DNA from: a virus
Taxonomy: Duplodnaviria > Heunggongvirae > Uroviricota > Caudoviricetes > Demerecviridae
Direction: 5' to 3' (one strand)
Virus record (IMG/VR): IMGVR_UViG_2974570554_000001
Length of the DNA: 64,000 bases
In this document: one piece after another, positions 1 to 64,000 of the stretch
Layout: each line of letters begins with the position of its first letter
How positions within the stretch are numbered: position 1 is the first letter of the stretch
Made by a program: the position numbers and the translations under genes
The notes under the pieces: model-generated
Database searches by the model: none
What the model was told of the DNA's origin: nothing
What the model saw: only the letters and a program-made list of their open reading frames with translations

Positions 1-232
1 AAGAGTACCATACTACGGTACAAACACGCCTATCGACGAATGCTATGAATGTGGCTTCAAAGGTGAGTTCAATTGTACCAGTAAAGGTTTCGAGTGCCCC
101 AATTGTGGCAACCATGAACCTGATAAATGCTCCGTCACTCGTCGTGTCTGTGGCTACCTAGGTAATCCTGGTACTCGCCCATTTAATGCAGGTAAACAGT
201 CAGAAATGACTAAACGTGTAAAACATCTTTAA
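1..232 (+). CDS. nrdD: anaerobic ribonucleoside-triphosphate reductase NrdD, C-terminal fragment; the gene begins upstream of the window
   Basis: Frame-2 translation gives ...DECYECGFKGEFNCTSKGFECPNCGNHEPDKCSVTRRVCGYLGNPGTRPFNAG...: paired CxxC zinc ribbon plus glycyl-radical motif RVCGY; stop at 230-232, then a hairpin terminator. Confidence 0.8.
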   Translation, partial: RVPYYGTNTPIDECYECGFKGEFNCTSKGFECPNCGNHEPDKCSVTRRVCGYLGNPGTRPFNAGKQSEMTKRVKHL

Positions 233-254
233 GAGGGCAATTGCCCTCTTTTTA
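232..254 (+). terminator. rho-independent terminator after nrdD
   Basis: agagggcaa/ttgccctct hairpin followed by TTTTT. Confidence 0.6.
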
Positions 255-271
255 ACCCTAGGAGAAAGTAT

Positions 272-484
272 ATGAAATTATTTATGGCATCTTGGTGTAC
301 ATACTGCCAACCAGTTAAAGAACTAATCAAAAATAAAGGACTGGATGTACAACTATTGGATATTGACCACTCGTTCGAGCTAGCTAGTCAATATCGCATC
401 AAACAAATCCCGGCACTAGTATTAGACGATGACACAGTAATGTTAGAATCACTAGAAATTATGCGCTACTTGGAGACTCTATAA
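272..484 (+). CDS. glutaredoxin-like redoxin (NrdC/NrdH-type)
   Basis: 70 aa, CTYC active-site motif, RBS AGGAG, adjacent to nrd genes. Confidence 0.6.
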   Translation: MKLFMASWCTYCQPVKELIKNKGLDVQLLDIDHSFELASQYRIKQIPALVLDDDTVMLESLEIMRYLETL

Positions 485-1476
485 TGCCAGTACGTTGTCA
501 AACATATAAAGAAGCCTATACCTTCGATTACCCTGAGGCAGTTGCATTTGCAGACGCCCAAAACTCAGTAATATGGTTTCACCACGAAATTAACGTAGAA
601 AAAGACATTCAAGATATTCGCGTTAATATGACACCAGCAGAAGCTCACGGTGTTATTACTACACTAAAACTGTTCACTCTATACGAACTAGTTCTAGGTA
701 ATGAATACTGGGGCGGTAGATTTAAACGCATGTTCCCCCGCCATGACTTCCGTCAGATGGGTAACGCATTCGCATTTGCTGAAATCAACATGCACGCACC
801 TTTCTACAATAAAATCAATGAAGCCCTAATGCTTAATACAGACGAGTTCTACACCAGCTACGTAGACGACCCTATTCTTAAATCTCGTATGGAATTTGTA
901 GAATCATTAGTATGCGATCCCGATGATCTAGTATCTGTAGGAGCATTTAGTATGATTGAAGGTGCTGTACTGTATAGTGCATTCGCTTACCTAAAACATT
1001 TCCAAGCACAAGGTAAGAATAAGATTCTAAACGTAGTACGTGGCATTAACTTCTCAGTACGCGATGAGAACTTACACTGTGAAGGTGGGGCTTGGGCATT
1101 TAATACATTGCGTCGTGAAATGGAACAATCAGGAGAGTTAACAGCTTCCCAATTTAACAAGGTATCAAAACGCCTACAAAGTGCAGGACGTCAAGTATAT
1201 GAGCACGAGGCTCGTATTATTGATATGATGTTCGAGAAAGGTGAGATTGAGGGTTTCCATGCAGAAGACCTAAAAACCTTTGTTAAATCACGTATCAACC
1301 TATGTCTAGGCCACCTAAGAATTGCTCCAATCTTTGAGATCGGTAACAATCCAATCGCAGAATGGTTCTATGATAATATCAATGCCCTGAAGTTCCACGA
1401 CTTCTTCACAGGTACAGGCTCAGAATATAACCGTGATTGGGATGAATCACGACTAAAATGGAAGGTGAAAGCATAA
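484..1476 (+). CDS. nrdB: ribonucleotide reductase small subunit NrdB
   Basis: 330 aa; di-iron/tyrosyl-radical R2-like sequence (EINMHAPFY..., C-terminal R1-binding tail); RBS GGAG; translationally coupled to nrdA. Confidence 0.8.
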   Translation: MPVRCQTYKEAYTFDYPEAVAFADAQNSVIWFHHEINVEKDIQDIRVNMTPAEAHGVITTLKLFTLYELVLGNEYWGGRFKRMFPRHDFRQMGNAFAFAEINMHAPFYNKINEALMLNTDEFYTSYVDDPILKSRMEFVESLVCDPDDLVSVGAFSMIEGAVLYSAFAYLKHFQAQGKNKILNVVRGINFSVRDENLHCEGGAWAFNTLRREMEQSGELTASQFNKVSKRLQSAGRQVYEHEARIIDMMFEKGEIEGFHAEDLKTFVKSRINLCLGHLRIAPIFEIGNNPIAEWFYDNINALKFHDFFTGTGSEYNRDWDESRLKWKVKA

Positions 1477-3173
1477 TGTCAAGTATTTATGATAAATTAG
1501 GTGCAGAAAGAAAAGCAGGACAAGCAAAGGGTCAAATTCCTCAATGGATGACTACAGCCGGATATCAACTCCTAAAACAAAAGTATCTCTCAGAAGGCGA
1601 GACAGTACTAGGTAGATACATTGCTATCGCTAAGACAGCAGCTAAGCACATGCCTATGGATAGAGAGCTATGGGAAGACCGATTCTTTAAACTATTCTGG
1701 AAGGGTTGGCTTGCTGCATCTACACCAGTACTAGCAAATATGGGTACTAATAAAGGTATGCCAGTTAGCTGTTCGGGTGGATATATTGATGATTCTATCC
1801 ACGGTTTCTACGATACTCTACACGAAACAGCAATGCTAACTAAGAATGGGTTTGGTACATCAGGTTATCTTGGTGATATTCGTCCTCGTGGAGCTAGTAT
1901 CTCTATTGGTGGCACAGCCGCAGGTGTTATGCCTGTAATCGAAGATTACGTACAATGTATGCGTGATGTAGCACAAGGAGCAACAAGACGTGGTGCTTGG
2001 GCAGGGTATCTTCCAATGGATCATGGTGACTTCTATGAAGTAGTTACCTTCTTAAAAAACTACCCTGACGATTTAAATCTAGGTTGGAATATTTCAGATG
2101 AGTTCGTAAGAAAACTTGAAGCTGGTAATGAGGATGCCATTGATCGCCTAGCTAAGTCTCTACATACTAAGCTTATTACAGGTAAAGGTTACTACTTCTT
2201 CCCAGATAAAGTTAACCGTCAGTCACCTCAAATGTACAAAGATTTAGGTCTAGATGTACGTGCAAGCAATCTGTGTACCGAAATCAACTTGTTTAGTGAC
2301 CCAGACCACACATTTACTTGTGTACTAAGCTCAATGAACTTAGCAAGATTCGATGAGTGGAAAGACACCGAAGCTGTATTTCATGCAACAGTATTCTTAG
2401 ACTGTGTTGCGCAGGAGTTTATTGAACAAGCATACGATATTCCTGGTCTTGAAAAAGCTACTCGCTTCACAGAGAAATCTCGTGCATTAGGTCTAGGCGG
2501 TCTAGGTTTCCATACGTACCTACAGGACAACATGATTGCATTCGAAACATTCGAAGCTCACATGAAGAACCTAGAAATCTTCACTCACATGTCTAACGAA
2601 GCACTAAGAGCTTCTAAGTGGATGGCTGAAGAACTAGGTGAGCCAGAGTGGTGTAAAGGTTACGGAGTACGTAACACCCACCGCTTAGCAGTAGCTCCAA
2701 ATACTTCAAGTGCATTAGTATGTGGTGGGGTTTCTCAAGGTATTGAGCCAATCCCAGGTAATAGTTACGTACAGCCAAGTGCTGCTGGGGAGCTAACTCG
2801 ATTGAATCCATCTTTCTTGAAATTCTGCAAGGAGAAGGGTGTAGAAGTTGATAGAGAACTGATCAAGTCAATCAATGATAAGTTAGGTTCGGTACAGCAT
2901 CTAGATTGGTTATCAGACCACGAAAAGATGGTGTTTAAGACTGCTTACGAGATTGATCAAATGGCACTGATTCGTTTAGCAGCAGCTAGGCAGCCACGAA
3001 TCTGTCAAGGTCAATCATTGAACCTATTCTTTGATGCTGATGAGGATGAGGAATACATCCTAGAAGTACATCAAGCCGCATTTACAAATGAAAATATTAA
3101 ACAACTATACTACATGCGCACTATGGCAGGTGTTCAAGCATCCAAAGGTGAATGTGTAGCTTGTGAGGGCTAA
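1476..3173 (+). CDS. nrdA: ribonucleotide reductase large subunit (class I NrdA-like, no ATP cone)
   Basis: Active-site motif SNLCTEINL and C-terminal CVACEG cysteine pair; start moved to ATG 1476, which has a strong RBS GGAAGGTGA. Confidence 0.75.
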   Translation: MSSIYDKLGAERKAGQAKGQIPQWMTTAGYQLLKQKYLSEGETVLGRYIAIAKTAAKHMPMDRELWEDRFFKLFWKGWLAASTPVLANMGTNKGMPVSCSGGYIDDSIHGFYDTLHETAMLTKNGFGTSGYLGDIRPRGASISIGGTAAGVMPVIEDYVQCMRDVAQGATRRGAWAGYLPMDHGDFYEVVTFLKNYPDDLNLGWNISDEFVRKLEAGNEDAIDRLAKSLHTKLITGKGYYFFPDKVNRQSPQMYKDLGLDVRASNLCTEINLFSDPDHTFTCVLSSMNLARFDEWKDTEAVFHATVFLDCVAQEFIEQAYDIPGLEKATRFTEKSRALGLGGLGFHTYLQDNMIAFETFEAHMKNLEIFTHMSNEALRASKWMAEELGEPEWCKGYGVRNTHRLAVAPNTSSALVCGGVSQGIEPIPGNSYVQPSAAGELTRLNPSFLKFCKEKGVEVDRELIKSINDKLGSVQHLDWLSDHEKMVFKTAYEIDQMALIRLAAARQPRICQGQSLNLFFDADEDEEYILEVHQAAFTNENIKQLYYMRTMAGVQASKGECVACEG

Positions 3174-3175
3174 AT

Positions 3176-3658
3176 ATGAATTATATGAATTACTACCCAA
3201 CAGATGTAGTTAATGGAGAGGGGACGCGATGCGTCCTCTTTGTTTCTGGATGTTCACATGGGTGTAAGGGCTGCTACAATGAGGTAGCTTGGAATCCAAA
3301 TAATGGACACGAATTCACCCAAGAACTGGAAGACCAAATTATCAAGGACTTACAAGATACTCGTATCAAGCGTAAAGGTATCACTCTATCTGGCGGAGAT
3401 CCTATGCATAAACGTAATGTGCAACAACTAGTTCAGTTATGTCATAGAATTAAGACTGAATGCCCAGGAAGGGACATTTGGCTCTACACTGGATACACAC
3501 ATGCTCAACTACTAGAAGATAAAAACCCATATCGTCAAGCATTGCTAGGATACACAGATGTTCTAGTAGATGGTAAATTCGAACAAGAACTATATGATCC
3601 AGGCTTACGCTTTCGTGGAAGTAGTAATCAACGTATCATTTACCTAGGGGACGCATAG
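3176..3658 (+). CDS. nrdG: anaerobic RNR activating enzyme NrdG (radical SAM)
   Basis: CSHGCKGC (CxxxCxxC) near the N-terminus; 160 aa. Confidence 0.8.
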   Translation: MNYMNYYPTDVVNGEGTRCVLFVSGCSHGCKGCYNEVAWNPNNGHEFTQELEDQIIKDLQDTRIKRKGITLSGGDPMHKRNVQQLVQLCHRIKTECPGRDIWLYTGYTHAQLLEDKNPYRQALLGYTDVLVDGKFEQELYDPGLRFRGSSNQRIIYLGDA

Positions 3659-3709
3659 CCCCCTTTCATGTCTCTATAGATGTTAACGTCATGTTATATA
3701 AAAATCTTC

Positions 3710-3738
3710 TTGCTATTTCGAGAGAATTTTTATATAAT
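3710..3738 (+). promoter_or_regulatory. T5 N25-type early promoter
   Basis: -35 TTGCTA at 3710, -10 TATAAT at 3733, 17-bp spacer, conserved leader AGTTCCATAAATTGAAAAGGAG. Confidence 0.6.
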
Positions 3739-3768
3739 AGTTCCATAAATTGAAAAGGAGATTGTATT

Positions 3769-4152
3769 ATGTTTTTAGATTATCAATTCTGCGAAGATAA
3801 TGATGTACGTATCGAAAAGATCCACCATCTTTCTACGCTAATCTCTAGTGATAGACGCAGCGATGTTGACGAGCTAATGCACGACTTAGATGGTTGCCAA
3901 ACTCAGTTCCACATCACAGAAAGAACAAAAGAGTTGGCTGACTTTCTAGACGCTGCTTATGAGCAAAAACTGCCAGACTACGCTATCAAAAACGAACTAT
4001 TTAATAAGGGTTTCCATAAAGGTATTGTGCTAGAAACCACGGTATTTAAGCAAGGACAGATTGGACGTCCTATATTATACATTTACGCTGAATCCGAATT
4101 GGAAGTTAAAGCTTTTATGGAAGAAGTATCTAATATTGTTTGGGGTGATTAA
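3769..4152 (+). CDS. hypothetical protein
   Basis: ORF downstream of the early promoter with RBS GGAG. Confidence 0.5.
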   Translation: MFLDYQFCEDNDVRIEKIHHLSTLISSDRRSDVDELMHDLDGCQTQFHITERTKELADFLDAAYEQKLPDYAIKNELFNKGFHKGIVLETTVFKQGQIGRPILYIYAESELEVKAFMEEVSNIVWGD

Positions 4153-4511
4153 TGAATATTCTATTAAGAGAGCGTTGGGAGCAAATCGTAAGTAATGTTC
4201 CAGCAACAGTAATACTTCCATCGGATATTGTGGACTTTATGTGCGAGTTCGGAGAGTCTCTAATTGACTCTAATGAGTGGCATGAAAACAGTTGGACTCT
4301 AATTGGCTTCGCTTTTGGCAATCCAAAGTGGTATCCCTTCGCCATAGAACTAGATATGGAAAAAGACTACACATACTGCCACATGGTACATGAGTTATTC
4401 GATGGTGATGGTGACTTAGAAAACGAATTTTTCGCAGACCTAATGAATGCTATCCCTGCGTACCGTAAACGCTTCTGTGATAATTTACTGGAGTTATTGA
4501 ATGACGATTAA
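4152..4511 (+). CDS. hypothetical protein
   Basis: Start overlaps the previous stop (ATGA); acidic. Confidence 0.5.
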   Translation: MNILLRERWEQIVSNVPATVILPSDIVDFMCEFGESLIDSNEWHENSWTLIGFAFGNPKWYPFAIELDMEKDYTYCHMVHELFDGDGDLENEFFADLMNAIPAYRKRFCDNLLELLNDD

Positions 4512-4947
4512 CAGTTTCCGAGGGGAACATGCGTTCCTATCTAATATGTTTGAAGTGGTAATTGAACATGACGGCATTACTTATCCTTCTAGTGAGAACA
4601 TGTATCAAGCGTTCAAAGCAGAAGAAAAACGAGAACGTAAGCTAATTGCTAAATTACCTCCAAACCAATCAAAGAACTACTGGAAATTTAATCCAGTTAA
4701 AAACCAGCTTTTCCATTGTAATAAACTAGCTTACATGGAAACCTGTCTAAGAGCCAAGTTCTCAAACCCACACCTAGCACATCTATTGCTAGCAACTGGT
4801 GACGCAGAGCTTATTGAAGGCAATTGGTGGGGTGATGGTTTCTGGGGTGTAATTGAAAAGACTGGTCACGGTCATAATAACCTTGGTAAGCTATTAATGA
4901 AGATTCGAGAGGAACTCCGTGAAGAACTTAAAGCAAAAACTAACTAA
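4501..4947 (+). CDS. NADAR/YbiA-like (DUF1768) protein
   Basis: N-terminal FRGEHAFLSNMFE...YPSSENMYQAFKA matches the NADAR signature. Confidence 0.65.
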   Translation: MTINSFRGEHAFLSNMFEVVIEHDGITYPSSENMYQAFKAEEKRERKLIAKLPPNQSKNYWKFNPVKNQLFHCNKLAYMETCLRAKFSNPHLAHLLLATGDAELIEGNWWGDGFWGVIEKTGHGHNNLGKLLMKIREELREELKAKTN

Positions 4948-5131
4948 GAATCCTAAACTAACATGTGGTGTAGGTTTGAAAGATGCAACGCCAGAAGAAA
5001 TAGCTGATATTAAGAAGTGGCTAGACGTTCGTGGTATTAAGTATGTACACAGAACTACTCACCTAAAGACAAATAATCCATTACCTTATAATGGTTTACT
5101 AATTATTAATCTTATCGGGACAAAGAAATGA
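4919..5131 (+). CDS. hypothetical ORF (GTG start, weak)
   Basis: Track ORF that overlaps the NADAR 3' end; no clear RBS. Confidence 0.2.
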   Translation: MKNLKQKLTKNPKLTCGVGLKDATPEEIADIKKWLDVRGIKYVHRTTHLKTNNPLPYNGLLIINLIGTKK

Positions 5132-5610
5132 CGTATGGCGTAGAAGACTTTAAGCCCTTTTATAACTATAAAATATACCCAGATGGGAGAGTATGGTCTT
5201 TAGCTAAGAAAAGATTCTTATCTCCATTCAAAAACAATTCTGGCTATTTGATGGTTAATCTATGCTTAAAAGGAAAAAGCACTAAGAAGCTGGTACATAG
5301 ACTAGTTGCAGAATTATTCGTAGAAGGAAAACAACCAGGATTGGAGGTCGATCATAGAGATCGGGACAAACTGAATAATTGGTATGAAAACCTGCGTTGG
5401 CAAACTCACTCAGAAAATGCCTCTAACAAAGGTGTCATAAAAGTAAAGAGCTATCCGAGTGTTAGAGACCCTAACGGGGTAGTGCACGAGGTAGAGCCTA
5501 ATATGAAATACTTTTGTATAAATCATGGGTTAGATAGGTCAGCCATGTCAAAAGTTACTCGTGGTATTTGGAAACAGTACAAGGGGTGGAGGTTAGCAAA
5601 TGACTTATAA
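5128..5610 (+). CDS. HNH homing endonuclease
   Basis: VDHRDRDKLNNWYENLRWQTHSENASNKG HNH motif; GYLMVNL N-terminal pattern of phage HNH homing enzymes. Confidence 0.65.
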   Translation: MTYGVEDFKPFYNYKIYPDGRVWSLAKKRFLSPFKNNSGYLMVNLCLKGKSTKKLVHRLVAELFVEGKQPGLEVDHRDRDKLNNWYENLRWQTHSENASNKGVIKVKSYPSVRDPNGVVHEVEPNMKYFCINHGLDRSAMSKVTRGIWKQYKGWRLANDL

Positions 5611-6061
5611 AGTATATACAGACGGCGGTTCAAGGGGGAATCCAGGTGTTGGTGGCTGGGCGTTTGTAGTATATCAGGGGTGGAGTGAAAAAGGGCATAA
5701 AAGTGGCGCGTTCGCAAAAACCACTAATAATATAGCCGAGCTAACAGCTATTGTAGAAGCTCTGCAATGGGCTATCCGTGCTAAGCTATCTCACATTGAA
5801 ATTCTAACAGACTCTAACTACGCTGTCCAAGGTTACAAAACGTGGATGCATGGTTGGGTTAAGAAAGGTTGGAAAACTGCGGGTGGAACTCCAGTTAAGA
5901 ACCTAGAACTTTGGCAGACATTATATAATATTTCTAGTCAAATTGATGTAACAATGACAAAAGTCAAAGGTCACTCAGGCATTGAAGGCAACGAACGAGC
6001 AGATGCTCTGTGTAATTGTGCAATGGACGAGTGGGAACTTGAAAATGTGGTGATGAAATGA
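5600..6061 (+). CDS. rnhA: ribonuclease H (RNase HI)
   Basis: YTDGGSRGNPG...TNNIAELTA...TDSNY...VKGHSGIEGNERADAL carry the catalytic DEDD/H residues. Confidence 0.8.
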   Translation: MTYKVYTDGGSRGNPGVGGWAFVVYQGWSEKGHKSGAFAKTTNNIAELTAIVEALQWAIRAKLSHIEILTDSNYAVQGYKTWMHGWVKKGWKTAGGTPVKNLELWQTLYNISSQIDVTMTKVKGHSGIEGNERADALCNCAMDEWELENVVMK

Positions 6062-6264
6062 GTAATTTTATTTGGAACATCAATTTCCTTATATTCTGGC
6101 GTCTAGCTTGGATTAAGAAAGGGTGTGAAGTTTTTGGTGATAATTGGGGTCAGATAGGTAGACTTTGTTATACCAAACAAACCACGCCTTACAAGTTCAT
6201 TATTCAACCAAAGATCACAAAGATTAAAAATTGGTTTGCTAATTTGGATAATAACTTGCTATAA
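6058..6264 (+). CDS. hypothetical small protein (weak)
   Basis: ATGA overlap with rnhA; Trp-rich; its 3' end overlaps the next promoter. Confidence 0.25.
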   Translation: MSNFIWNINFLIFWRLAWIKKGCEVFGDNWGQIGRLCYTKQTTPYKFIIQPKITKIKNWFANLDNNLL

Positions 6265-6265
6265 T
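6236..6265 (+). promoter_or_regulatory. T5-type early promoter
   Basis: -35 TTGCTA at 6236, -10 TATAAT at 6260, leader CATAGTTTGAAAG...GGAG. Confidence 0.55.
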
Positions 6266-6296
6266 ATTCGCATAGTTTGAAAGAACGGAGATTAAA

Positions 6297-6515
6297 ATGA
6301 TTTTAAAAGAAGATAATGTGGTTCAAAAAGATGGGCTGATGCACTTTACTGTGTACCACTCTAGAATAGACTTTGGTGTCTTTAAGAAGGGTGACGAAGT
6401 TTTCGTTTATAAAACAATCGAAGGTTTAGGTGACTTACAAGTACATAAGGCTGTACCGCTAGATACAGACCAAGTACACTACTTCTTCGACCATGAATTA
6501 GATCTGGAGCAGTAA
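6297..6515 (+). CDS. hypothetical protein
   Basis: RBS ACGGAG; 72 aa. Confidence 0.5.
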   Translation: MILKEDNVVQKDGLMHFTVYHSRIDFGVFKKGDEVFVYKTIEGLGDLQVHKAVPLDTDQVHYFFDHELDLEQ

Positions 6516-6516
6516 T

Positions 6517-6781
6517 ATGCCAAAAGCAACTGGTTACGAAAAAAGCATTTATTAAAGAGTGGGAAGATTGGGACGGCGATCAGTCAGTTCTAGCTTTCTA
6601 CAAATGTAAACTAGATGGTATCTTTGCCATTCTAGCAGATACAGAAGAAGCAGATGTAGTTGAAATTGATAACGAAAATTGTGTAGTTAATCTATATAAC
6701 TTTGGCGACAATGAACCATTCTTCGTACAACCGTTTAAAATTACTCTAGTGGAGAACACCGATGGCGAAAGCAACGATTAA
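6517..6781 (+). pseudogene. ORF interrupted at an A6 homopolymer (12-aa ATG ORF plus a 75-codon ATG-less ORF in the +1 frame)
   Basis: ATG at 6517 gives MPKATGYEKSIY*; a shift of one base inside gaaaaaagc continues as KAFIKEWEDWDGDQS... to the stop at 6781. Confidence 0.3.
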
Positions 6782-6956
6782 GAAAGAAGTTACCGTTACC
6801 TTAACGCTAACTCAAAATGAAGCTCGCTACCTAAAGGGGCTACTACAAAATTGGTTGGGTGAGTTTGAAGAACCTGCTGACCATAAAGAATTACGTAATG
6901 AACTCTTTAACGAAATCAACCAAGCTCTAGGAACTGCTTCACATAACTTCCGTTAA
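6762..6956 (+). CDS. hypothetical protein
   Basis: 64 aa ORF. Confidence 0.45.
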   Translation: MAKATIKKEVTVTLTLTQNEARYLKGLLQNWLGEFEEPADHKELRNELFNEINQALGTASHNFR

Positions 6957-6964
6957 AACTTGAA

Positions 6965-6992
6965 TTGCTAAAACATCAAAAACTTTATATAA
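6965..6992 (+). promoter_or_regulatory. T5-type early promoter
   Basis: -35 TTGCTA at 6965, -10 TATAAT at 6987. Confidence 0.6.
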
Positions 6993-7032
6993 TATTCCCA
7001 TAGTTTGAAAACAAAGAAAGGAAAAAATCAAT

Positions 7033-7308
7033 ATGACTGAACAAAAAGTAACTCTAAAACCTGTAGCTGGTGACTCTCTTCTAATCGGTAAATACCAGTC
7101 TGGTGTAGACCGTAAGGGTAAACCTGTGTTCCGTTCAATGCCAAAAGGCAAAGAACCTTCTACTATCGTGGAAGCGGTCTACGAAGACGGTCGTGTTCGC
7201 TCTAAAGAAGGCGACGTGTACGCAGTACGTCTGAACAAACGTCCAACTGTCATTAAGACTAAGCATGGTAAGAAAGCTCTTCCTGCTCAATGGATTACCG
7301 TAGCGTAA
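7033..7308 (+). CDS. hypothetical protein (basic)
   Basis: 91 aa; RBS AAAGGAAA. Confidence 0.55.
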   Translation: MTEQKVTLKPVAGDSLLIGKYQSGVDRKGKPVFRSMPKGKEPSTIVEAVYEDGRVRSKEGDVYAVRLNKRPTVIKTKHGKKALPAQWITVA

Positions 7309-7475
7309 TGGCTAAGGTACTTGTTGATGAGTCCGTATTATGGGGACTCATCAACTCCGACTTACTACTTCAACACCTAGAAAACGAAGGTGTTGATAAC
7401 TGGTCTGGGTACTATCATCCTGAAGACCTAGACGAACAAACTAACAAATTATTGAAGGAAATCAAACATGGCTAA
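7308..7475 (+). CDS. hypothetical small protein
   Basis: TAATG stop/start overlap. Confidence 0.4.
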   Translation: MAKVLVDESVLWGLINSDLLLQHLENEGVDNWSGYYHPEDLDEQTNKLLKEIKHG

Positions 7476-7716
7476 GAAACCTGCAAAAACAGTAAACACA
7501 GCAACAACTGAACGTAACAAAGCACGTCGTCTAGCACGCCACGTTAAGGCTCATCCTAAAGATGCACAGTCTGCTGCACGCGTGGGTAAACCACGTTCAG
7601 TTCGCAAAGCACCTTTTGTTAAGGGTAGCTTTCGCAAGGTTAACAAAGCATACCGTGATGAAGCGGGTCACGTACTGGAAGCACCTGCGTTTCGTCCAAT
7701 CGTTAAGAAAGCTTAA
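7468..7716 (+). CDS. small highly basic (K/R/A-rich) protein, possibly DNA-binding and histone-like
   Basis: 82 aa; KKPAKT...RLARHVKAHPK composition. Confidence 0.5.
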   Translation: MAKKPAKTVNTATTERNKARRLARHVKAHPKDAQSAARVGKPRSVRKAPFVKGSFRKVNKAYRDEAGHVLEAPAFRPIVKKA

Positions 7717-7722
7717 CAAAAT

Positions 7723-7750
7723 GAAAGGGGTTGGGTAGTCTAGCCCCTTA
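7723..7750 (+). terminator. putative terminator hairpin
   Basis: aggggttgggtagtctagcccct hairpin with a weak T tract. Confidence 0.35.
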
Positions 7751-7828
7751 TTAAGGAGACCTTATGTCTAGAAAAGAACTGTATAAACGATGGAAGCATC
7801 GACGCCTATACCGTGATGGAGTAAAGAA

Positions 7829-8770
7829 ATGAATAACTTCGTAGCAAAACATTGCCGAACGTTTAACAAGGCAACTGTCCAACGCGACAGAACTAAGTAT
7901 CATCGTCCTAGCTCTCGTAGCTTAATGGATGAATGGTTTGAAGATGAAAATGACGGGTTCGAGCACCCAGGAATGGTAGAGCCAAAGGAGCTTGAGACTC
8001 CTTCTATAAGCGATAACGTTTATAAAAGAAGTTTCACTAACAAACAGGAGATAAATATGGAGCAAGTGGTTGCACGTCAACAAGAGCTACATAAAAACCT
8101 ATACGGTAATGTAGACATGAATCGCATGGATTTGAGTCCAGTAACTCACTACCATCTAAACTGGGTATTTGACCTAGAAACATACGCAACTTGTCAAAAC
8201 GCCATCGTGCCTGAAATTTCAGCAGTAGCATTTGACATTCTTTCTGGTGAAGTATTTCACGAGATTACGTTGCACATTGATGTAGATTCTCAAGTTGCTC
8301 TCGGGCGCGAGGTTTCAGCTTCTACGCTATCATTTTGGCTAATGCAGTCAGAAGAAGCACGCCGTAAGATGTTGCTTGCAGACCCAGATTACTGTCGTAA
8401 AAATGGTTTGGAAATTCCACTGCCTATCTGCGGAGCAATGAGTAAACTACGTCAAGAAATTATTGATGTATCAGCTAAGTGGGCAGAACAAACTGGCTTT
8501 AGCAAAGAACCTCTAGTATGGGGTAATGGCATCACCTTCGATTTAGGTAAAACTATCTCGTTGTTTGAAACAGCTCAAATTCCATTGCCTTGGCAATTCT
8601 GGGCAGAGCGTGATGCTCGTACAATCATGGACTTAGCACCAGAAATTAAGAAAGGATTTAGTCTAGACTTCCGTGGTGTACCTCATTATGGTCTTGACGA
8701 CTGTAAACACGAGCTACGTTACTTGTCTGCTACATACATCAAAATCTGGGAAATGAGCAAAGAAAAGTAA
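7829..8770 (+). CDS. DnaQ-like 3'-5' exonuclease (DEDDh) with an N-terminal extension
   Basis: VFDLETYA..., SAVAFD..., WGNGITFD, HYGLDDCKHE match exo motifs I-III; internal alternative start at 8057 with RBS AGGAG. Confidence 0.6.
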   Translation: MNNFVAKHCRTFNKATVQRDRTKYHRPSSRSLMDEWFEDENDGFEHPGMVEPKELETPSISDNVYKRSFTNKQEINMEQVVARQQELHKNLYGNVDMNRMDLSPVTHYHLNWVFDLETYATCQNAIVPEISAVAFDILSGEVFHEITLHIDVDSQVALGREVSASTLSFWLMQSEEARRKMLLADPDYCRKNGLEIPLPICGAMSKLRQEIIDVSAKWAEQTGFSKEPLVWGNGITFDLGKTISLFETAQIPLPWQFWAERDARTIMDLAPEIKKGFSLDFRGVPHYGLDDCKHELRYLSATYIKIWEMSKEK

Positions 8771-8778
8771 AAACTTAA

Positions 8779-8807
8779 TTGCTTAAACATCAAAAACTTT
8801 ATATAAT
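8779..8807 (+). promoter_or_regulatory. T5-type early promoter
   Basis: -35 TTGCTT at 8779, -10 TATAAT at 8802. Confidence 0.6.
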
Positions 8808-8845
8808 ATATTCCTAAACTGAGAAAACAAAAGAAGGAAATCAAA

Positions 8846-9040
8846 ATGGCTAAACGTTCTAAAATGATTGGTATTAAAATGGCTGACCGCACTCGCAAAA
8901 TGGCAGGTGAATACGGCATTGAAATTCTTGAGCAACGCCGCTCTGGTCTGGCTAAAGTCCTAGGCTTGCTTGCTCGTGGTACTCGCGTTTCCAATCATCC
9001 TCGCGCTGTTGAATACACTGCGGCTCAATTCGGTCTTTAA
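8846..9040 (+). CDS. hypothetical protein
   Basis: 64 aa; RBS AAGGAAA. Confidence 0.5.
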   Translation: MAKRSKMIGIKMADRTRKMAGEYGIEILEQRRSGLAKVLGLLARGTRVSNHPRAVEYTAAQFGL

Positions 9041-9089
9041 TTAGACCGTCTTAAAACTTTCTCATTAACTAATTATAAGGATACCAAAT

Positions 9090-9326
9090 ATGAATGGTAA
9101 AATGGCAAAAAATCTTCGTCGTATTGCACGTGGTCTTACTACTGTGGATTCTAACGAACTTGTAGACGTAACAGGTACAACCCGTATTCGTACTGCACCA
9201 AACGGTACTAAAGTTGCTACCCGAACTCAAGCACACGCTAAAGGTAGTTACCGTAACATGCTTAAAGCGTGTAAATCAAATCGAATCTTCTCGTTTAACC
9301 CAGAAGAAAACGCTCACGTAGCTTAA
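9090..9326 (+). CDS. hypothetical protein
   Basis: 78 aa; RBS AAGGATA. Confidence 0.45.
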   Translation: MNGKMAKNLRRIARGLTTVDSNELVDVTGTTRIRTAPNGTKVATRTQAHAKGSYRNMLKACKSNRIFSFNPEENAHVA

Positions 9327-9361
9327 TAATTATGCAGAGAGCATAAAAATTAAAAATATAA

Positions 9362-9390
9362 TTGCTCTCTGCTAAAACCTTTGTTATAAT
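9362..9390 (+). promoter_or_regulatory. T5-type promoter (first of a tandem pair)
   Basis: -35 TTGCTC at 9362, -10 TATAAT at 9385. Confidence 0.45.
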
Positions 9391-9458
9391 GGTTATCTAA
9401 ATTAAAGAAAACCTCTTCATCAAATTTGAAAGCATTTGGTACTTAAATTAAAAATGTC

Positions 9459-9487
9459 TTGCTAAGTGCTTTGAAACTTGATATAAT
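9459..9487 (+). promoter_or_regulatory. T5-type early promoter
   Basis: -35 TTGCTA at 9459, -10 TATAAT at 9482, leader AGTTCCATAAATTGATAAGGAAT. Confidence 0.6.
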
Positions 9488-9517
9488 AGTTCCATAAATT
9501 GATAAGGAATTGAAGAT

Positions 9518-9673
9518 ATGAAAAAACGTGGTAAAATTCAAAAGATTGCAATGTTCGCTCTTGGTTACGGTTCTAGTATCCCTCTAGCGAGTAAGAAATC
9601 TGGTTTAGGTTTACGTCGTACTAAGACTCTAGCTAAACATATTGCCGAAAACGGTTTTCGTATTCGAGACTAA
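9518..9673 (+). CDS. small basic protein (51 aa; ORF track minimum is 60 aa)
   Basis: ATG 7 nt after RBS AAGGAAT; runs into the tRNA cluster. Confidence 0.4.
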   Translation: MKKRGKIQKIAMFALGYGSSIPLASKKSGLGLRRTKTLAKHIAENGFRIRD

Positions 9674-9678
9674 ATAAT

Positions 9679-9755
9679 TGCGAGGATGGAGAAATGGCGT
9701 CTTGCGAGTTTCATAAGCTCGATAACGGGTGGTTCGAATCCACCGCTCGCATCCA
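9679..9755 (+). tRNA. tRNA anticodon CAT (Met or Ile2-type)
   Basis: Anticodon arm cgagt-TTCATAA-gctcg; T-arm ggtgg-TTCGAAT-ccacc; CCA encoded. Confidence 0.55.
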
Positions 9756-9761
9756 AATTAT

Positions 9762-9838
9762 GCGCGTGTAGCTCAGTTGGTTAGAGCATCTGACTTTTAA
9801 TCAGGTGGTCGAAGGTTCGAGTCCTTCTACGCGCACCA
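9762..9838 (+). tRNA. tRNA-Lys (TTT)
   Basis: gcgcgtg acceptor stem; D-arm tagctcagttggttagagca; loop CTTTTAA; T-loop TTCGAGT; CCA encoded. Confidence 0.75.
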
Positions 9839-9839
9839 T

Positions 9840-9915
9840 ACACCGGAAGACAGATGGATTGGTCGTCACCCTTTCAAGGTGGAGTTTGCGGGTTCGAGTC
9901 CCGTCCGGTGTACCA
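9840..9915 (+). tRNA. tRNA-Glu (TTC)
   Basis: Anticodon stem tcacc/ggtgg with loop CTTTCAA; T-loop TTCGAGT; acceptor acaccgg/ccggtgt; CCA encoded. Confidence 0.6.
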
Positions 9916-10116
9916 AATTTAAGATTTCTTTAGCTAGTATCCTAAACCGTGCCAGTGCAAAGAACAACTCACCACCGAACGCAAGCAGCTAGTAGGTGGG
10001 GAACTGAGAAGTGGCGTTCTCAGCCGGAATTGCAATCCGAGTGGAGTATAGGGGTGTCGGTCGGCTACCACAGAGCAGCGAGATGCTAAGGGTATTAGGC
10101 TAAAGAGATTTTTAAC

Positions 10117-10193
10117 GGGGAATTAGCTCTAATTGGGAGAGCACCTGCTTTGCACGCAGGGGGTTATCGGTTCGAATCCGTTATTCTCCACCA
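10117..10193 (+). tRNA. tRNA-Ala (TGC)
   Basis: D-stem gctc/gagc; anticodon stem cctgc/gcagg with loop TTTGCAC; TTCGAAT T-loop; CCA encoded. Confidence 0.65.
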
Positions 10194-10199
10194 AATTCT

Positions 10200-10276
10200 A
10201 GAGGCTTGGCTGAGTTGGTTATAGCGACTCCTTCATGCGGAGTAAGACGGGGGTTCAAGTCCCTCAGCCTCTACCA
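10200..10276 (+). tRNA. tRNA-Met (CAT)
   Basis: Acceptor agaggct/agcctct; anticodon stem actcc/ggagt with loop TTCATGC; T-loop TTCAAGT; CCA encoded. Confidence 0.6.
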
Positions 10277-10304
10277 AGAATATTTATAAATAGGAATAAC
10301 CTAT

Positions 10305-10838
10305 ATGCCAAAACTAGTTACAAACAATAGAAAACAAAACCTAGAGAAAATAGAAGAACTATTTCTCGAACGACTAAAATCAGAAGGTATCACAGAAGCT
10401 CTAATGGGTAAGATGGTAAAAACCTTTTACGGTACAGCTCCTTGGTATTCTGCTAGAAGCAGAAAAGCACAGAAATCTCGTAGACAAATGTTCTACTACA
10501 TGGGTCACTCTCTGCTACTACTATGCAAAAAACACAGTATACCTACTAAAGCTGGTTTTGTGTACGCTGTAACTAATAAAACATTTCCAAACTGTGTAAA
10601 GTTGGGACACACAAAAGATTGTGAAGACCGACTAATGCAGTACCAAACACATAGCCCACTAAAAGACTATGAAATGACTTGGCAGCAGTTCACCCTAGAC
10701 TCTTATGCTGCAGAGCAGAAACTTCTTTCATTATTTGAGAGAATACGCCCTAACGGGGAGTGGGTAAGTCTACAAACTGAGGACACTTTAAAGTTGAAAC
10801 AGTTACTAAATAAAAGTTTTAAAAGTTTGTCGTATTAA
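10305..10838 (+). CDS. T5orf172 / GIY-YIG-like domain protein, a putative homing-type endonuclease inside the tRNA cluster
   Basis: GFVYAVTNKTFPNCVKLGHTKD...RLMQYQTHSP resembles the T5orf172 (GIY-YIG superfamily) core; it lies between tRNA genes. Confidence 0.5.
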   Translation: MPKLVTNNRKQNLEKIEELFLERLKSEGITEALMGKMVKTFYGTAPWYSARSRKAQKSRRQMFYYMGHSLLLLCKKHSIPTKAGFVYAVTNKTFPNCVKLGHTKDCEDRLMQYQTHSPLKDYEMTWQQFTLDSYAAEQKLLSLFERIRPNGEWVSLQTEDTLKLKQLLNKSFKSLSY

Positions 10839-10842
10839 ACGT

Positions 10843-10918
10843 CTATGGAGGGCGGCGGGATTGTAGACCCCGTGTTGCGAAAGCAGCTCCCTAGGTTCGA
10901 TTCCTAGATGCGGCACCA
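10843..10918 (+). tRNA. tRNA-like element (pseudo- or atypical tRNA)
   Basis: Good T-arm ctagg-TTCGATT-cctag and a 3' gcggcACCA, but no 5' strand complementary to the acceptor 3' strand and no clean 7-nt anticodon loop. Confidence 0.3.
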
Positions 10919-10924
10919 TATTTT

Positions 10925-11000
10925 GGGGGATTAACTCAGTGGTTAGAGTGGCATCCTGTTAAGTTGCTGGTCGGTGGTTCGAGTCCACCATCCCTCGCCA
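10925..11000 (+). tRNA. tRNA-Asn (GTT)
   Basis: Acceptor gggggat/atccctc; D-stem actc/gagt; loop CTGTTAA; T-arm ggtgg-TTCGAGT-ccacc; CCA encoded. Confidence 0.65.
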
Positions 11001-11018
11001 TTTTAAGTTAAAAAGTAA

Positions 11019-11047
11019 TTGCTCAACTAGTTACTTTTCTGTATAAT
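11019..11047 (+). promoter_or_regulatory. T5-type early promoter
   Basis: -35 TTGCTC at 11019, -10 TATAAT at 11042, leader AGTTACATAAAGTTGAGAAACGGAGAT. Confidence 0.6.
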
Positions 11048-11080
11048 AGTTACATAAAGTTGAGAAACGGAGATAACAAA

Positions 11081-11275
11081 TTGAATAAACTAGGGCGACT
11101 AAAAGAAGCTGTTAAAGAGATTCGTAACGATACTGTTCATAATCTTCTAACCAAGCTTGTTAATGCTGGTGACATGAGACAAGCTCTCTACTTTACAGCA
11201 GGTTGTTTAATGTACATTGAGCACGACAAACGTGACCGTGTACATCTAGAATACATTCGAGACATTTTGTTATAA
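11081..11275 (+). CDS. hypothetical protein (TTG start)
   Basis: TTG sits where the ATG of paralogous leader modules lies, 7 nt after GGAGAT. Confidence 0.4.
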   Translation: MNKLGRLKEAVKEIRNDTVHNLLTKLVNAGDMRQALYFTAGCLMYIEHDKRDRVHLEYIRDILL

Positions 11276-11284
11276 AAGAATTAT

Positions 11285-11362
11285 GCGGCTGTGTGCGAGA
11301 TGGTTTAGGCAACCTCCCTGTCACGGAGGAGTACGTGGGTTCAAGTCCCATCGGTCGCGCCA
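11285..11362 (+). tRNA. tRNA-Asp (GTC)
   Basis: Anticodon arm cctcc-CTGTCAC-ggagg; T-arm gtggg-TTCAAGT-cccat; acceptor pairs with two G-U; D-arm irregular. Confidence 0.55.
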
Positions 11363-11380
11363 AATTTAAAGGTGAAGATA

Positions 11381-11545
11381 ATGATTAAAGTAATTGTAGG
11401 CGGAGAGGTTCTAGTATTTGAAGAACTTCAAGATGCATTTGACAATGTACCATTCTGGTCGGAAGCGACTATGATTGATACTGACGATAAAATCGTATAT
11501 TGCTACGATGCGGACGGTTCTCTTCTTCACCAAGAAAACTTATAA
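11381..11545 (+). CDS. small hypothetical protein (54 aa)
   Basis: RBS AAAGGTGAAGATA; sits between tRNA genes. Confidence 0.3.
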   Translation: MIKVIVGGEVLVFEELQDAFDNVPFWSEATMIDTDDKIVYCYDADGSLLHQENL

Positions 11546-11546
11546 A

Positions 11547-11624
11547 CGGGGTGTAATGTCAGTCTGGTAGACGGCTCGCTTTGGATGCGAGAGGTCGCTG
11601 GTTCGAATCCAGCCTCCCCGACCA
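11547..11624 (+). tRNA. tRNA-Pro (TGG)
   Basis: C1-G72 acceptor (cggggtg/ctccccg) as in bacterial tRNA-Pro; anticodon stem ctcgc/gcgag with loop TTTGGAT; TTCGAAT T-loop; CCA encoded. Confidence 0.65.
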
Positions 11625-11929
11625 AATGAGGAAACAGTATCCTTGCTCAAATGGGTACTCACTGAGGGACGAGCAATCCCAATATGTGCAGGCTGTCTAG
11701 CATATGCAGCTTTCGGTTGAAGTCACATGTTTAGTAATGCAAACCCATTAGCTACGGCTTGGGAGCTTGCCACTTACTCGGTTAAGTCCAAGAACCGCTG
11801 TGGAATATGTAAAGTCGTGATTCCTTCGGGATAGCGACTTCGGAAGTTATCTTCTGACTGCTAGCAAGTCCATAGCTATAGACTGTTGCAAAAGGCCGCA
11901 ACAGGGCAGTACAAAAGATAATTTACAAT
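11625..11929 (+). ncRNA. candidate structured stable RNA inside the tRNA cluster (about 300 nt)
   Basis: No ORF; several strong hairpins including two UUCG-type tetraloops (ccttcggg, gacttcggaag) and gcaggctgtctagcatatgcagc; flanked by tRNA genes, like the T4 species-1/2 RNAs. Confidence 0.3.
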
Positions 11930-12006
11930 GCGGGAGTGACGGAGTTGGTATACGTGTCGGCTTTAGATGCCGAATTTTGAGGGTTCGAGTCCCTCCTCCC
12001 GTACCA
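11930..12006 (+). tRNA. tRNA with anticodon TAG and a short variable loop (Leu-CUA reader in a type-I body?)
   Basis: Acceptor gcgggag/ctcccgt; anticodon stem tcggc/gccga with loop TTTAGAT; 5-nt variable loop; T-arm gaggg-TTCGAGT-ccctc; CCA encoded. Confidence 0.5.
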
Positions 12007-12012
12007 AACAAT

Positions 12013-12109
12013 GGAAGAGTAAGCCAACAGATTCTGGGTACTGGCAACTGTCTTGAAAACAGTCGATCCTTGAAAGGGTGTGTGGGTTCGAATCCCACTT
12101 CTTCCGCCA
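12013..12109 (+). tRNA. tRNA-Ser (TGA), type II
   Basis: Acceptor ggaagag/ttcttcc; anticodon stem actgt/acagt with loop CTTGAAA; long variable arm; T-arm gtggg-TTCGAAT-cccac; GCCA end. Confidence 0.65.
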
Positions 12110-12114
12110 ATTAG

Positions 12115-12150
12115 AACACGTAGGTTCGAACCCCCTACGGTTGCGTATGC
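12115..12150 (+). other. orphan T-arm-like hairpin (tRNA remnant?)
   Basis: cgtagg-TTCGAAC-ccctacg with no acceptor partner and no CCA. Confidence 0.3.
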
Positions 12151-12208
12151 GTCCTGATGCTGGGCAGTTGCGGTGAAACTCCGAAGGGCAGTCCCATTAA
12201 AAATGTAA

Positions 12209-12237
12209 TTGCTAAAAACGTTAAATAAACGTATAAT
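12209..12237 (+). promoter_or_regulatory. T5-type early promoter
   Basis: -35 TTGCTA at 12209, -10 TATAAT at 12232, canonical leader. Confidence 0.65.
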
Positions 12238-12268
12238 AGTTACATAAAGTTGAGAAACGGAGATTGTT

Positions 12269-12514
12269 ATGGAAGAATTCTACAAAGCTGCCTTGTTGAT
12301 GAAGAAATACTGTAAAGGTTACTGGCATACAGATAGTGCCATATCTCCTATAGTAAATGAAGAACACTTCAAAAACTTAGTCCCAGGTACTCCAATTAGT
12401 GATGCACTGATCGAAGAGTACAACAAGGTAAAAGAACACCCATACAAGCGACCTAAGATTAGACATATCCTACAGCAAATTATTGCTGATGATATTTTGA
12501 CTTATAAGATTTAA
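12269..12514 (+). CDS. hypothetical protein
   Basis: 81 aa, ATG directly after the GGAGATTGTT leader. Confidence 0.5.
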   Translation: MEEFYKAALLMKKYCKGYWHTDSAISPIVNEEHFKNLVPGTPISDALIEEYNKVKEHPYKRPKIRHILQQIIADDILTYKI

Positions 12515-12515
12515 T

Positions 12516-12602
12516 GCGTACTGAAGACTGAGTGGTCGGTCAGCAGCCTTCCAAGCTGTCGCCCCGAAAGGGGCTGGGGTTCGACTCCCCCTGTACGCTC
12601 CA
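12516..12602 (+). tRNA. tRNA with a long variable arm (type II); anticodon uncertain (loop CTTCCAA reads TCC)
   Basis: Acceptor gcgtac(t)/(t)gtacgc; variable hairpin gccccgaaaggggc; T-loop TTCGACT; CCA encoded; anticodon stem gcagc/gctgt. Confidence 0.45.
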
Positions 12603-12618
12603 AACATTAAAAACGTAA

Positions 12619-12647
12619 TTGCTAAACATCGCATTTTAACGTATAAT
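12619..12647 (+). promoter_or_regulatory. T5-type early promoter
   Basis: -35 TTGCTA at 12619, -10 TATAAT at 12642. Confidence 0.65.
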
Positions 12648-12679
12648 AGTTACATAAAGTTGAGAAACGGAGATAATAA

Positions 12680-12916
12680 ATGGCAATTTCAAAAGTACCA
12701 CAATCTGCTCAGAAACAAATTGATACGTTAGTTCACGTATTTGCAGCAGGTGATGGTGGTGGCGCTTTAGTAGCGTTCAAATGTCACTATGAACAAATTG
12801 AACTCGACGCTATTGCTGGTGATAAAAACGCACAAACAGTAATGGCAAATATGCAAGGCATCATCAATCTAGTTCAGCACCTAGCAGGTATTGACAACGA
12901 TAATCTACAGTATTAA
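12680..12916 (+). CDS. hypothetical protein
   Basis: 78 aa after the canonical leader. Confidence 0.5.
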   Translation: MAISKVPQSAQKQIDTLVHVFAAGDGGGALVAFKCHYEQIELDAIAGDKNAQTVMANMQGIINLVQHLAGIDNDNLQY

Positions 12917-12992
12917 GCTTCTTTAGCTCAGTTGGGAGAGCAGCTCACTTGTAATGAGCAGGTCGTCCGTTCGAATCGGACAAGGAGCACCA
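12917..12992 (+). tRNA. tRNA-Thr (TGT)
   Basis: D-arm tagctcagttgggagagca; anticodon stem gctca/tgagc with loop CTTGTAA; T-arm gtccg-TTCGAAT-cggac; CCA encoded. Confidence 0.7.
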
Positions 12993-13012
12993 TTTTTATT
13001 ACGGAGAAGATT

Positions 13013-13195
13013 ATGATTTATTTCAAAAATAAAGCAGGAAAACTTGGTATAGTATCTTTCGATGATGCAGAGTACGAACTCCAAGCCGTACAAAATCCAG
13101 AAGAGTTACATAAAGATGTAACCGTAGCTGTGAGAGGACTCCCTAAAGACTGTCTTCCAGCAGAAAAGACTGCATTCTTAACTGTAGTCAAATAA
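13013..13195 (+). CDS. hypothetical small protein
   Basis: ATG after RBS ACGGAGAAGATT; the longer track ORF would overlap tRNA-Thr. Confidence 0.4.
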   Translation: MIYFKNKAGKLGIVSFDDAEYELQAVQNPEELHKDVTVAVRGLPKDCLPAEKTAFLTVVK

Positions 13196-13202
13196 GAATA
13201 AT

Positions 13203-13278
13203 AGCGAGGTAGTTTAATTGGTAAAACATCGGACTTTGACTCCGACGTCGGTGGGTTCAAATCCCCCTCTCGCCACCA
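13203..13278 (+). tRNA. tRNA-Gln (TTG)
   Basis: D-stem gttt/aaac; anticodon stem tcgga/tccga with loop CTTTGAC; T-loop TTCAAAT; weak 1-72 pair (a Gln trait); CCA encoded. Confidence 0.6.
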
Positions 13279-13279
13279 T

Positions 13280-13355
13280 ACTCTCTTAGCTCAGTGTGTA
13301 GAGCACCTCCCTTACAAGGAGGGGGTCGTTGGTTCGAATCCAACAGGGAGTACCA
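13280..13355 (+). tRNA. tRNA-Val (TAC)
   Basis: D-arm tagctcagtgtgtagagca; anticodon stem cctcc/ggagg with loop CTTACAA; T-arm gttgg-TTCGAAT-ccaac; CCA encoded. Confidence 0.65.
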
Positions 13356-13512
13356 TCTTTAAGCGCATTACACAGACAAGCTCTACCCTGATAGGTATCT
13401 TGGCTCTGCGGGAGTAGTGACCTAAGGAAATCTGAGGCTGTGTCAACACTAGGCTGTGCCGGACGAGGATAGTGTGCTTAAAAATGGTAACACAATAACA
13501 AAGGATGAAGAT

Positions 13513-13917
13513 ATGCAACTTGATGAAATGAAAGCAAAATTGCTAGAAGTACGTAAAGCTCGTAACGCAGTAGGTAAGGCAGCAATGCAATCACTTATCG
13601 CTGATTTCGACAAACAAGCACGTACTGGTAAAGAAGTTGACGGTATGGCTCTTATCAAGAAATATGTAGCTAACGCCAAAGATAACATGCGTCTAGAAAA
13701 AGACCGTGGCAACACCGCAGGTTACGAAGCTTACCGCGCAGAAGTAGATTTCCTAGAAACTCTATTGCCAAAGCAGCTAACCGAAGCAGAACTTCGTGAA
13801 ATCATCGAAACGGGTGCTTTCAAAGGTATCGGTCAAGTAATGAAGCACTTGCGGGAACATTACCAAGGTCAATACGATGGTGGTCTAGCATCTAAAATCG
13901 CTCGTGAGGTTGTATGA
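13513..13917 (+). CDS. hypothetical protein
   Basis: Start moved to ATG 13513, which has RBS AAGGATGAAGAT. Confidence 0.5.
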   Translation: MQLDEMKAKLLEVRKARNAVGKAAMQSLIADFDKQARTGKEVDGMALIKKYVANAKDNMRLEKDRGNTAGYEAYRAEVDFLETLLPKQLTEAELREIIETGAFKGIGQVMKHLREHYQGQYDGGLASKIAREVV

Positions 13918-14144
13918 ATCCAGCAGAAGTAAAAGCTAAACTAGACATTCTTGATGGTGAGCTTAAAGACCTCACCATCAAAGCAAAAGTCCTAGCAGAT
14001 AAGAAACGTGAGTGTGAGAACGAGAAAGCCCGCTTGCGAGTAATTCAACAATCTGCTTGCGACCATCCAAGAGAAGCACGTAGTTCGGTTATGGTAAATA
14101 ACGAACCCGAATACTTCTGTACATTGTGTGGAAAAGATTTTTAG
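13914..14144 (+). CDS. hypothetical protein with a C-terminal Cys pair
   Basis: ATGA coupling; ends ...FCTLCGKDF. Confidence 0.45.
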   Translation: MNPAEVKAKLDILDGELKDLTIKAKVLADKKRECENEKARLRVIQQSACDHPREARSSVMVNNEPEYFCTLCGKDF

Positions 14145-14214
14145 GGCTGAGCCGGTGGCGGCAAAGCGGATTCCAAACCCGCCTACGTAGGTTCGACTCC
14201 TACCAGTTCTGCCA
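14143..14214 (+). tRNA. tRNA-Trp (CCA)
   Basis: A1-U72 start as in E. coli tRNA-Trp; anticodon stem gcgg/ccgc with loop TTCCAAA; T-arm gtagg-TTCGACT-cctac; CCA encoded. Confidence 0.5.
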
Positions 14215-14220
14215 AACAAT

Positions 14221-14296
14221 ACTTCCGTAGCTCAGTTGGTAGAGCAAACGACCGATAATCGTTAGGTCACTGGTTCAAGTCCAGTCGGGAGTACCA
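14221..14296 (+). tRNA. tRNA-Ile (GAT)
   Basis: D-arm tagctcagttggtagagca; anticodon stem aacga/tcgtt with loop CCGATAA; T-arm actgg-TTCAAGT-ccagt; CCA encoded. Confidence 0.6.
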
Positions 14297-14301
14297 ATTT
14301 T

Positions 14302-14394
14302 CTCCCCTTAGCTCAGTTGGTAGAGCAGCGGGTTTATACTCCGTAGCAACAGATAATTGGCTGGTCACTGGTTCGAGTCCAGTAGGGGAGACCA
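14302..14394 (+). tRNA. atypical 93-nt tRNA (anticodon loop TTTATAC reads TAT) with a roughly 20-nt insertion or long variable arm
   Basis: C1-G72 acceptor ctcccct/aggggag; classic D-arm; anticodon stem gcggg/tccgt with G-U pairs; extra segment agcaacagataattggctggtc; T-arm actgg-TTCGAGT-ccagt; CCA encoded. Confidence 0.45.
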
Positions 14395-14524
14395 GAATTG
14401 CAATAGCAGAGGCTCCTGCTTCACGGTGAGCACAGATCGAAATCGTATAGCTGTGCTGGAACAACTCAGAGCATCGTAGAACACCGTGACTAATAATAAA
14501 TAAATAATATCATGGAGATACTAT

Positions 14525-14743
14525 ATGAAAACAGCTAACCTACTTAAATTCGCATCAGAAAAAGCTTTCGTTGTTAACCGTCACAAGCGTTCTCAAGAAA
14601 AGTTGCGCTCTCAGTGCCAACGCTTGTTAAAGGCAGGTCGTTTAGTAGAAGTTGAGAAGACACATGATCAAGTCATGTATCGTACTCCAGAATCAGTAGA
14701 GCAAGACGCTATTGCAGCATCACATCTACGAGAAGAAGTTTAA
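14525..14743 (+). CDS. hypothetical protein
   Basis: 72 aa; RBS GGAGATACTAT. Confidence 0.45.
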   Translation: MKTANLLKFASEKAFVVNRHKRSQEKLRSQCQRLLKAGRLVEVEKTHDQVMYRTPESVEQDAIAASHLREEV

Positions 14744-14744
14744 A

Positions 14745-14820
14745 GCGGGAATAGCTCAGCAGGTAGAGCACTTGGTTGAAGACCTTGGTGTCGCTGGTTC
14801 AACTCCAGCTTCCCGCACCA
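14745..14820 (+). tRNA. tRNA-Phe (GAA)
   Basis: Overall similarity to E. coli tRNA-Phe (gcgggaatagctcag...gtagagca; loop TTGAAGA; variable loop GTGTC); anticodon stem has two T-T mismatches. Confidence 0.6.
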
Positions 14821-14829
14821 CAATTTAAT

Positions 14830-14905
14830 GCAGCTATAGTTCAACTGGATAGAGCACCACCCTACGAAGGTGATAATCTAGGTTCGAGTCCTAGTAGCTG
14901 TGCCA
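14830..14905 (+). tRNA. tRNA-Arg (ACG)
   Basis: Acceptor gcagcta/tagctgt; loop CTACGAA; T-arm ctagg-TTCGAGT-cctag; CCA encoded. Confidence 0.55.
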
Positions 14906-14930
14906 ACTTAATAAAAAATAGGAACAGAAG

Positions 14931-15218
14931 ATGATTACAGCAAAAGAACTTCAAGCATTAAATGTAGCTAAACACATGCAAAACGAACAACGTGTTAGCG
15001 ATGCCCTAGACAAAGCTCTTACAGGTGTTACACTTAACTATAATCAACGCACAGTTTCAGGTTTATATGTTCCTGGTCTTAAATCTACAGATAGACCTTA
15101 TGTGGAGTCAATGATGCGTGACGCCGGATATGATCAAGTATCTTTTGTTTCACAGAATGATGGGCGTAACGGTACAGATGTTCATATCTCGTTTGTACTA
15201 CCACCACAAGCAGAATAA
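14931..15218 (+). CDS. hypothetical protein
   Basis: 95 aa; RBS GGAACAGAAG. Confidence 0.5.
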   Translation: MITAKELQALNVAKHMQNEQRVSDALDKALTGVTLNYNQRTVSGLYVPGLKSTDRPYVESMMRDAGYDQVSFVSQNDGRNGTDVHISFVLPPQAE

Positions 15219-15220
15219 TT

Positions 15221-15310
15221 GGAGAGATGCCTGAATTGGTTAAGGGAGCGGGTTGCTAACCCGTCGGCTGCTTCGGTGGTCTCTGGGTTCGAATCCCAGT
15301 CTCTCCGCCA
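15221..15310 (+). tRNA. tRNA-Ser (GCT), type II
   Basis: Acceptor ggagaga/tctctcc; anticodon stem gcggg/cccgt with loop TTGCTAA; long variable arm; T-arm ctggg-TTCGAAT-cccag; GCCA end. Confidence 0.65.
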
Positions 15311-15435
15311 AATTTAATATTGTTATAATCGTAACAGAGTCCACGAGAACTCCTAAGGATGCTCGAAGATGTTTTATTACTACAAACCTCGAATAGAAAC
15401 CGTAACTCCCGTTATGGTCACACTAGGAGAGAAAC

Positions 15436-15639
15436 ATGTGGCGAAGACACAAAGTAAGAGTAAATTGGCATCGCCGTCTAAAAGACGATGAAATTGCAAA
15501 AGAAAACGGTTTTAACCAACGCTCGTTCAAACAAACTGAAGTCTATGAATATGATTTGTCTTGGTGGGACTACCCACATAGAACAGTACAGCGTAACTGG
15601 AAAAGCCAAAATAAGAACAGAAAACAATGGGAACGCTAG
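15436..15639 (+). CDS. hypothetical basic protein
   Basis: RBS AGGAGAGAAAC. Confidence 0.4.
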   Translation: MWRRHKVRVNWHRRLKDDEIAKENGFNQRSFKQTEVYEYDLSWWDYPHRTVQRNWKSQNKNRKQWER

Positions 15640-15665
15640 ACGTTCCCTTTCTTGTGGAGAATATA

Positions 15666-16214
15666 ATGAAGAATCAAATTTACCTAGCAGGCGATATGCT
15701 AAACCGTGGTGCTCAACTTCAACGAGCAGAAGAAAAACGTGATTTGCTTAATCTAGGGTACGAATTATACGTGCCACAGGATAATAAAGATATAAATGAT
15801 AAAGAAAATCTTGACTCGAACGATGGTCTAGCAGAGAAAATTGTTCGTGCAGATACTAATGGTATCGTGAATTCTGATATCGTGGTCATGGAAGCTCGTG
15901 AAGCAGCACTTGGTACTTGTATTGAACTTGGTCAGATTAAAGGTATGAAAGACGTCGCTAAAACAGTCTTGTCTATGCTAGAGTCTGGTTGCTCTCTTAA
16001 AGAAGTAATTCATAATATGGAGCAGATTCGTGATAAGCTTGTTCTAGTTCACAACTCAGATATTCGTCGTGCAGGTAATCCTACCGAAACAGGCGATCGT
16101 CGCTCTTACGCTCCACACCAGTATTTATACGGCTGTGTGCTTGATGTAACCAATGGGCATGGTTTTTACGATTGGAACGAAATCACTTACATTCTAGATA
16201 AGGACAACGCGTAA
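15666..16214 (+). CDS. nucleoside 2-deoxyribosyltransferase-like protein (NDT / Rcl family)
   Basis: IYLAGDM near the N-terminus and EAREAALGTCIELG, which resembles the NDT catalytic-Glu motif; RBS GGAGAAT. Confidence 0.5.
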   Translation: MKNQIYLAGDMLNRGAQLQRAEEKRDLLNLGYELYVPQDNKDINDKENLDSNDGLAEKIVRADTNGIVNSDIVVMEAREAALGTCIELGQIKGMKDVAKTVLSMLESGCSLKEVIHNMEQIRDKLVLVHNSDIRRAGNPTETGDRRSYAPHQYLYGCVLDVTNGHGFYDWNEITYILDKDNA

Positions 16215-16840
16215 TGTTAGAAAAGATTTGGTCAGTTATTGCGGTGCTCCTAGTAATCGGAGCATCAATCATCTCAGGGGCAGATTTGTTTGTGTCTGCC
16301 TTGAGTCTAGTAGGTATTCTGTTTGTACTAGGTGTCGCTTTTAAGCGGCCAGAGTCACAGTTACTGGGTGCTGTATTCTGTGGGTTCTTGGCGTTTGCCT
16401 CGATGGGCGCAGGCTTTTATGCGAATGCAGTCGTCAATGGATTGATACTAATTCCAGCCTCTATATATGGATATTTTCATTGGAAGAGAAGAAAAGGTTT
16501 TCAATTAGAGCAAAGTATGTCTAGTGGTGGACTCACTAATATGATTGCTTCATTAGTGGCCGTCACAGCATTAGTGTTCTTCTTTGGAACTATGGGAGCA
16601 GGTGGGGCTATGCCTTTACTAGATGCTCTCACAGCAGTTATGCCAGTCGTCGCTACTTTCTTGATGATTGGAGCATATCGTGATCAGTGGTTCTTATGGA
16701 TACCTTACAATGCAATACAAGCCTTTATGTGGTTTACCGCCGCGTCTTTGCAGCCTGCGGTACTGGCGGTGTTTGTGTTAAAGATGGTATTCCTAGTGAA
16801 CTCACTAATTGGATTCTATCAATGGAGAAAAGGGGCGTAA
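16214..16840 (+). CDS. pnuC: PnuC-like nicotinamide riboside transporter
   Basis: Polytopic membrane protein; IYGYFHWKRRKG and WFLWIPYNAIQAFMWF resemble the PnuC signature motifs; ATGA coupling with the upstream gene. Confidence 0.55.
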   Translation: MLEKIWSVIAVLLVIGASIISGADLFVSALSLVGILFVLGVAFKRPESQLLGAVFCGFLAFASMGAGFYANAVVNGLILIPASIYGYFHWKRRKGFQLEQSMSSGGLTNMIASLVAVTALVFFFGTMGAGGAMPLLDALTAVMPVVATFLMIGAYRDQWFLWIPYNAIQAFMWFTAASLQPAVLAVFVLKMVFLVNSLIGFYQWRKGA

Positions 16841-16923
16841 GCCTCTTTCTTTAAAGTTTCATTTGCTAACTTCTCTTATTTCACGTATAATTATTATATA
16901 AATTGATGAGAGAGGTTATCAAA

Positions 16924-17046
16924 ATGAACTCAGTTCTTATGGGCATTGCCTGTATTACTTTGATAATGTTTTCAGTAGCAGGTCTAGGTCTACTTTTGAA
17001 AGCGTTATTCCCTATGCTTTGTAACGATTCTAAGGAGAAATTTTAA
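16924..17046 (+). CDS. small membrane peptide (40 aa)
   Basis: RBS GAGAGG; single TM helix. Confidence 0.3.
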   Translation: MNSVLMGIACITLIMFSVAGLGLLLKALFPMLCNDSKEKF

Positions 17047-17333
17047 TGGTTAAACCACGTTATGATTTACGTCTATTTGACATTACAGAGAAAGGTTACG
17101 AGCTTCTAGCTAAACTAAAGTTTACCACCTTCTTGCCAGACGGTACTCGTACTATCACCTGCAAAGGCGGTACTGATTTACATAAATCAATCTCTAGCAT
17201 GATTGAAATGGGTCACTTAAAAGTTGAAGTCCTAAGACAGTTCAACTTCCCAGGTGAGCTACAAGCTGCTAGAAATAATGAAAAACATAAGCCAGCTAAG
17301 AAATGTTGTCCACATTGCGGAGGCAAACTATGA
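17046..17333 (+). CDS. hypothetical protein with a C-terminal CCPHCGGKL zinc ribbon
   Basis: 95 aa. Confidence 0.5.
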   Translation: MVKPRYDLRLFDITEKGYELLAKLKFTTFLPDGTRTITCKGGTDLHKSISSMIEMGHLKVEVLRQFNFPGELQAARNNEKHKPAKKCCPHCGGKL

Positions 17334-17587
17334 TTGACACTTGGGAATGGGCAGAAGTTGCATCTAAAATCTTAGGACTTCCAGAAGAAACCGACGAAGA
17401 AGTTGTAGAACACCACCTACTCCAAGAGTATGGTCTAGACTTGGAAGGTTTTGGTAATATTGCTGAGAAGCTTCTAGGTATGACTGCACCTATGCGAACT
17501 GTACTTGGTAATGAGTTAGTACAAGCGTTCGTTGTAAATGACGAGCATGGTACTCGTGCAATTGTTAAACAGGAGTTTGTAAAATGA
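17330..17587 (+). CDS. hypothetical protein
   Basis: Start at ATG 17330 with RBS GGAGGCAAACT. Confidence 0.45.
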   Translation: MIDTWEWAEVASKILGLPEETDEEVVEHHLLQEYGLDLEGFGNIAEKLLGMTAPMRTVLGNELVQAFVVNDEHGTRAIVKQEFVK

Positions 17588-17745
17588 TTAAACTATCCTT
17601 ACAACAAGCAGAAGCTATGTTGGCTTTCCTTAATGACATTGAAGAAGAGAAAGGCAATCTACTTCCCCAAGAAGAAGAATTACAAGCCTATCTTGACGCA
17701 GCAATTGACGCTGAAAAAGATAAAAACTTAATTGCTAACTAGCTA
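17584..17745 (+). CDS. small acidic protein (53 aa)
   Basis: RBS ACAGGAG; its end overlaps the -35 element of the next promoter. Confidence 0.35.
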
Positions 17746-17760
17746 ATAAATCTGTATAAT
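17732..17760 (+). promoter_or_regulatory. T5-type early promoter
   Basis: -35 TTGCTA at 17732, -10 TATAAT at 17755, canonical leader. Confidence 0.65.
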
Positions 17761-17791
17761 AGTTACATAAAGTTGAGAAACGGAGATTGTT

Positions 17792-18025
17792 ATGAAAAAC
17801 GTAGTTATTAGTGAAAGCCTGTTTAAAGCAATGATGGAGCAGCTAGGTTACTGGGCTGACTACTGCGATGACTCGGAAGGTTATCTAAAAGATTTGCTGT
17901 CAGATGTAAACGAAAACGCAAAGGAAAACGCAGTAGCACTTAGTGTAGTTCATGAACTAATCTGCGAAAAAGAGGGCTACGACTGTGATGATGAACAATC
18001 AGACGCACTAGAAATCATATTTTAG
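17792..18025 (+). CDS. hypothetical acidic protein
   Basis: 77 aa after the canonical leader. Confidence 0.5.
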   Translation: MKNVVISESLFKAMMEQLGYWADYCDDSEGYLKDLLSDVNENAKENAVALSVVHELICEKEGYDCDDEQSDALEIIF

Positions 18026-18101
18026 GGTTGTATGCTGAAGTGGACGAAGCGCGGGATTGCAAACCCCGTCTTACTCGGTTCGAGTCCGAGACTTCCCTCC
18101 A
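18025..18101 (+). tRNA. tRNA-Cys (GCA)
   Basis: Anticodon region gcgggATTGCAAAccccgtc resembles E. coli tRNA-Cys; T-arm ctcgg-TTCGAGT-ccgag; discriminator U73; acceptor has two T-T mismatches. Confidence 0.5.
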
Positions 18102-18119
18102 AATTACTTAAAAATGGAA

Positions 18120-18149
18120 TTGCTAAATAACTAAAAATTCCGTATAATA
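18120..18149 (+). promoter_or_regulatory. T5-type early promoter driving a non-coding leader and tRNA-His
   Basis: -35 TTGCTA at 18120, -10 TATAAT at 18144; the downstream leader diverges (GTTGAGAGAGTCAAG) and no ORF follows. Confidence 0.55.
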
Positions 18150-18155
18150 GTTACA

Positions 18156-18414
18156 TAAAGTTGAGAGAGTCAAGTAAGCGCGGTAACTGGTGTAATGTAG
18201 TCACTACTTCGTGGATTGTAATTCTTTCTCGACTTGTCACATTAAAACATTCTTGAATTGTCTGATAGAGTAAGAGCCGTCAGAAAAAGACAGAAAGCCA
18301 TGCTACCCACACTAGACTCTTACAGTGTTGGGTACGAAAGCCTGAATAAGAACATGGTCAGGTCATGCCGTGAGGATAGCTACCTCTAGAGCTAACTGTG
18401 TAGAGTGTTTTAAT
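18156..18414 (+). ncRNA. candidate promoter-driven structured ncRNA or tRNA-His precursor leader
   Basis: About 260 nt with no ORF; the 13-nt segment gtcacattaaaac (18233) is the exact reverse complement of gttttaatgtgac (18407), which overlaps the tRNA-His 5' end. Confidence 0.35.
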
Positions 18415-18491
18415 GTGACGTTGGCTGAAGTGGGAATGGCTCTGGGTTGTGATTCCAGAATATGCGGGTTCGATCCCCGTACGTCACCCCA
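18415..18491 (+). tRNA. tRNA-His (GTG)
   Basis: Acceptor gtgacgt/acgtcac; anticodon stem ctggg/tccag with loop TTGTGAT; discriminator C73 (His identity); T-arm gcggg-TTCGATC-cccgt; CCA encoded. Confidence 0.6.
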
Positions 18492-18508
18492 AATCTAAAG
18501 AGGTAAAC

Positions 18509-18709
18509 ATGAGAAACTGGTTTACAACTAGAAAAATAGTAGTGCCTAGTAGTAAAACACAAGCTATAGGGTACACACTATATTTAACACCAATTATAGC
18601 GTGTATATGCGGACAAAATTGGGATCGTAAGATTGCTAATATGTCAGACATTAGACGCTGTGCAGATAAACAGTGGGAAGCACATGAGAAAGCTACTAAA
18701 ACGTCGTAA
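18509..18709 (+). CDS. hypothetical protein
   Basis: Strong RBS AAAGAGGTAAAC. Confidence 0.4.
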   Translation: MRNWFTTRKIVVPSSKTQAIGYTLYLTPIIACICGQNWDRKIANMSDIRRCADKQWEAHEKATKTS

Positions 18710-18887
18710 TAAACAAAAATTTACTGCAATCTTCAAAGAAGGTCGCACAATGTTCCCTAAAGGCGAGTTCAACAATGTAACTTACCTAGGGCAGTCCAAC
18801 GGTATGAATCTATTTCGTGCCGATGAAGGCTTTGCTTATAAAGGCATGACTTTCTGTAACGAAGCGACTTGGTCATAACAAAATAAT

Positions 18888-18964
18888 GCGCCCTTAGCTC
18901 AGCTGGATAGAGCACGTCCCTTCTAAGGATGTGGTCGTAGGTTCGAATCCTACAGGGCGTGCCA
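18888..18964 (+). tRNA. tRNA-Arg (TCT)
   Basis: D-arm tagctcagctggatagagca; anticodon stem cgtcc/ggatg with loop CTTCTAA; T-arm gtagg-TTCGAAT-cctac; GCCA end. Confidence 0.7.
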
Positions 18965-18980
18965 TTTTCTATTGGAGAAG

Positions 18981-19145
18981 ATAATGTTCACATTAGGCGT
19001 AATATGGCTTATTTTTCAAGGTATAACTTGTACTGCTCTAGCTGATTGTAAAAGTGAAGACATGTGTAATAAAATTATGTGGATGCCAACGATAGTACGT
19101 TGGATTATCTTTACTGTCCCGTCCTTAGTCGTATGGGCTAATAAA
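18981..19145 (+). CDS. small membrane protein (54 aa)
   Basis: RBS GGAGAAGATA; two hydrophobic segments. Confidence 0.3.
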
Positions 19146-19159
19146 TAACGGAGAAGATT

Positions 19160-19489
19160 ATGTTTACTAGAGAACAAAAATACGTTGTAATATCTCTTAG
19201 AGATATTCGTGAAGGACTAGATGAAGGTCAAAAAATGGCTTTAGCTGGTCTACTATCAAAGATGGAAAACCATCGTAAAGCTCGTGGCAGAGAGCCAATT
19301 GAAGCAGTAGTTATTGACAAAAACACTCTAGGTGAACTACCGTATGAGGACGGTTTCAAAATTGTTGAATCAGCAGTACATGCAAAACATCAACGAAACT
19401 GCGAACATACATATAAACGTGACATTGCAGTTATGGGTGGTCTAGACGTACTAACCTGTACCAAATGTGGTCACGTAGAACTTGAATAA
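19160..19489 (+). CDS. hypothetical protein with a C-terminal CxxC...CxxC zinc ribbon
   Basis: RBS ACGGAGAAGATT. Confidence 0.5.
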   Translation: MFTREQKYVVISLRDIREGLDEGQKMALAGLLSKMENHRKARGREPIEAVVIDKNTLGELPYEDGFKIVESAVHAKHQRNCEHTYKRDIAVMGGLDVLTCTKCGHVELE

Positions 19490-19494
19490 ACAAC

Positions 19495-19581
19495 GCTGGC
19501 GTGGTGGAATTGGTAATACACGTGGGGCTTAAAACCCCATGCCCTAGAGGATTGAGAGTTCGAGTCTCTCCGCCAGTACCA
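19495..19581 (+). tRNA. tRNA-Leu (TAA), type II
   Basis: Acceptor gctggcg/cgccagt; anticodon stem tgggg/cccca with loop CTTAAAA; long variable arm; T-arm gagag-TTCGAGT-ctctc; ACCA end. Confidence 0.65.
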
Positions 19582-19599
19582 AATTCCTAAAAACTTGAA

Positions 19600-19628
19600 T
19601 TGCGAAGTAGGTCAATCTCAAGTATAAT
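19600..19628 (+). promoter_or_regulatory. T5-type early promoter
   Basis: -35 TTGCGA at 19600, -10 TATAAT at 19623. Confidence 0.55.
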
Positions 19629-19658
19629 ATATACATAAATTGAAGAAGGAAACAGAAT

Positions 19659-20285
19659 ATGCAAATTACAGTAACTAAAGCACTTACTGAAATCAAAAAA
19701 CTAGACAAACAAATCGCTAAACATACCCAACGTGGTCAGTTTATCCTAACCGCAACTCGCGGTCGTGTAGCAGGTTTCGCTTCTGTTGAAGAAGCTGGCA
19801 AAACTGTTAAGAGTAACTTTGACAAAATTCAAGCTCTGATGAAGCGTCGCGCTAACATCAAGGCAAAAGTTACAGCATCTAACGCTGCGACTAAGCTAAC
19901 AATCGCTGGTAGCGAAATGACAGTAGCGGAAGCAATTGAACGCAAAGACTCAATCGAGATGGAAGAAAACCTTCTTCAAGTAATGAAGAACCAGTTCAAC
20001 CAAGCTGTTAATAAACAGGTTCGTCACGAATCTCAAGTTCAAGACGAAATCGACCGTAAGGTTGAGCAAGTCTTCGGTAATGCTAAGAAAATCGACACTA
20101 ACGATGGTACTTACAAGGCTATCCGTGAGCAAGTCGAAGCAGCTAACAAGTTTGAGCTTGTTGATACTAACAAGCTAGCGGATCAAATCGAGCAGTTGGA
20201 AGACCGCATCGACGACTTCCGTGCTAACGTTGACGTAGAGTTGTCCGTTTCTAACGCGACTACCAACATCGAAATCGACGATTAA
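19659..20285 (+). CDS. hypothetical coiled-coil, acidic protein
   Basis: 208 aa; RBS GAAGGAAAC. Confidence 0.55.
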   Translation: MQITVTKALTEIKKLDKQIAKHTQRGQFILTATRGRVAGFASVEEAGKTVKSNFDKIQALMKRRANIKAKVTASNAATKLTIAGSEMTVAEAIERKDSIEMEENLLQVMKNQFNQAVNKQVRHESQVQDEIDRKVEQVFGNAKKIDTNDGTYKAIREQVEAANKFELVDTNKLADQIEQLEDRIDDFRANVDVELSVSNATTNIEIDD

Positions 20286-20647
20286 TAAATTTTCTAGGGG
20301 TTGGTGAAAAGAAGTAACTAGCTCACTCTTCCAAAGCGGTAGGGAGTATAAACAATACCGCTTACCAAACTAACTAATCGCATAGTATGATAAATGTTTT
20401 CGGGCTTTGCCGCTCTAAATCATTTCCTTAGTAAAAGTTCAGCTTTTAGCGTTCAAGATTTAAGTGTTAGTTTTTAAGTTTTAAGTATTACGCCTTACAC
20501 GCTTATGCTTTATACGCTTATCAAATCCCTGAGTAGTTTAGTGAGTGATGAGGCTATTGACTCCATTCTTTGTACAGGGCTGCCAATTCCTAGAACCCAT
20601 TCAGCCCCTTAGCGTCCAGCGAGGGGCTTTTTCGTAGGTGTCAATTT
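20286..20647 (+). repeat. AT-rich non-coding region with short tandem repeats (TTAAGT(G/A)TTA x3, ACGCTTAT x3) ending in a terminator
   Basis: About 360 nt with no ORF. Confidence 0.35.
20603..20632 (+). terminator. rho-independent terminator
   Basis: cagcccctt...gaggggc hairpin followed by TTTTT. Confidence 0.5.
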
Positions 20648-20914
20648 ATGACAAAAATTATTAATATAAAGAATGAAGATTGTGATGTGTATATCGGTAG
20701 AGGCTCTCCATTAGGTAATCCTTTTTCTCGTGCCACATTTGGGAGATTAAAAGCAATCGAACTGTATCATGAACATTATTTACCCGCCATGAGAAAGCAA
20801 GGAAGAATTACGGACGATTACTTACGTTCTCTAAAAGGTAAAAGACTAGGATGCCATTGCAAGCCACAACCTTGTCATGGAGATAAGCTAGTAGAGATTA
20901 TAAACAATGTTTAA
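20648..20914 (+). CDS. DUF4326-like small protein
   Basis: IGRGSPLGNPF...LGCHCKPQPCHG motif pattern. Confidence 0.45.
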   Translation: MTKIINIKNEDCDVYIGRGSPLGNPFSRATFGRLKAIELYHEHYLPAMRKQGRITDDYLRSLKGKRLGCHCKPQPCHGDKLVEIINNV

Positions 20915-21278
20915 CCCATACGTAATCATTGGTGTACTTTCTGTATCGCTAGCTGGCGCAGGGTATTTTGGGTATTACCAAACCAAACAGTTAGGTGCAG
21001 CCGAGGTAAAGCTAGACGCTGCCAATCTAGAAATTAAGAATAAAGAAGCTACCATTACACAGCTTCAAATCGAAAATGGAAAAATTATCGAAAAAGCTCA
21101 ACGGTATCAGGCTGATGTTCAGCGTGTACAGCTTGAGAAAGATAAAATAAAAGAAAAAGCCATTAAAGACTTAGGTAGGGTCGAGAAGATCGCTAAAAGA
21201 AAGTCAAAATTATATGAAAAATTAATAAATAAAGATTATAAGAATACACAACGTCAATTGGAGGAGCTAACTCAATGA
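20907..21278 (+). CDS. i-spanin-like protein (N-terminal TM helix plus coiled coil)
   Basis: N-terminal TM helix, then a K/E-rich coiled coil; translationally coupled to a lipoprotein gene. Confidence 0.4.
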   Translation: MFNPYVIIGVLSVSLAGAGYFGYYQTKQLGAAEVKLDAANLEIKNKEATITQLQIENGKIIEKAQRYQADVQRVQLEKDKIKEKAIKDLGRVEKIAKRKSKLYEKLINKDYKNTQRQLEELTQ

Positions 21279-21565
21279 GATATTTAGCTACTCTTCTATT
21301 GCTAGTTGGCTGCGTATCTGTAGAACCAAAACCTGATGATGTTGCTCTACAGACATATAAACCTACCAAACCATCACCAGTACAAACCTATAATGTAGAC
21401 TGGAAGGTAGATGCTAATGGTAATGTGTATCTTTCTAGTGAAGACGGTGTTAAAGTAAATGCCGAAAGAAAAGATACTCTAAGATATATTAAAGACATGC
21501 AAAATCTTGTATGTTACTACGAAGACTCATACTCATTCTGTAAGGAGAATATTAATGAAAAATAA
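21275..21565 (+). CDS. o-spanin-like outer-membrane lipoprotein
   Basis: Lipobox LLLVGC after the signal peptide; 96 aa; ATGA coupling. Confidence 0.4.
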   Translation: MRYLATLLLLVGCVSVEPKPDDVALQTYKPTKPSPVQTYNVDWKVDANGNVYLSSEDGVKVNAERKDTLRYIKDMQNLVCYYEDSYSFCKENINEK

Positions 21566-22202
21566 ATGCACCGCTGGCTTTGCTCGTTCAGGAAAAGATA
21601 CTTTTGCAGGATTTCTAGCAGATAAGCTAAATATGGATACATATGCTCTAGCACAACCTATTAAAGACATTATGTGCGCTCTATTTGGTTGGGGTGACGA
21701 GCACCGTGACGGTTCTTATAAAGAAATAGAAATGCTGTACTCAATCTCCCCAGAAACCATTGATCAAGCGGGTATTCTATATAACCAATATGGACTAGAC
21801 AATTATGAAGCATTTCATGACTGCTGGGATAAGCTTGTAATTCTATTTGGTATAGAAATTAGAGAAGATGATCTAGGTTATTGTGTAATTAGTCCTAGAC
21901 GTGCATTCCAACTATTTGGTACAGAGTGGGGCAGAACCCTCCATGATGATATTTGGCTAGAGATTGCTCCTAAAGAAAATACTATAATTACTGATGTTCG
22001 TTTCGACAATGAAGCTAAGTATTTCAATGCGCTAGGTGCTGAAGTAATTCATATTGAACGTCCTGGCTTCAGACCAGTAACAAACGGACATGCTAGTGAA
22101 GCTGGTGTATCCTACGAGCTTGTAGACTTCTTTATTGTTAATGATAAAGGACTAAAAGAGTTACAAGAAGCTGCCAACGAAGTAGCTAAGGCAGTGAAAT
22201 AA
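21555..22202 (+). CDS. deoxynucleoside monophosphate kinase (T4 gp1 / T5 Dnk type)
   Basis: GFARSGKDT P-loop as in T4 dNMP kinase (GxxRSGKDT); RBS AGGAG. Confidence 0.65.
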   Translation: MKNKCTAGFARSGKDTFAGFLADKLNMDTYALAQPIKDIMCALFGWGDEHRDGSYKEIEMLYSISPETIDQAGILYNQYGLDNYEAFHDCWDKLVILFGIEIREDDLGYCVISPRRAFQLFGTEWGRTLHDDIWLEIAPKENTIITDVRFDNEAKYFNALGAEVIHIERPGFRPVTNGHASEAGVSYELVDFFIVNDKGLKELQEAANEVAKAVK

Positions 22203-22210
22203 ATAAGTTT

Positions 22211-22241
22211 AAGCCCTTGCAGAGATGCAGGGGCTTTTTTG
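22211..22241 (+). terminator. rho-independent terminator
   Basis: gcccttgca-gagatg-caggggc hairpin followed by TTTTTT. Confidence 0.6.
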
Positions 22242-22285
22242 TATCTGAATAAAATGATCTTCGTGTAACATCTATTAAACATTTC

Positions 22286-22314
22286 TTTACATTTTTGTAA
22301 AATTCTCCTATAAT
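22286..22314 (+). promoter_or_regulatory. sigma70-like promoter of a different class
   Basis: -35 TTTACA at 22286, -10 TATAAT at 22309; no T5 leader; precedes the fibre module. Confidence 0.4.
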
Positions 22315-22357
22315 ATTAACAAATGTTGAACAAATATTTATAAGGAGAAAGAAATAA

Positions 22358-22693
22358 ATGGCATATCAAATTTTTACAAGTGACAAGAAGGGTATTGGGG
22401 AAATCATAGAACTACCTATCTCCCCAGAGTACGCTCACTGTTTTGCAGGAGTTCGATACTTCGACTCTAGCGATAATCAAATAGTTCCTACATCTGGCTC
22501 AGTAAATATTAAGGCCAGACACCTAACTAATAATAACTATGATGACGTAGTTAATGCTGATCTAGATGCATCAGAAGCAGGAGCTGAAGCAGAATGGGGT
22601 GGTAATGTTACCTCAGTAAAAGCAACGCCTTCTAGTCTTGCCGGAACAGATCTTGCTACATATCAAGTAGTAGTTGTTCAAAACTTAAGTTAA
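22358..22693 (+). CDS. hypothetical protein (fibre-module accessory?)
   Basis: 111 aa; RBS AAGGAGAAAG. Confidence 0.45.
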   Translation: MAYQIFTSDKKGIGEIIELPISPEYAHCFAGVRYFDSSDNQIVPTSGSVNIKARHLTNNNYDDVVNADLDASEAGAEAEWGGNVTSVKATPSSLAGTDLATYQVVVVQNLS

Positions 22694-22703
22694 GGAGAAT
22701 AAT

Positions 22704-25217
22704 ATGGGATTTGGCCCAGCCTATGGTACTGGTAGGGGCGGTGGAGCAGTAGACATCTTTACTAAAAAAGATGGGAACCCTGCCATTTTCGCCAATACTG
22801 GTGCTAGAGACACATACTTTACAACAAACCCTGATGAGTTAGCTAAAGTAAAATCATCAGGTAACGCAGTAGCAATAGGTACTACTGATCAAATAACAGC
22901 TGCCTATGTATATAAAAATAATGCATGGCAAGCAATTGCAACCAACTTCAAGGGCGACAAAGGTGCTCCAGGTGCTCCTGGAGATGGGATTGATTACAGT
23001 CACCTAGAGGACAATCAATTACCTAAGTGGGATTCAAAAGCAAAAATGTTTGTTAGCTCAGGCGTACTTTCCCAAGAAGATGGTGAAATAAGAATGGCAC
23101 CTAACTCCTTGACCTTTGGGCACCACAAAATGTCCTCTGCTATAGCAGATGTTACCTTCACTAACCTAGGCACAAACGAAAACTACTCGTTTGTTTATCA
23201 GACAATGAACCCTGGCGATAAGGATGCTTACATACGTGAAATAGATAGCAATATAGAAGAGATCGTAAGGGTACCTGTGGGGACAGATGATGTTGTGAAC
23301 CCATCAAATACAGTTACAGTAGATGTTGATGAAATATTCCTAGGCGGTACTTTTATACTATCACAAGATACACAAGATGTGTTAATGGAGGTATATAATT
23401 TTGATAATCCTACTCAACTTATTTGGAGAGATAACTTAGGTGATATGCCTTCAGGAGAAAACACAGTTACCTTCGATACACCATTTAAATGTAGGGCTGG
23501 TTTTAAGTATATTATCCACCTACTAAGTAAGGCAGGTGACTTAGTAGCAAAAGGTTCCGGTAGCTCTTTCAGTTGGAAGATCAACCGTGCGAAAATGTAC
23601 ATTAAAAAAGTTGCCTCTCAAGATTGGGTAAATGAGCAGCCGTTTATTGATGACGTTACTTTAACCGGTAACATGTTTACCTTTACTATGGCGAATGGGG
23701 CAACTAAATCTGTTACTTTACCTCCAGCTACAGGTGGGGTCGCATCACCTTACGACTTTACTAGCTTTAATTCTGATAAAACTCCTGTTCTATCAGAGAT
23801 TGCGAATAGCACCCCAGTATACCACTTTAATGGTCTAGCAGATTCTACCTTTACATTACCATCTACGGACAGTTTACCACCAAATAAAAACATCGCCCTA
23901 CTAATTAGAAATGCAAGCCCCAATAACTCTTCCCTAAGTGTAGTGTCTAGTGGGACTGATTTTATAGATAGAGCAAACATTCGTACACTAAATATACCGC
24001 AAGGTATGCTGGCCATGTTTATAAGTGATTATACTAGAGACCTATGGCACATGGTACCTCTTGATTCAGCTGGTAGTGGACAGAATCTAAATACTAATCA
24101 AATAGTTAAGAGTATACAGCCAACAGCAAGTGGTACTGGTCTAGTTACCACATACTACGACGACACAAGTATAACTACCACATTCGATCCTTGGGTTTCG
24201 GATATTAATAAACTTAACGACGCTGTAGATACGCTACAAAGACAACTTAAATCTAAGACTAGATACTATGTGTATAAGGGAAGTAACACTCCACCACCAG
24301 ATATCCCAACTGGAGCTAGGGGAGGGTACTACTTTACCTTTACAGGTACTTCAGCTGATGTAGTATTACCTGCACCAAGCAGAACAGCGGCTATAGCTGA
24401 TGGGACAATACTGTTCGTTGATAACAATAGTACAAGCTATAAAGTGACTGTAACAATCACTGGATCAGATACTATTGCAGGTACTACTAAGGTAGATATA
24501 CCAGCTGAATCAGCAGCCTGGTTCGTTCGTAACGGAAATAACTGGCAAGAACTGTATTCTGGCTACCTACCAGAATCGCATAAAAAGCTAATAGACGAGA
24601 TAAAAACTCTAATCTCAGCAAGTAATACCTTTATGCGAGATGTTGGTATCCAAGGTGACGATCCTAATGCTGGCAAAGTAGAATGTACAGAATTAGAGTT
24701 TCATAAGTGTAAGGTAACTCAAGATACTACAGTACCTACTAAAGGTATTGTTAAGTTTGAAGGTACTACGTTTGTAAACCCAGACGGTTCAAAGATAACT
24801 ACAGATATTATTAAATTAGTAGGTATGGAGTTGGTGGATCCACTAGATGGAACACCGCCTAAATTACTACTTCTTGGTGGTGGTAACTTACCTACTCCGC
24901 ACCAAACAAGTGCGTATGGTTTCTTCAGCCCAGATGCCAATACACCTGATTCTATAGATCCTAATAGTCTTCCTGTGTTTAGGAACGGCAGGGTTACACT
25001 ACATAAAGATACCACCGATGCACAATATGCATATGTTATATTACCACCTGGTGAAGGTACTGATGCTGAGAGAATTGGTGAACTTGGTGGTTTACCCTCT
25101 TACTGGGCTAAGAGTGATAAAATCTATAATATTGGTGGTGTTTCTAGAACATATACTGTGTTCCGCTCTCCTTACCCATTCAGGGAACAGGACTTAACAT
25201 TAGTAATATATCATTAA
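22704..25217 (+). CDS. tail fibre / receptor-binding protein (837 aa)
   Basis: Collagen-like GDKGAPGAPGDG segment; S/T/N/G-rich beta composition typical of fibres; RBS AAGGAG. Confidence 0.5.
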   Translation: MGFGPAYGTGRGGGAVDIFTKKDGNPAIFANTGARDTYFTTNPDELAKVKSSGNAVAIGTTDQITAAYVYKNNAWQAIATNFKGDKGAPGAPGDGIDYSHLEDNQLPKWDSKAKMFVSSGVLSQEDGEIRMAPNSLTFGHHKMSSAIADVTFTNLGTNENYSFVYQTMNPGDKDAYIREIDSNIEEIVRVPVGTDDVVNPSNTVTVDVDEIFLGGTFILSQDTQDVLMEVYNFDNPTQLIWRDNLGDMPSGENTVTFDTPFKCRAGFKYIIHLLSKAGDLVAKGSGSSFSWKINRAKMYIKKVASQDWVNEQPFIDDVTLTGNMFTFTMANGATKSVTLPPATGGVASPYDFTSFNSDKTPVLSEIANSTPVYHFNGLADSTFTLPSTDSLPPNKNIALLIRNASPNNSSLSVVSSGTDFIDRANIRTLNIPQGMLAMFISDYTRDLWHMVPLDSAGSGQNLNTNQIVKSIQPTASGTGLVTTYYDDTSITTTFDPWVSDINKLNDAVDTLQRQLKSKTRYYVYKGSNTPPPDIPTGARGGYYFTFTGTSADVVLPAPSRTAAIADGTILFVDNNSTSYKVTVTITGSDTIAGTTKVDIPAESAAWFVRNGNNWQELYSGYLPESHKKLIDEIKTLISASNTFMRDVGIQGDDPNAGKVECTELEFHKCKVTQDTTVPTKGIVKFEGTTFVNPDGSKITTDIIKLVGMELVDPLDGTPPKLLLLGGGNLPTPHQTSAYGFFSPDANTPDSIDPNSLPVFRNGRVTLHKDTTDAQYAYVILPPGEGTDAERIGELGGLPSYWAKSDKIYNIGGVSRTYTVFRSPYPFREQDLTLVIYH

Positions 25218-25229
25218 GGAGTTAAAGAT

Positions 25230-27689
25230 ATGACAAAATTAACTGTAGGTACTCCTGTCACGTCCCCACTTACTCCGGGGCGTGACGATACCAACATTTG
25301 GCCAACCCACCTAGCTAAATATGGTGGAGGAGGCCTGCATTTTGCTCCTGATATCGCTAGCAGGGATAATTTATCTCTGCCTAGACGAGTTGGAGCAACA
25401 GTATTAGTAGACTCTAATGCTGATGGAGAACGCCAAGCATTTAAGTGGACAGGTGTCAACGATGATGGTACAAAGGCAGATGGTTCACAAGGTACATGGG
25501 AACCCACCGAGCTAGGCACACAAGATACCTTCTCTGGACTTACATTTGTTAATGCAGATGGCAGTACCACATCTGATATCAGCGTGTTAGCGCTTAGCGG
25601 GCTCACGCTAAGCGGAGACCCTACTAATGGGTTTACCTTAACTAGCGACACAAACGGAGGTATCAATATCGGCACTCTTGGTGACGACTCCACCAAGACT
25701 AAAGCAGATACGTTAGAGGTAGAGTGGCCATTACAAGCATATAGTGATCCAGATAAGGCGGATACCGCTAAGGTGTCTTTAAAGCATGGATTATGGCAAT
25801 TAGCTGAAGCCCCTAACTATCTAGCATACCTAAGTGATGAGGAAGGCATCTTAGCTAAAGTTAGAGTACAGGGAGGTAAAACTGAAGAGGACTTTACATT
25901 TAATCATGCTAAGTCTACTAAAGGTAAAATCTGGCCTGATTATGTTATCTGCCCACCAGGAAACTACATCGAGATAAAACGAGATGACAAATTGATTGGG
26001 TTACAAGAGGCAGACGACAAAGACCCTAACATTAGTGGCGGCATGACTTATTATATCGCATTTGTAGTATCTCCTTTAGGTAAAGCTCCTGTTGGGTTAG
26101 GGTTTATTAGACCTTACCTATTCGACGAAGCTAAGGACGATTTCGTAATGGACGTCAACGGGCACCCTCTAGGTACTCAAGTAAACTACAGGTCTGGACA
26201 AAGTCTAAAGCCTTCTGGAAATCCGATACTGGTAACAGGTTTGGTGAACGAGAAAGGCTTGGATGAATTCTCTATGATTGTAGAGGACGACTTCCCAGAA
26301 GGTAAGATTGTACTTGGCGACATGCTGTCCGGCCCAACTGGTATTATGATACAAGCAATTACTAAAGATAGTAAGTCTGGTAGTGCCTTACGCCAGTTCC
26401 AACTAGACACAGGTATAGTGCTAAGAGATGTTATTAAGTGGGTGGATCAAATAGAGTGCTCTCTAGCTTGGGGTATAAAAGGGTATTACGTACCCGCAAC
26501 TTGGATTGCCTCTACTAAAGGTTGGCCAATGCCTAAGCGAGTAAGTTTATTTAATATTACTCCTGCTAAAATTTCTGTAGAAGATGGTTATTTAAGTATC
26601 GCAGCAACTACGGCAAGACAAGAAGATCAGGACAAGTATGGGGAACCTACTGTACCTTGTGATTTCTACGTAAGCGATATTTGTGATGCTGACCATACTA
26701 ACATGATGGGAGGTAAGGAAGTAAGATTTGGGCTAACCTGTAAAGATAGTCTAGAAGATATGATCGTATCTCTAGTCTACTGGGACGGTACTCCAGATGA
26801 ATACTCAGTAGTGTTCGACACTAGAAGTGGCGGTACTCCTGTTCTTAAAGATGGCTGGCATAAGCTTACTGCTACAGAGGTATCTCAAAATACAGTAGGT
26901 AGGGATGTTACCATAATTGGTAAGGCGGTACTTCCAGCAACTGCTACAAACTACGGTGTTATCGCATACCCTAAAACAGTAAATCACAGAGCAGATATTG
27001 AAATCAAAGACTTGTTCTTTGGGGCTGAGACTCCATTTACAGGATTTATATCAAAACGCCCTAAGTACCCTAGTGAAACGGCAATAGAGTACCATGAAGA
27101 AAAAGGTGTATTCTCCCAAGATAATGAGAAATACGTTAGCTTACGCTACACCTTAAACCCAACCAATGGTGACGCACAGGGTAGTCCACTGCCTTGTGGT
27201 GAATTAGTAAGCGGAGCTCTAGATGTTGCGGTAGACCCTAGAGTAAATAAAGTTGCAGGCTCAGGAGCAACTGGCGGTGAGGGTGCGTTGCAGTTCTCAA
27301 ACGATGGTAAGTTCCATAACTACTATGAGTTTAAGAGAAATGGCCAAACAGAGACATCCCATAGTCATGTATTCATACATCCTGGGGAAGCACTAAAAAA
27401 ACCAGGCGACGTAGCTACCGTAAAACTATTCTGGTCTAAGGTATCTTTTGATGGACAATCCTTCTCTAAAATTCCAGCTTCGGAAACAGAGATTATTGTG
27501 AGGTATGGGGATGCTCCGCAGATGGTAGTACTAAATGACTTCTCACTAGACCTACAGGGTGGGGATAGAATAGCATTCAGAGGATGGTGTAGTGTCGCTG
27601 ATGGTGCTTACTTAATCTCTAATAGTAAAACCAGACCACTAGTAAACACCTCTGTTTACTACAAACGTCTAGAGATCAAAAAATCATAA
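25230..27689 (+). CDS. second tail-fibre-like protein (819 aa)
   Basis: G/T/S/D-rich repeats; RBS AAGGAG. Confidence 0.5.
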   Translation: MTKLTVGTPVTSPLTPGRDDTNIWPTHLAKYGGGGLHFAPDIASRDNLSLPRRVGATVLVDSNADGERQAFKWTGVNDDGTKADGSQGTWEPTELGTQDTFSGLTFVNADGSTTSDISVLALSGLTLSGDPTNGFTLTSDTNGGINIGTLGDDSTKTKADTLEVEWPLQAYSDPDKADTAKVSLKHGLWQLAEAPNYLAYLSDEEGILAKVRVQGGKTEEDFTFNHAKSTKGKIWPDYVICPPGNYIEIKRDDKLIGLQEADDKDPNISGGMTYYIAFVVSPLGKAPVGLGFIRPYLFDEAKDDFVMDVNGHPLGTQVNYRSGQSLKPSGNPILVTGLVNEKGLDEFSMIVEDDFPEGKIVLGDMLSGPTGIMIQAITKDSKSGSALRQFQLDTGIVLRDVIKWVDQIECSLAWGIKGYYVPATWIASTKGWPMPKRVSLFNITPAKISVEDGYLSIAATTARQEDQDKYGEPTVPCDFYVSDICDADHTNMMGGKEVRFGLTCKDSLEDMIVSLVYWDGTPDEYSVVFDTRSGGTPVLKDGWHKLTATEVSQNTVGRDVTIIGKAVLPATATNYGVIAYPKTVNHRADIEIKDLFFGAETPFTGFISKRPKYPSETAIEYHEEKGVFSQDNEKYVSLRYTLNPTNGDAQGSPLPCGELVSGALDVAVDPRVNKVAGSGATGGEGALQFSNDGKFHNYYEFKRNGQTETSHSHVFIHPGEALKKPGDVATVKLFWSKVSFDGQSFSKIPASETEIIVRYGDAPQMVVLNDFSLDLQGGDRIAFRGWCSVADGAYLISNSKTRPLVNTSVYYKRLEIKKS

Positions 27690-27690
27690 A

Positions 27691-27716
27691 AGAGGGGTGA
27701 AAGCCCCTATTATAGG
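27691..27716 (+). terminator. putative terminator
   Basis: agaggggtgaaagcccct hairpin. Confidence 0.35.
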
Positions 27717-27724
27717 TAAAAACT

Positions 27725-28195
27725 ATGAATAAACTAAAACTACTAACGTTAGCAGTACTAGCATCAGTAGGTATGAGCGGAGCAGCTCTAGCAAATACAG
27801 TTAACGCTGACTTCTCTACAAGCCTACAAAGTTACTGTACTATTGGTCAAACCTCCCCAGGTATTATGCACCTAGATGGTAAAGCACTTACTACAGATAC
27901 TCCTGCGCAACTTGTTGTAAACAACAACGATGCTGGTGTTTATCAAGTAAGTATTAATGCTCCTGCTGACTTTACAAATAAACCAAATAGCTATGCAGGT
28001 ACTACATCGTTTACCTCAGCATTTGGTCTACAAGGTCAAAACGATACAGACAACCCTGTTGCTAACGGTGCAACTCATGCGCTAGCTAACAGTGGTACTG
28101 ATAATATGAGTGTATCTCTATTTGGTACTTCTACAACTGACTTTACGGCAGGTAACTACTCGGCGGTAGTTGTAGCATCATGCGTGGCTCAGTAA
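27725..28195 (+). CDS. secreted pilin/adhesin-like protein
   Basis: Signal peptide ...SGAALA; mature protein rich in T/S/N with a Cys pair (YCT...SCVAQ). Confidence 0.45.
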   Translation: MNKLKLLTLAVLASVGMSGAALANTVNADFSTSLQSYCTIGQTSPGIMHLDGKALTTDTPAQLVVNNNDAGVYQVSINAPADFTNKPNSYAGTTSFTSAFGLQGQNDTDNPVANGATHALANSGTDNMSVSLFGTSTTDFTAGNYSAVVVASCVAQ

Positions 28196-28587
28196 TACTA
28201 TTAAGCCTATTAATCTCAGGGTGGGCAAATGCGCTCACCCTGTCACCAATGTATAAAGATGACTTGGTGTACCAGGATTTATATATGGCTAAGTTTAAAC
28301 TAGAGAATAATGGAGCAGATCTACAAGAGTACGATGTATCATTGCATAAAGAATCCCCAGAAGGCGAAATACTATATACTTCAGAGGATGTACTAGGTGG
28401 TGATGGATATAAATCTTTAAGTGTTCCTATTTACGATATAAAACCAGATAAGTTACAAAAGTATTATATATGTGTAACGGAAAAGCCTAAGGAGAACCAA
28501 AAATGGGGTGTAGTTGGAAGAGCTTGTGCAAAAGTGCGATTATATTGGCCACAATCACAGCTACGTCAGTTAGCGCAGCAGGATTAA
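28180..28587 (+). CDS. secreted protein
   Basis: Signal peptide MRGSVILLSLLISGWANA. Confidence 0.4.
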   Translation: MRGSVILLSLLISGWANALTLSPMYKDDLVYQDLYMAKFKLENNGADLQEYDVSLHKESPEGEILYTSEDVLGGDGYKSLSVPIYDIKPDKLQKYYICVTEKPKENQKWGVVGRACAKVRLYWPQSQLRQLAQQD

Positions 28588-28880
28588 TTCCTAGCCCAGA
28601 GCTACCTTACGGTAATGATTCAATACGTACACCTGATGGTTTCCAATGTTCTAGCGCCATAGCTCCCTCTGCTTACATGGATGCTGGTGTGTACCAAGAA
28701 GATGATAATAGTAAGTATGGGGACCCTGATAGGGGTGTGTACGTACGAATAATGGTACCATTATACAGTGGTACTAAGAGGCTTGATTGTAGTCAGCTTT
28801 ACAAACAAGCATTAAAGGAGAGACAGCGTGAGCAAGCTCTCAGCAATATTAAAGACAACGTGTTTAAGTCTAATAATTAG
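28503..28880 (+). CDS. secreted protein
   Basis: Signal peptide ...TATSVSAAG; RBS AAGGAG; overlaps the previous ORF by 85 nt. Confidence 0.4.
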   Translation: MGCSWKSLCKSAIILATITATSVSAAGLIPSPELPYGNDSIRTPDGFQCSSAIAPSAYMDAGVYQEDDNSKYGDPDRGVYVRIMVPLYSGTKRLDCSQLYKQALKERQREQALSNIKDNVFKSNN

Positions 28881-29031
28881 TGGCTGTACATTTAACTTTA
28901 CTATAGACACAGATTATGCATCACAAAGAGATCATGGTGGACCAATTGAAGAAGAAGTCACAACTCATAACAAAACTGAGACAGATCCTAATGTCGACGC
29001 GAACATAGAAGTTCCTGGAGCAGCCCTATGA
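28828..29031 (+). CDS. small lipoprotein (Llp-like candidate)
   Basis: Lipobox LIISGC; 67 aa; located immediately after the fibre genes. Confidence 0.45.
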   Translation: MSKLSAILKTTCLSLIISGCTFNFTIDTDYASQRDHGGPIEEEVTTHNKTETDPNVDANIEVPGAAL

Positions 29032-29237
29032 GATTATCCCCAGATGTGGAAAGAATCCTAGAGGCTATTAACACCATAAAAGGTGGAGCAAGTATTGTTC
29101 CAGAAGACATAGACTCTGCAGTTAGTCACGTACTATCAGGCTTACCTAAAAATGCTCGAATGGAGTGTATAGGCATGAGACCTGAACAGAAACGTGCATT
29201 TTTACTTGGGTATGCAGCATGTATGCGCTTTCAATAA
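29028..29237 (+). CDS. hypothetical protein
   Basis: ATGA coupling; 69 aa. Confidence 0.35.
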   Translation: MRLSPDVERILEAINTIKGGASIVPEDIDSAVSHVLSGLPKNARMECIGMRPEQKRAFLLGYAACMRFQ

Positions 29238-29325
29238 TATCAGCAGCAACATGTACTAGTTATATACTAGATTGGAGTATACCAAAATCATTAGCAGTAT
29301 TATTTATTACTCTATTAATTATATA

Positions 29326-29354
29326 AGCCGAGGTTAAAAGCCTCGGCTTTTTAT
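29326..29354 (+). terminator. rho-independent terminator
   Basis: aagccgagg-ttaaaag-cctcggctt hairpin followed by TTTTATTT. Confidence 0.6.
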
Positions 29355-29461
29355 TTGTTACATGTCCATAACACTTCTCCCCACAAGTTCTTAACATCTC
29401 TATTAATTGTCTTGAAATTGAGACATTTATATTATATACTAACAATTGGAGGTGTTTATAT

Positions 29462-30133
29462 ATGAACAAAATGAATCTTTTAGCCTCTCTATATGCTTTA
29501 TTGCAGGATATAAAAGATCCAAAAACTCTGTTAATGAGAGTAATTTCTATTTTTATTCTCTTGGTTAGCTACCTAATAGTAACCAATCAGAGCACCTTCT
29601 TTGACTTTGCAAAAAACTTTTCTAGAACTACCGTTGTAGAGCAAGTACAGGCTGAAAGAGTAGCGCAATATCCTAGGGTTGCCAAGGAGAAAGCTTCAAT
29701 GCTATACGTGCAAGCTAACTCTGATGCTGTATTTATCGCAGAATATACGCCTAAGTTTATTAATAACTATCAGGATATTATAGCTTGGGAAGGTAGAATA
29801 AACGTAGATCCGTCTAAACTAAGAAAAGCAGTTATTGATAAATCAAGCACCACTTACCAAAATCATTTGGTTGGTCGCAATGAGGTAGTAACCTTTGAAA
29901 ATAACTCACCAATACGTGGGGCATTTGTAACTAATGGACTAGAGTATGAAGCTCTAGGAATAAAATATATGTACACTTGCCCTATATTCAACCAGGCTAA
30001 TAGTTACTCTGGTTACATTGGTATAGCATGGGCGGATAAACCGTTTGAAGATAAAAACGAAAAGGCTCTATTGGAAGCATACCTAGAAAGAGTATGTAAT
30101 CCACAAGCAAGGGCACTGGGGAGATCTAAGTAA
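29462..30133 (+). CDS. holin-like membrane protein (large T5-type holin?)
   Basis: N-terminal TM segment; directly precedes the endolysin; 223 aa. Confidence 0.4.
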   Translation: MNKMNLLASLYALLQDIKDPKTLLMRVISIFILLVSYLIVTNQSTFFDFAKNFSRTTVVEQVQAERVAQYPRVAKEKASMLYVQANSDAVFIAEYTPKFINNYQDIIAWEGRINVDPSKLRKAVIDKSSTTYQNHLVGRNEVVTFENNSPIRGAFVTNGLEYEALGIKYMYTCPIFNQANSYSGYIGIAWADKPFEDKNEKALLEAYLERVCNPQARALGRSK

Positions 30134-30134
30134 T

Positions 30135-30524
30135 ATGGGTTGGTCATTACCTTTCGGAAAACTATGGACTGGATTCAGTCGTAAAGAGTTTGCATGTAAA
30201 TGTGGTTGTGGTTACGATACTGTAGACGCTGAATTACTAGCTGTACTCAAGAAGTTGAAAAAACACTTTAAGAATAAGGCGGTATTTATTGATAGTGGTT
30301 GCAGATGTGTACAACATAACAAGAAAATCGGGGGTACTCCTAAGTCTAGTCATTTATCTGGTAGGGCAGCAGATATTAGAGTAGCTGGGGTATTTCCAGA
30401 TATGGTAGCGGAGTATTTATTGGAAACATATCCCGATAAATATGGTATTGGACGATACCGATCATTTACGCATATTGATACTAGAAAAGGAAAAGCACGT
30501 TGGGATAACCGTGCTAAACTGTAA
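30135..30524 (+). CDS. endolysin, peptidase M15-type L-alanoyl-D-glutamate peptidase
   Basis: SSHLSGRAADI...FTHIDTR show the Zn-ligand pattern H..D...H of VanY/M15 peptidases; 129 aa like the T5 lysin. Confidence 0.7.
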   Translation: MGWSLPFGKLWTGFSRKEFACKCGCGYDTVDAELLAVLKKLKKHFKNKAVFIDSGCRCVQHNKKIGGTPKSSHLSGRAADIRVAGVFPDMVAEYLLETYPDKYGIGRYRSFTHIDTRKGKARWDNRAKL

Positions 30525-30527
30525 TCT

Positions 30528-30555
30528 ATGGGAGCTTCGGCTCCCATTTTTTATT
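30528..30555 (+). terminator. rho-independent terminator
   Basis: atgggagc-ttcg-gctcccat hairpin followed by TTTTTTATTTTT. Confidence 0.65.
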
Positions 30556-30562
30556 TTTGAAT

Positions 30563-30590
30563 TGTCAACTTACAAAAATTTTCATATAAT
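30563..30590 (+). promoter_or_regulatory. T5-type promoter variant
   Basis: -35 TTGTCA at 30563, -10 TATAAT at 30585. Confidence 0.5.
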
Positions 30591-30614
30591 ATATAAAGAA
30601 ATTAAGGAGAGCTT

Positions 30615-31076
30615 ATGAAGATTGAAAAATTAGAACATCTACTGGCAACAGCAGAACAATGGGCAAAAGACCTACATCATGGACAAACATATGCTTTCGG
30701 TGACGATTACTTCGAAGCTCACATTAAGGAAGTAGAGAAGATGGTAATAGAGCTTACTAGAAGTGATTCATTCACACGAACTGAGCGTTACCTAGCACGT
30801 ATCGTAGCACTACTGCATGACGCTGTAGAAGATACAGACTGCACTATCGCAGAGATTCAACGCACATTTGGTACTCGTATTGCACAGTGTGTAATGAACC
30901 TAACCAAAGTAGATAAAGAGTCTTGGGAATCGCAATGGTCTAGAGCTACACGTGACCCTATCTCTCTGGTAGGTAAGAAAGCAGACATAATGGTTAACCT
31001 TCGCGTTTCTTTGGCAAACAACCGTGCAAACCTGATTGATAAATACACAACTGGCTTACGTTATTTATCTCTTTAA
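30615..31076 (+). CDS. HD-domain phosphohydrolase (SpoT/Mesh1-like small alarmone hydrolase?)
   Basis: HHGQTY...ALLHDAVEDT fit the His...HD...D motif of the RelA/SpoT-type HD hydrolase domain. Confidence 0.5.
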   Translation: MKIEKLEHLLATAEQWAKDLHHGQTYAFGDDYFEAHIKEVEKMVIELTRSDSFTRTERYLARIVALLHDAVEDTDCTIAEIQRTFGTRIAQCVMNLTKVDKESWESQWSRATRDPISLVGKKADIMVNLRVSLANNRANLIDKYTTGLRYLSL

Positions 31077-31105
31077 TTGCCAAACATCGTTAAATAACGT
31101 ATAAT
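31077..31105 (+). promoter_or_regulatory. T5-type early promoter
   Basis: -35 TTGCCA at 31077, -10 TATAAT at 31100; leader variant GAGAAATGGAGATTGTC. Confidence 0.6.
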
Positions 31106-31124
31106 AGTTACATAAAGTTGAGAA

Positions 31125-32177
31125 ATGGAGATTGTCTTGAATATTTTCGTATTAGACCTAGACCCCAAGCTAGCAGCACAGTATCACTGTGATAAGCATA
31201 TTATTTCTCAAATGAAAGAAAGTGTACAGATGTTATGTACTGCTATGATTCATTGGGGTAACAAACCGCCACTTAATAAATCTGGTGAGCCTTATAAGAA
31301 AGCTCACGAAAACCATCCGTGCACTAAATGGGTACGTGACGGTATTGACAACTATCAATGGCTATGGGATTTGACTTATGCGCTTGTCGAAGAAGCTGAG
31401 TATCGTTTTGGTAATACATACCATATTGCAAGTATTATACGTGATGGCTCACTACCTCGCTTACCAGAGCAACATCCCACACCCCGTACTCGTACACCTT
31501 TCGCTAATGCTACAGCAGATTGGCTTAAGTCTAGTGACAATTGGGAAGATAAGTCGTCTTTCGTGACGCTTAACGCTGTTGATATTTATCGTCTTTACTA
31601 CATTGTAGATAAGATGCACATGACAGCAGTTGATATGGGTGAGCAAAACCTACATTGGCAATCTAAGCATACTCTAGGCGAAGAGTTCACTGAGTATTCT
31701 ATTTGGACAAAACGTGGAGCACCAGAATTTATGAGTGATCGTTTCTATGCACAGCAATGTGAATACTTTGGTATCAAACCAGCACAGCTTATTCATATGG
31801 GTCGTTACCCAGAATCAGACGAAGCCAAAAAGCTTAAAGCTAAAATGGAGCGTAAACTAGGCAAGAAAGCTTCTGGTTCTATTACAGCTACCAAAGCTAA
31901 AAAGACAACCAAAGCCGATGTTCTAGTAGACGTACGTGAGCTTATGGGTCACGATGGTATGGATTGCCTACTTAAACTTACGTTACCAGACTTACAGAAA
32001 CTAAAGCTGGCACTTGTTGCTATGCACGAGAATCAAGTAGAATGCCCAGATATGCCAACTGGTCGTACAAAAGCGCCTTTTATTAAAGCACTAAACACGC
32101 TTTTCAATAGCGACATTGACTTCAATAAAATGACTATCGCAGGTCTTAAAGAAGTTCTTGAGCATTTCGGTGCTTAA
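31125..32177 (+). CDS. hypothetical two-domain protein (K/A-rich linker)
   Basis: ATG 31125 was created inside the leader (AACGG to AATGG); the paralogous start position is TTG 31137. Confidence 0.5.
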   Translation: MEIVLNIFVLDLDPKLAAQYHCDKHIISQMKESVQMLCTAMIHWGNKPPLNKSGEPYKKAHENHPCTKWVRDGIDNYQWLWDLTYALVEEAEYRFGNTYHIASIIRDGSLPRLPEQHPTPRTRTPFANATADWLKSSDNWEDKSSFVTLNAVDIYRLYYIVDKMHMTAVDMGEQNLHWQSKHTLGEEFTEYSIWTKRGAPEFMSDRFYAQQCEYFGIKPAQLIHMGRYPESDEAKKLKAKMERKLGKKASGSITATKAKKTTKADVLVDVRELMGHDGMDCLLKLTLPDLQKLKLALVAMHENQVECPDMPTGRTKAPFIKALNTLFNSDIDFNKMTIAGLKEVLEHFGA

Positions 32178-32192
32178 TAAATAAAACTTGAT

Positions 32193-32221
32193 TTGCTAAA
32201 ACATCTAAATTTTTATATAAT
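32193..32221 (+). promoter_or_regulatory. T5-type early promoter
   Basis: -35 TTGCTA at 32193, -10 TATAAT at 32216. Confidence 0.6.
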
Positions 32222-32248
32222 ATACGCATAGTTTGAAAGGAGATTAGC

Positions 32249-32554
32249 ATGGCTAAAGAAGAATTTGAAAAACCAGCAAATGATTACGACAAACCTGAGC
32301 TTGTGTACGCAGTTACTTTGCTGCTTAACCTACACGACATGCCACAGGAAGTAAACAAACTTTCTAAAAAGGCACTATGGCGTATTTATGATGCATTCCA
32401 AGAGCGTGGCAATGCATTTGCAAACATCGAAGACGACCTTCGTAAAGCAGAACGAGAACGAAACGAATGGCAAACTCGTGCAGTAGTAGCAGAACGAAAA
32501 GTTAAGAAAATGGAAGGAGCACGACATGGTAAACGTACCAAGCCACGTAAATAA
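32249..32554 (+). CDS. hypothetical protein
   Basis: 101 aa; RBS AAGGAGAT. Confidence 0.5.
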   Translation: MAKEEFEKPANDYDKPELVYAVTLLLNLHDMPQEVNKLSKKALWRIYDAFQERGNAFANIEDDLRKAERERNEWQTRAVVAERKVKKMEGARHGKRTKPRK

Positions 32555-32726
32555 CACTCTACCACCAGTAGACTTATTTATCTATGTTAAGGTGGAGGGT
32601 GAGTTCAAGCGTGTTAAACGTAAGACTTGGGCTACATCTAATCATCCAAACCATATTGAAGTCTTCGATGAAGAAGACAATTCTTACCTAGTTAAGATGG
32701 AGAAAGTACAATGGTTCTATCCTTAG
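32526..32726 (+). CDS. hypothetical protein
   Basis: 66 aa; overlaps the upstream gene end. Confidence 0.3.
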   Translation: MVNVPSHVNNTLPPVDLFIYVKVEGEFKRVKRKTWATSNHPNHIEVFDEEDNSYLVKMEKVQWFYP

Positions 32727-32905
32727 AGACAACTTTACTAGTAGTTGGTACAGTAGCTACTGTAGCCAACACGCTAACTAACGGTTTTACAGCAGACTTA
32801 TATAATAGTGTGTGTATCTTATTCGCTATCTGGGATATGAACAGATGGCTAGACGAAGGTTGGACTACTTCTAACCTACGTAAATACTTCTTTGGAGACA
32901 AGTAG
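32711..32905 (+). CDS. small membrane protein
   Basis: Hydrophobic N-terminus. Confidence 0.3.
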   Translation: MVLSLETTLLVVGTVATVANTLTNGFTADLYNSVCILFAIWDMNRWLDEGWTTSNLRKYFFGDK

Positions 32906-33276
32906 TGTCAACAGAATTAAAGGACTTTTTGGTAGAAAAGATTCTACCCCAATACTGCGAGGAGACTAATTCGTTCTCCCCGCAAATTCAAGAAGAATAT
33001 CTGACCAAGGAAGGTTGGCTAGATAAATCTTACATATGTAAAAGCTTAAAGCTGCATATGTCAACTGCTACTTTTCGTAAAGTAGTAAAACATGTATTTG
33101 ATGAAGCACAATTCATCCAGATGCCTACGGAAACCGAACTAACAAAAGAAGAGTTCCTAGAACATTATGAGTTCGAGAAATTCCCATTCGGTCGTGGTTG
33201 GATTGGCTATATGTACGGACTAACTGGTAAGGTGGTTAAACGTGAAGATGTATTTAAGTGGATTTGCAGTCCTTAG
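32905..33276 (+). CDS. hypothetical protein
   Basis: 123 aa. Confidence 0.45.
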   Translation: MSTELKDFLVEKILPQYCEETNSFSPQIQEEYLTKEGWLDKSYICKSLKLHMSTATFRKVVKHVFDEAQFIQMPTETELTKEEFLEHYEFEKFPFGRGWIGYMYGLTGKVVKREDVFKWICSP

Positions 33277-33493
33277 TTTCTGTGTATCTAGTTTCTTTGC
33301 AGGAGCTTATGTACAACGCTTACGACTAGAGGCGGAGAAACCCGCATTCCCATTACGGGCAATTCAAGCAACGTGTACAAAAACAAACGACTGCACCATT
33401 TTTCTATACCAAAACAAACCAGAGATTCAATCCGTAGCTTCGGGTAAAGATCAAACGCCTAGAAAGGCAAAAACGGTAATAGTGAGAAACTAA
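33242..33493 (+). CDS. hypothetical secreted/membrane protein
   Basis: Hydrophobic N-terminus. Confidence 0.3.
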   Translation: MKMYLSGFAVLSFCVSSFFAGAYVQRLRLEAEKPAFPLRAIQATCTKTNDCTIFLYQNKPEIQSVASGKDQTPRKAKTVIVRN

Positions 33494-33494
33494 T

Positions 33495-33818
33495 ATGAAG
33501 ATGATAGTACCGCAAGACCCCATTGATACTCTAATGACTAGAGAAGATTTCATCAAGCGAGTAGAGGAGTGCGTAAACTCAGAGAACCTTCGCCTAGTTG
33601 GAATCACTCTATTCAACATCACCAATATCAATGCAAAAGCAGGTTCACATATCTTGCAAGCACTAGCGTTGTTAAAACCTATTGCGCTAGAAAATCCTGA
33701 GCTTGCTGCAAAAATCAACAGAGAGCTAGTAGCTGCTTCCAATACTCTGAAACAGCTTACTCAGCATTTCGAAATCGAAAAAGCAATGGGAGAGAAGCTC
33801 CATGAAACACAACATTAA
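33495..33818 (+). CDS. hypothetical protein
   Basis: 107 aa. Confidence 0.45.
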   Translation: MKMIVPQDPIDTLMTREDFIKRVEECVNSENLRLVGITLFNITNINAKAGSHILQALALLKPIALENPELAAKINRELVAASNTLKQLTQHFEIEKAMGEKLHETQH

Positions 33819-34017
33819 TTTACCCGAAATTAACAAGTTTCTGGACACTACCCATGAAAAGAACCTAGAAAGGCTACGTGCTAAGTTAGCTAAAGGTGAG
33901 TGGCATTGGTTATTCCCAGATAATTGGGTTAACGATGCCGCCAATCGTAACGTACTATTCCACGCTATCAACGCTAAACTAATGCCTAAGCCTAAGTTCT
34001 TCGGGAGCGCCAGTTAA
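33802..34017 (+). CDS. hypothetical protein
   Basis: 71 aa. Confidence 0.4.
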   Translation: MKHNINLPEINKFLDTTHEKNLERLRAKLAKGEWHWLFPDNWVNDAANRNVLFHAINAKLMPKPKFFGSAS

Positions 34018-34180
34018 AAATGAGTTGGATAGGCATAACAGCCCTGGTGTCGCTATTTGTAGTCTTTGCGGCACTTATTAGCGCGTATAGCAGAGGGTAT
34101 GCTGTAGGCTACAAGGATGGTGAGGAATCAGGGCAAGTATTAAGTTCACTGGAGTCTCTCAAGCCAGTGGAGGAGAAAAA

Positions 34181-34495
34181 ATGAAAGGCTCAATGAAACT
34201 TAAATTCGACCTAGGTTGGGTTTTCTCTGTAACACTTGCAGTAGGTGTAATTATGTTCGGAGCTGCTAGGCTTAGTCTGGCAATGGAAGCACAAGAACGT
34301 TTAGCAACCTCGTGTCAACTGTTCGAAGAAAGTTTATATGATGCTGTAGAGAAAGATCCAGGTGACAAGCGTGGTATAATAACCGCACGTTGTATTAATG
34401 AGTATAAAAAGCCTACCTTGGCAATCGCTCTAGATACAGATAAGTGGTCTTACCAAGAAATTTACGCTAAAGCGGTAAGAACTTTAAAGATGTAG
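34181..34495 (+). CDS. membrane-anchored protein
   Basis: RBS GGAGGAGAAAAA; TM helix. Confidence 0.45.
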   Translation: MKGSMKLKFDLGWVFSVTLAVGVIMFGAARLSLAMEAQERLATSCQLFEESLYDAVEKDPGDKRGIITARCINEYKKPTLAIALDTDKWSYQEIYAKAVRTLKM

Positions 34496-34524
34496 TTGCT
34501 AAACAACCTGAAATTCTCTATAAT
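34496..34524 (+). promoter_or_regulatory. T5-type early promoter
   Basis: -35 TTGCTA at 34496, -10 TATAAT at 34519. Confidence 0.6.
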
Positions 34525-34556
34525 ATATACATAAATTAAAGAGAAGGAAGATTAAA

Positions 34557-35759
34557 ATGTTAAATAAAGATATGAATGGCAGAATGCTTTCTAAGGAGTT
34601 GGCAGTAGCTCTTGGAAAAGCCAGTCATCTAGTTGCTCCACTAAGCAAAGTTCTACGTGATAAGTATGACGCTATCTTTGAAGCCTCTCGTGGAATTATC
34701 AGTGTACCACGCGGTTACGGTACATACTGGGATTGGGCAGTACAAAAGCCTAGTAAGCATGGTTTCAAGTTCGATGCTAGATTCGACTTCTGGGCTGAAT
34801 CTAAGAAAGGTATGGAAGGCGTGGCTTTCATCCACAATGGTCAAGTGTTTATGCCTATATATCGAGACGGCCATGTAGTGTACGTAGTACATCTAGCATC
34901 CGGTCAAAAACACGCACTGGATATTGAACATCTAATGCCCCTGTTCCCTCGTGCAGTGTGTCAAACACTAAACAAAGAACAGACACGCATGTTCAATGAC
35001 CTCCAAGACCAAATCTCGAATATCTGTGATGCTCGTACAGACTGGTTAAACGGAAAAGGTACTTATACTCAGGGTCAACTAGACCCAGATTACACAGGCA
35101 GCCTGACTCCTTGTGAGCAGGAAGCAATTTCAGAACTGGATGATGATATGACAAATACATGGGCAACAGTAGGTCGTCGTGGTATGGGCGGAAGCATCAA
35201 AGACAAAAAACAAAACCCTTGGGTAACTAGCAACCCAGACCGTAATCTATTTATTACACAAGAAATGCTAGAACAAGCAATGCACAAAGAACAAACTACT
35301 CTTAAATCAGAAAAAGGTACAGAAGATATGACTAAAGCAACTCAAGTAAAAACTGGCATGATCAACGTAAACAAAGAAGCTCTTAAACAAGTAGGTTACT
35401 TGAACGCAGGTCGTGCTTCAAACAAACTAATCAAAGAATCGGTTCGTCCACTATTGAACGTAATGTTCAAACCAACCTTCATGCAAAAAATCGCTATGAA
35501 GCTATTTAAAATGGAAAACCCAGTGGACGTAGCACTAAAATCAGGTCTATCTGACTTGCTATGTGCTCAAATGGTTCAAGCAATCGTGGAAATCAAAGGC
35601 GTAGAAAACGAATACGTTCGTGAAGTAACTCAAGCTGGTATCACTCAAGCCGGTTACGAGCTATCTAAGTCTATCCCATTCGAAGATGCAATCGACAAAG
35701 TGGTTGCAAACCTAGAGAAAGGTGCTGAAGGCATCGTATCAAAAATCTCTAAAAAATAA
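34557..35759 (+). CDS. hypothetical protein (400 aa)
   Basis: RBS GAGAAGGAAG. Confidence 0.55.
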   Translation: MLNKDMNGRMLSKELAVALGKASHLVAPLSKVLRDKYDAIFEASRGIISVPRGYGTYWDWAVQKPSKHGFKFDARFDFWAESKKGMEGVAFIHNGQVFMPIYRDGHVVYVVHLASGQKHALDIEHLMPLFPRAVCQTLNKEQTRMFNDLQDQISNICDARTDWLNGKGTYTQGQLDPDYTGSLTPCEQEAISELDDDMTNTWATVGRRGMGGSIKDKKQNPWVTSNPDRNLFITQEMLEQAMHKEQTTLKSEKGTEDMTKATQVKTGMINVNKEALKQVGYLNAGRASNKLIKESVRPLLNVMFKPTFMQKIAMKLFKMENPVDVALKSGLSDLLCAQMVQAIVEIKGVENEYVREVTQAGITQAGYELSKSIPFEDAIDKVVANLEKGAEGIVSKISKK

Positions 35760-35789
35760 TTGCTAAAGCGGGTGAAAACCCGCTATAAT
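35760..35789 (+). promoter_or_regulatory. T5-type promoter with a hairpin in the spacer
   Basis: -35 TTGCTA at 35760, -10 TATAAT at 35784; gcgggtgaaaacccgc lies between them. Confidence 0.5.
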
Positions 35790-35815
35790 AATCACATAAA
35801 GTTAAGGAGATTAAA

Positions 35816-35972
35816 TGATTAAAATCCTTTGGATGGTCTTGGTACTAGGATGTACCTTGTTCCTTGTCTTCGGACGAAACATCATCAAGGAAGCTTTCCG
35901 CAGCGGGAAACGTGATATTGACGCTGTAGCAAACGAACTTAAAGAATCTAACGACAAACAGGAAACTAAATA
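35816..35972 (+). CDS. small membrane protein (52 aa)
   Basis: RBS AAGGAGAT; TM helix. Confidence 0.35.
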
Positions 35973-35974
35973 AT

Positions 35975-37219
35975 ATGAATAAAGCACAAGGCATTCTAGC
36001 AGCAACACTTGGTTCAGTAGTAATTCTAGCAGGTTCGCTAGTATGGGGTATCGGTTCTAACGACCTAGGCTACCGTCAAGTTATCCAATCTCCTAGCGGT
36101 GAAATCTCCGTGAAGTTCGACCAAGGTTGGTACTGGCAAGGTTTTGATACGGTTTACACGTATCCAGATAACATTAACTACGAAACACCGGATTCTGTAA
36201 CTACTGACTCTAAGGGTCGCCAGATGAAGAAAGAAGGTATCACAGTTCAGTACCAAGATGGTGGTATCGGTTTCGTAGACGGCTCGGTAATGATTTCATT
36301 GCCTAACGACAAAGAAAACATGGTTCAGCTCCATAAAGCGGCTAATAGCCCACAGGGTTTGATTGACAAAATCATCAGTCGTGAAGTTCGTCAAGGTCTT
36401 AACCTAACAGCAGGTCTTATGACCTCAGAAGAAGCCTACGCAGTACGTCGTAATGACTATGCAAATTGGGCACGAATGCAGGTTGAGCAGGGTCGTTTCC
36501 AAACAGTCTTGAAAGACAAGACAGTTACTATGGAAGATGGTAAGACCCAAACAAAACAAGTTCCTACAATCCAGTACCAAAAAGATGGTATCACTCCTGT
36601 GTACCAAGATGGTATGTTCGCTGATTACGGACTTAAAGTAACTGGTTTCCAAATCACGAGTTGGGACTTCGAAGATAAGACTAAAGCTCAGATTGACAAA
36701 AAACGTGAAGCCGAAATGGCTATCATTACTGCGAAAGCTAACGCTGACCGCGCAGACTGGGAAACTAAAGAAGTAGAAGCTAAAGGTAAGAAAGACATTG
36801 CAACTGTTAAATACCGTGAACTTCAACTTAAAGAAAAAGCTGTTATCGCTGCTGAACGAGAAAAAGCTGTTGCGCTTACTCGTGCTCAACAAAAAGTTGA
36901 AGTAGCTAAACAACTCGTAGCAGAGCAAACACAAAAAGCTATCGCTGCTAAGAAAGAAGCAGAAGCATTTACAACCATGTCAGTTGCTAAAGCACAAGAC
37001 AAAAAACGTATGATGCAATCAGATGGTGCTCTACAACAAAAACTAGATGCTTACAAATACTCACAACGAGTATGGGCAGAAGCATTTGCTAAACGTGCTG
37101 TTCCAGCTATTCAAATGGGTCAAGCACAAAGTGGAAACGGCGACGCTTCCGAATTTCAATCAATGCTTAACGCAATGATGGCTAAAGACCTATTGGTTAA
37201 CGTTAAAGCAACGAAATAA
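35975..37219 (+). CDS. SPFH/band-7 (flotillin/HflKC-like) membrane protein with a long K/A/E coiled-coil tail
   Basis: N-terminal TM segment, SPFH-like core, C-terminal AEREKA/KAQ repeats. Confidence 0.55.
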   Translation: MNKAQGILAATLGSVVILAGSLVWGIGSNDLGYRQVIQSPSGEISVKFDQGWYWQGFDTVYTYPDNINYETPDSVTTDSKGRQMKKEGITVQYQDGGIGFVDGSVMISLPNDKENMVQLHKAANSPQGLIDKIISREVRQGLNLTAGLMTSEEAYAVRRNDYANWARMQVEQGRFQTVLKDKTVTMEDGKTQTKQVPTIQYQKDGITPVYQDGMFADYGLKVTGFQITSWDFEDKTKAQIDKKREAEMAIITAKANADRADWETKEVEAKGKKDIATVKYRELQLKEKAVIAAEREKAVALTRAQQKVEVAKQLVAEQTQKAIAAKKEAEAFTTMSVAKAQDKKRMMQSDGALQQKLDAYKYSQRVWAEAFAKRAVPAIQMGQAQSGNGDASEFQSMLNAMMAKDLLVNVKATK

Positions 37220-37228
37220 ACACACATT

Positions 37229-37252
37229 TAGCCACCTTCGGGTGGCTTTTTG
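37229..37252 (+). terminator. rho-independent terminator
   Basis: tagccacc-ttcg-ggtggct hairpin followed by TTTTT. Confidence 0.65.
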
Positions 37253-37282
37253 CGTATCCACACGTAACACTTGGAGGATTTC

Positions 37283-37693
37283 ATGAATTGGCGGCGAGGC
37301 GCGGGTAAAATCTGTCGTGGTATCTGTTATTTAGGTATATGTTTTTATTTTATGCTGGTAGGCACATATATACACGCAGTTACCGGTTCTGCTTTCTTAA
37401 TGGGAGCTGCTATCTTCATTATAAACCTACTATTCTGGCAAGCGATGGGCTATATCCAGAATAAGACAGATAAATTAAAAGAAGAACGCATAGAAGCCGA
37501 AACAGAAGCTATGCGGAAGCAAAATATTGCTGACCAACGGGCTTGGGATCACGTATCTTCAGTAATTTGTATGGTACTTGTAAGTAATATGTCTGAAAAA
37601 CCTATTAATACATTTGAAGCACTATCATTTAAGATGGGCTACAGTGACTTGCTAAGAGCTATAGCTAGAGGAGAAAGAGCATGGCGAATATAG
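37283..37693 (+). CDS. membrane protein
   Basis: RBS GGAGGATTTC; two TM segments. Confidence 0.45.
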   Translation: MNWRRGAGKICRGICYLGICFYFMLVGTYIHAVTGSAFLMGAAIFIINLLFWQAMGYIQNKTDKLKEERIEAETEAMRKQNIADQRAWDHVSSVICMVLVSNMSEKPINTFEALSFKMGYSDLLRAIARGERAWRI

Positions 37694-38082
37694 ATAATTT
37701 TGCTAAAAAGTTCAGTCTATTGACAGAAGAAGAAAGAAATCAATTGCTTGATATAGTAAAACTTGATAAAATTAAGTCTGAATTTGAAAATCACAAAAAC
37801 TCACTTTCAGAGAAAGGTTATCACCTTACTTCACATTGCACATCGTATGAACAGTCTCATTTTTCAAAGAATGTACTGAATGATGAGCCAATGCTACACG
37901 TTACACTCAGTCGAAACGACTTAGGTGAGTGGAAGTGTGAAATCTCGCATATGATAGGGCTGGTTAAAGTCACATCAGGAGAATTTTGCTATCCTCATGA
38001 TGGATTTTCAAGAATCTTTGAGAAACAGGTCTTAAAAGTTGCTATGGCAACAGAGCACCTTCAACCAGAGAGGTTACGATGA
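37681..38082 (+). CDS. hypothetical protein
   Basis: 133 aa. Confidence 0.45.
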   Translation: MANIDNFAKKFSLLTEEERNQLLDIVKLDKIKSEFENHKNSLSEKGYHLTSHCTSYEQSHFSKNVLNDEPMLHVTLSRNDLGEWKCEISHMIGLVKVTSGEFCYPHDGFSRIFEKQVLKVAMATEHLQPERLR

Positions 38083-38185
38083 AGACACGAGCTATTTGGG
38101 CAACTATTCTAGGGCTGTTAGGCTTCGCATTAACGGGAAGCCTGCCAGCAGGTATTATTAGTGCAATTATAGGAGCATTACTAGT

Positions 38186-38935
38186 ATGAGCGTAATTGAT
38201 ATTACAGATCGTCGCCATATTTACTTCGTTGGCGACCTTCATGGTGACTGGAAAGCACTAAAGTTTTTCCTAGACCAAGTAGAATTCAACTACAGAGACA
38301 TTATTGTCTCTGTAGGGGACTTATTCGACCGTGGTGAGAAGCCACTAGAAGTAATTAACTTCTTCCTATACACTGAGAACGCTCTAGCAGTTCTTGGCAA
38401 CCACGAAGATATGGCAATCCAAGGTATAGTGCATGGCGATAACCGTTGGGCTATGACTTGGATACAAAATGGCGGGGATTGGTTCTTAGACTATCCTGAA
38501 GGTATGATTAAAGGGATTCTCAAGCAGATTGAGAAGGAGTTCCCTTACCAGCTAACATTGCGATACGAAAACACAAAATTTGGAGTAACACATGCAGAAG
38601 CACCAACAGAGCACTGGGATGACTATGTTCAAAGAGCAGGCAAATACCATCCTGACGACAATCGAGCAATCTGGGGACGCAGCGCCATCAAAGGTAATAG
38701 ATTTACTAACATTCGTGGGGTGGACTTCACTATTCACGGGCACAGTGTTCGTGACTCTGTTACTAGCATCGGCAATCAAATGTGGATTGACACTGGCTCA
38801 GTATTTGATGGAGGCGACCGTAAATACGGACTCACAGTAATGGAGTGGGATAAATCTGGTAAAGGTGGTTGGGTAAATCACCGTATAATCAGAAATCATT
38901 TTGAACGTGGTGGTCTAGAACATATAATTATCTAA
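38186..38935 (+). CDS. serine/threonine protein phosphatase (calcineurin-like PPP family)
   Basis: GDLHGD, GDLFDRG, GNHED and later H-rich motifs. Confidence 0.7.
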   Translation: MSVIDITDRRHIYFVGDLHGDWKALKFFLDQVEFNYRDIIVSVGDLFDRGEKPLEVINFFLYTENALAVLGNHEDMAIQGIVHGDNRWAMTWIQNGGDWFLDYPEGMIKGILKQIEKEFPYQLTLRYENTKFGVTHAEAPTEHWDDYVQRAGKYHPDDNRAIWGRSAIKGNRFTNIRGVDFTIHGHSVRDSVTSIGNQMWIDTGSVFDGGDRKYGLTVMEWDKSGKGGWVNHRIIRNHFERGGLEHIII

Positions 38936-38964
38936 TTGCTAAAACACGTTAAAAAGCGTATAAT
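38936..38964 (+). promoter_or_regulatory. T5-type early promoter
   Basis: -35 TTGCTA at 38936, -10 TATAAT at 38959. Confidence 0.65.
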
Positions 38965-38998
38965 AGTTACATAAAGTTGAGAAACGGAGATAGTCATT

Positions 38999-39262
38999 AT
39001 GGCAGATTTTTGGGACAAACACCTTAACAAAGTGCAACAATACGAAATCGTAGATTCAGTTGCAGGTACTTGTGAGTCAGGTTGTAATGTTGATTACTGG
39101 CAAAAAGAGTTTGGCTTTAGCGATGAAGTTCGTGATGAGCTAGATTGGGACTTCCCTAGTCTAGCTGCTAAATTCGAATTATTCCGCTGTGAAGATTGCA
39201 TGTGGTGGGGCGACATGGGTGAAGTTGGTGACTGTAATGAATGTGGTGGAGATTTAGTATGA
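38999..39262 (+). CDS. hypothetical Cys-rich protein
   Basis: 87 aa; several Cys pairs. Confidence 0.45.
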   Translation: MADFWDKHLNKVQQYEIVDSVAGTCESGCNVDYWQKEFGFSDEVRDELDWDFPSLAAKFELFRCEDCMWWGDMGEVGDCNECGGDLV

Positions 39263-39504
39263 GAAAGTATAAAGACCTAATACACGAAAAGTACCCACAA
39301 GCTATTTATTGTGAAGCAACTCGTGAAGACTTCATGGCACGTATCCCCCTACAAGAATCAGCATATGGAGAGTTGGCTATTCATGAAGACGACGTATACC
39401 TAGAGCTACACAATAGAAAATGGGGTGTAACTCTAAGTCTAGTTAAAGAAACTGGAATGCTACATATCCCGTACCTAATCAACACTTACAGATTCACGGA
39501 GTAG
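39259..39504 (+). CDS. hypothetical protein
   Basis: RBS GGAGATTTAGT. Confidence 0.45.
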   Translation: MRKYKDLIHEKYPQAIYCEATREDFMARIPLQESAYGELAIHEDDVYLELHNRKWGVTLSLVKETGMLHIPYLINTYRFTE

Positions 39505-39506
39505 CT

Positions 39507-39761
39507 ATGAACGTAATTATATTTAATGACCATGTACAGCCCACAGACACTGCCACCTTATTTGGTGGGGATAGTGAGCCCGTATATATTATTGATAGTG
39601 ATGAAGTACGAGATTTACCTCATTTATTAGCAGTTTTAGAAATCTACAAGTCCACTTCTCAGGCTCGTCAAGCAGGTCGTAAAGGTAAAATACCCACTGG
39701 CTGGACAGTTATGAAGGCTAGTAAGAAAGTTGAACTATTTATTTGGAATCCTACGGAGTAG
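39507..39761 (+). CDS. hypothetical protein
   Basis: 84 aa. Confidence 0.45.
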   Translation: MNVIIFNDHVQPTDTATLFGGDSEPVYIIDSDEVRDLPHLLAVLEIYKSTSQARQAGRKGKIPTGWTVMKASKKVELFIWNPTE

Positions 39762-39766
39762 AAGAT

Positions 39767-40693
39767 ATGAAATTTAACGTACAAGATTTGATTGACCGTG
39801 GCTTGGTTAAGGCTAAAGAATACGACAATGGACTAAAAGTATTGAAGTATGATCGCTCGGTATTCTTCAAGAACTTGTGGCATCTAGACGAACGCTTGCT
39901 TGAGTGTCGTGGTCGCGTGGTTGACGCTGACTGGAATGTGATTGTTAATCCATTCAAGAAAGTATTCAATTACGGTGAAAATGGTACTGGTAACGAGCTA
40001 CGAAAAGACTGTCTGTACCGTGAAGTACACAAGCTTAACGGGTTCTTGGGTTGTGTTACTCGTTCCTCAGAGTATGGCATGTTGTACTCTACTACTGGCA
40101 CACTAGACTCCACTTACGCTGGTATGGTGAAAGAGATGTTCCTAGAACATACTCGTAACATTGATGAAATTCATCCAGATTTTACGATGATGTTCGAGGT
40201 CTGTCATGAAGACGACCCACACATCGTACCAGAGCAGGTAGGTCTATACCTGATTGGTTGCCGCCATACTGGTGAGGGTGAAGAATGCGAAGAAGAGCAG
40301 TTTACAGAGAAAGAGCTGGATAAACTTGCTCGTGCATTTGGTTGGCGTCGTCCAGAGCATCGCTTAGATACTCTAGAAAATATCCTAGCACGAGCTAAGG
40401 TATCTAAGACAGAAGGTGTTATGGTGTGTTCAGCACTAAATGACGAGCACTTGTTTAAATACAAGACTCCACACTATCTGTCTAAAAAGCTGCTCATGCG
40501 TCTAGGCAAGGCTAAAGTTGAGAAACTGTTTGAAGCTCCAGACATGTTCAAGCAATGGTTGAAGGATGAAGAGTTCTTCGGTATTGTGGACTACATCCTA
40601 GCTAATATGGATAAGGAAGAATGGTTGGCACTAGGTGAGCAAGGTCGTCGTAAGTTCATGGAAGATTGGTTCGACAAAAACAACGCTTTTTAA
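39767..40693 (+). CDS. ATP-dependent RNA ligase (Rnl-family nucleotidyltransferase)
   Basis: Nucleotidyltransferase motif I KLNG (KxNG) in ...YREVHKLNGFLGCV; sits in the operon with the kinase and phosphoesterase; RBS GGAGTAGAAGAT. Confidence 0.5.
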   Translation: MKFNVQDLIDRGLVKAKEYDNGLKVLKYDRSVFFKNLWHLDERLLECRGRVVDADWNVIVNPFKKVFNYGENGTGNELRKDCLYREVHKLNGFLGCVTRSSEYGMLYSTTGTLDSTYAGMVKEMFLEHTRNIDEIHPDFTMMFEVCHEDDPHIVPEQVGLYLIGCRHTGEGEECEEEQFTEKELDKLARAFGWRRPEHRLDTLENILARAKVSKTEGVMVCSALNDEHLFKYKTPHYLSKKLLMRLGKAKVEKLFEAPDMFKQWLKDEEFFGIVDYILANMDKEEWLALGEQGRRKFMEDWFDKNNAF

Positions 40694-40694
40694 A

Positions 40695-40723
40695 TTGCCA
40701 AAGCAGGGATGCTTTGATATAAT
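40695..40723 (+). promoter_or_regulatory. T5-type early promoter
   Basis: -35 TTGCCA at 40695, -10 TATAAT at 40718. Confidence 0.55.
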
Positions 40724-40748
40724 ATCTGTAGAAATTGAGGAGATTGTT

Positions 40749-41012
40749 ATGATTATTTCTAAGTATGATGTAGTTGTTAGTTTTGGTGCAAGTAGTTACT
40801 GTGACGTAACTATGTGCCAAAGTGATTTTTGCCAGATTAAGGACGAGCTTATAGAGAGACTGAGTGAGTTTGGTGGAGAAATCTGCGTAACACTTACTAC
40901 TATATCTTTTACCATAGCTGGCATTGAAAATGTATCATATGCGGAAGAGCTAGAAACTAAGCTAGCAGGTATTGGTGAATACTTACTTGATTGTTTATGG
41001 GAGCAAGAATAA
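40749..41012 (+). CDS. hypothetical protein
   Basis: Start after leader GAGGAGATTGTT. Confidence 0.4.
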   Translation: MIISKYDVVVSFGASSYCDVTMCQSDFCQIKDELIERLSEFGGEICVTLTTISFTIAGIENVSYAEELETKLAGIGEYLLDCLWEQE

Positions 41013-41416
41013 TGAAAAAACTATATTTGATTCGCGGTGTATCGGGTTCTGGCAAAACTACTCTAGCTAAGTCAATGGAACAAGGTATGCGATACTCTCG
41101 TGCTGTTGCTGCTGACGACTACTTCATGTTTGAAGGTAAATATCTATTTGATGTTAATAAGCTACATGCAGCGCATCAATGGTGTCAAGACCAAGTTGAT
41201 GGTCTTATGATTTGCGAGATGCACCACATTATTGTACATAATACCTTTACTACTGAAAAAGAAATGAAGCCATACTTTGACTTAGCGGAGAAATACGGTT
41301 ATGAAGTAACAACTCTAGTGGTTGAAAATCGTCATGAATCGGAATCGGTACACGATGTACCAGAAGAAACTCTAACACGTCAGCGTCAACGCCTACGTGC
41401 TAATATCCGTCTATAA
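41012..41416 (+). CDS. P-loop kinase (polynucleotide 5'-kinase-like)
   Basis: Walker A GVSGSGKTT at the N-terminus; about 135 aa; RBS GGGAGCAAGAATA. Confidence 0.55.
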   Translation: MKKLYLIRGVSGSGKTTLAKSMEQGMRYSRAVAADDYFMFEGKYLFDVNKLHAAHQWCQDQVDGLMICEMHHIIVHNTFTTEKEMKPYFDLAEKYGYEVTTLVVENRHESESVHDVPEETLTRQRQRLRANIRL

Positions 41417-41425
41417 GGAGGTAAT

Positions 41426-41989
41426 ATGCGTCTACAGTTCGGAGCAAAACTAAATCCAGATGTGAATTATTTTATCACGTCTGACTTACACTTCTTTCAT
41501 ACTAACATTATGAAGTTCTGTCCAGAGACGCGTCCTTGGGCTGACCGTAATGAAATGACGGAAGCACTTATTGCACATTGGAACTCTATTGTGGGTGAAG
41601 ATGATGTAGTGTTCCACCTTGGAGATTTTTCATTCGCAGGAATGGAGAAAACTCAGGCTGTCCTAGACCGATTGAATGGTCACATCGTATGGGTAATGGG
41701 CAACCACGACAAAACTGTTCGAAATCAGTTGAAGTCACCAAACAAGTTCGAATATCTCGAAGTTACTTATAATAAAATCAAAATCTGTATGTTCCACTAT
41801 GCAATGCGTGTATGGAATATGCAACATCATGGTAGCATCCACTTCTATGGTCACTCCCATGGGTCACTAGAAGGTACTGGACGCTCTATGGACGTGGGCT
41901 ATGATGCTCATGGTCGAATCCTGCCGCTAGATTGGGCAGTAAGACAGATGCTCAAAGTTGAGCGTATAGAAACAGAAGACCACCACTAA
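41426..41989 (+). CDS. calcineurin-like metallophosphoesterase (putative 2',3'/3'-phosphatase)
   Basis: DLHFFH...GDFSF...GNHD...GHSH motifs; RBS AGGAGG. Confidence 0.6.
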   Translation: MRLQFGAKLNPDVNYFITSDLHFFHTNIMKFCPETRPWADRNEMTEALIAHWNSIVGEDDVVFHLGDFSFAGMEKTQAVLDRLNGHIVWVMGNHDKTVRNQLKSPNKFEYLEVTYNKIKICMFHYAMRVWNMQHHGSIHFYGHSHGSLEGTGRSMDVGYDAHGRILPLDWAVRQMLKVERIETEDHH

Positions 41990-42450
41990 TGATTAAATAT
42001 ACCGCAATACTATCAAGCCTAGTGCTAATGCTAGGCTTTGCTCACGATGCCCTTGCAACTGAAAAAGTTGAAGACCCCGCCAAGATTGAAGTCTATGGCG
42101 GGGCTTTGTCGTATCACTTCGATACGGATAAAGACCTAAATAACGTAAATCCACTTGTCATTGCTACATATGACGATTGGGCTACAGGCTACTTCTATAA
42201 TAGCTATAAAGAGAACTCCTTCATGGTAGGACGAAACTTCTATCTAGAAAGAAAAGAGCAATCTCCTGTAGTTATAGGGGTAATCCTGGGAGCTGTAACG
42301 GGCTATAATAAAAATCAAGTACCTATGTGCTTTACAGATGGATTCTGTCCTATGGTAATGCCTTACATTCAATGGCATTATGGTAACTGGAAGCCAACTA
42401 TAATCTTCGGCGGAGCATTCGTTTCTGCTGCTGTTGGATACGAATTTTAA
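41989..42450 (+). CDS. small outer-membrane beta-barrel-like protein
   Basis: Signal peptide; alternating aromatic/hydrophobic beta pattern; C-terminal ...VGYEF (terminal Phe). Confidence 0.45.
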   Translation: MIKYTAILSSLVLMLGFAHDALATEKVEDPAKIEVYGGALSYHFDTDKDLNNVNPLVIATYDDWATGYFYNSYKENSFMVGRNFYLERKEQSPVVIGVILGAVTGYNKNQVPMCFTDGFCPMVMPYIQWHYGNWKPTIIFGGAFVSAAVGYEF

Positions 42451-42454
42451 AACT

Positions 42455-42487
42455 TAGGTTGCTTAGGCAACCTTTTTTACGTATAAT
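42455..42487 (+). promoter_or_regulatory. terminator-hairpin / T5-promoter fusion
   Basis: aggttgcttaggcaacct hairpin followed by TTTTTT; its TTGCTT is the -35 (42459) for -10 TATAAT at 42482. Confidence 0.55.
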
Positions 42488-42517
42488 ATATGTATAAATT
42501 GAAGAGAAGGAAACAAT

Positions 42518-43390
42518 ATGTCAAATATTAGCATTATGTGTAACGGCGACAACCATCATTACGAACTACAAGTAGACTTCACTAAGTTCTCAGATGGAGC
42601 AGAAACTTGTACTATTCGCAAACCAAATGTAGACCTTACTAAGTCTAATTTCGTGGTCGTTACTATTAACTTCCAAGACGTTACTCGTGATATTGTACGT
42701 CTACTCCTAGTGAAAGATGCACTAGACCAAATGCGTGCTGAAAACTGTATCAATTGGGAACGCATCTCACTAAACATGCCATACATCCCTAACGCTCGCG
42801 CTGACCGTAAGTTTGGTTTTGGTATGCCAATGCCAATGAAAGTATTTGCTAACCTTATCAACGACCTAGAGTTCGATGAAGTAATGGTAGAAGACCCTCA
42901 TTCAGATGTTAGTGTGGCACTAATCAATAACGCCACTGTACTAGACCAATCAGCGTTGGTTAGTATAATGGAACATCATATAGAACGCTACATGCCTGAC
43001 TTCACTCTGTGTGCCCCAGACTTAGGTGCTGCTAAGAAAATCTTTGATGTAGCGTTTGCTCTGGATAAACGAGACTGGATTCAAGGTCTTAAAATCCGTG
43101 ACGTACTAACAGGTGATATTGTTAAGTGTGACCTAGTACAAGATGAAGTGCCTGAAAACGTTCTTATCGTGGACGACATTTCAGACGGTGGAGCATCATT
43201 CAAGTTCTTGGCTAAGAAACTAAAAGAGCGTGGAGCTAAGAAAGTAGGTCTATATGTTACTCATGGTATCTTCTCTAAGGGTCTAGACCCAATCCGTGAA
43301 GATATTGACTATGTATTCGTACACAACTTCATTGGTGGTTACATCAATGCAGCAAACGTCCTAGCATTTAATGAAGGTAAGGATCAATAA
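42518..43390 (+). CDS. ribose-phosphate pyrophosphokinase (Prs) homologue; candidate ADP-ribose pyrophosphokinase (Adps-like)
   Basis: FSDGAETCTIRK, PYIPNARADRK and VLIVDDISDGGASFKFLAKKLKERGAKKV align with Prs FSDGE, PYFGYARQDR and VDDMIDTGGT...LKERGAKRV. Confidence 0.7.
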   Translation: MSNISIMCNGDNHHYELQVDFTKFSDGAETCTIRKPNVDLTKSNFVVVTINFQDVTRDIVRLLLVKDALDQMRAENCINWERISLNMPYIPNARADRKFGFGMPMPMKVFANLINDLEFDEVMVEDPHSDVSVALINNATVLDQSALVSIMEHHIERYMPDFTLCAPDLGAAKKIFDVAFALDKRDWIQGLKIRDVLTGDIVKCDLVQDEVPENVLIVDDISDGGASFKFLAKKLKERGAKKVGLYVTHGIFSKGLDPIREDIDYVFVHNFIGGYINAANVLAFNEGKDQ

Positions 43391-43863
43391 TGATTAAAGT
43401 AATTCAAGGTGATATGGTCAAGCACCTACAATCAAAAGACCACCTAGATGCATACGCTCACCAGTGTAACTGTTTCTGTAGAATGGGGAGAGGCATTGCG
43501 CCTCTTCTAGCTAAAGCAGTGCCTTGGCTAAGGGCTGCGGATAGTTTTGATGAAGGCGACAAAAATAAGTTGGGTACAGTATCCAAAGCTAAGCACCCTA
43601 ATGGGGCAGTAGTATTCAATGTATATGGTCAATATCATTGGAACAAATTTAAAGTAGCACCTGGGAGAAATACTGACTACGATGCGCTAGAGAAGGGGCT
43701 GTGGAGAGTGTTGGCAGATATGCTAAAGGACGACATGAAAACATTAGGCTTACCTCTGATTGGTTGCGGTCTAGCAGGGGGTGATTGGGATAATGTAGTG
43801 CTCCCAATGATTCACAAAGTGTTTGATAATTCAGGCGTTGACGTAACTATTTTTAAATTGTAA
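43390..43863 (+). CDS. macro-domain protein (ADP-ribose binding/processing)
   Basis: IQGDM...AHQCNC...GIA...LIGCGLAGGDWDNV pattern typical of macro domains; ATGA coupling. Confidence 0.55.
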   Translation: MIKVIQGDMVKHLQSKDHLDAYAHQCNCFCRMGRGIAPLLAKAVPWLRAADSFDEGDKNKLGTVSKAKHPNGAVVFNVYGQYHWNKFKVAPGRNTDYDALEKGLWRVLADMLKDDMKTLGLPLIGCGLAGGDWDNVVLPMIHKVFDNSGVDVTIFKL

Positions 43864-43892
43864 TTGCTTAACTAATTAAATTTACGTATAAT
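43864..43892 (+). promoter_or_regulatory. T5-type early promoter
   Basis: -35 TTGCTT at 43864, -10 TATAAT at 43887. Confidence 0.55.
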
Positions 43893-43924
43893 ATATTCAT
43901 AAATTAAAGAGAAGGAAATAATCT

Positions 43925-45577
43925 ATGTCATACAACATCCCTTACCTAGCAGCACTTATCACTGACGGCTACAAAGTATTCCACCCGTTTGCTTACCGCC
44001 CAGGCACCACTCACGTGTACAGTAATGGTACTGCTCGTTTTAATAAACACTCGAACGTACCAAACAACGCTGAAATCGTTCACTTTGGTATCCAAATGGC
44101 TCTACAGAAGCTAAACACATTGTGGAACGAAAACTTCTTCAAGCACCCTAAAGAAGCAGTTCTAGCAGAATACCAACGTGTTATCTCTGGCTACCTAGGC
44201 AAGAAAATTAGTGTAGACCATATTGCTAAACTACACGATGTTGGTTATCTGCCAATCGAAGTTAAGTCACTACCAGAAGGTTCTCTTGTACCTTACGGTG
44301 TGCCACCATACACTATTCACAACACTGTGGAAGGTCTAGGTTGGGTAACTAACCTGCTAGAAACTCCATTCAGTGCTGAGTATTGGCCTGCTGTAACATC
44401 TGCTACTACTGCATTTGCTTACCGCTCTCGATTCGAACAAGTACCATCACTACGTGCTGGCGGTATGATTAAGTTCATGGGTCACGACTTCTCTGCTCGT
44501 GGTCTGTGGGGTATGTTTGCACCAGAACAGAATGGTCACTTGACTTCATTTGTTGGTACAGACTCTATGGTATCTGGTCTAGCAATGGAGCAATACTACG
44601 ATGCTCGTATCGACAAAGAGCTAGTAATGGCTTCTGTTGATGCTACAGAGCACTCGGTAATGTGCAGCTACGAAACAGAGAACGAGCTAGAATCATTGAT
44701 TCACTTGATTAGCAACGTTACTCCAAACGGTATTATCTCTATCGTTTCGGATACATGGGACTTCTGGCAGTTGGTAACTCAATACCTACCACAAATCAAA
44801 GACCTAATCATGTCTCGTGATGGTACAGTGGTTATTCGTCCAGACTCAGGCGACCCTGTTGAAATCTTGTGTGGTTTAGGTAACTGGGTAGAAGTGGACG
44901 CCCGAGTATACCGAAAAGCAGCATATCATGATGATGTATCTGAGTCAGAAAATAATAGTTATTACAAGTTCTTCAATGAGTGGAAAGACTGCGAATATGC
45001 AAAATACAAAGGTACATTCTACAAAATTAAACGTGAATCATATCATGGATATGTAGAACTTCAAGAAGAAGTACCAGAGCACGAAGTTAAAGGTCTAGTA
45101 GAATGTCTATGGGATACATTCGGTGGTACAGAAGTTGATGGTCTACGTCTTCTAGACTCTCACATCGGAGCAATTTACGGTGACTCTATTACTCTAGCAC
45201 GTCAAGACCAAATTATCGAGCGTTTGCTTGCTAAAGGTTTTGTTCCTAGCGTAGTTCTTGGTATTGGCTCATTCACATACCAGTATGTTACTCGTGATAC
45301 TCACGGCTTTGCTATTAAAGCTACTGACATTCAAGTTGGTGAAGGCAATCACATTGCTATTAGCAAAGACCCTAAAACTGACCAAAGCAAAAAGTCTGCT
45401 AAAGGCTTGCTAATGGTCGTAAAAGACGGCGATAGCTACCGTCTAGTGGCAGACGTTACTCCAGAGCAGGAAGCTTCGGAAGAAAACTGCCTAAAAACTA
45501 TCTTCAAAGACGGTGAGTTCGTTAAACGTACCTCACTTGCTGAAATCCGTGCTCGAATTGACTCGCATTTCGCGTAA
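43925..45577 (+). CDS. nicotinamide phosphoribosyltransferase (NAMPT/NadV) homologue; candidate Namat-type nicotinamide-ADPR transferase
   Basis: 550 aa; N-terminal ...TDGYKVFHP... and the overall length match NAMPT-family enzymes; RBS AGAGAAGGAAATA. Confidence 0.65.
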   Translation: MSYNIPYLAALITDGYKVFHPFAYRPGTTHVYSNGTARFNKHSNVPNNAEIVHFGIQMALQKLNTLWNENFFKHPKEAVLAEYQRVISGYLGKKISVDHIAKLHDVGYLPIEVKSLPEGSLVPYGVPPYTIHNTVEGLGWVTNLLETPFSAEYWPAVTSATTAFAYRSRFEQVPSLRAGGMIKFMGHDFSARGLWGMFAPEQNGHLTSFVGTDSMVSGLAMEQYYDARIDKELVMASVDATEHSVMCSYETENELESLIHLISNVTPNGIISIVSDTWDFWQLVTQYLPQIKDLIMSRDGTVVIRPDSGDPVEILCGLGNWVEVDARVYRKAAYHDDVSESENNSYYKFFNEWKDCEYAKYKGTFYKIKRESYHGYVELQEEVPEHEVKGLVECLWDTFGGTEVDGLRLLDSHIGAIYGDSITLARQDQIIERLLAKGFVPSVVLGIGSFTYQYVTRDTHGFAIKATDIQVGEGNHIAISKDPKTDQSKKSAKGLLMVVKDGDSYRLVADVTPEQEASEENCLKTIFKDGEFVKRTSLAEIRARIDSHFA

Positions 45578-45597
45578 ATAAATTAAAATAAATAAAA

Positions 45598-45625
45598 GAA
45601 AAGGCTACCTAGGTAGCCTTTTATA
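45598..45625 (+). terminator. rho-independent terminator
   Basis: aaaaggctacc-tag-gtagcctttt palindrome. Confidence 0.6.
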
Positions 45626-45641
45626 TTCGTGGGAGAATATA

Positions 45642-46289
45642 TTGATAGAATTATTAGATTTTCATGGTAGCGACAACGCTATTGCTAACAGTGCTCGTGT
45701 TAGTTTTGCTGATTTTGGTGTTTGGAACGAAATTCCAGAGAATTACTCCGTGGAGCGACGTAATAAACTAATTAAGTACCTAGCCAACCACAAACATTTA
45801 ACCCCATTCAGACACACTTCACTAAGTATTCGCTGTAAAGCACCTATTTTTATCGCCAGACAACTAGGTAAACACCAAGCAGGACTATCGTGGAATGAAG
45901 TATCAAGACGTTATGTAAAATCTAATGTAAAGTTCTTTATTCCTGAAAAATGGAGAGCAGCACCTGAAGGTAGTATAAAGCAGGGGAGCGCAGGTACACA
46001 CCCAGATAATGATAATATTAAACTAGGATATGATCACTTTATCGAGCACTGTGAGGAGTTCTATAATAAACTTCTCTCCGATGGAGTGGCTCCAGAAATG
46101 GCTAGAATGGTTCTACCTCAATCTATGATGACAGAGTGGGTATGGACAGGTAACTTACTTGCAATGGCTCACATCTATAAAGAACGAATTGCTCCTGGAG
46201 CGCAGGAAGAGGTAAGAGAGTTCGCTAAAAAATTAGACTCAGTTATAAGACCGCTCTTTCCAATTTCTTGGTCTGCTTTAGTAGATTAA
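45642..46289 (+). CDS. thyX: flavin-dependent thymidylate synthase ThyX
   Basis: ThyX signature RHR-x7-S region ...KHQAGLSWNEVSRRY; about 215 aa. Confidence 0.65.
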   Translation: MIELLDFHGSDNAIANSARVSFADFGVWNEIPENYSVERRNKLIKYLANHKHLTPFRHTSLSIRCKAPIFIARQLGKHQAGLSWNEVSRRYVKSNVKFFIPEKWRAAPEGSIKQGSAGTHPDNDNIKLGYDHFIEHCEEFYNKLLSDGVAPEMARMVLPQSMMTEWVWTGNLLAMAHIYKERIAPGAQEEVREFAKKLDSVIRPLFPISWSALVD

Positions 46290-46296
46290 TAACCAC

Positions 46297-46322
46297 AGGG
46301 GCTACTTCGGTAGCCCCTTTAA
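46297..46322 (+). terminator. rho-independent terminator
   Basis: aggggctac-ttcg-gtagcccct hairpin followed by TTTAA. Confidence 0.55.
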
Positions 46323-46338
46323 CATTTAATTAATATAG

Positions 46339-46371
46339 TTGCAAATTTCTCATAACATGGTATTATATAAT
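46339..46371 (+). promoter_or_regulatory. promoter variant
   Basis: -35 TTGCAA at 46339; -10 TATTAT/TATAAT around 46361-46371. Confidence 0.4.
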
Positions 46372-46391
46372 CATTCAGAGGAGAATTACAT

Positions 46392-46901
46392 ATGAAAAAA
46401 CTTTTAGCAACAATTTTAATGGTAGCAGCTTGTGGTACTGCATCTGCAGCAGAACTTAACTTATCTGCCCAACAAGGTATGATTACAGACTCAGTTAGAG
46501 GAGACACCCTGGCAGGGGTTCAGTTATCTGTAGATGATATTTACGAAGGCGTAGGGCTTTATGGTAGTGTTGGCAAGATACATGGTGACTCTGTACCTAA
46601 AGATATAAACTCTAATAAACGATATAGAAGTATTGGTGTAACCTATAAAGCTACAGATAACGTAACAGTATATACAGGTTTTTCTCAAGCCAGATATTCT
46701 GGGAAATCCGAAACTTACTATGTGCATCAGGTAGTGGAAGGCAGAAAAATGAAGTTAAAAGCACACAGAGCAGTGCACGATGACAAAAATGGTATCGAAG
46801 TAGGTATGCGCTATACAATGGATAACGGCTTAGCTTTCGGTATGGGGTATAATACAGCACCTAAGGCGGTGTTTACAACTATTGGTTGGACATTTAAGTA
46901 A
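46392..46901 (+). CDS. Ail/Lom/OmpX-like small outer-membrane beta-barrel protein
   Basis: Signal peptide ...TASAA; alternating beta pattern; C-terminal ...TIGWTFK aromatic terminus. Confidence 0.5.
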   Translation: MKKLLATILMVAACGTASAAELNLSAQQGMITDSVRGDTLAGVQLSVDDIYEGVGLYGSVGKIHGDSVPKDINSNKRYRSIGVTYKATDNVTVYTGFSQARYSGKSETYYVHQVVEGRKMKLKAHRAVHDDKNGIEVGMRYTMDNGLAFGMGYNTAPKAVFTTIGWTFK

Positions 46902-46914
46902 ATAAATGAAAATA

Positions 46915-46947
46915 AGGGTTGCTTCGGCAACCCTTTTAACGTATAAT
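46915..46947 (+). promoter_or_regulatory. terminator-hairpin / T5-promoter fusion
   Basis: gggttgcttcggcaaccc hairpin followed by TTTT; its TTGCTT is the -35 (46919) for -10 TATAAT at 46942. Confidence 0.6.
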
Positions 46948-46978
46948 AGTTACATAAAGTTGAGAAACGGAGATTTTT

Positions 46979-47275
46979 ATGAAAGTAACTCTACATACAA
47001 TGTTTGAAGGTAACGGTAACTACTGGATTTCAGTACTACTGCGTAACAACATGTGTAAGAACTCATTAGATACAGACAATTATGTAGAGTTTAACTGTGG
47101 TAAGGGTATTCGTTCAGCAGTAGACAAGGCAGCTAAACTACGTAAAGTCCTAGATACAGGGCAAAAGTTAATAGATGAAGATGAACTCTGGATTCTAGTG
47201 GAGCGTGGGGCAGTTACTGCTGAAGAATTAAAAGAAGCATATGCAGACGTGGAGGTTATGTATGAGAGATATTAA
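46979..47275 (+). CDS. hypothetical protein
   Basis: 98 aa after the canonical leader. Confidence 0.45.
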   Translation: MKVTLHTMFEGNGNYWISVLLRNNMCKNSLDTDNYVEFNCGKGIRSAVDKAAKLRKVLDTGQKLIDEDELWILVERGAVTAEELKEAYADVEVMYERY

Positions 47276-47516
47276 AGAGCAAAAACTACGTGAAGATTGG
47301 GCTAGTGCTAAGATTGAGCTTAACAAAGGCATTCTAAAAATCAACAAGCTGCTGGCTCGTCAAGAGCAGGGTACTGTAGGCATGAAAGTGTCTAAAGATG
47401 CCTACAAAGCCATCCGTGACCTAGAAGATGCTTGGCTTGCTAAAAGTGCTCTACAAGGTGAAGTTAATCGTTGTGAGCGTAATCTAAAGAACTACTTGTT
47501 TAACAAATACCTATAG
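47262..47516 (+). CDS. hypothetical protein
   Basis: RBS GGAGGTTATGT. Confidence 0.4.
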   Translation: MRDIKEQKLREDWASAKIELNKGILKINKLLARQEQGTVGMKVSKDAYKAIRDLEDAWLAKSALQGEVNRCERNLKNYLFNKYL

Positions 47517-47524
47517 GTGAAGAT

Positions 47525-47893
47525 ATGAAAGCATACGAAGTAAACCTTCAAACAGAACCAGTAGTTGTATTCTGTGACCCAGAGAAGGCACAGTTCTTCT
47601 TTATCGACGACCCAGACGATAAGGCTTGGAGTAAATTCTTCTGGAAGGTTACAAGCTTAGGTAAACTAGCAGAGATGCTGGCTAAAATGTTTTACCACCA
47701 AAAGGATTGTTGGGGCGACCCATTCCTAGAAGGGTTCGGTGTGGTTAAGTACAATGATAGTAACAATACCTACTTCATTGAAGATAAAGAGTTTGGTAAA
47801 ATTATTATCGAAATGGAAGATTTAGACCACCATTGGGATTACGTTAACGTGACCAAAAAACTTGATAAAGAGCTTGCTCGTTTAGTTAAATAG
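47525..47893 (+). CDS. hypothetical protein
   Basis: 122 aa. Confidence 0.45.
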   Translation: MKAYEVNLQTEPVVVFCDPEKAQFFFIDDPDDKAWSKFFWKVTSLGKLAEMLAKMFYHQKDCWGDPFLEGFGVVKYNDSNNTYFIEDKEFGKIIIEMEDLDHHWDYVNVTKKLDKELARLVK

Positions 47894-47903
47894 GAGATAG
47901 TCT

Positions 47904-48308
47904 ATGATTAGAAGTATTATAGCAGATTTGTTGGATGCTGGTTTTATTGGTTGGTTCATCTTGGCAATAGGTACTTTTCTAGCGTTTTTAATGCTATGGG
48001 GTATCTTTATTGCGGTGGACTCTGTAGGTATTGATACCAGATCTTATGTAGTACAGGCATACGCTAAGAAGTATCACCCAGCCTATACTACTACCACAAT
48101 GGTGTCTAATGGTAACGGTGGTATGACACCAGTTATTCAATACCACCCAGAACGCTGGACTGCCTCTGTAGCTTATGAAGGTAATGGTCTTAGCTGTGAG
48201 ATTGACCAACTAACTTATCACCAACTAAAGCTACCTCAAGAAGTAGTTGCTCATATTGGTCAAGGAAGAATTACAGCGTATAGCTACTGCACGGGCATTC
48301 AACTTTAA
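47904..48308 (+). CDS. membrane protein
   Basis: N-terminal TM helix. Confidence 0.45.
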   Translation: MIRSIIADLLDAGFIGWFILAIGTFLAFLMLWGIFIAVDSVGIDTRSYVVQAYAKKYHPAYTTTTMVSNGNGGMTPVIQYHPERWTASVAYEGNGLSCEIDQLTYHQLKLPQEVVAHIGQGRITAYSYCTGIQL

Positions 48309-48315
48309 TATTGAA

Positions 48316-48344
48316 TTGCTAAACATCGGAAATTAACGTATAAT
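48316..48344 (+). promoter_or_regulatory. T5-type early promoter
   Basis: -35 TTGCTA at 48316, -10 TATAAT at 48339. Confidence 0.65.
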
Positions 48345-48376
48345 AGTTACATAAAGTTGAGAAACGGAGATTGTTT

Positions 48377-48916
48377 ATGAATTACCAAGAATACGTAGAA
48401 GCGGTACAAAAACGTGCAGCACTTATCAAGGACATGAAGCGTAAGGACATTACTGTAGGACAGCTAGATGACTGGAAAGCGGTAAAAGCAAGTCTAGAAA
48501 AAGAGATGCGCAAGTTCATCTGGACGTGGGCTTGCCACATGCGCAGCTTTATCTGCAATAACCCTGACTTGTTTGACGGTGAGACTTTCCGCATTATGGA
48601 CAGCCACTACAACATCAACAAGCAACCATTGTTAAAGGTTCGCAAGGATGGTGGCCTAGCCTTACGCATGGAGCAGGATTGTGGTGAATATCGTGAAATG
48701 GGTAATGTTATCGTTGTACCTAAAGACTTCATCCTAGACCGTGAAGCGTATATTCGTCGTCGAAAAGTATTTATGGCGTACAAGAAAATAGAGCAGCGTG
48801 AGAAGCACATTATCTTACTCCAAGAGAAGCAAAAACAAGTTAGAACACAGATAGGCCTAGAACAAACACAGCTGGCAGCAGCTAAACTACAGCTACAGGA
48901 GCTAATCAATGATTAA
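48377..48916 (+). CDS. hypothetical protein
   Basis: ATG directly after the GGAGATTGTTT leader. Confidence 0.5.
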   Translation: MNYQEYVEAVQKRAALIKDMKRKDITVGQLDDWKAVKASLEKEMRKFIWTWACHMRSFICNNPDLFDGETFRIMDSHYNINKQPLLKVRKDGGLALRMEQDCGEYREMGNVIVVPKDFILDREAYIRRRKVFMAYKKIEQREKHIILLQEKQKQVRTQIGLEQTQLAAAKLQLQELIND

Positions 48917-49304
48917 AGATACACTATTTATTCAAGAACTAAGTCTAGTCGCTTTTGCTAACTCGCTAGGCTTCTATATGGTACAGAACGAACGTGGTCT
49001 ACGTTTCTTCGCAGACGCTCGTGACGTTAAAGTTTCATTCGACCGCATGATTGAATGGCACAACGGTGTGGTTCGTGGTCGTGGCTTCTGGTGTATGTCA
49101 TTGGCTAACATCTCTGAGTGGATTTCTCAGGTTGCTTGTCGTCGTATCACCGAAGAAGAGCTATCTAAAGCATATGGTGAACGTCTTGTGTACGAGATCA
49201 AGTACAAATACAGCAAGAAGAAAGCTCGTTGGGTCAAGCAATACGACACTGACAACATCATCAAATACACTGAACGTGGTAGTGCTAACTACGGTATTAA
49301 ATAA
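48909..49304 (+). CDS. hypothetical protein
   Basis: 131 aa. Confidence 0.45.
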   Translation: MIKDTLFIQELSLVAFANSLGFYMVQNERGLRFFADARDVKVSFDRMIEWHNGVVRGRGFWCMSLANISEWISQVACRRITEEELSKAYGERLVYEIKYKYSKKKARWVKQYDTDNIIKYTERGSANYGIK

Positions 49305-49316
49305 AGGAGAAACACT

Positions 49317-49589
49317 ATGAATAAAACCTACAAACTACCTATTACGTTAACACTACTAGTTTGTTGTATAATGATGTTGTTAGGCATCGCAACCACTACA
49401 ATAGCAGGGCATTTGACTTTCTTAGCTGGTGTTATAGGAACAGCCTTATGCGTGGTTGCTTTTATACTTAATAGTATCTTTGATAGTATACAAGCTTTTA
49501 GGTTAGAGCAAAAGAATAATGCTATATTCTTGGAATCCTTGTCGATTAATATAGCTAGGATTCAAGGGGCGATGGAAAGTACGAAATAA
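49317..49589 (+). CDS. membrane protein
   Basis: Two TM helices; RBS AGGAGAAACACT. Confidence 0.4.
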   Translation: MNKTYKLPITLTLLVCCIMMLLGIATTTIAGHLTFLAGVIGTALCVVAFILNSIFDSIQAFRLEQKNNAIFLESLSINIARIQGAMESTK

Positions 49590-49597
49590 GATAAATA

Positions 49598-49631
49598 AAG
49601 GGTTGCTTCGGCAACCCTTTTCGCGTATAAT
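49598..49631 (+). promoter_or_regulatory. terminator-hairpin / T5-promoter fusion
   Basis: gggttgcttcggcaaccc followed by TTTT; TTGCTT is the -35 (49603) for -10 TATAAT at 49626. Confidence 0.6.
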
Positions 49632-49664
49632 AGTTACATAAAGTTGAGAAAGAGAGAAAAGCTT

Positions 49665-49946
49665 ATGTCAAACATCCAACAGATTTTCCGTGTACAAATA
49701 ATGTTAGCTAATGACGCTACTCAAGACTACGATACGTTCTACAGCAACTTTGAAAAGGATTCTCAATACTCCGCAGCTAAACGTGAGTTCTTCATTGAGT
49801 ACATGGGCAACGAATGGTGGGTTGATACTTTCTCTAATCATCTATGCTGTGTAACTGAGTTTAACACTATCGAAGCGGCACAGGAAGCAGAGCAAGAAGG
49901 CTATGAACTCCTAACATCATACGGTTACTGGAAAGAGGAAGAGTAA
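49665..49946 (+). CDS. hypothetical protein
   Basis: ATG after the leader ...GAGAAAGAGAGAAAAGCTT. Confidence 0.45.
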   Translation: MSNIQQIFRVQIMLANDATQDYDTFYSNFEKDSQYSAAKREFFIEYMGNEWWVDTFSNHLCCVTEFNTIEAAQEAEQEGYELLTSYGYWKEEE

Positions 49947-50272
49947 TGAAGAGCTTAGTCGATGAACTGCAACTCTTAGTAGAGACGGAAGGTCTAGGTG
50001 TCATTAACCGTAAACGTTTCCTGCGTATGTGTAAGCGTCATGGTGTTAGCTACTATATTGCTACGGAGATGCTCATTTGGTCAGGCATTCTTCTCCCTAA
50101 GACAGACAAGCAATGGCATCCTTGTCTAATCAACTTAACGCCACGAGAGTGGCACACATACCACGGCTGGAAGCATAAAGGTTGGCAGGTTCTACGTGGT
50201 GAAATGGCAACTCGTATTAATAATAAACCAATGTTTAGTAACTTACAAGTAAAGTGGATTCCTTATGAATAA
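49946..50272 (+). CDS. hypothetical protein
   Basis: 108 aa. Confidence 0.45.
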   Translation: MKSLVDELQLLVETEGLGVINRKRFLRMCKRHGVSYYIATEMLIWSGILLPKTDKQWHPCLINLTPREWHTYHGWKHKGWQVLRGEMATRINNKPMFSNLQVKWIPYE

Positions 50273-50579
50273 ATTAATTATCGTACTAGCACTAATCCCT
50301 AGCCTAGCAATGGCTACAGCAAAATCAGAGAAGGACATTATGCAAATGCTTGCATCTGCACCTATTGCTCGTGTTGCTTGTAGCCGTCTAGATTACTCTG
50401 ACGACTGTGAGCAATATGTTGAAGACAAGATTCGTGAAGATATGCTTGACTCCGGCTACACTAAGAAAGAAGCCAATGCATGTGCTGAATCAACCCTTAA
50501 AGCCAACGATGAATTAGGTATGCAATGTGCAGAAGCCTTTGATCTAGGTGATGAATATGAAGATTTCTTAAATAACTAA
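50265..50579 (+). CDS. secreted acidic Cys-containing protein
   Basis: Signal peptide MNKLIIVLALIPSLAMA. Confidence 0.45.
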   Translation: MNKLIIVLALIPSLAMATAKSEKDIMQMLASAPIARVACSRLDYSDDCEQYVEDKIREDMLDSGYTKKEANACAESTLKANDELGMQCAEAFDLGDEYEDFLNN

Positions 50580-50608
50580 TTGTCAAAACATCAAAATCTT
50601 TATATAAT
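50580..50608 (+). promoter_or_regulatory. T5-type early promoter
   Basis: -35 TTGTCA at 50580, -10 TATAAT at 50603. Confidence 0.55.
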
Positions 50609-50639
50609 ATATACATAAATTGAAACGGAGATTGTCTTT

Positions 50640-51197
50640 ATGAAATTTGATATGTACTGTGATTGGTCGCCTGCTGCTATTGGTGTTGTTGTGGTTGAAG
50701 AAGGTCGTGGTGTTTATTACAAGCGTTACGAAACTGAATGGCATAACTCTACTTTCGGTGAGCTTGAGGCAGTAAACATCTGTTTCGACCTAATTGATGA
50801 ACTGGGCTTACAGAACGTAACAATTCATACAGACCATGAGCCGTTAATCCTAGCAATCGAGCGTAATGTTGTTCCTAAATGTAAAAAGACTAAGAACCTA
50901 GATACGCTTGCTAATAAGGTTGAACTATACCGCAATACAATGCAACGCTTCCAAGACCGTGACGATGTGAAAGCTGTACACTGTAAGTCACACGCTGGTA
51001 ACGTCTTTAACTGTGCTGCTGATGTGTTAGCTCGCAAACAATCTAACGACAAGATTATGAGCGACTGGGAACAACGTCTTAGAGCAAACAATAAATTTCA
51101 CACAGCAGCAAGACGAGCAACTAAACCCCTCCCAACACTTTGGGACGTGGCACAAGCTTGGTTCACTAATATGGTATATGGAGTGGTAGTATGTTAA
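50640..51197 (+). CDS. RNase H-fold protein (second RNase H-like gene)
   Basis: MYCDWS (D), GELEAV (E), TIHTDHE (D), HAGNVFNCAADVLA (H, D) are spaced like the RNase HI catalytic residues. Confidence 0.4.
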   Translation: MKFDMYCDWSPAAIGVVVVEEGRGVYYKRYETEWHNSTFGELEAVNICFDLIDELGLQNVTIHTDHEPLILAIERNVVPKCKKTKNLDTLANKVELYRNTMQRFQDRDDVKAVHCKSHAGNVFNCAADVLARKQSNDKIMSDWEQRLRANNKFHTAARRATKPLPTLWDVAQAWFTNMVYGVVVC

Positions 51198-51352
51198 AAG
51201 GTATTCCAGCAGATGTTTTTGTGGTAGCAATCGCAGGTTTCTCAGTTCTTCTAGCTCTAGGAGCACCCGTATTAATGGCTGTGTTTAATATTCTAATCTG
51301 TATTAATGCTGCTAAACGAGCACCTATCATAGGCAAAGACGGAATTTTCTAA

Positions 51353-51381
51353 TTGCTTAACTAACTAAATTCTTATATAAT
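51353..51381 (+). promoter_or_regulatory. T5-type early promoter (copy 1 of a near-identical triplet)
   Basis: -35 TTGCTT at 51353, -10 TATAAT at 51376; module AATTGCTTAACTAA...TATAAT..GTATAAATTGAAACGGAGATAGTCTTTATG. Confidence 0.6.
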
Positions 51382-51412
51382 GTATGTATAAATTGAAACG
51401 GAGATAGTCTTT

Positions 51413-51808
51413 ATGAAACTTTACATTGCAGTAGACGCTAAGGTTAGCAGCACCCCTCGAAGCCATCGTCCATTCCCTGAGAACCCTGGTGGGCATATTA
51501 CCCTAGCTTTCATGGACGTGGCAGAGACGGATAAGTTATATACCTGTAACCTAGACTTCTTGTATGACCCCGCTACAGTAGTTGGCGTTGAGTATTGGGA
51601 ACACGCTGACGTTACGGTTCTTCTTATCGACTCTGATGGTTTAGCACCAGCTAGAGAATACCTAGAGAAACAAGGCTTTACCTATGACCATGACTTTATC
51701 CCACATATCACTGTGGCTAAAGGTAATAAGGCAAAAGCGTACAAAGACTACGTTTGTTGCTCAGTTAGTCTAGGACATACATATCTGCGAGTTAAAGACT
51801 TTTCGTAA
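51413..51808 (+). CDS. hypothetical protein
   Basis: 131 aa. Confidence 0.45.
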   Translation: MKLYIAVDAKVSSTPRSHRPFPENPGGHITLAFMDVAETDKLYTCNLDFLYDPATVVGVEYWEHADVTVLLIDSDGLAPAREYLEKQGFTYDHDFIPHITVAKGNKAKAYKDYVCCSVSLGHTYLRVKDFS

Positions 51809-51816
51809 ATCTAGAA

Positions 51817-51845
51817 TTGCTTAACTAACTAAATTCTTATATAAT
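51817..51845 (+). promoter_or_regulatory. T5-type early promoter (copy 2 of the triplet)
   Basis: -35 TTGCTT at 51817, -10 TATAAT at 51840. Confidence 0.6.
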
Positions 51846-51876
51846 ATATGTATAAATTGAAACGGAGATAGTCTTT

Positions 51877-52221
51877 ATGAAAAATTACCTTTACGTAGTA
51901 CGCATGGATGGTGACATTTGTGGTATCGAGCAACACGACCTAGTGGCGTTCGAAACAGATACTCCAGCAGAGCTTACTCAGTTCTACCAATGTATCGAAG
52001 GCATGGCTCGTGACCACGTTTCTATGTACCTAGACGAAGATGAGTACGAAGAAGAAACTGGTATGGAAATGGAAGTAGAGTCTGAAATCTTCCACTACAC
52101 ACCTGAGCAATGGGGTGACTGGTACACATGTGCAGAAGGTCAATGGCACAACCGTGAAGGCTACCACAACATCGCTCAAGACGAAAACGGTTACTGGTAC
52201 GTTGTAGAAGGAGACAAGTAA
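51877..52221 (+). CDS. hypothetical acidic protein
   Basis: 114 aa. Confidence 0.45.
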   Translation: MKNYLYVVRMDGDICGIEQHDLVAFETDTPAELTQFYQCIEGMARDHVSMYLDEDEYEEETGMEMEVESEIFHYTPEQWGDWYTCAEGQWHNREGYHNIAQDENGYWYVVEGDK

Positions 52222-52469
52222 TGAAACTATGGCACTTAATTTTGGCACTAGTAGTTGGTGTTACGATGATGGCATTTGGTACTGCTAACATTATTGAAGT
52301 GGGCATGAAGGAATATGGGGAAACCATTCACCTTCAAGTATGTAATGGTGATATTACCAAAGCAGAAGCTGCGGTAGAGCTTAAAAACGCACCTTTCACA
52401 GATATTGCTATTGAAGGCTACAAGTCGATGGACTGTAGCGATGTTCGTAAACTAGTGGATGAATTATAA
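52221..52469 (+). CDS. membrane-anchored protein
   Basis: N-terminal TM helix. Confidence 0.4.
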   Translation: MKLWHLILALVVGVTMMAFGTANIIEVGMKEYGETIHLQVCNGDITKAEAAVELKNAPFTDIAIEGYKSMDCSDVRKLVDEL

Positions 52470-52747
52470 TGGAATTTGTAGAAGTAACAGCAGAACTACG
52501 TCAATACGGTTTATTTGTTCGTGGCGGCAACACACACCAAAAGTTAGCATTTAAGCTCAAGTCAACCTCAGCACAAGCGGCGATGCGACAGTTCACAAAG
52601 CATTACCGATACGCGCTAGGGGTTGACCCTGACAAGATGGAAACATTCTTTGTTGTACCAAAATGTGAAGAAGGCTATGACTTCTATAGTACTGATTCGG
52701 ACGGCTGGGATATTAACAACAAGTTCTATCCAGCGTGTAACAAATAA
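52469..52747 (+). CDS. hypothetical protein
   Basis: 92 aa. Confidence 0.4.
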   Translation: MEFVEVTAELRQYGLFVRGGNTHQKLAFKLKSTSAQAAMRQFTKHYRYALGVDPDKMETFFVVPKCEEGYDFYSTDSDGWDINNKFYPACNK

Positions 52748-52756
52748 AATCTAGAA

Positions 52757-52785
52757 TTGCTTAACTAATCAAAATCTCATATAAT
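52757..52785 (+). promoter_or_regulatory. T5-type early promoter (copy 3 of the triplet)
   Basis: -35 TTGCTT at 52757, -10 TATAAT at 52780. Confidence 0.6.
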
Positions 52786-52814
52786 ATATACATAAATTGA
52801 AACGGAGATAGTCT

Positions 52815-53315
52815 ATGAAAATGAAATGTCACGATTGCGAAGCTGTTTTTGATGCTGCGGAATACTGCCCTGAGTGTGGTTCAAATGGTTGTCATGAAAC
52901 TATTGAAGAGCCTAAAACTGCTATCTTTGCTGAAATGCAAGCACTACACGGTCAGATGCTATGTCTAGCAGGTGATTATGTTAAAGCTCTTACTAATAAA
53001 GAGATTCCACTAAAACAACGCTGGCAAGCATATGTTGATGCACCAGACTTCGTTCAGAAAGGTGAATGCTATGTATTTAACGGCTATGATGCATTCTGTC
53101 AGAAAGTGTGGGGCAAGACCATGATGGACAAGTTCTACGATGGTCAACGTTACCAAGAGTTTGACTGTGTTGACTCTATCCTAGATAGCCTTCTTTCACA
53201 CATCGAGTGGGAGCTAGGTGTGGACGAGAAAGACTTCGAAGACCACGAGCTAGTTGTTGAGTTCCGTGAGCTAGTTCTTAAATGTCGTGTTGAAACTTGT
53301 GTATGGGATTGGTAA
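52815..53315 (+). CDS. hypothetical protein with an N-terminal CxxC...CxxC zinc ribbon
   Basis: 166 aa. Confidence 0.45.
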   Translation: MKMKCHDCEAVFDAAEYCPECGSNGCHETIEEPKTAIFAEMQALHGQMLCLAGDYVKALTNKEIPLKQRWQAYVDAPDFVQKGECYVFNGYDAFCQKVWGKTMMDKFYDGQRYQEFDCVDSILDSLLSHIEWELGVDEKDFEDHELVVEFRELVLKCRVETCVWDW

Positions 53316-53316
53316 T

Positions 53317-53547
53317 ATGTGGGTATCAGTTTATGAATTTGTAGCAATGGTTGAAGCGGCTAACTCGCTCTTTTGTCTAAGACAGCGAACTACACGACTA
53401 GAGCCGGCGGTATTAGCAAAACAATGTCAGCGAGACGTTTATGGAGTGTACCACAACAAAGAACATAATTGTGACCGCCTAGAAGAACGTGTAGTTATGA
53501 CTGTAATGAATAAGGTACTAGAAGATGCGAAAAGTAATATTTCTTGA
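53317..53547 (+). CDS. hypothetical protein
   Basis: 76 aa; weak RBS. Confidence 0.3.
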   Translation: MWVSVYEFVAMVEAANSLFCLRQRTTRLEPAVLAKQCQRDVYGVYHNKEHNCDRLEERVVMTVMNKVLEDAKSNIS

Positions 53548-54004
53548 TTTCGACGGTGTTATTAACGCCCAGACTGGCGAGTGGAAGACTACAGAAGTCC
53601 CAGACTACTTAGGTTACTGCCCACACAACCCTAAGCTTGTACAAACACTAAATATCTTGATAGAACGTTCACAGGCTGACTTAGTTATCTCTAGCACTTG
53701 GCGTCTAGGCACAGATATTACTACATTACAGCAAGTTTGTACTGCTATTGGTATCAAAGGCAAGGTCATTGGTAAGACTGATTCACTAGGCAAGTGGACG
53801 GTACGTGGTAACGAGATTGACAAGTACATCGACGAGCACAAAGAGCAGTTAGGCTACGATTACTCATGGAATTACAAGTCATACGTTATTTTGGATGATG
53901 ACTCGGACATGCTTCTGCCGCAAGCGGCTAACTTTGTCCGAATTGATAATGAAGTGGGTATTACACTAAAAGACGTTGAAAAGGCTATGCAGGTGTTATC
54001 ATGA
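53525..54004 (+). CDS. HAD-superfamily phosphatase-like protein
   Basis: FLDFDGV (HAD motif I DxDG) at the N-terminus; LDDDSD near the C-terminus. Confidence 0.45.
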   Translation: MRKVIFLDFDGVINAQTGEWKTTEVPDYLGYCPHNPKLVQTLNILIERSQADLVISSTWRLGTDITTLQQVCTAIGIKGKVIGKTDSLGKWTVRGNEIDKYIDEHKEQLGYDYSWNYKSYVILDDDSDMLLPQAANFVRIDNEVGITLKDVEKAMQVLS

Positions 54005-54261
54005 CAGACGTAGCAGACCGGTACAGAGTTAAAAAGATTCTAGACCAAATCAGAATGAAGTACGAGACGGAACTCGTATCTGATTATGATAATAGCAGGG
54101 AGCTACGTATCTACTGTTGCAGTAAACGTTGTAACAGAGTAAACATCGTCGTGTGGAAGCGTGACCAGACATTTGGTATTTATGGTGATGATGACAGTCT
54201 ACAGGGCAACGAAAGCATTCCTCTTGATAAGCTAGAGGATTTATTGGAGATTATTCTATGA
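54001..54261 (+). CDS. hypothetical protein
   Basis: 86 aa. Confidence 0.4.
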   Translation: MTDVADRYRVKKILDQIRMKYETELVSDYDNSRELRIYCCSKRCNRVNIVVWKRDQTFGIYGDDDSLQGNESIPLDKLEDLLEIIL

Positions 54262-54497
54262 AATCTAAGTTTTGGCTAACAATCGCATCTATCCTTGCAT
54301 CATTTACTGCACAAGCTGCTGTTGAGCTTGAAGCCAACGAGCACTGGCTGGTAAAGATTCGAAATACAATGTACGATGTGCAAGTCGTTGAAGTACACGG
54401 TAATACAGTTCGTATCCAGTATGAAGACGGCATGATTGGTATGGCTAACAAAGAGGACATTAAATGGCTTACAAAACTATCCTCAGACTTCATCTAA
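54258..54497 (+). CDS. secreted protein
   Basis: Signal peptide MKSKFWLTIASILASFTAQAA. Confidence 0.4.
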   Translation: MKSKFWLTIASILASFTAQAAVELEANEHWLVKIRNTMYDVQVVEVHGNTVRIQYEDGMIGMANKEDIKWLTKLSSDFI

Positions 54498-54584
54498 GAG
54501 TATTAAAATGGCTACGCTCCATTGCCATTGATGAAGAAGATCAACTAGCTATCGAGCATGAGATAGCAGACACATTAAGAACCT

Positions 54585-54609
54585 TAGCCTCCTTGTGAGG
54601 CTATTTTTA
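54585..54609 (+). terminator. rho-independent terminator
   Basis: tagcctc-cttgt-gaggcta hairpin followed by TTTTTAT. Confidence 0.5.
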
Positions 54610-54635
54610 TATCTGCACATCTAATAAAAATTGTG

Positions 54636-54664
54636 TTGCCAATTTGTTGGGAGCTTGATATAAT
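54636..54664 (+). promoter_or_regulatory. T5-type promoter variant
   Basis: -35 TTGCCA at 54636, -10 TATAAT at 54659. Confidence 0.5.
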
Positions 54665-54687
54665 ATTCGAAGAAAAGGAGAAAAACT

Positions 54688-55836
54688 ATGTCAATATTAA
54701 ACCTAACACACCTTCAAGCGGAGAAGGTAACAGTATTCTATAAACTATGTGCTGGACACATCAAACTATCCGAGCTATCCGATGAAGATATGCTTCGTTT
54801 TTGCACCTCTACTAAGTTCTGCGCTAACGCCAAGAGAAGAGGAGAGCAGCGTTGGGCTATGGACTGGCAAGGTATCGGACTAGACCTCCACAGTAAGGAG
54901 TATGATAAAATCTGGGCTGCCGTTGCAGAGCACGTAGAAGGAGCACCTGTACGTGCTAAAAATCTACCTAAGAAAACAATACCTGCCAAGCTATTTCAAA
55001 TACCAGCAACTATAGCAGAGCATCTGAAGGAAGACGAGTCACCGGCTGAAAACGTATATAATATCTTTGATGCTACAGGTAAGGTTGTGCATAAAGTACA
55101 GCTAGAAGCTTTTATCAGTGGTGAAGGTATCGTTACACCTGAGAAACAAGCGGTAGATTTTATTAAGCGCCTAAAGCTAGACTTAAGTCAATTGGCGGAA
55201 GTGCAGCGTTACCTAAATCGCTCTGTGCAAGCCAAGACTAAGAAGTTTAGATTAATATACATGAAGCTACCTGACTATTTAGTAGAGTTACAAGATAAGT
55301 TACTAGATACTAAAGCTAAACTATTGTCGGAACAAGATCTCCCAAACCTATCGTATTATATTGGTAAGCTAGGGTTACAAGGATATCGCTTTGTAGAAGT
55401 AGAACCTGTACACGATAAGCAAGGTGATGTCTCTTTCTTCAAAGCACTGGATACTTACTCGTTTGCAGAGTTAAAAGATAAAGACTTCCCATCTAAAGGT
55501 AGTTACGGTATAGCATGCCCTAAACTAAAACAATCTAACAGACCTGTACAGGCACCAAGGGATACATGGCACCACTATAAGCTAGAGAAGACTGACTACC
55601 TAGGAGCTGTGTTAAAGAACTATAGAGACCACAAAGACATTATTCAAGAGTTTACTAAAAAGCCTAAGCCTTTTTATATTACTAGAGATTCTCTGGATGC
55701 ACCGTATAAGTGGAATTATGAAGCGATTGCCCTAGATTTCTACCATACCCACAATATAGCAGTTCATCCTGAGGTATTCGAGAATACTAGCATTTTCCTA
55801 GATAGAGAGCCATTGGAGTGGTTAAATGAAATTTAG
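54688..55836 (+). CDS. hypothetical protein (382 aa)
   Basis: RBS AAAGGAGAAAAAC. Confidence 0.5.
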   Translation: MSILNLTHLQAEKVTVFYKLCAGHIKLSELSDEDMLRFCTSTKFCANAKRRGEQRWAMDWQGIGLDLHSKEYDKIWAAVAEHVEGAPVRAKNLPKKTIPAKLFQIPATIAEHLKEDESPAENVYNIFDATGKVVHKVQLEAFISGEGIVTPEKQAVDFIKRLKLDLSQLAEVQRYLNRSVQAKTKKFRLIYMKLPDYLVELQDKLLDTKAKLLSEQDLPNLSYYIGKLGLQGYRFVEVEPVHDKQGDVSFFKALDTYSFAELKDKDFPSKGSYGIACPKLKQSNRPVQAPRDTWHHYKLEKTDYLGAVLKNYRDHKDIIQEFTKKPKPFYITRDSLDAPYKWNYEAIALDFYHTHNIAVHPEVFENTSIFLDREPLEWLNEI

Positions 55837-56185
55837 ATACTTAGGGGATGTTTATAGCATCCCCAAAAAGACTTACGAGTTCTGCATAGCTAGAAACTTA
55901 CTGCGCAAGCTCTTTGCAGAAGCTATACCAGACAATCCAAGCCATGAACGTAAGACGTTCTTTATTCTATCGACATACGACCCAGACTTCCGCTGGTTTA
56001 GCGCAAGTTCTAAGAATCCTAGATATTATAGGAGATTCAATGATACTGTCAAACATCTAGCAATACCAAATCTCACTAGCAATCAATGTAAGTTTCTTGA
56101 CAGTATAACCAAGGACTTGACAGATTTTCGACAAGCCATCAAACTATCCAAGGAGGCTGTAAAAACCATATACGAAATTTCTTGA
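55826..56185 (+). CDS. hypothetical protein
   Basis: 119 aa; last + strand gene before the non-coding region. Confidence 0.45.
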   Translation: MKFRYLGDVYSIPKKTYEFCIARNLLRKLFAEAIPDNPSHERKTFFILSTYDPDFRWFSASSKNPRYYRRFNDTVKHLAIPNLTSNQCKFLDSITKDLTDFRQAIKLSKEAVKTIYEIS

Positions 56186-56210
56186 CAATTCATGAGAAAG
56201 GCTTTATAAT
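56182..56210 (+). promoter_or_regulatory. consensus sigma70 promoter firing into the non-coding repeat region
   Basis: -35 TTGACA at 56182, 17-bp spacer, -10 TATAAT at 56205; no ORF for more than 1.2 kb downstream. Confidence 0.5.
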
Positions 56211-56459
56211 ATATCTAAAGACCTATAGACATTTATGACAGGGCTAGGGATGAGCCACAGCGTGACGTGACAAAAATTACGACACGTCCTAAGCACAGGC
56301 TAGCACACAGACCTTGCCCGTCATGAGATATAAGGGGGAGTATTAACTAAAGAAAACTATATTTATAGACGAACAGAATACGCCCCGCTATAACTCTAGC
56401 CTGCTATTACAACAACCCTATTCTTCACTCTAGCTTCGTATGATGTCTAGAGTTTTCTT

Positions 56460-57000
56460 GTATCTAGAATTTGCACCACCTCACGTTAGTGTATCCTCGG
56501 CATATCTCGTGCGAAGCACATGTCTAGCCGGAATTGGGGGAAGGACAAAGGGTACAATAGGTTCTATCATTAATAGTAGAAGTCGGATTTGCACCTGGTT
56601 AAGGAGCGACCCCCGAAAAGTCAATTGGTTTTTCCAAATTTCTGCCCAAATCCCACAAAATCTTTAAATCCTGTCTGTTTTGCACCTAGACCACCATATA
56701 ACCCCCATAAACGCCTAAAAAACTCGAAAAATCCAATTTGAGGTCGGATCCGCACCTGCTGGCGGGCGCAGAGTGTCAATTGAAGTTTTATCGAATTTGC
56801 ACCGCTCGCGCTAGCGTATCCACACCCAAATTCGGGCATAATATGTGCGCAGCACGAGTCTAGCCCGTGTCCCCATGTCGGTTCTGCACCTAGTCCCACC
56901 AAAATAATTTATAATAGAATTTGCACCTACTGCCCCAAGAATGTCGTTTTTGCACTTGTCGGATTCGCACCTACAGGCGCAGAGGACATCGAGCCGTCTA
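56460..57000. repeat. array of about 9 dispersed TTTGCACCT-type repeats (GTCGGATTTGCACCT core) plus the palindrome CTAGACGTCTAG
   Basis: Copies near 56469, 56589, 56676, 56751 (TCCGCACCT), 56803, 56888, 56924, 56950 and 56964 with irregular spacing; non-coding. Confidence 0.6.
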
Positions 57001-57049
57001 GACTTCTATCCATCTAGACGTCTAGCCATCCGTATGGCATACTGCAAAC

Positions 57050-57250
57050 CGTTACAGTACACCGTGTTGTATAAAATTTTACCGTATACCGTCCCGTATA
57101 AAATATGGCACGATTCTTGCTTATTAAAAAGTTATCCACAACTGTATATTTATACATCGCTCTAAAACGCTCTATACAGAGTTATCCACAACCTTATCCA
57201 CCGAAAAACTACTGTATAGATATACAGATATATACTTGCCTTATATTATT
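57050..57250. promoter_or_regulatory. DnaA-box cluster with iterons and an AT-rich palindrome (origin-like, or host-DnaA binding as at the T5 injection-stop region)
   Basis: TTATCCACA at 57133 and 57183, TTATCCACC at 57194; repeated CCGTATA / GTATAAAAT; palindrome TGTATAGATATACAG. Confidence 0.5.
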
Positions 57251-57480
57251 TCGAATACCGTTTCTAGCGCCTATAAGCCACGTACAGACGTTTTAAGCCT
57301 TTTAGGGTACTATGACGCCTACACCATCCTATACGCCCATAGCGCCATGTAACACTAGCACGACTTTTACGTGCTGCCGGAGCGGCGCGGTTTACCATAC
57401 TGTAAACAAGTTACAGATAGGTGTACGGTAAAAGTTGATGAAAAAGCGTCACTTTTCGGTGACGCTGTAACAGTTTAAAT

Positions 57481-57687
57481 CTAGTCTATAATCCAGAGGT
57501 ATTCCCCTTCTTTCAATCCTAGCAAGTGGTTAAACCCTGTCAGGATACGCCCCCACGGGATAGGGCTGCCCTCCATAGTCTCACACCACTCCAAGTACAT
57601 AGTGGTGATATTTTCGCTAAAATCACCGTTTCTTACACGGTCTTGAATTTCACCCAAGCCGATAATCACTACAGAATGGCGTTCCAT
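57481..57687 (-). CDS. hypothetical small protein (leftward operon)
   Basis: 68 aa; its start abuts the stop of the upstream minus-strand gene. Confidence 0.45.
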   Translation of the reverse strand: MERHSVVIIGLGEIQDRVRNGDFSENITTMYLEWCETMEGSPIPWGRILTGFNHLLGLKEGEYLWIID

Positions 57688-57867
57688 TTAGTTTACCTCC
57701 ACCGGATAAAGTTTGTTTACTACAGCGTACACCGTACCGTTATCATCTTGCCACACCTGACCAAATTCGGTGGTTTCTACGTGCTTCAAAATCATAGGAA
57801 CAATATGACCATTATGCATAATGTTGCACATCCAAGTTTGTCCCAAGGTCATAACGTGAACGCTCAT
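57688..57867 (-). CDS. hypothetical small protein (59 aa; ORF track minimum is 60 aa)
   Basis: ATG 57867..57865 overlaps the upstream stop (ATGA); translation MSVHVMTLGQTW... Confidence 0.4.
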   Translation of the reverse strand: MSVHVMTLGQTWMCNIMHNGHIVPMILKHVETTEFGQVWQDDNGTVYAVVNKLYPVEVN

Positions 57868-58112
57868 TAGTAAGTTACCTTTAGGTCAGCAGTTAATGAA
57901 ACACGAAATTCTTGTGTCGCAGGTACTTCAAAAAATATACCACTCCCAAGACTTACAACGCCGATATATTTATCGTCCACGCCGTGAACGTTATCACAAT
58001 CTGTCACGATAAGAGGGGCGTTATCCTCATCTAGCACGATTGTTCCCGCAGCAATATCATATAGCGGTAGTTTCTTGCTACTAGTAGCCGTTGCAATTGA
58101 TAGTTTACTCAT
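57867..58112 (-). CDS. hypothetical small protein
   Basis: 81 aa. Confidence 0.45.
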   Translation of the reverse strand: MSKLSIATATSSKKLPLYDIAAGTIVLDEDNAPLIVTDCDNVHGVDDKYIGVVSLGSGIFFEVPATQEFRVSLTADLKVTY

Positions 58113-58217
58113 TTTAGAATCACCAAAATTTTATTATAGTCCATACGTACCGTATAAAACGGTTTGCCATTTCTAGCAGCCCATAGCAACGCAGTTGCAT
58201 AGTTGTCAAATTCCATA

Positions 58218-58448
58218 CTAATAATGTGTCGGTAGGTTAAGTCTTAACAATCCATTGCGAACACCAAAACATAGGTGCTTACATTCTACAGGTTCAAGCT
58301 CGCAAGGGTAGCACATAAAAGACTCACCACAATAAACATACGGGGATACTACAGAAATATAACTCCCGTCAATGGCTACAATAACACCACATTTGCCGTT
58401 AGTATCTTTGCAGCGACCTTTTACTTTTACAATTTGGTTAACTTTCAT
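58218..58448 (-). CDS. hypothetical Cys-rich small protein
   Basis: 76 aa, 7 Cys. Confidence 0.4.
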   Translation of the reverse strand: MKVNQIVKVKGRCKDTNGKCGVIVAIDGSYISVVSPYVYCGESFMCYPCELEPVECKHLCFGVRNGLLRLNLPTHY

Positions 58449-58522
58449 TTATGGGTACTCCGTAGGGTATAGGGTACACATAGCATACCCTAAACATGTT
58501 AACACAATGATTACAACTAACA

Positions 58523-58843
58523 TTATAAATCTAGCCATCCATTGTAAAACGTTGCGCCCTCAAAAATCGCGCGCCATGTTAACAAGTCAGCCCTAGCGTA
58601 TTGGTACAGCATACCGCCATTAGTCGCGCCCTTAGCAAAAGCTATAGCATACGCTAAAACTTTAGCTTTTAACACGTCCTCGACATCATTGAAAAGGCTG
58701 ATATTTCGAGTGATTTCGAAATGGTATTCTTTGTTGCTCAAGAAGCATTGAGCCATTTCTAGACGTTTGCTCATTGGAGTATCCGCGTCCAGTTGGTACG
58801 CTGTACTGATTTTTGGTTGTTCTAAAAATTGTTGGTACGACAT
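58523..58843 (-). CDS. hypothetical protein
   Basis: 106 aa. Confidence 0.45.
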   Translation of the reverse strand: MSYQQFLEQPKISTAYQLDADTPMSKRLEMAQCFLSNKEYHFEITRNISLFNDVEDVLKAKVLAYAIAFAKGATNGGMLYQYARADLLTWRAIFEGATFYNGWLDL

Positions 58844-58919
58844 TTTGTTGCCCTCGCTTAAAGCGGTTATTATTGTCTAGGTCTTAATAATAACCTAGGC
58901 GACTGATAAAAACTTTGAC

Positions 58920-59234
58920 CTAGCTCACAAAATGATAATCTACTTGATCAATACCAATTTCTCGCCAAACGGGATCATTAGTTGTTAGGCCATACCCATT
59001 TAGTATAAAGTCAATACTAGCATTATTACCTAGATTACAAAGCCCTTCAATATTCATTTGGTCGTTATAGAACATAATACCGTAAGCCGGATTAACCATA
59101 ACAGCCAATTGAGAATCATTCTCAATATACCATACGGTATTCTCAGGGCTTTCTTCATCAATGATTTTACGTGCTTCAGCAATGATTGAGTCTAGGCTAA
59201 TCAAAGTTGGTGTTTCTTTACAATTAAAACCCAT
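58920..59234 (-). CDS. hypothetical acidic protein
   Basis: 104 aa. Confidence 0.45.
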   Translation of the reverse strand: MGFNCKETPTLISLDSIIAEARKIIDEESPENTVWYIENDSQLAVMVNPAYGIMFYNDQMNIEGLCNLGNNASIDFILNGYGLTTNDPVWREIGIDQVDYHFVS

Positions 59235-59407
59235 TATTCACTATCCTCTAAACAAGTGCAACAAATTAGACACAAATCGCATTCACCACAAAAATCAGCG
59301 CAGTCATCGCAGTTATCGCATTCTGGACAAACATCCAGATAATCAACCGAGCCACATTTAGGGCAAGGCTCATTATCCGCATCATACTGTTTACACATTT
59401 TTAACAT
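59234..59407 (-). CDS. Cys-rich metal-binding-like small protein
   Basis: CPKCGSVDYLDVCPECDNCDDCADFCGECDLCLICCTC; internal ATG with RBS GGAG; the longer track ORF starts with TTG. Confidence 0.4.
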   Translation of the reverse strand: MLKMCKQYDADNEPCPKCGSVDYLDVCPECDNCDDCADFCGECDLCLICCTCLEDSE

Positions 59408-59462
59408 CTCCAATAAGGGTAAAAACCAACCAATAGGGATAAACAAAACGCTATACTGCAAA

Positions 59463-59585
59463 TTAGTTCAAACATGTTATGCCTACTTTTTCAAATAGTT
59501 TATGCATAGTTGCGGCAGTCGCCACACACTCGCCAGTCTCAATACTGATACAAAACCAAATAACATCAAAAAACATACGGTACAT
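59463..59585 (-). CDS. small hydrophobic protein (40 aa)
   Basis: RBS GGAGGG 7 nt before the ATG; first gene of the leftward operon. Confidence 0.35.
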   Translation of the reverse strand: MYRMFFDVIWFCISIETGECVATAATMHKLFEKVGITCLN

Positions 59586-59744
59586 TGTTTTGCCCTCCTA
59601 GTGGGTAGGCTTTTATTACACTCCTATTTTCATGATTTGTCTAATAACATTTAGTTATATCCACCAGCAAAACGATGCCCAGGCGTTATAAGCGCTGTAA
59701 GCCACTCTGAGAGGTTCTAGCAAAAAGCCTTGTTTTAGTATGCC

Positions 59745-59915
59745 TTACCTGTGGATAACCGCTTACAATGGATTCTAGAGCCTAGAAACGCCATTCTATA
59801 TCGTATAAGCTGTGATTTAGTGTAGATAAAAGCCGTTTTCCTGTTAGTATCTTGTGGATAACCAGTAGATATACAGTATTATTAGAACTTGCTAATGTTA
59901 ATAAGTCTGTGGATA
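59745..59915. promoter_or_regulatory. second DnaA-box cluster, in opposite orientation to the first
   Basis: TGTGGATAA at 59752, 59851 and 59905, in the divergent intergenic region. Confidence 0.5.
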
Positions 59916-60369
59916 AAAAGTTGGCACGAAAATTTCCTAATATATAAATCAAGAAATATTTTGCTATATAATATAACTAGAAATTCTTTGACAAGCTCAA
60001 AAATCTATGAATCGAGTTATGCATGAAAGTGACTAAATATGCAGAAAAATAGCTAAAAGTGCATAAACGATTTAAATGGGCAAACGTACAGGGTAAGGCT
60101 ATTTTTCAATACAGAGCCATACAGAGCGTTTTAGAGGCATGTATAAATATACAGTAGTTTTTAAGTTGGCATGGTTATTGCTACGCGTGCGCATTCTTTA
60201 TATATTTAAGCAAAAATTCGCTGATAGATAAAACCTATCAATAAGCCAAAAAGAAAAGATTTAAACGATTAGACTATAATCCTAGATTCGCTATTATATA
60301 CCCATACCGCAACAACACGGCGGGGAAGAAAAGCTTGAAAAGCTTCTCGAAAAAAGTTGAAAAAAGTTG

Positions 60370-60397
60370 TTGACAAGGTTTTTTAAATCCTTATAAT
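60370..60397 (+). promoter_or_regulatory. consensus sigma70 promoter for the rightward module
   Basis: -35 TTGACA at 60370, 16-bp spacer, -10 TATAAT at 60392. Confidence 0.5.
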
Positions 60398-60561
60398 GGC
60401 AACCAGAAACAACGAAAACGCTCTTTAACAATTTGGAAAATGCGATTTGACCCATTGCTTACTTGATTGGTTGCTGAGTGATAACCGTTAGCTGATTTTG
60501 AGGAAGTCAGCTAACTGAGAATCACTCTCATTTTAAACTAACCTATTAAGAGGAAAATATC

Positions 60562-60999
60562 ATGGCTAAAAAATGGACAGAAGAAATGGCGGAAAAAGCA
60601 GCAACTCTTTACACTGCTAAACTTGAAGCGGAAGGTAAAGAAGCGGCAGCACATACCGATTTTCTTGATACTATTGCGGTTGACGTTGAAGCGGTAAGTG
60701 GTAAAGCGGTTCGCTCAAAACTTACTGTTATGGGTGTTTACCAGAAACCGGACGCCGTAGCTAGTGTAGCTAAAACGAACACTGTACGCAAAGAACACTA
60801 TGTTCGTGCTCTAGCTCATACGCTTGGCTTAGACGCTGACGATTTGGACAGCTTGAAAAACGCTAAAATGTCAGCCCTTGAAGCGTTATCGACTGCGATT
60901 GGTATCACTGATATTCAGGCAGCAAGCGCAAAAGATTACGAACCTGATTTAGAAAAGGTTTGTGAAGCTTTCGAAAACGCCCGTGGTCTAGACCTATAG
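60562..60999 (+). CDS. hypothetical protein (A2-position, pre-early-like)
   Basis: RBS AAGAGGAAAA; 145 aa; codon usage richer in GCG/CCG/CGT than the early region. Confidence 0.5.
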   Translation: MAKKWTEEMAEKAATLYTAKLEAEGKEAAAHTDFLDTIAVDVEAVSGKAVRSKLTVMGVYQKPDAVASVAKTNTVRKEHYVRALAHTLGLDADDLDSLKNAKMSALEALSTAIGITDIQAASAKDYEPDLEKVCEAFENARGLDL

Positions 61000-61080
61000 A
61001 CGCCTAAACAATTAGGGGGAATTATCCCCCTAATTTACAGTGTAAATTTACCCAAGTTTACACTGTAAATTAACCCATAA

Positions 61081-61449
61081 TTGGAGAGTAACAAAATGGC
61101 TAAAATTAGTATTAAATCGCTTTTAAACAATGGTAGCGCAAAACAAGAACTACAAAACAAAGTGGAAAAACTAACAGGTGTTAGTTTTAACTGGCGACCA
61201 AATAACCGTATTTCTGGGCGTACACTGCAAGCCGTCATTGACCTATCAGAGTACAAACGACCGCTTTTTAATGAAAGTGAGATTGATTCGCTACGCTACG
61301 AAAACAAGGCAGCAAAAACAGTTGTTTTGGGTATGTTGTGCGAAGCTCTAGAAATCAGTGACCTAGAACAACGCAAGGCAATTATGACGATTGCGAGTTG
61401 TTCAAGCTCTGACGACTTTGTGACAAAAGTTCTATTCATGTTTGTATAA
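61081..61449 (+). CDS. hypothetical protein
   Basis: RBS TTGGAGAG; 122 aa. Confidence 0.45.
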   Translation: MESNKMAKISIKSLLNNGSAKQELQNKVEKLTGVSFNWRPNNRISGRTLQAVIDLSEYKRPLFNESEIDSLRYENKAAKTVVLGMLCEALEISDLEQRKAIMTIASCSSSDDFVTKVLFMFV

Positions 61450-61523
61450 CGGGACAAAATATTCTAGGGTATTCTAGCGAGTACCCTAGCGAATATTTTT
61501 AACCGCAAAAGCGAGTATATACA

Positions 61524-63188
61524 ATGAAACAAGTAAACGAAGTAATCACAGCAAACGCAACGGCAATCATTAAAGCGGCAAAAGGTCTTAACTTTTGGCA
61601 AAAACGCCTAGATACAAAACGCCGTGAATGTGCTATCGAAATTCGTGATACTCTCAAGCTAGATTTACATTCTACTGTTTTGGTGGAATGGCTAGACGAC
61701 AACAAGCCAGTCAAACCAGTAAAAGCAAAAAGTCATACACAGCAAGCACAGCAAGATATTGAGCCAACGTTTGCGGGTTCACTAACAGGTCGTGAGCGTG
61801 ACCAATTAGAAGACGGTGTTTATGTTCTAACAGCCGGACAAAACAACACTAATCCGCATCCAGTGTTAAAAACATTGCTATCAATTGCAAATGAGCTTGA
61901 TGCTGAATTTGGTATTATGCCAATCAAATACACAACTGTATTGCAAGGTCGTGAGCGCAAAGAGCCTAAATATCATGCAGATATTAAAATGCATGTTCTA
62001 GAGCCTGTTGATACTTGGCTAGGTGGTGAAGGTAACGTGCTACTAGCTAACAGTGCCCAGATTCTACCAACGGCTAAACAGCCAATTAACGCCGCTGAGC
62101 GTTTGAACACTGGTGAATCTATGACCATTGTTGCAAGTCCTCGCCGCCAAGCGAAAACGCTATCACGCCAGAAAAACGGTGCATTCCGTTGGGTTTATAC
62201 TACTGGTGTGTGTACTCAAATGCATTACACTGACAGCCGAGCAGGGGCGGAAGCTGAAGCCGAACATTGCTTAGGTGGTCTATTGATTGAAGTCAAAGAC
62301 GGTTTAGTGAGCCACCGCCGACTAACAGCCGATGAAAACGGCGTGATTATTGATGCAGGTTCGGTGTACTTCCCTGACGGCTCAATCAAAGCTTACAATG
62401 ATGTTTTCGAGCAAAAGCCTGTTATCGTTCTAGGTGATTTGCATTGCGAAAAAATGTGTGACGATTCATTCACCAGAGCATTACGCCAAATTCACGACGT
62501 TAACCCGTCTCTAATCGTGGTTCATGATGCGCTTGATTTTATGAGCCGTAATCACCACAACCGTGAAGACTGGACATTCTTATACCAAATGCAAGACCGC
62601 TCAGTAATTGAAGATTTAACCGATGTAATCAACCACTTGAATGCACTTGCTGACTATGCGCCTGTTTTCATTGTTGAATCTAATCATGATTTAGCTCTAG
62701 ATTCTTGGGTACGTGACAATAAATTCGATGTTCGCAAAGACCCGAAAAACGCCCGTACTTATCACGCTCTAATGCTTGCTTACATTGAAGCAATGGACAA
62801 TAACGAGCTAGGCGATATGGCAAAAATGGATTTAGCATTCCGAGCACTTGCCGATAAATTGCCAGAGCTAAACAGCAATATTGAATTTGGTAAAATCGAC
62901 TCACAACGTCTAGTATTTGGTTATGATGTTTCTATGCATGGTCATGTTGGTACAGGTGGAGCGCGTGGCTCAGCAGTATCATTCAAAAAGATGCGCATCA
63001 AAACTGTAACAGGTCACACCCATTCACCATTTGAAGATAATAATACGGTTGTTGTTGGTGTAACAGGTTCGATGGAAATGGGCTACAACAAAGGCGGTAC
63101 AACTTGGGACAGAGCAAACGCCGTTGTTTACCCTAACTCAACTCACCAACTACTACCAACCTACCTAATCGGTGAAGAACAATTCTAA
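61524..63188 (+). CDS. A1-like calcineurin-type metallophosphoesterase (554 aa; putative host-DNA-degradation / DNA-transfer protein)
   Basis: VLGDLHCE, HDALD, ESNHD, GHVGTGG and GHTHSP phosphoesterase motifs in the C-terminal half; size matches T5 A1 (about 556 aa). Confidence 0.5.
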   Translation: MKQVNEVITANATAIIKAAKGLNFWQKRLDTKRRECAIEIRDTLKLDLHSTVLVEWLDDNKPVKPVKAKSHTQQAQQDIEPTFAGSLTGRERDQLEDGVYVLTAGQNNTNPHPVLKTLLSIANELDAEFGIMPIKYTTVLQGRERKEPKYHADIKMHVLEPVDTWLGGEGNVLLANSAQILPTAKQPINAAERLNTGESMTIVASPRRQAKTLSRQKNGAFRWVYTTGVCTQMHYTDSRAGAEAEAEHCLGGLLIEVKDGLVSHRRLTADENGVIIDAGSVYFPDGSIKAYNDVFEQKPVIVLGDLHCEKMCDDSFTRALRQIHDVNPSLIVVHDALDFMSRNHHNREDWTFLYQMQDRSVIEDLTDVINHLNALADYAPVFIVESNHDLALDSWVRDNKFDVRKDPKNARTYHALMLAYIEAMDNNELGDMAKMDLAFRALADKLPELNSNIEFGKIDSQRLVFGYDVSMHGHVGTGGARGSAVSFKKMRIKTVTGHTHSPFEDNNTVVVGVTGSMEMGYNKGGTTWDRANAVVYPNSTHQLLPTYLIGEEQF

Positions 63189-63207
63189 ACCGTAGCACAT
63201 AAACTAC

Positions 63208-63909
63208 GTGGCGGGCGCAAATGTGATGCCCGTCACACTTTTACTTAACCGCATAAGCGAGTATTTACCAATGAAAAAAGCATACATATTTGACCTAGAC
63301 GGAACAACAATTGATAGTTTTCACCGTGTTGAGCCGTGTCTTGATTCACAAGGTAACTTGAATCTAGATAAATATATTAAGGAAGCTTGCACTCCTGAAA
63401 AGGTAGCCAATGACAAACTGTTGCCCCTTGCCGGATACATGCAACAACTAATCAAACAGGGTGAACTTGTTATCATCCTAACAGCTCGTTACATGCTTAA
63501 TCATGATTATGTTTACCTACGCCGTAACCAATTGAGAACGCCTATCATTTGCAGCCGTGACCAATTGAGCCGTGTATTCGGTGAAGGTAATGCAGCCCGT
63601 ATCAGTGCAATGTCAGACGCACCATACAAACAACAATGGTTCGAGCATCTATTTGCTAGTATGCCACAAGTTACAGAATGGTGTTTCTTTGACGACCATG
63701 ACGGTATATTAGAAATGGCTAATTCATTAAAAGGTGTTACAGCTACAGACGCCAAATTGATGAATCAGTTGTTAGAAATGCAATGGGCTGACATTTACCG
63801 CCAAGGTGAACAAGACACCGCCGAGTTGATTCAAGACCTAATCGCTGAATGTTCACATCAAGACGTGATTTGCAAACCAGAATGGATTGACCAGCTTTTA
63901 GCTGAATAA
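63208..63909 (+). CDS. HAD-family 5'-deoxyribonucleotidase-like protein (Dmp-like)
   Basis: Internal MKKAYIFDLDGTTIDS (HAD motif I); 233 aa versus about 244 aa for T5 Dmp; lies next to the A1-like gene. Confidence 0.5.
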   Translation: MAGANVMPVTLLLNRISEYLPMKKAYIFDLDGTTIDSFHRVEPCLDSQGNLNLDKYIKEACTPEKVANDKLLPLAGYMQQLIKQGELVIILTARYMLNHDYVYLRRNQLRTPIICSRDQLSRVFGEGNAARISAMSDAPYKQQWFEHLFASMPQVTEWCFFDDHDGILEMANSLKGVTATDAKLMNQLLEMQWADIYRQGEQDTAELIQDLIAECSHQDVICKPEWIDQLLAE

Positions 63910-64000
63910 TCAAAGAAAAGCTGTACAAATGAGAATGATTACCGTCCTCAATAAGGGGGGCGGTAATGAGACTTGTTCTCATCTACGGTAGGGTGTGCAC

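What the first reader, a model, noticed from the sequence alone, without database searches (positions are those of the whole stretch)
9679..19581. tRNA gene cluster of about 25 tRNAs with several non-canonical members
I could hand-fold tRNAs reading Met(x2, CAT), Lys, Glu, Ala, Asn, Asp, Pro, Ser(x2), Thr, Gln, Val, Trp, Ile, Phe, Arg(x2), Cys, His and Leu. Most encode the CCA end. Four oddities stand out. (i) 11930..12006 has a clean anticodon loop TTTAGAT (anticodon UAG, a Leu-CUA reader) but only a 5-nt variable loop, whereas bacterial tRNA-Leu is always type II. (ii) 14302..14394 is 93 nt with a C1-G72 start, anticodon loop TTTATAC (UAU) and a roughly 20-nt extra segment. (iii) 12516..12602 has a long variable-arm hairpin but an anticodon loop reading UCC. 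(iv) 10843..10918 has a perfect T-arm and CCA but no acceptor partner. I found no canonical Gly or Tyr tRNA, so (ii) or (iii) may be mis-parsed Tyr or Gly genes, or genuinely remodelled tRNAs.
Basis: seen in the sequence. Interest (0 to 1): 0.55.

Follow-up and report, generated by a model that had tools for sequence, protein, structure and literature searches.

The report
Phage tRNA cluster with remodelled tRNAs
This is the 25-gene tRNA cluster of a T5-like Vibrio phage, and one of its odd members belongs to a widespread, apparently undescribed family of isoleucine tRNAs that carry a second arm resembling an isoleucine anticodon arm.

Summary
The window is Vibrio phage Thalassa (T5-like, Demerecviridae). 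Positions 9679-19581 hold 25 tRNA genes. All are on the + strand, all end in CCA, and together they cover all 20 amino acids. GenBank annotates 23 and misses Tyr and Ser(UGA).

- (i) A 77-nt type-I tRNA(UAG). It belongs to a family shared with T5-like and V5-like coliphages, has a Leu-like D-loop and A73, and reads CUA, the phage's commonest Leu codon.
- (iii) The Gly(UCC) tRNA has a tRNA-Sec/allo-tRNA-like fold (8/4 acceptor/T, 6-bp D-stem, long variable arm) but carries the GlyRS identity set.
- (ii) The most interesting case. The 93-nt tRNA is a tRNA-Ile body with two anticodon-type hairpins: one with anticodon UAU, and one in the variable region with loop CAGAUAA, which resembles a GAU Ile anticodon loop. 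It replaces the tRNA-Ile2(CAU) gene found at this site in related phages.

Oddity (iv) was mis-registered. It is an ordinary type-II tRNA-Tyr that starts 14 nt further upstream.

I found more than 70 distinct relatives of (ii) in phages, conjugative plasmids and scattered bacteria. Their acceptor stems covary freely while both loops stay fixed. Codon alignments show no reassignment.

Likely function of (ii): TilS-independent AUA decoding. Whether the second hairpin supplies IleRS identity is my hypothesis and is untested. I found no published description.

The parts
9679..9755 (+). tRNA(CAU), 77 nt. Unusual: U73 discriminator and a G7.G66 mismatch
   Evidence: ARAGORN; Rfam only 30.6 bits; conserved as the first tRNA of the cluster in relatives
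9762..9838 (+). tRNA-Lys(UUU)
   Evidence: 74.8 bits
9840..9915 (+). tRNA-Glu(UUC)
10117..10193 (+). tRNA-Ala(UGC)
10200..10276 (+). tRNA(CAU), 77 nt, with G37 in the loop UUCAUGC
10305..10838 (+). ORF of 177 aa with a T5orf172/MUG113 (GIY-YIG-like) domain. Its last 10 nt, including the stop codon, are the 5' end of tRNA-Tyr
   Evidence: Pfam; ORF list; the overlap is read from the sequence
10829..10918 (+). tRNA-Tyr(GUA), 90 nt, type II, not annotated in GenBank.
   Evidence: ARAGORN -ps90; 44 phage records at 90% identity or more; compensatory changes against VspSw_1 and PG07
10925..11000 (+). tRNA-Asn(GUU)
11285..11362 (+). tRNA-Asp(GUC)
11547..11624 (+). tRNA-Pro(UGG)
11930..12006 (+). Type-I (5-nt variable loop) tRNA with anticodon UAG, presumed Leu. 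Oddity (i)
   Evidence: family alignment; CUA usage; codon meaning
12013..12109 (+). tRNA-Ser(UGA), 97 nt, with an enlarged D-loop. Not annotated in GenBank
   Evidence: Rfam 40.1 bits; syntenic Ser(tga) in Ceto, VF16 and pVp-1; sequence
12516..12602 (+). tRNA-Gly(UCC), 87 nt, with a tRNA-Sec/allo-tRNA-like fold. Oddity (iii)
   Evidence: best Rfam model is tRNA-Sec at 41.3 bits; 52 phage records
12561..12574 (+). Variable-arm hairpin of the Gly tRNA (GCCCC-GAAA-GGGGC)
   Evidence: length kept but sequence varies in relatives
12917..12992 (+). tRNA-Thr(UGU)
13203..13278 (+). tRNA-Gln(UUG)
13280..13355 (+). tRNA-Val(UAC)
14143..14214 (+). tRNA-Trp(CCA), 72 nt, with a weak D-arm
   Evidence: ARAGORN; Rfam 27.7 bits, below the gathering score
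14221..14296 (+). tRNA-Ile(GAU), 76 nt, loop CCGAUAA
   Evidence: 68.6 bits
14302..14394 (+). tRNA-Ile(UAU), 93 nt, with two anticodon-type hairpins. Oddity (ii)
   Evidence: family alignment A1; pair counts
14328..14344 (+). Hairpin 1 of the 93-nt tRNA: GCGGG-UUUAUAC-UCCGU. It has U33 and carries anticodon UAU at 14335-14337. This is the decoding arm according to ARAGORN and Infernal
   Evidence: the anticodon is TAT in all 38 tRNAs found when the loop was left free
14346..14361 (+). Hairpin 2 of the 93-nt tRNA: GCAA-CAGAUAA-UUG(G)C. It lies in the variable region, in register with the anticodon arm of the neighbouring tRNA-Ile(GAU)
   Evidence: the repeat finder family D7; 3 of 4 stem pairs show compensatory changes; loop CAGATAA in 36 of 39 loci when left free
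14745..14820 (+). tRNA-Phe(GAA)
14830..14905 (+). tRNA-Arg(ACG)
15221..15310 (+). tRNA-Ser(GCU), type II
18025..18101 (+). tRNA-Cys(GCA), with two U.U mismatches in the acceptor stem
   Evidence: ARAGORN; Rfam 21.5 bits only
18415..18491 (+). tRNA-His(GUG)
18888..18964 (+). tRNA-Arg(UCU)
19495..19581 (+). tRNA-Leu(UAA), canonical type II

Best explanation
This region is the tRNA gene cluster of the T5-like Vibrio phage Thalassa. It holds 25 working tRNA genes, one or more for each amino acid. They lie among small ORFs, repeated early-type promoters and a homing-endonuclease-like gene. The cluster supplies the phage's own decoding set, biased towards codons the phage uses heavily.

The odd members are functional tRNAs with standard amino-acid meaning but remodelled bodies.

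(i) This is a variable-arm-less tRNA-Leu(UAG) of a type shared with T5-like and V5-like coliphages.

(iii) This is the phage's only Gly tRNA, built on a tRNA-Sec/allo-tRNA-like 8/4 scaffold.

(iv) This is an ordinary type-II tRNA-Tyr.

(ii) This decodes AUA without needing the host lysidine synthetase TilS, and it has replaced the tRNA-Ile2(CAU) gene at the same site. Its body is a complete tRNA-Ile(GAU)-like molecule. A 17-nt stem-loop carrying UAU sits between positions 26 and 27, so the former GAU-type arm (loop CAGAUAA) now lies in the variable region.

Shown: the genes, their structures, their conservation and covariation, the gene replacement, the wide distribution on mobile elements, and the standard codon meaning.

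Inferred: that the tRNAs are charged by host LeuRS, GlyRS and IleRS.

My hypothesis, at about 0.35: the second hairpin keeps the loop bases that IleRS reads (G34, A35, U36, A37, A38, plus a C-G pair at the place of 29-41). It would then act as a built-in identity module, letting an IleRS that rejects U34 still charge this tRNA in any host.
For: Identity of the window: 100% match to MG649967 and NC_042095.

Inventory.

Codon demand in 48 window ORFs: CUA is 43% of Leu codons, AUA is 17% of Ile codons, and AGA is 22% of Arg codons.

Standard meaning, from 74 orthologue pairs with Ceto, VF16 and pVp-1: ATA aligns to I in 61% of positions (ATT 69%, ATC 81%), CTA aligns to L in 82%, and GGA and GGG align to G in 78% and 91%.

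(i) There are 77-nt homologues in KookSpook, 4MG, Av-05 and JSF12. Their acceptor and anticodon stems covary, and they conserve A14, the UUGGUA D-loop, U48 and A73. These match the E. coli LeuRS determinants listed in PMC6614811.

(iii) The tRNA-Sec model fits best. The same 87-nt gene occurs in 52 records. There are compensatory changes in the anticodon stem and the first T-stem pair between the Thalassa and Ceto types.

(iv).

(ii) At the syntenic site Ceto, VF16 and pVp-1 have a 76-nt CAT tRNA, which VF16's annotation calls tRNA-Ile. The same 93-nt tRNA is the lone confident tRNA call in the fetched loci of the unrelated Vibrio phages henriette 12B8 and V6Aob. A pattern scan gave 70 distinct sequences from 99 loci. 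On 66 sequences, 97.5% of cells are paired, and 14 pairs have changes on both sides, including 3 of the 4 pairs of hairpin 2. Mean pairwise identity is 0.44 in the acceptor stem but 0.86-0.91 in the D, anticodon and V stems. With the anticodon arm fixed, 36 of 39 viral loci have the V-loop CAGATAA. With the V-loop fixed, all 38 tRNAs have TAT. Hairpin 2 aligns without gaps with the anticodon arm of tRNA-Ile(GAU) (D7). Members occur on Xanthomonas conjugative plasmids and in Acinetobacter and Stenotrophomonas phages. E. coli IleRS charges tRNA-Ile(UAU) poorly (PMC3575796 abstract).
Against: No expression, processing or aminoacylation data exist for any of these tRNAs.

E. coli LeuRS did not charge the Streptomyces type-I tRNA-Leu (PMC6614811), so charging of (i) by a gamma-proteobacterial LeuRS is not assured. 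Thalassa also has G15 where its relatives have A15.

For the identity-module idea:
- Class I synthetases approach the tRNA from the D-arm side, so a true variable arm would not reach the anticodon-binding domain. The idea therefore needs hairpin 2, not hairpin 1, to stack under the D-stem during charging. Nothing here tests that.
- Three of 39 viral members have unrelated or altered V-loops (UGGACUG, GAGACGA, CAGAUUA). DLP_6 has CAGAUUA.
- Hairpin 2 has only 4 pairs plus a bulged G.
- The co-occurrence of UAU with CAGAUAA partly reflects common descent.
- The two large scans fixed both loops, so they cannot show loop variation.
- The minimum-free-energy fold of the single sequence is not a cloverleaf.
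Confidence: 0.75

Rival explanations
1. The remodelled shapes exist mainly to escape host tRNA-cleaving defences such as anticodon nucleases, PARIS AriB, retron effectors and OLD-type nucleases. These enzymes recognise the host tRNA body or anticodon arm. On this view the extra or missing arms are evasion devices and have nothing to do with synthetase recognition. This rival is compatible with the tRNAs being functional.
For: Phage T5 tRNAs neutralise PARIS and retron-associated tRNA nucleases (PMC11464382 and PMC11555353). OLD removes the anticodon arm of tRNAs (PMC12445682). The cluster is a near-complete replacement set. Different alleles, type I or type II Leu(UAG) and CAU or UAU Ile, alternate at the same site among close relatives, as expected under an arms race.
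Against: No defence system is known to target tRNA-Ile2, tRNA-Gly(UCC) or tRNA-Leu(UAG) in Vibrio. The Ile(UAU) family also sits in bacterial chromosomes and on conjugative plasmids, where phage defence evasion is not an obvious selective force. Evasion alone would not explain why the V-loop sequence is invariant across phyla.
Confidence: 0.3
2. Hairpin 2 of the Ile(UAU) tRNA is a tolerated evolutionary relic. A UAU stem-loop was inserted, or the anticodon arm was duplicated in tandem, in a tRNA-Ile(GAU) gene. The old arm survives only because it now serves as a harmless variable arm. IleRS recognises the tRNA through A73, the D-arm and A35/U36 of the real anticodon.
For: The length difference is exactly 17 nt, and hairpin 2 aligns in register with the neighbouring tRNA-Ile(GAU). 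A few family members have quite different V-loops. IleRS enzymes of some bacteria accept UAU (PMC3575796, and references 44 and 45 of PMC9976931).
Against: A relic loop should drift. Here the 7-nt loop is identical in 36 of 39 unbiased viral hits with at least 12 different acceptor stems. It is also identical in members from Proteobacteria, Nitrospirota, Verrucomicrobiota and a Bacillales MAG, while its stem covaries.
Confidence: 0.2
3. One or more of the long-arm tRNAs is charged with a non-cognate amino acid and recodes sense codons. Ile(UAU) would be charged by LeuRS or SerRS, or Gly(UCC) by SerRS. Precedents are the nematode nev-tRNAs and some allo-tRNAs.
For: Nematode class II tRNAs with UAU and CCC anticodons are leucylated in vitro (PMC3333845). 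Allo-tRNAs with a long V-arm and G73 or U73 are predicted SerRS substrates and insert Ser or Ala in E. coli (PMC5389517). The Gly tRNA shares the allo-tRNA architecture and has U73.
Against: ATA, GGA and GGG codons align with Ile and Gly in orthologues at rates like their synonymous codons. The Gly tRNA is the only Gly tRNA in the set and carries G1-C72, C2-G71, G3-C70, U73, C35 and C36. C2-G71 is listed as an antideterminant for E. coli SerRS (PMC9976931, Table 3). The Ile tRNA has a 4-bp D-stem and a class I-type core, unlike LeuRS substrates.
Confidence: 0.07
4. The odd loci are decaying pseudogenes or software artefacts in a fast-evolving phage region.
For: Low model scores: Tyr is found only at a relaxed ARAGORN threshold. 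Gly, Trp and Cys fall below the Rfam gathering score. There are mismatches in several stems. VF16's annotators flagged its Cys as a possible pseudogene.
Against: All have intact CCA ends. They are conserved over 44-52 or more phage genomes. They show compensatory changes.
Confidence: 0.05

Closest known systems
tRNA gene clusters of T5-like phages (Demerecviridae)
   Same: A block of about 20-25 tRNA genes on one strand, in the early or pre-early part of the genome. The genes are interspersed with small ORFs and homing-endonuclease-like genes. Gene order is conserved with Ceto, Pontus, VF16 and pVp-1. The type-I tRNA(UAG) is shared with T5-like coliphages.
   Different: The Thalassavirus cluster carries the 8/4 Gly tRNA and the two-hairpin Ile(UAU) tRNA. 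I did not see either in the coliphage relatives that matched.
tRNA-Ile(UAU) ('tRNA-Ile3') of Mycoplasma mobile, Bifidobacterium, Neorickettsia and lactic acid bacteria
   Same: A genomically encoded UAU anticodon that reads AUA without lysidine or TilS (PMC3575796; PMC8450103).
   Different: None of the passages I read about those tRNAs mentions an extra arm or unusual length, and in M. mobile charging depends on an IleRS adapted to accept U34. The family here is 91-94 nt with an extra anticodon-type hairpin. It sits mainly on phages and plasmids and in scattered bacteria whose IleRS is not known to be adapted.
tRNA-Ile2(CAU) plus TilS (lysidine)
   Same: The same decoding task (AUA) and the same genomic slot. 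Ceto, VF16 and pVp-1 have a 76-nt CAT tRNA exactly where Thalassa and Pontus have the 93-nt gene.
   Different: No C34 and therefore no need for TilS. The anticodon stem and overall architecture also differ.
Nematode nev-tRNAs (class II tRNAs with UAU or CCC anticodons)
   Same: A long extra arm on tRNAs whose anticodons read Ile or Gly codons (PMC3333845).
   Different: nev-tRNAs have a tRNA-Leu-like body and are leucylated. The family here has a tRNA-Ile-like body, and the extra arm's loop has a conserved sequence. Codon alignments indicate Ile and Gly.
Allo-tRNAs and (8/4) tRNAs of bacteria and phages (Mukai et al. 2017, PMC5389517)
   Same: The Gly(UCC) tRNA has an 8-bp acceptor stem with a 4-bp T-stem, a long D-stem with a tetraloop, a long V-arm and U73.
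   Different: In the passages I read, the 8/4 phage tRNAs reported are Ser and His; no UCC anticodon appears in the text. The tRNA here carries the full GlyRS identity set plus the SerRS antideterminant C2-G71. Its anticodon stem has 5 pairs rather than the longer stem described, and its acceptor stem has one U.U mismatch.
Type-I tRNA-Leu(CAA) of Streptomyces coelicolor (PMC6614811)
   Same: A bacterial-system tRNA-Leu with a short variable loop that coexists with type-II tRNA-Leu.
   Different: A different anticodon (UAG) and a different lineage (phage). The phage family keeps A73 and, in 4 of 5 members, A15-U48. The Streptomyces case needs a specially adapted LeuRS, and E. coli LeuRS did not charge that tRNA.

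Membership tests
tRNA (Rfam RF00005 / cloverleaf) | Match to the covariance model at or above the gathering score (29 bits) | tested here: met
   Leu(UAG) 62.1 bits, Ile(UAU) 59.7 bits, Ser(UGA) 40.1 bits. Not met for Gly (best model is tRNA-Sec at 41.3, below its cut-off of 47), Tyr (tRNA-Sec 21.9), Trp (27.7) or Cys (21.5). ARAGORN finds those four.
tRNA (functional gene) | Stems maintained by compensatory changes in homologues | tested here: met
   Ile(UAU): 14 pairs changed on both sides, 97.5% of cells paired. Tyr: acceptor pair 7-66, one anticodon-stem pair and two V-arm pairs. Leu(UAG): acceptor and anticodon stems differ and still pair in 5 phages. Gly: two anticodon-stem pairs and one T-stem pair.
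tRNA-Ile, E. coli-type IleRS identity set (PMC9976931 section 11, for A73, the anticodon positions, t6A37, C4-G69, the 12-23 pair and C29-G41; A38 from my knowledge of Nureki et al. 1994) | A73 discriminator | tested here: met
   A at the discriminator in Thalassa and in at least 90% of the 66 family members.
tRNA-Ile, E. coli-type IleRS identity set | Anticodon-loop determinants G34 or lysidine34, A35, U36, (t6)A37, A38 | tested here: not met
   The decoding loop UUUAUAC has U34 and C38. All five bases are present in the loop of hairpin 2, CAGAUAA. Whether IleRS reads that loop was not tested.
tRNA-Ile, E. coli-type IleRS identity set | Pair 12-23 and C29-G41; C4-G69 | tested here: inconclusive
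   U12-A23 is invariant (columns 13-25). Pair 29-41 of hairpin 1 is G-C, not C-G. The third pair from the loop of hairpin 2 is C-G in 62 of 66 members (columns 48-60). Pair 4-69 is not conserved (columns 5-89).
Class II (long variable arm) tRNA | Base-paired extra arm of 10 nt or more between the anticodon and T arms | tested here: met
   Ile(UAU) has a 22-nt variable region containing a 16-nt hairpin. Gly has a 14-nt hairpin. Tyr has a 5-bp stem with a GAAA loop. Leu(UAG) has only 5 nt, so the feature is not met for that tRNA.
Allo-tRNA / (8/4) tRNA (PMC5389517) | 12-bp acceptor branch split 8/4 or 9/3 | tested here: met
   For Gly(UCC), GCGUACUG pairs with CUGUACGC: 8 positions with one U.U mismatch. 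The T-stem GGGG/CCCC has 4 bp. The 7/5 alternative needs two mismatches (U7.U66 and U49.C65) in both the Thalassa and Ceto types.
Allo-tRNA / (8/4) tRNA | tRNA-Sec-like D-arm (long stem, tetraloop), long V-arm, G73 or U73 | tested here: met
   GACUGA-GUGG-UCGGUC forms a 6-bp stem with a 4-nt loop. The V-arm is present and the discriminator is U73. The D-stem is invariant in relatives, so there is no covariation test.
Allo-tRNA / (8/4) tRNA | Anticodon stem longer than the canonical 5 bp | tested here: not met
   The sixth position is an A.C mismatch in both the Thalassa and Ceto types.
tRNA-Gly, E. coli-type GlyRS identity (established knowledge: G1-C72, C2-G71, G3-C70, U73, C35, C36) | All six elements present | tested here: met
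   Read directly from 12516-12602. Actual charging is not testable with these tools.
tRNA-Leu, E. coli-type LeuRS identity (PMC6614811 introduction) | A73, A14, A15-U48, G18G19 in a Leu-type D-loop | tested here: inconclusive
   A73, A14, G18G19 and U48 are present in all 5 family members. A15 is present in 4 of 5, but Thalassa has G15. The long variable arm is absent.
Bacterial tRNA-Tyr | Type II arm, anticodon GUA, A73, G1-C72 | tested here: met
   10829-10918. It differs from the norm in having G37 instead of A37 and an A31.C39 mismatch, both conserved in VspSw_1 and PG07.

The most novel reading that the evidence does not exclude
The 93-nt tRNA and its relatives would be natural 'split-identity' tRNAs. 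One anticodon-type arm (UAU) reads the codon on the ribosome. A second arm, a look-alike of the tRNA-Ile(GAU) anticodon arm, is what IleRS reads. For this to work, the five-way junction would have to rearrange so that either hairpin can stack under the D-stem. This would uncouple synthetase recognition from decoding. It would make the tRNA a host-independent, TilS-independent AUA decoder, which would explain its spread on phages and plasmids.
Probability: 0.3. Interest if true: 0.85.

Novelty: new variant of a known kind. Interest (0 to 1): 0.62.

Why it matters
AUA is the awkward codon of the bacterial code. It normally needs a CAU tRNA that TilS must modify, both to prevent it reading AUG and to make IleRS accept it. 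Only a few bacteria are known to use a plain UAU tRNA, and those cases studied needed an adapted IleRS.

A tRNA-Ile(UAU) family with the following properties suggests a portable solution to that problem:
- It is spread across phages, conjugative plasmids and unrelated bacteria.
- Its acceptor stem varies freely.
- Its extra hairpin is invariant and resembles the GAU anticodon arm.

If the hairpin does carry IleRS identity, this would be the first natural tRNA in which recognition by the synthetase and decoding are carried by separate arms. It would also be a ready-made design for orthogonal tRNAs.

Independently of that, the cluster shows that a phage can run its commonest Leu codon on a variable-arm-less tRNA-Leu, and all its GGA/GGG decoding on a tRNA-Sec-shaped tRNA-Gly. 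This widens the range of tRNA shapes that bacterial translation evidently tolerates.

There is also a practical point. Default annotation missed two of the 25 genes in the GenBank and RefSeq records.

Tried and rejected
- Single-sequence folding of the 93-nt tRNA gave a non-cloverleaf minimum-free-energy structure (z = -2.45). I did not use it, because covariation is the better evidence.
- A strict phage-type pattern found only one IMG/VR contig. Relaxing the D-loop was needed.
- I considered that hairpin 1 might be an intron, leaving a GAU tRNA. I rejected this because bacteria lack a system for splicing such small insertions, hairpin 1 has U33 and an invariant UAU, and hairpin 2 has A at the place of U33 and a bulged stem.
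- I considered a loop-loop kissing interaction: UUAU of loop 1 against AUAA of loop 2, which contains the AUA codon. It is possible on paper but is broken in the CAGAUUA variants, and it is geometrically strained with a 1-nt linker.
- I looked for a conserved neighbouring gene in 14 bacterial loci and found none; the contexts differ.
- Rfam at a permissive threshold gave nothing credible for the non-coding spacers.
- Seven literature searches found no description of the two-hairpin Ile family or of an 8/4 tRNA-Gly. The library lacks most subscription journals, so this is weak evidence of novelty.
- No member was found in 5,426 E. coli genomes. None of the species-representative genomes that matched the pattern was a Vibrio.

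Full report
**What the window is.** Positions 9600-19700 match Vibrio phage Thalassa (MG649967 / NC_042095) at 100% identity over the full length. Thalassa belongs to Demerecviridae, Ermolyevavirinae, genus Thalassavirus, and its host is Vibrio harveyi. Window position equals record position minus 64602. Both database records annotate 23 tRNAs here, the same 23 that ARAGORN finds at default settings. The cluster as such is therefore already public. What is open is the nature of its odd members.

**Inventory.** ARAGORN at default settings finds 23 genes. Rfam RF00005 at its gathering score finds 21. These include a Ser(UGA) gene at 12013-12109 that ARAGORN misses, but not Gly, Trp, Cys or Tyr. 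Lowering the ARAGORN threshold to 90% adds Tyr(GUA) at 10829-10918. The total is 25 genes, all on the + strand, all ending in CCA, with at least one for each of the 20 amino acids.

The genes are interspersed with several other features:
- small ORFs;
- five copies of a 77-nt promoter-plus-leader repeat (D1);
- a T5orf172/MUG113 (GIY-YIG-like) ORF;
- a YqeY-domain ORF;
- a nucleoside 2-deoxyribosyltransferase;
- a PnuC-type transporter.

Gene order is conserved with Pontus, Ceto, VF16 and pVp-1.

**Oddity (iv) is a registration error.** GTCGTAT pairs with ATGCGGC through two G.U pairs. This gives a 90-nt type-II tRNA with anticodon GUA, a 5-bp variable stem capped by GAAA, A73 and G1-C72. The same allele is present in 44 phage records at 90% identity or more. 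In the more distant phages VspSw_1 and PG07 it shows compensatory changes at acceptor pair 7-66, in the anticodon stem and at two variable-arm pairs. Its first 10 nt overlap the end of the T5orf172 ORF. It is a real tRNA-Tyr that the Thalassa annotation lacks.

**Oddity (i): a tRNA-Leu without the long arm.** The gene at 11930-12006 is a clean class I cloverleaf (62 bits) with anticodon UAG and variable loop AUUUU. At the same site, Pontus, Ceto, VF16 and pVp-1 carry an 87-nt type-II tRNA-Leu(UAG) with nearly the same acceptor and T arms but a different centre.

The 77-nt form is not a local accident. Full-length homologues exist in T5-like coliphages (KookSpook and many others, annotated tRNA-Leu, tRNA-OTHER or 'Pseudo-TAG'), in V5-like phages (4MG, Av-05) and in Vibrio phage JSF12. 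Across these five the acceptor and anticodon stems differ yet still pair. The following are conserved:
- U8, A14 and a Leu-type D-loop (A-R-UUGGUA);
- a variable loop ending in U48;
- A73.

These are the E. coli LeuRS determinants listed in PMC6614811, except that Thalassa has G15 where the others have A15.

CUA is by far the phage's commonest Leu codon: 43% of Leu codons, or 36 per 1000 codons, in 48 window ORFs. CTA codons align with Leu in orthologues as often as other Leu codons do, at 82%. The tRNA is therefore almost certainly a working Leu tRNA. One caveat remains: E. coli LeuRS failed to charge the one characterised bacterial type-I tRNA-Leu (PMC6614811).

**Oddity (iii): a tRNA-Gly on a tRNA-Sec-like scaffold.** The best-fitting Rfam model for 12516-12602 is tRNA-Sec (41.3 bits against a cut-off of 47), not the general tRNA model. 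The alignment shows these features:
- an 8-position acceptor stem (one U.U mismatch) with a 4-bp T-stem;
- a 6-bp D-stem closed by a GUGG tetraloop;
- a 5-bp anticodon stem with loop CUUCCAA;
- a GCCCC-GAAA-GGGGC variable arm.

This is the architecture described for allo-tRNAs and (8/4) phage tRNAs (PMC5389517). In the passages I read, that paper reports Ser and His versions in phages.

The same 87-nt gene is present in 52 records, all of them Vibrio phages and, among those I fetched, all Ermolyevavirinae. Between the Thalassa and Ceto types, two anticodon-stem pairs and the first T-stem pair change in a compensatory way. The two positions that a 7/5 reading would need to pair stay mismatched. 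Pogseptimavirus relatives have an ordinary 76-nt Gly(UCC).

The tRNA carries G1-C72, C2-G71, G3-C70, U73, C35 and C36, which is the E. coli GlyRS identity set (established knowledge). C2-G71 is also a listed antideterminant for SerRS (PMC9976931, Table 3). It is the only Gly tRNA in the set, and GGA and GGG align with Gly in orthologues. That last test is not independent, because the relatives carry the same tRNA.

**Oddity (ii), anatomy.** The 93-nt gene at 14302-14394 has seven parts, in this order:
1. a 7-bp acceptor stem starting C1-G72;
2. a standard D-arm;
3. A26;
4. hairpin 1, GCGGG-UUUAUAC-UCCGU (14328-14344);
5. one A;
6. hairpin 2, GCAA-CAGAUAA-UUG(G)C with a bulged G (14346-14361);
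7. UGGUC, a 5-bp T-arm, A73 and CCA.

ARAGORN and Infernal both take hairpin 1 as the anticodon arm (UAU) and treat hairpin 2 as variable-region insertion.

The repeat finder independently aligned 14349-14394 with 14251-14296 without gaps (D7). This means hairpin 2 plus UGGUC sits exactly where the anticodon arm (loop CCGAUAA) and 5-nt variable loop sit in the neighbouring 76-nt tRNA-Ile(GAU). The length difference of 17 nt (93 minus 76) equals hairpin 1. The molecule can therefore be described as a complete tRNA-Ile(GAU)-type body with a 17-nt UAU stem-loop added between positions 26 and 27.

The loop of hairpin 2 differs from the E. coli tRNA-Ile1 loop CUGAUAA (my knowledge) only by A at the place of U33.

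**Oddity (ii), relatives.** At the syntenic site Ceto, VF16 and pVp-1 have a 76-nt CAT tRNA with a tRNA-Ile-like body. VF16's annotators call it tRNA-Ile. Thalassa and Pontus have the 93-mer instead, and about 50 Vibrio phage records match it closely. This is a gene replacement: an AUA decoder that depends on TilS was replaced by one that does not.

The same 93-mer is the only confident tRNA call in the loci I fetched from two unrelated Vibrio phages, henriette 12B8 and V6Aob. Its central 57 nt are identical there, but its acceptor and T stems are different and compensated.

A pattern fixing only GAGC and the two loops found matches in 39 species-representative genome contigs and 113 metagenome contigs. 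ARAGORN recognised 99 of the scanned loci as tRNA(UAU), giving 70 distinct sequences of 88-94 nt. The hosts include:
- Microbulbifer, Marinobacter and Cellvibrio;
- many Alphaproteobacteria;
- Nitrospirales;
- Verrucomicrobiota;
- Zetaproteobacteria;
- a Bacillales MAG.

Many metagenomic copies lie in phage-like tRNA arrays. Further members are in Acinetobacter phage qsb1 and in Stenotrophomonas phage DLP_6, where it is annotated tRNA-Ile-TAT. They are also on conjugative Dot/Tra-type plasmids of Xanthomonas such as pXCV183. None was found in 5,426 E. coli genomes. No Vibrio genome was among the hits.

**Oddity (ii), structure and conservation.** On 66 distinct sequences, the cloverleaf with hairpin 2 is paired in 97.5% of cells. 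Fourteen of 25 pairs have changes on both sides. These comprise all 7 acceptor pairs, 4 T-stem pairs and 3 of the 4 pairs of hairpin 2. The shifted-partner controls give only 39-56% pairing.

Mean pairwise identity is 0.44 in the acceptor stem and 0.73 in the T stem, but 0.86-0.91 in the D-arm, the anticodon stem and the stem of hairpin 2.

Because that scan fixed both loops, I ran two further scans of IMG/VR:
- With the anticodon arm fixed and the variable region free, 36 of 39 loci have CAGATAA. These carry at least 12 different acceptor stems. One locus has CAGATTA and two have unrelated loops.
- With the V-loop fixed and the anticodon loop free, all 38 tRNAs have TAT, with U33 invariant and positions 32, 37 and 38 variable.

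So the loop of the extra arm is conserved about as strongly as the anticodon. That is not what variable arms of Leu, Ser or Tyr tRNAs do.

**How it most likely works.**

*Shown:* the cluster provides a full decoding set. The phage's codon usage leans on the codons these tRNAs read. The codons keep their standard meaning.

*Inferred:* host synthetases charge all 25 tRNAs.

*For the 93-mer:* the decoding arm is hairpin 1, which has U33, a purine at 37 and a canonical 5-bp stem. The job is AUA decoding without TilS, which suits a mobile element entering hosts where AUA is rare.

*The open step is charging.* E. coli IleRS charges tRNA-Ile(UAU) poorly (PMC3575796), and the decoding loop lacks G34 and A38. 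Hairpin 2 retains G34, A35, U36, A37 and A38, and has a C-G pair at the place of the minor determinant C29-G41 (determinants from PMC9976931, with A38 from my own knowledge). I therefore propose that hairpin 2 is a built-in IleRS identity module.

This proposal has a geometric cost. A class I synthetase would not reach a true variable arm, so hairpin 2 would have to take the place under the D-stem during charging. The four pairs plus a stacked bulge would give roughly the length of a 5-bp stem. I give this hypothesis about 0.3-0.35.

**Rivals.**
- *Neutral relic.* The conserved extra arm might be a tolerated relic of an insertion. The loop conservation argues against this.
- *Defence evasion.* The remodelled shapes might help escape tRNA-targeting defences, for which T5 tRNAs provide precedents (PMC11464382, PMC11555353). 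This is plausible for the cluster as a whole. It does not explain an invariant loop in chromosomal and plasmid copies.
- *Recoding.* Mischarging as in nematode nev-tRNAs or allo-tRNAs is disfavoured by the codon alignments and the identity elements.
- *Pseudogenes.* Conservation, covariation, intact CCA ends and codon demand all disfavour this.

**Comparison with what is known.**
- The cluster is a typical T5-like tRNA cluster.
- The type-I tRNA-Leu(UAG) is routinely annotated in coliphage genomes but is unusual. Published work says almost all bacterial tRNA-Leu are type II (PMC6614811).
- The Gly tRNA is best filed as a new member of the 8/4, tRNA-Sec-like class. One listed feature, the longer anticodon stem, is not met.
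- The Ile(UAU) family is related in function to the tRNA-Ile(UAU) of Mycoplasma mobile, Bifidobacterium and lactic acid bacteria, but differs in architecture.

I found no description of the Ile(UAU) family in seven full-text searches, nor in the reviews of non-canonical tRNAs and of tRNA identity that I read. The library lacks most subscription journals, and genome annotations already label members as tRNA-Ile-TAT. The claim of novelty is therefore limited to the recognition of the family and of its second hairpin.

**Limits.**
- There are no expression or charging data.
- The two largest scans fixed both loops. The unbiased scans covered viral contigs only and fixed the anticodon stem.
- Members are homologous, so co-occurrence counts are not independent events.
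- Whether the bacteria that carry the gene also have tilS and tRNA-Ile2 could not be checked.

Noticed in passing
window 11625-11929 (also L004:8436-8739, L006:8202-8529, L003:8010-8345): A non-coding spacer of about 305 nt between tRNA-Pro and tRNA-Leu(UAG). It is conserved in Ceto (93%), Pontus (88%) and pVp-1 (72%). It has long invariant blocks, one internal hairpin swapped for an unrelated one, and a few compensatory pairs (292-312 and 295-309 of alignment A2). There is no Rfam match, and the single-sequence fold z-score is only -1.5. It could be a structured small RNA co-transcribed with the tRNAs, like the T4 'species 1/2' RNAs.
   Followed up: partly
window 9916-10116, 13356-13512, 14395-14524, 15311-15435, 18186-18414: Further non-coding gaps of 125-230 nt that follow tRNA genes. 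The gap at 15311-15435 is conserved in four relatives (81-88%). The gap at 18186-18414 is found only in Pontus (99%). The gap at 9916-10116 is found in none of the four relatives fetched, where Glu and Ala are adjacent in Ceto.
   Followed up: partly
window 11008-11084, 12198-12274, 12608-12684, 17721-17797, 18109-18185 (a similar sequence lies near 19585-19660): Five copies of a 77-nt repeat: AAAAA-N-GTAATTGCTAA ... GTATAATAGTTACATAAAGTTGAGAAACGGAGAT, followed by a start codon. It looks like a promoter with a -10 TATAAT, plus a fixed leader and Shine-Dalgarno sequence, in front of small ORFs. The fifth copy (18109) keeps the promoter part but runs into a non-coding stretch (D1).
   Followed up: no
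window 12110-12145: A stand-alone T-arm-like hairpin (GTAGG-TTCGAAC-CCCTAC) directly after tRNA-Ser(UGA). At a relaxed threshold ARAGORN builds a spurious 'Ser(cga)' from it. The 94-nt stretch is conserved in pVp-1 (84%) and VF16 (78%). It may be a tRNA remnant.
   Followed up: partly
window 13513-13917: An ORF inside the tRNA cluster has a YqeY domain, which is like the GatB C-terminal domain (Pfam E = 7e-11). RefSeq calls it 'tRNA amidotransferase'. It is conserved at the same place in Ceto, Pontus, VF16 and pVp-1. It may be a tRNA-binding accessory protein.
   Followed up: partly
window 9679-9755 and 10200-10276: Both CAU tRNAs are atypical. The first has U73, a G7.G66 mismatch and only 30.6 Rfam bits. 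The second has G37 (loop UUCAUGC) and A1-U72. Neither shows the usual initiator hallmarks, so which one serves as initiator or elongator is unclear.
   Followed up: no
window 14221-14296: The canonical-looking tRNA-Ile(GAU) has C33 (loop CCGAUAA) instead of the near-universal U33 (read from the sequence).
   Followed up: no
L011:2171-2204 region, L017:1373-1406 region, L115: Verrucomicrobial members of the two-hairpin Ile(UAU) family (Puniceicoccaceae, Coraliomargarita) carry an additional GC-rich insertion of about 55 nt. It lies between the 5' strand of the T-stem and the T-loop (GTGGG-[insert]-TTCGAGTCCCAC). ARAGORN therefore does not call them.
   Followed up: partly
window 15627-16840: A nucleoside 2-deoxyribosyltransferase and a PnuC-type nicotinamide-riboside/NMN transporter are embedded in the tRNA cluster and conserved in relatives.
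   Followed up: no
NC_042095 / MG649967 annotation of window 11285-11362: The GenBank note reads 'tRNA-Asp (gtg)', but the anticodon is GTC. The records also lack the Tyr and Ser(UGA) genes.
   Followed up: yes

What the first reader, a model, noticed from the sequence alone, without database searches (positions are those of the whole stretch)
42518..45577. Prs-homologue, macro-domain and NAMPT-homologue operon: a NARP1-like NAD+ reconstitution module
Three coupled genes share one early promoter. The first is a clear PRPP-synthetase homologue, with the FSDG, PY..AR.DR and VDD..D.GG PRPP-loop motifs conserved. The third is a 550-aa NAMPT-family enzyme. This pairing matches the recently described phage NARP1 pathway, in which an ADP-ribose pyrophosphokinase (a Prs paralogue) and a nicotinamide-ADPR transferase (a NAMPT paralogue) rebuild NAD+ from the ADPR and nicotinamide left by NAD-depleting defences such as Thoeris, DSR, SIR2 and CBASS-NADase. 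The macro domain inserted between the two enzymes is not part of the described minimal pathway. It could supply free ADPR from ADP-ribosylated substrates or ADPR-1''-phosphate. A three-gene variant would be a new architecture. A calcineurin-like phosphoesterase (41426..41989) and a small outer-membrane barrel lie immediately upstream.
Basis: partly seen in the sequence, partly recalled or inferred. Interest (0 to 1): 0.75.

Follow-up and report, generated by a model that had tools for sequence, protein, structure and literature searches.

The report
Known phage NAD+ rebuilding operon (NARP1-AP)

Summary
The window is the right half of Vibrio phage Thalassa (100% identity).

The functional call is correct, and so is the guess about the macro domain. 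The claim of a new architecture is not. A January 2026 preprint (Osterman et al., 10.64898/2026.01.28.702374) describes "NARP1-AP": Adps, a macro-domain ADPR-1''-phosphate phosphatase (Adpp) and Namat. It counters aRES, a RES-domain defence that turns NAD+ into nicotinamide and ADPR-1''-phosphate. The operon tested there comes from Vibrio phage Gary, of the same genus. Thalassa's proteins are 97%, 79% and 87% identical to Gary's.

Thalassa's own three genes, including the exact 157-aa macro sequence, are in that paper's Table S1. They are also in the supplementary tables of the 2024 NARP1 paper.

All three residues whose mutation killed the Gary operon are present, as are the Adps active-site residues and the Namat adenine-clamp motif.

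Small refinements: there are two conserved promoter-like sites rather than one, and the Namat carries a hypervariable 61-aa insert. The neighbouring phosphoesterase is not a conserved part of the module.

Novelty: already known. Interest is low.

The parts
42456..42473 (+). Terminator-like hairpin (AGGTTGCTTAGGCAACCT followed by TTTTTT) that ends the upstream PagP-like gene. It overlaps the -35 element of the operon promoter.
   Evidence: Terminator scan; sequence read.
42459..42487 (+). Promoter-like site P1 (TTGCTT-N17-TATAAT), 31 nt upstream of the Adps start. An AGAAGGA ribosome-binding site follows.
   Evidence: The motif occurs 8 times in the window, all on the + strand, against 0.09 expected. 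The same position carries it in Gary (L001 3984) and phi 3 (L006 4016). Function as a promoter is inferred.
42518..43390 (+). adps: ADP-ribose pyrophosphokinase (ADPR + ATP gives ADPR-PP + AMP), a Prs paralogue of 290 aa. RefSeq gp183, annotated 'ribose-phosphate pyrophosphokinase'.
   Evidence: 97% identical to Gary Adps and 54% identical to ICP1 Adps, whose structure and activity are published. All ICP1 ligand-contact and catalytic residues are conserved, including K192 (ICP1 K185). It scores below every NCBIfam Prs cut-off. It is listed as Adps MG649967_00172 in the supplements of both Osterman papers.
43390..43863 (+). adpp: macro-domain ADPR-1''-phosphate phosphatase, 157 aa, start/stop coupled to adps (TAATG). 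RefSeq gp184, annotated 'phosphatase'.
   Evidence: Pfam Macro at 31.5 bits against a cut-off of 22. 79% identical to Gary KNV71_gp137, the purified enzyme of the preprint. H24, the residue mutated in that study, is present. The AF2 model has pLDDT 90.6 and matches TARG1, DarG and Poa1p macro folds. The exact sequence is in Table S1 of the preprint.
43864..43892 (+). Promoter-like site P2 (TTGCTT-N17-TATAAT) in the 61-nt gap between adpp and namat. An AGAAGGA ribosome-binding site follows.
   Evidence: Conserved at the same place in Gary (L001 5392) and, with one mismatch, in phi 3 (L006 5458). No terminator lies between adpp and namat, so read-through from P1 is also possible. This is inferred.
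43925..45577 (+). namat: nicotinamide ADP-ribose transferase (ADPR-PP + nicotinamide gives NAD+ + PPi), a NAMPT paralogue of 550 aa. RefSeq gp185.
   Evidence: The best PDB sequence match is SPbetaL1 Namat 9W5X/9W5W at 393 bits. H. ducreyi NadV scores 321 bits and Xanthomonas and mammalian NAMPTs about 140-158 bits. Foldseek also ranks 9W5X first, at E 1.8e-46. The Namat signature GSFTYQYVTRD is at aa 448-458. The catalytic H243 is present. Listed as 'Adps-associated' MG649967_00174.
44876..45079 (+). Lineage-specific insert within namat (aa 318-385; 61 aa longer than insert-free homologues), lying just after the RPDSGDP catalytic strand. It is absent from the ICP1 and SPbetaL1 Namat proteins.
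   Evidence: Alignments. The site varies by 0 to about 90 aa across 120 homologues. This version occurs only in Thalassa, Hades, Pylo and River4. DNA identity to Gary drops from about 95% to below 50% here. AF2 predicts a small alpha/beta unit with pLDDT 56-89. Its function is unknown.
45599..45622 (.). Palindromic hairpin (AAAAGGCTACCTAGGTAGCCTTTT) 22 nt after the namat stop codon. It is the likely end of the transcription unit.
   Evidence: One search flagged it on the - strand. On the + strand the same stem is followed by TTTTAT. Termination of + strand transcripts is inferred.

Best explanation
The locus is the NARP1-AP counter-defence operon of Vibrio phage Thalassa (Thalassavirus, a T5-like member of the Demerecviridae).

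Proposed mechanism:
1. During infection, a host NADase defence cleaves NAD+.
2. Canonical systems (Thoeris, DSR, SIR2-HerA and others) leave ADP-ribose (ADPR) plus nicotinamide. RES-domain aRES systems leave ADPR-1''-phosphate plus nicotinamide.
3. The macro-domain enzyme Adpp (43390-43863) removes the 1''-phosphate to give ADPR.
4. Adps (42518-43390) transfers the beta-gamma pyrophosphate of ATP onto the distal ribose of ADPR, giving ADPR-PP.
5. Namat (43925-45577) joins ADPR-PP to nicotinamide and regenerates NAD+.

What was shown here: gene content and order, orthology to the tested operon, and conservation of the catalytic and specificity residues.

What was shown by others on orthologues: the enzyme activities and the anti-aRES and anti-Nezha phenotypes (Gary operon), the Adps structure and mechanism (ICP1), and the Namat structure and mechanism (SPbetaL1).

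What is inferred: that Thalassa's own proteins do the same, and that expression runs from two early-type promoters.
For: 1. Identity of the locus. The window matches Vibrio phage Thalassa MG649967/NC_042095 at 100%.

2. Direct listing in the literature. Table S1 of 10.64898/2026.01.28.702374 gives Adps MG649967_00172, Namat _00174 and MACRO _00173 with the exact 157-aa sequence. The 2024 NARP1 supplements list the Namat as 'Adps-associated' and use Thalassa's Adps as the cluster representative that also covers Gary's.

3. Orthology to the tested operon. Gary belongs to the same genus. Gene order and the adps/adpp start-stop overlap are the same, and the proteins are 97%, 79% and 87% identical.

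4. Experimental basis in Gary. The three-gene operon overrode aRES and Nezha. [quoted passage not shown] Purified Adpp converted ADPR-1P to ADPR.

5. Mutated residues. Adps K192, Adpp H24 and Namat H243 are the residues mutated in that study, and all are present at the same positions here.

6. Adps residues. ICP1 F18, R87, F92, H121, D161, K185, D212, D213, I214, D216, A219, S220, F221 and F223 are all invariant in the alignment. The protein falls below every NCBIfam Prs cut-off.

7. Namat residues. The signature GSX-phi-X-phi-X-phi-TRD is present as GSFTYQYVTRD, with aromatics at motif positions 3 and 7. The nearest true NadV in the PDB has GAQTYQRNTRD instead.

8. Macro fold. The model has pLDDT 90.6 and matches TARG1 (E 2e-12) and Poa1p (E about 3e-8).

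9. No alternative pathway. No NMNAT or NadR gene is annotated anywhere in the genome, so a NARP2 or NARP3 reading has no partner enzyme.

10. Ecology. aRES candidates are listed in Vibrio harveyi, V. parahaemolyticus and V. gazogenes genomes.
Against: - Nothing has been measured on Thalassa's own proteins.
- Adpp is the least conserved of the three (79% to Gary), with two divergent patches. Its substrate preference could have shifted, although the ligand-binding loops and H24 are unchanged.
- Homologues of this macro protein occur in 2714 phage records, far more than carry NARP1. The family therefore also works outside NARP1 operons and may have other substrates.
- By sequence and fold the closest solved macro domain is TARG1/OARD1, a de-ADP-ribosylase and O-acetyl-ADPR deacetylase, rather than Poa1p.
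- Published in-vitro work shows that Namat also makes NMN from PRPP, so some classical activity cannot be excluded.
- The NARP1-AP work is a preprint.
Confidence: 0.93

Rival explanations
1. Classical nicotinamide salvage. The first enzyme is a genuine PRPP synthetase and the third a genuine NadV/NAMPT that makes NMN. This would be a NARP2-like route, with host NadR or NadD finishing the job, and the macro gene would be an unrelated passenger.
For: RefSeq and GenBank annotate the genes this way. ORF3 passes the NCBIfam 'nicotinate phosphoribosyltransferase' model NF006629 at 419.9 bits against a cut-off of 405. Namat enzymes retain NMN-forming activity in vitro.
Against: ORF1 falls below every Prs model cut-off: 101 against 113 for the subfamily model, and 29-81 against 296-536 for the other Prs models. 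It is 54% identical to ICP1 Adps, and its best match among solved structures, E. coli Prs, scores only 49.6 bits. ORF3 carries the adenine-clamp aromatics that true NadV lacks. No NMNAT gene is annotated in the genome. The orthologous Gary operon needs all three genes to defeat aRES.
Confidence: 0.03
2. The macro protein's main job is not phosphatase activity. It could instead remove ADP-ribose from modified protein, DNA or RNA (countering DarT-like or other ADP-ribosyltransferase defences), or deacetylate O-acetyl-ADPR. Feeding ADPR to Adps would then be a side benefit.
For: The closest solved relatives are TARG1/OARD1 (42 bits; Foldseek E 2e-12) and DarG macro domains. Homologues are far more widespread in phages (2714 records) than NARP1-AP operons.
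Against: The protein is 79% identical to an enzyme shown to convert ADPR-1P to ADPR and required specifically against aRES. It sits between adps and namat and is start/stop coupled to adps in two genera. The position aligned with the TARG1 catalytic Asp (GCGLD) is Ala (GCGLA) in all 44 homologues examined. That TARG1 uses a Lys84/Asp125 dyad is my own recollection of the literature, not a tool result. The DarG model scores 31 bits against a cut-off of 250.
Confidence: 0.08
3. The chemistry is the same but the purpose differs. The operon is a housekeeping booster of NAD+ for the phage's own NAD-dependent enzymes rather than a counter-defence.
For: The genome encodes a split NAD-dependent DNA ligase (gp56 and gp60) and a PnuC-like transporter. 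The operon sits among early nucleotide-metabolism genes such as ThyX.
Against: [quoted passage not shown] A phosphatase specific for ADPR-1''-phosphate makes sense mainly against RES-type cleavage. The Gary operon gives a clear anti-aRES and anti-Nezha phenotype.
Confidence: 0.05

Closest known systems
NARP1-AP of Vibrio phage Gary (Osterman et al., bioRxiv 10.64898/2026.01.28.702374)
   Same: Same genus, gene order (adps-adpp-namat), adps/adpp overlap and two promoter-like sites. The proteins are 97%, 79% and 87% identical, and the three mutated catalytic residues are conserved. Thalassa's operon is itself a row in that paper's Table S1.
   Different: Adpp differs in two surface-like patches, and the Namat insert is an unrelated sequence of different length. 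The flanks also differ: Gary has an extra gene between the phosphoesterase and PagP, and lacks the ThyX and Lom-like genes found downstream in Thalassa. Thalassa's proteins have not been tested.
Two-gene NARP1 (Adps + Namat) of Bacillus phage SPbetaL1, E. coli phage Bas63 and Vibrio phage ICP1
   Same: The Adps and Namat chemistry. Adps is 54% identical to ICP1 Adps with all active-site residues kept. The Namat is 64% identical to ICP1's and gives 393 bits to the SPbetaL1 Namat structure, with the same adenine-clamp motif.
   Different: Those operons have no macro gene. According to the preprint, two-gene NARP1 fails against aRES. Their Namat proteins have no insert after the RPDSGDP strand.
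NARP2 of Vibrio phage KVP40 (NAMPT + bifunctional NMNAT)
   Same: A phage-encoded NAMPT-family enzyme used to restore NAD+.
   Different: NARP2 uses PRPP and passes through NMN, and it needs an NMNAT. No NMNAT is annotated in Thalassa, and its NAMPT-like enzyme carries the Namat clamp.
Yeast Poa1p (PDB 6LFQ) and human TARG1/OARD1 (PDB 4J5Q) macro domains
   Same: The same macro fold (TM-score 0.73-0.84). The H24 mutated to inactivate the Gary operon is present, and a Poa1p H23A mutant structure (6LFS) is among the fold matches. Poa1p is the known ADPR-1''-phosphate phosphatase.
   Different: Sequence identity is only 16-28%. Poa1p acts on a by-product of tRNA splicing, not in defence evasion. 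The TARG1 Asp in GCGLD is Ala here.
RyDEP-extended NARP1 of phage DyoEdafos (bioRxiv 10.64898/2026.05.28.727677)
   Same: The same design principle: an accessory 'feeder' enzyme inserted in a NARP1 operon converts a non-substrate ADPR derivative into ADPR.
   Different: RyDEP is a RyR-domain glycosidase acting on 2'cADPR and 3'cADPR Thoeris signals. It is neither a macro domain nor a phosphatase.

Membership tests
NARP1 (Adps + Namat) | A Prs-like gene and a NAMPT-like gene in close proximity on a phage genome | tested here: met
   ORFs at 42518-43390 and 43925-45577 on the same strand, one gene apart, in phage Thalassa. Listed as a NARP1 pair in the authors' own tables.
NARP1 (Adps + Namat) | Adps active site. 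ADPR contacts are ICP1 F18, R87, F92, H121, D161, D212 and D213. The catalytic Lys is K185. The remodelled PP loop is CDxAAS followed by F-x-F. | tested here: met
   All are invariant in alignment A1. Window numbering is ICP1 +7 from R87 onwards (F18 corresponds to F24): F24, R94, F99, H128, D168, K192, D219, D220. The PP loop is S222-D-G-G-A-S227 followed by F228 and F230, with conservative C-to-S and A-to-G changes that Gary shares.
NARP1 (Adps + Namat) | Namat selectivity-clamp helix motif GS-X-phi-X-phi-X-phi-TRD, with aromatics at motif positions 3 and 7 that stack on adenine | tested here: met
   G448-S-F-T-Y-Q-Y-V-T-R-D458, with F450 and Y454 at positions 3 and 7. Nearly all of the 120 nearest homologues carry the motif. 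H. ducreyi NadV has GAQTYQRNTRD. The variable clamp loop has K41 where SPbetaL1 has R40.
NARP1 (Adps + Namat) | Enzymatic conversion of ADPR + ATP + nicotinamide to NAD+ via ADPR-PP | not testable with these tools
   Shown for SPbetaL1, ICP1 and Gary orthologues in the literature, not for Thalassa.
NARP1-AP (NARP1 with associated phosphatase Adpp) | A macro-domain gene (PF01661, PF14519 or PF20016) within two genes of the NARP1 pair | tested here: met
   PF01661 at 31.5 bits against a cut-off of 22. The gene lies between adps and namat.
NARP1-AP (NARP1 with associated phosphatase Adpp) | Poa1p-like macro fold with the His mutated in the study (Gary Adpp H24) and intact ADPR-binding loops | tested here: met
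   H24 is present. N27, G35-I-A37 and G125-C-G-L-A-G130 are invariant in 44 homologues. The AF2 model (pLDDT 90.6) matches Poa1p 6LFQ/6LFR at E about 3e-8 and TM about 0.73-0.75.
NARP1-AP (NARP1 with associated phosphatase Adpp) | ADPR-1''-phosphate to ADPR phosphatase activity, and rescue from aRES | not testable with these tools
   Shown for the 79%-identical Gary protein and its operon.
Bona fide ribose-phosphate pyrophosphokinase (Prs/PRPS) | Score above the curated cut-offs of the Prs family models | tested here: not met
   TIGR01251 scores 101 against a cut-off of 113. The other Prs models score 29-81 bits against cut-offs of 296-536. All three Pfam Prs/PRT domains fall below their gathering scores.
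NARP2 (NAMPT + NMNAT) | A phage-encoded NMN adenylyltransferase partner | tested here: not met
   No NMNAT, NadR or Nudix-NMNAT is annotated in any of the 226 features of NC_042095. This rests on annotation only; the hypothetical proteins were not all searched.
NARP3 (PnuC-like transporter + NadR-like enzyme) | PnuC adjacent to a bifunctional NR kinase/NMNAT | tested here: not met
   A PnuC-like gene exists at window 16214-16840 (TIGR01528 at 82.7 against a cut-off of 42.45). Its coupled neighbour is a PF05014 nucleoside 2-deoxyribosyltransferase-family protein, not a NadR.
TARG1/OARD1-type ADP-ribosyl glycohydrolase | Catalytic Lys/Asp dyad (TARG1 K84 and D125). The dyad itself is recalled from the literature, not taken from a tool result. 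| tested here: not met
   The residue aligned with the Asp of TARG1 GCGLD is A129 (GCGLA), invariant in 44 homologues. The Lys-aligned position (K86) is Lys in only 22 of 44. The alignment in that loop is uncertain.

The most novel reading that the evidence does not exclude
The operon is about 95% identical to its sister phage's except for two sharply bounded patches: the middle of adpp, and a 61-aa mini-domain inserted next to the Namat catalytic strand. These patches might be products of an ongoing arms race. For example, host factors might bind and block NARP1-AP enzymes, so that the phage swaps surface modules to escape. Alternatively, the Namat insert might add a regulatory or assembly function not seen in the solved, insert-free Namat. 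Nothing here tests either idea. The patches could equally be neutral recombination mosaics at structurally tolerant sites.
Probability: 0.08. Interest if true: 0.5.

Novelty: already known. Interest (0 to 1): 0.12.

Why it matters
The pathway itself matters. It shows phages rebuilding a metabolite that host immunity destroys, and adding a dedicated phosphatase when the host changes the cleavage chemistry. That story is already published, however, and this exact operon appears in its supplementary tables. The practical value here is annotation: GenBank and RefSeq still call the three genes 'ribose-phosphate pyrophosphokinase', 'phosphatase' or 'hypothetical protein', and 'nicotinate/nicotinamide phosphoribosyltransferase'.

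Tried and rejected
1. Generic sigma-70 scan. It found no more promoter-like sites than in shuffled sequence and missed both operon promoters, because TTGCTT matches only 3 of 6 bases of TTGACA. The phage-specific motif search was needed instead.

2. Upstream calcineurin-like phosphoesterase as a fourth component. Rejected. It has no counterpart in the two unannotated ORFs upstream of the operon in phi 3. Gary has another gene inserted after it. A terminator and the PagP-like gene separate it from adps.

3. Solved Adps structures. The PDB copy held none; the best hit was E. coli Prs at 49.6 bits. The comparison was therefore made with the ICP1 sequence and the residue lists in PMC13586617.

4. 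Sequence score alone as a Namat/NAMPT discriminator. It is less clean than it first looked, because H. ducreyi NadV scores 321 bits against 393 for Namat. The clamp motif settles the question.

5. Origin of the Namat insert. A tblastn search found it only in four near-identical phages, plus E about 0.02 hits to hypothetical proteins of jumbo Vibrio phages. I treat those weak hits as chance.

6. aRad1, the other published anti-aRES protein. No homologue or motif was found in the window.

7. NARP2 and NARP3 readings. No NMNAT or NadR partner is annotated anywhere in the genome.

Full report
**1. What is in the sequence**

- ORF1, 42518-43390, 290 aa.
- ORF2, 43390-43863, 157 aa.
- ORF3, 43925-45577, 550 aa.

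ORF1 matches PHROG 619 'ribose-phosphate pyrophosphokinase' at 1.4e-81. It matches the Pfam Prs/PRT domains only just below their gathering scores. ORF2 is a Pfam Macro domain (31.5 bits against a cut-off of 22). ORF3 is a NAPRTase/NAMPT-family protein (2e-31; PHROG 448 at 7e-177).

The quoted motifs FSDG, PY..AR.DR and VDD..D.GG are present at aa 24-27, 88-97 and 218-225 of ORF1. The phosphoesterase (41426-41989) and the PagP-like barrel (41989-42450) are also as described.

**2. Where the window comes from**

Bases 41400-46400 are 100% identical to Vibrio phage Thalassa (MG649967/NC_042095). This is a T5-like phage (Demerecviridae, genus Thalassavirus) isolated on V. harveyi BAA-1116. The window corresponds to record positions 64603-128602. 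Forty-eight phage records hold at least 80% of the three-gene stretch.

**3. What it is**

The literature held here settles the question.
- Osterman et al. 2024 (10.1101/2024.02.11.579819) defined NARP1. Adps, a Prs paralogue, makes ADPR-PP from ADPR and ATP. Namat, a NAMPT paralogue, joins ADPR-PP to nicotinamide to give NAD+.
- Osterman et al. 2026 (10.64898/2026.01.28.702374) described aRES, a RES-domain defence that converts NAD+ to nicotinamide plus ADPR-1''-phosphate. Two-gene NARP1 cannot use that product.
- The same preprint found that 15% of NARP1 phages carry a macro-domain gene in the operon. It showed that the three-gene operon Adps-phosphatase-Namat of Vibrio phage Gary overrides aRES and also Nezha.
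[quoted passage not shown] The purified macro protein (Adpp, KNV71_gp137) converts ADPR-1P to ADPR. The authors named the pathway NARP1-AP.

Gary is a sister species of Thalassa. Gene order, the adps/adpp overlap and the spacing are the same. The proteins are 97% (Adps), 79% (Adpp) and 87% (Namat) identical.

Thalassa's own operon is also listed outright:
- Table S1 of the 2026 preprint has the row MG649967_00172 / _00174 / _00173 with exactly the 157-aa macro sequence of the window.
- The 2024 supplements list the Namat as 'Adps-associated', and use Thalassa's Adps as the cluster representative that also covers Gary's.

**4. Independent residue-level checks**

*Mutated residues.* The mutations used to inactivate the Gary operon were Adps K192A, Adpp H24A and Namat H243A. 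All three residues are at the same positions here.

*Adps.* The structural paper on ICP1 Adps (PMC13586617) names these features:
- ADPR contacts F18, R87 and F92, plus the conserved substrate-recognition residues H121, D161, D212, D213 and D216.
- The catalytic residue K185.
- The donor-binding PP loop C215-S220, capped by F221 and F223.

The window protein is 54% identical to ICP1 Adps, and all of these residues are invariant apart from conservative C215S and A218G changes that Gary shares. The protein fails every NCBIfam Prs model: 101 against 113 for the subfamily model, and 29-81 against 296-536 for the others.

*Namat.* The best PDB sequence match is the SPbetaL1 Namat structure 9W5X/9W5W (393 bits). 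H. ducreyi NadV scores 321 bits and Xanthomonas and mammalian NAMPTs about 140-158 bits. Foldseek ranks the structures in the same order.

The family signature defined in PMC12774641 is GS-X-phi-X-phi-X-phi-TRD, with adenine-stacking aromatics at motif positions 3 and 7. Here it is GSFTYQYVTRD (aa 448-458). The nearest true NadV has GAQTYQRNTRD.

*Adpp.* An AF2 model (pLDDT 90.6) is a macro fold. It matches TARG1 (E 2e-12), DarG and Poa1p (E about 3e-8). The ligand-binding loops N27, G35-I-A37 and G125-C-G-L-A-G130 are invariant in 44 homologues.

**5. Rivals**

- *Classical Prs + NadV salvage.* Contradicted by the failed Prs cut-offs, the clamp motif, and the absence of any annotated NMNAT or NadR in the genome.
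- *A de-ADP-ribosylase role for the macro protein.* Not excluded as a side activity. TARG1 is the closest solved relative, and the macro family occurs in 2714 phage records, far beyond NARP1. However, the Asp of the TARG1 GCGLD motif is Ala in every homologue, and the orthologue is a proven ADPR-1P phosphatase.
- *A housekeeping role.* The phage does have a split NAD-dependent ligase. This would not explain a phosphatase specific for the product of aRES.

**6.

(a) Two promoters, not one. The motif TTGCTT-N17-TATAAT occurs 8 times in the window, all on the + strand, against 0.09 expected. One copy precedes adps (42459), overlapping the terminator of the PagP-like gene. Another sits in the adpp-namat gap (43864). 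Both positions are conserved in Gary and in phi 3, which belongs to a different genus. A palindromic hairpin follows namat.

(b) The phosphoesterase is not part of the module. In phi 3 the order PagP-adps-adpp-namat is kept, but neither of the two unannotated ORFs just upstream resembles the phosphoesterase.

(c) Two divergent patches. Against Gary, the operon DNA is about 95% identical except for the middle of adpp (about 43540-43840) and a Namat segment (about 44870-45085).

(d) The Namat segment is an insert. It adds 61 aa after the RPDSGDP strand and is absent from the ICP1 and SPbetaL1 Namat proteins. It lies at a site whose length varies by 0 to about 90 aa across 120 homologues. This version occurs only in four near-identical phages. 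AF2 predicts a small alpha/beta unit of moderate confidence. Its function is unknown.

**7. Verdict**

The functional interpretation is correct, including the ADPR-1''-phosphate idea. The novelty claim does not hold: both the architecture and this very locus are already in the literature. Novelty is 'already known' and interest is low (0.12). What remains untested is only whether Thalassa's own proteins behave like their Gary, ICP1 and SPbetaL1 orthologues, and what the variable Namat insert does.

Noticed in passing
window 15627-16840: A PnuC-like transporter (16214-16840; PF04973 at 103 bits; it passes the TIGR01528 nicotinamide-riboside transporter cut-off) is start/stop coupled to a PF05014 nucleoside 2-deoxyribosyltransferase-family gene (15627-16214). 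The published NARP3 pathway pairs PnuC with a NadR-like enzyme, and that partner is missing here. The pair may serve deoxynucleoside salvage, or it may be an undescribed nicotinamide-riboside route.
   Followed up: partly
window 44876-45079 (Namat aa 318-385): A hypervariable insert, 61 aa longer than insert-free homologues, lies next to the Namat catalytic strand and is absent from the solved Namat. The same site varies by 0 to about 90 aa across the family. AF2 predicts a small alpha/beta unit (pLDDT 56-89).
   Followed up: partly
window 43540-43840 (adpp): The macro gene is the least conserved part of the operon between Thalassa and Gary (57-85% DNA identity in 60-nt windows against about 95% elsewhere). 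In Table S1, phage Ceto's protein looks like a Gary-type N-terminal half fused to a Thalassa-type C-terminal half, which suggests recombination within the gene.
   Followed up: partly
window 8779, 42459, 43864, 46919, 49603, 51353, 51817, 52757: There are eight exact copies of TTGCTT-N17-TATAAT, all on the + strand, against 0.09 expected. Several overlap a preceding GC-rich hairpin (TTGCTTCGGCAACC), so terminator and promoter are fused. This is probably the phage's early-promoter class.
   Followed up: partly
window 39767-41989: An RnlA-like RNA ligase (39767-40693), an AAA_33 P-loop kinase (41012-41416) and a calcineurin-like phosphoesterase (41426-41989) sit in a row. Together they look like a split 'heal and seal' RNA-repair set of the kind phages use against anticodon nucleases. 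Only domain hits support this.
   Followed up: no
window 9679-19581: A large tRNA gene cluster (23 tRNAs annotated in RefSeq) is interspersed with small ORFs. It includes a YqeY-like protein at 13474-13917 that is annotated 'tRNA amidotransferase'.
   Followed up: no
window about 56600-64000: The right end of the window repeats the gene set at the left end of the record (gp1-gp14 correspond to gp212-gp226, including the DNA transfer protein and the deoxynucleoside-5'-monophosphatase). This is a T5-style long terminal direct repeat.
   Followed up: no
window 45642-46901: ThyX (45642-46289) and a Lom-like outer-membrane protein (46392-46901) follow the operon in Thalassa but are absent at that position in Gary. 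The flanks of the operon are therefore a variable region.
   Followed up: partly
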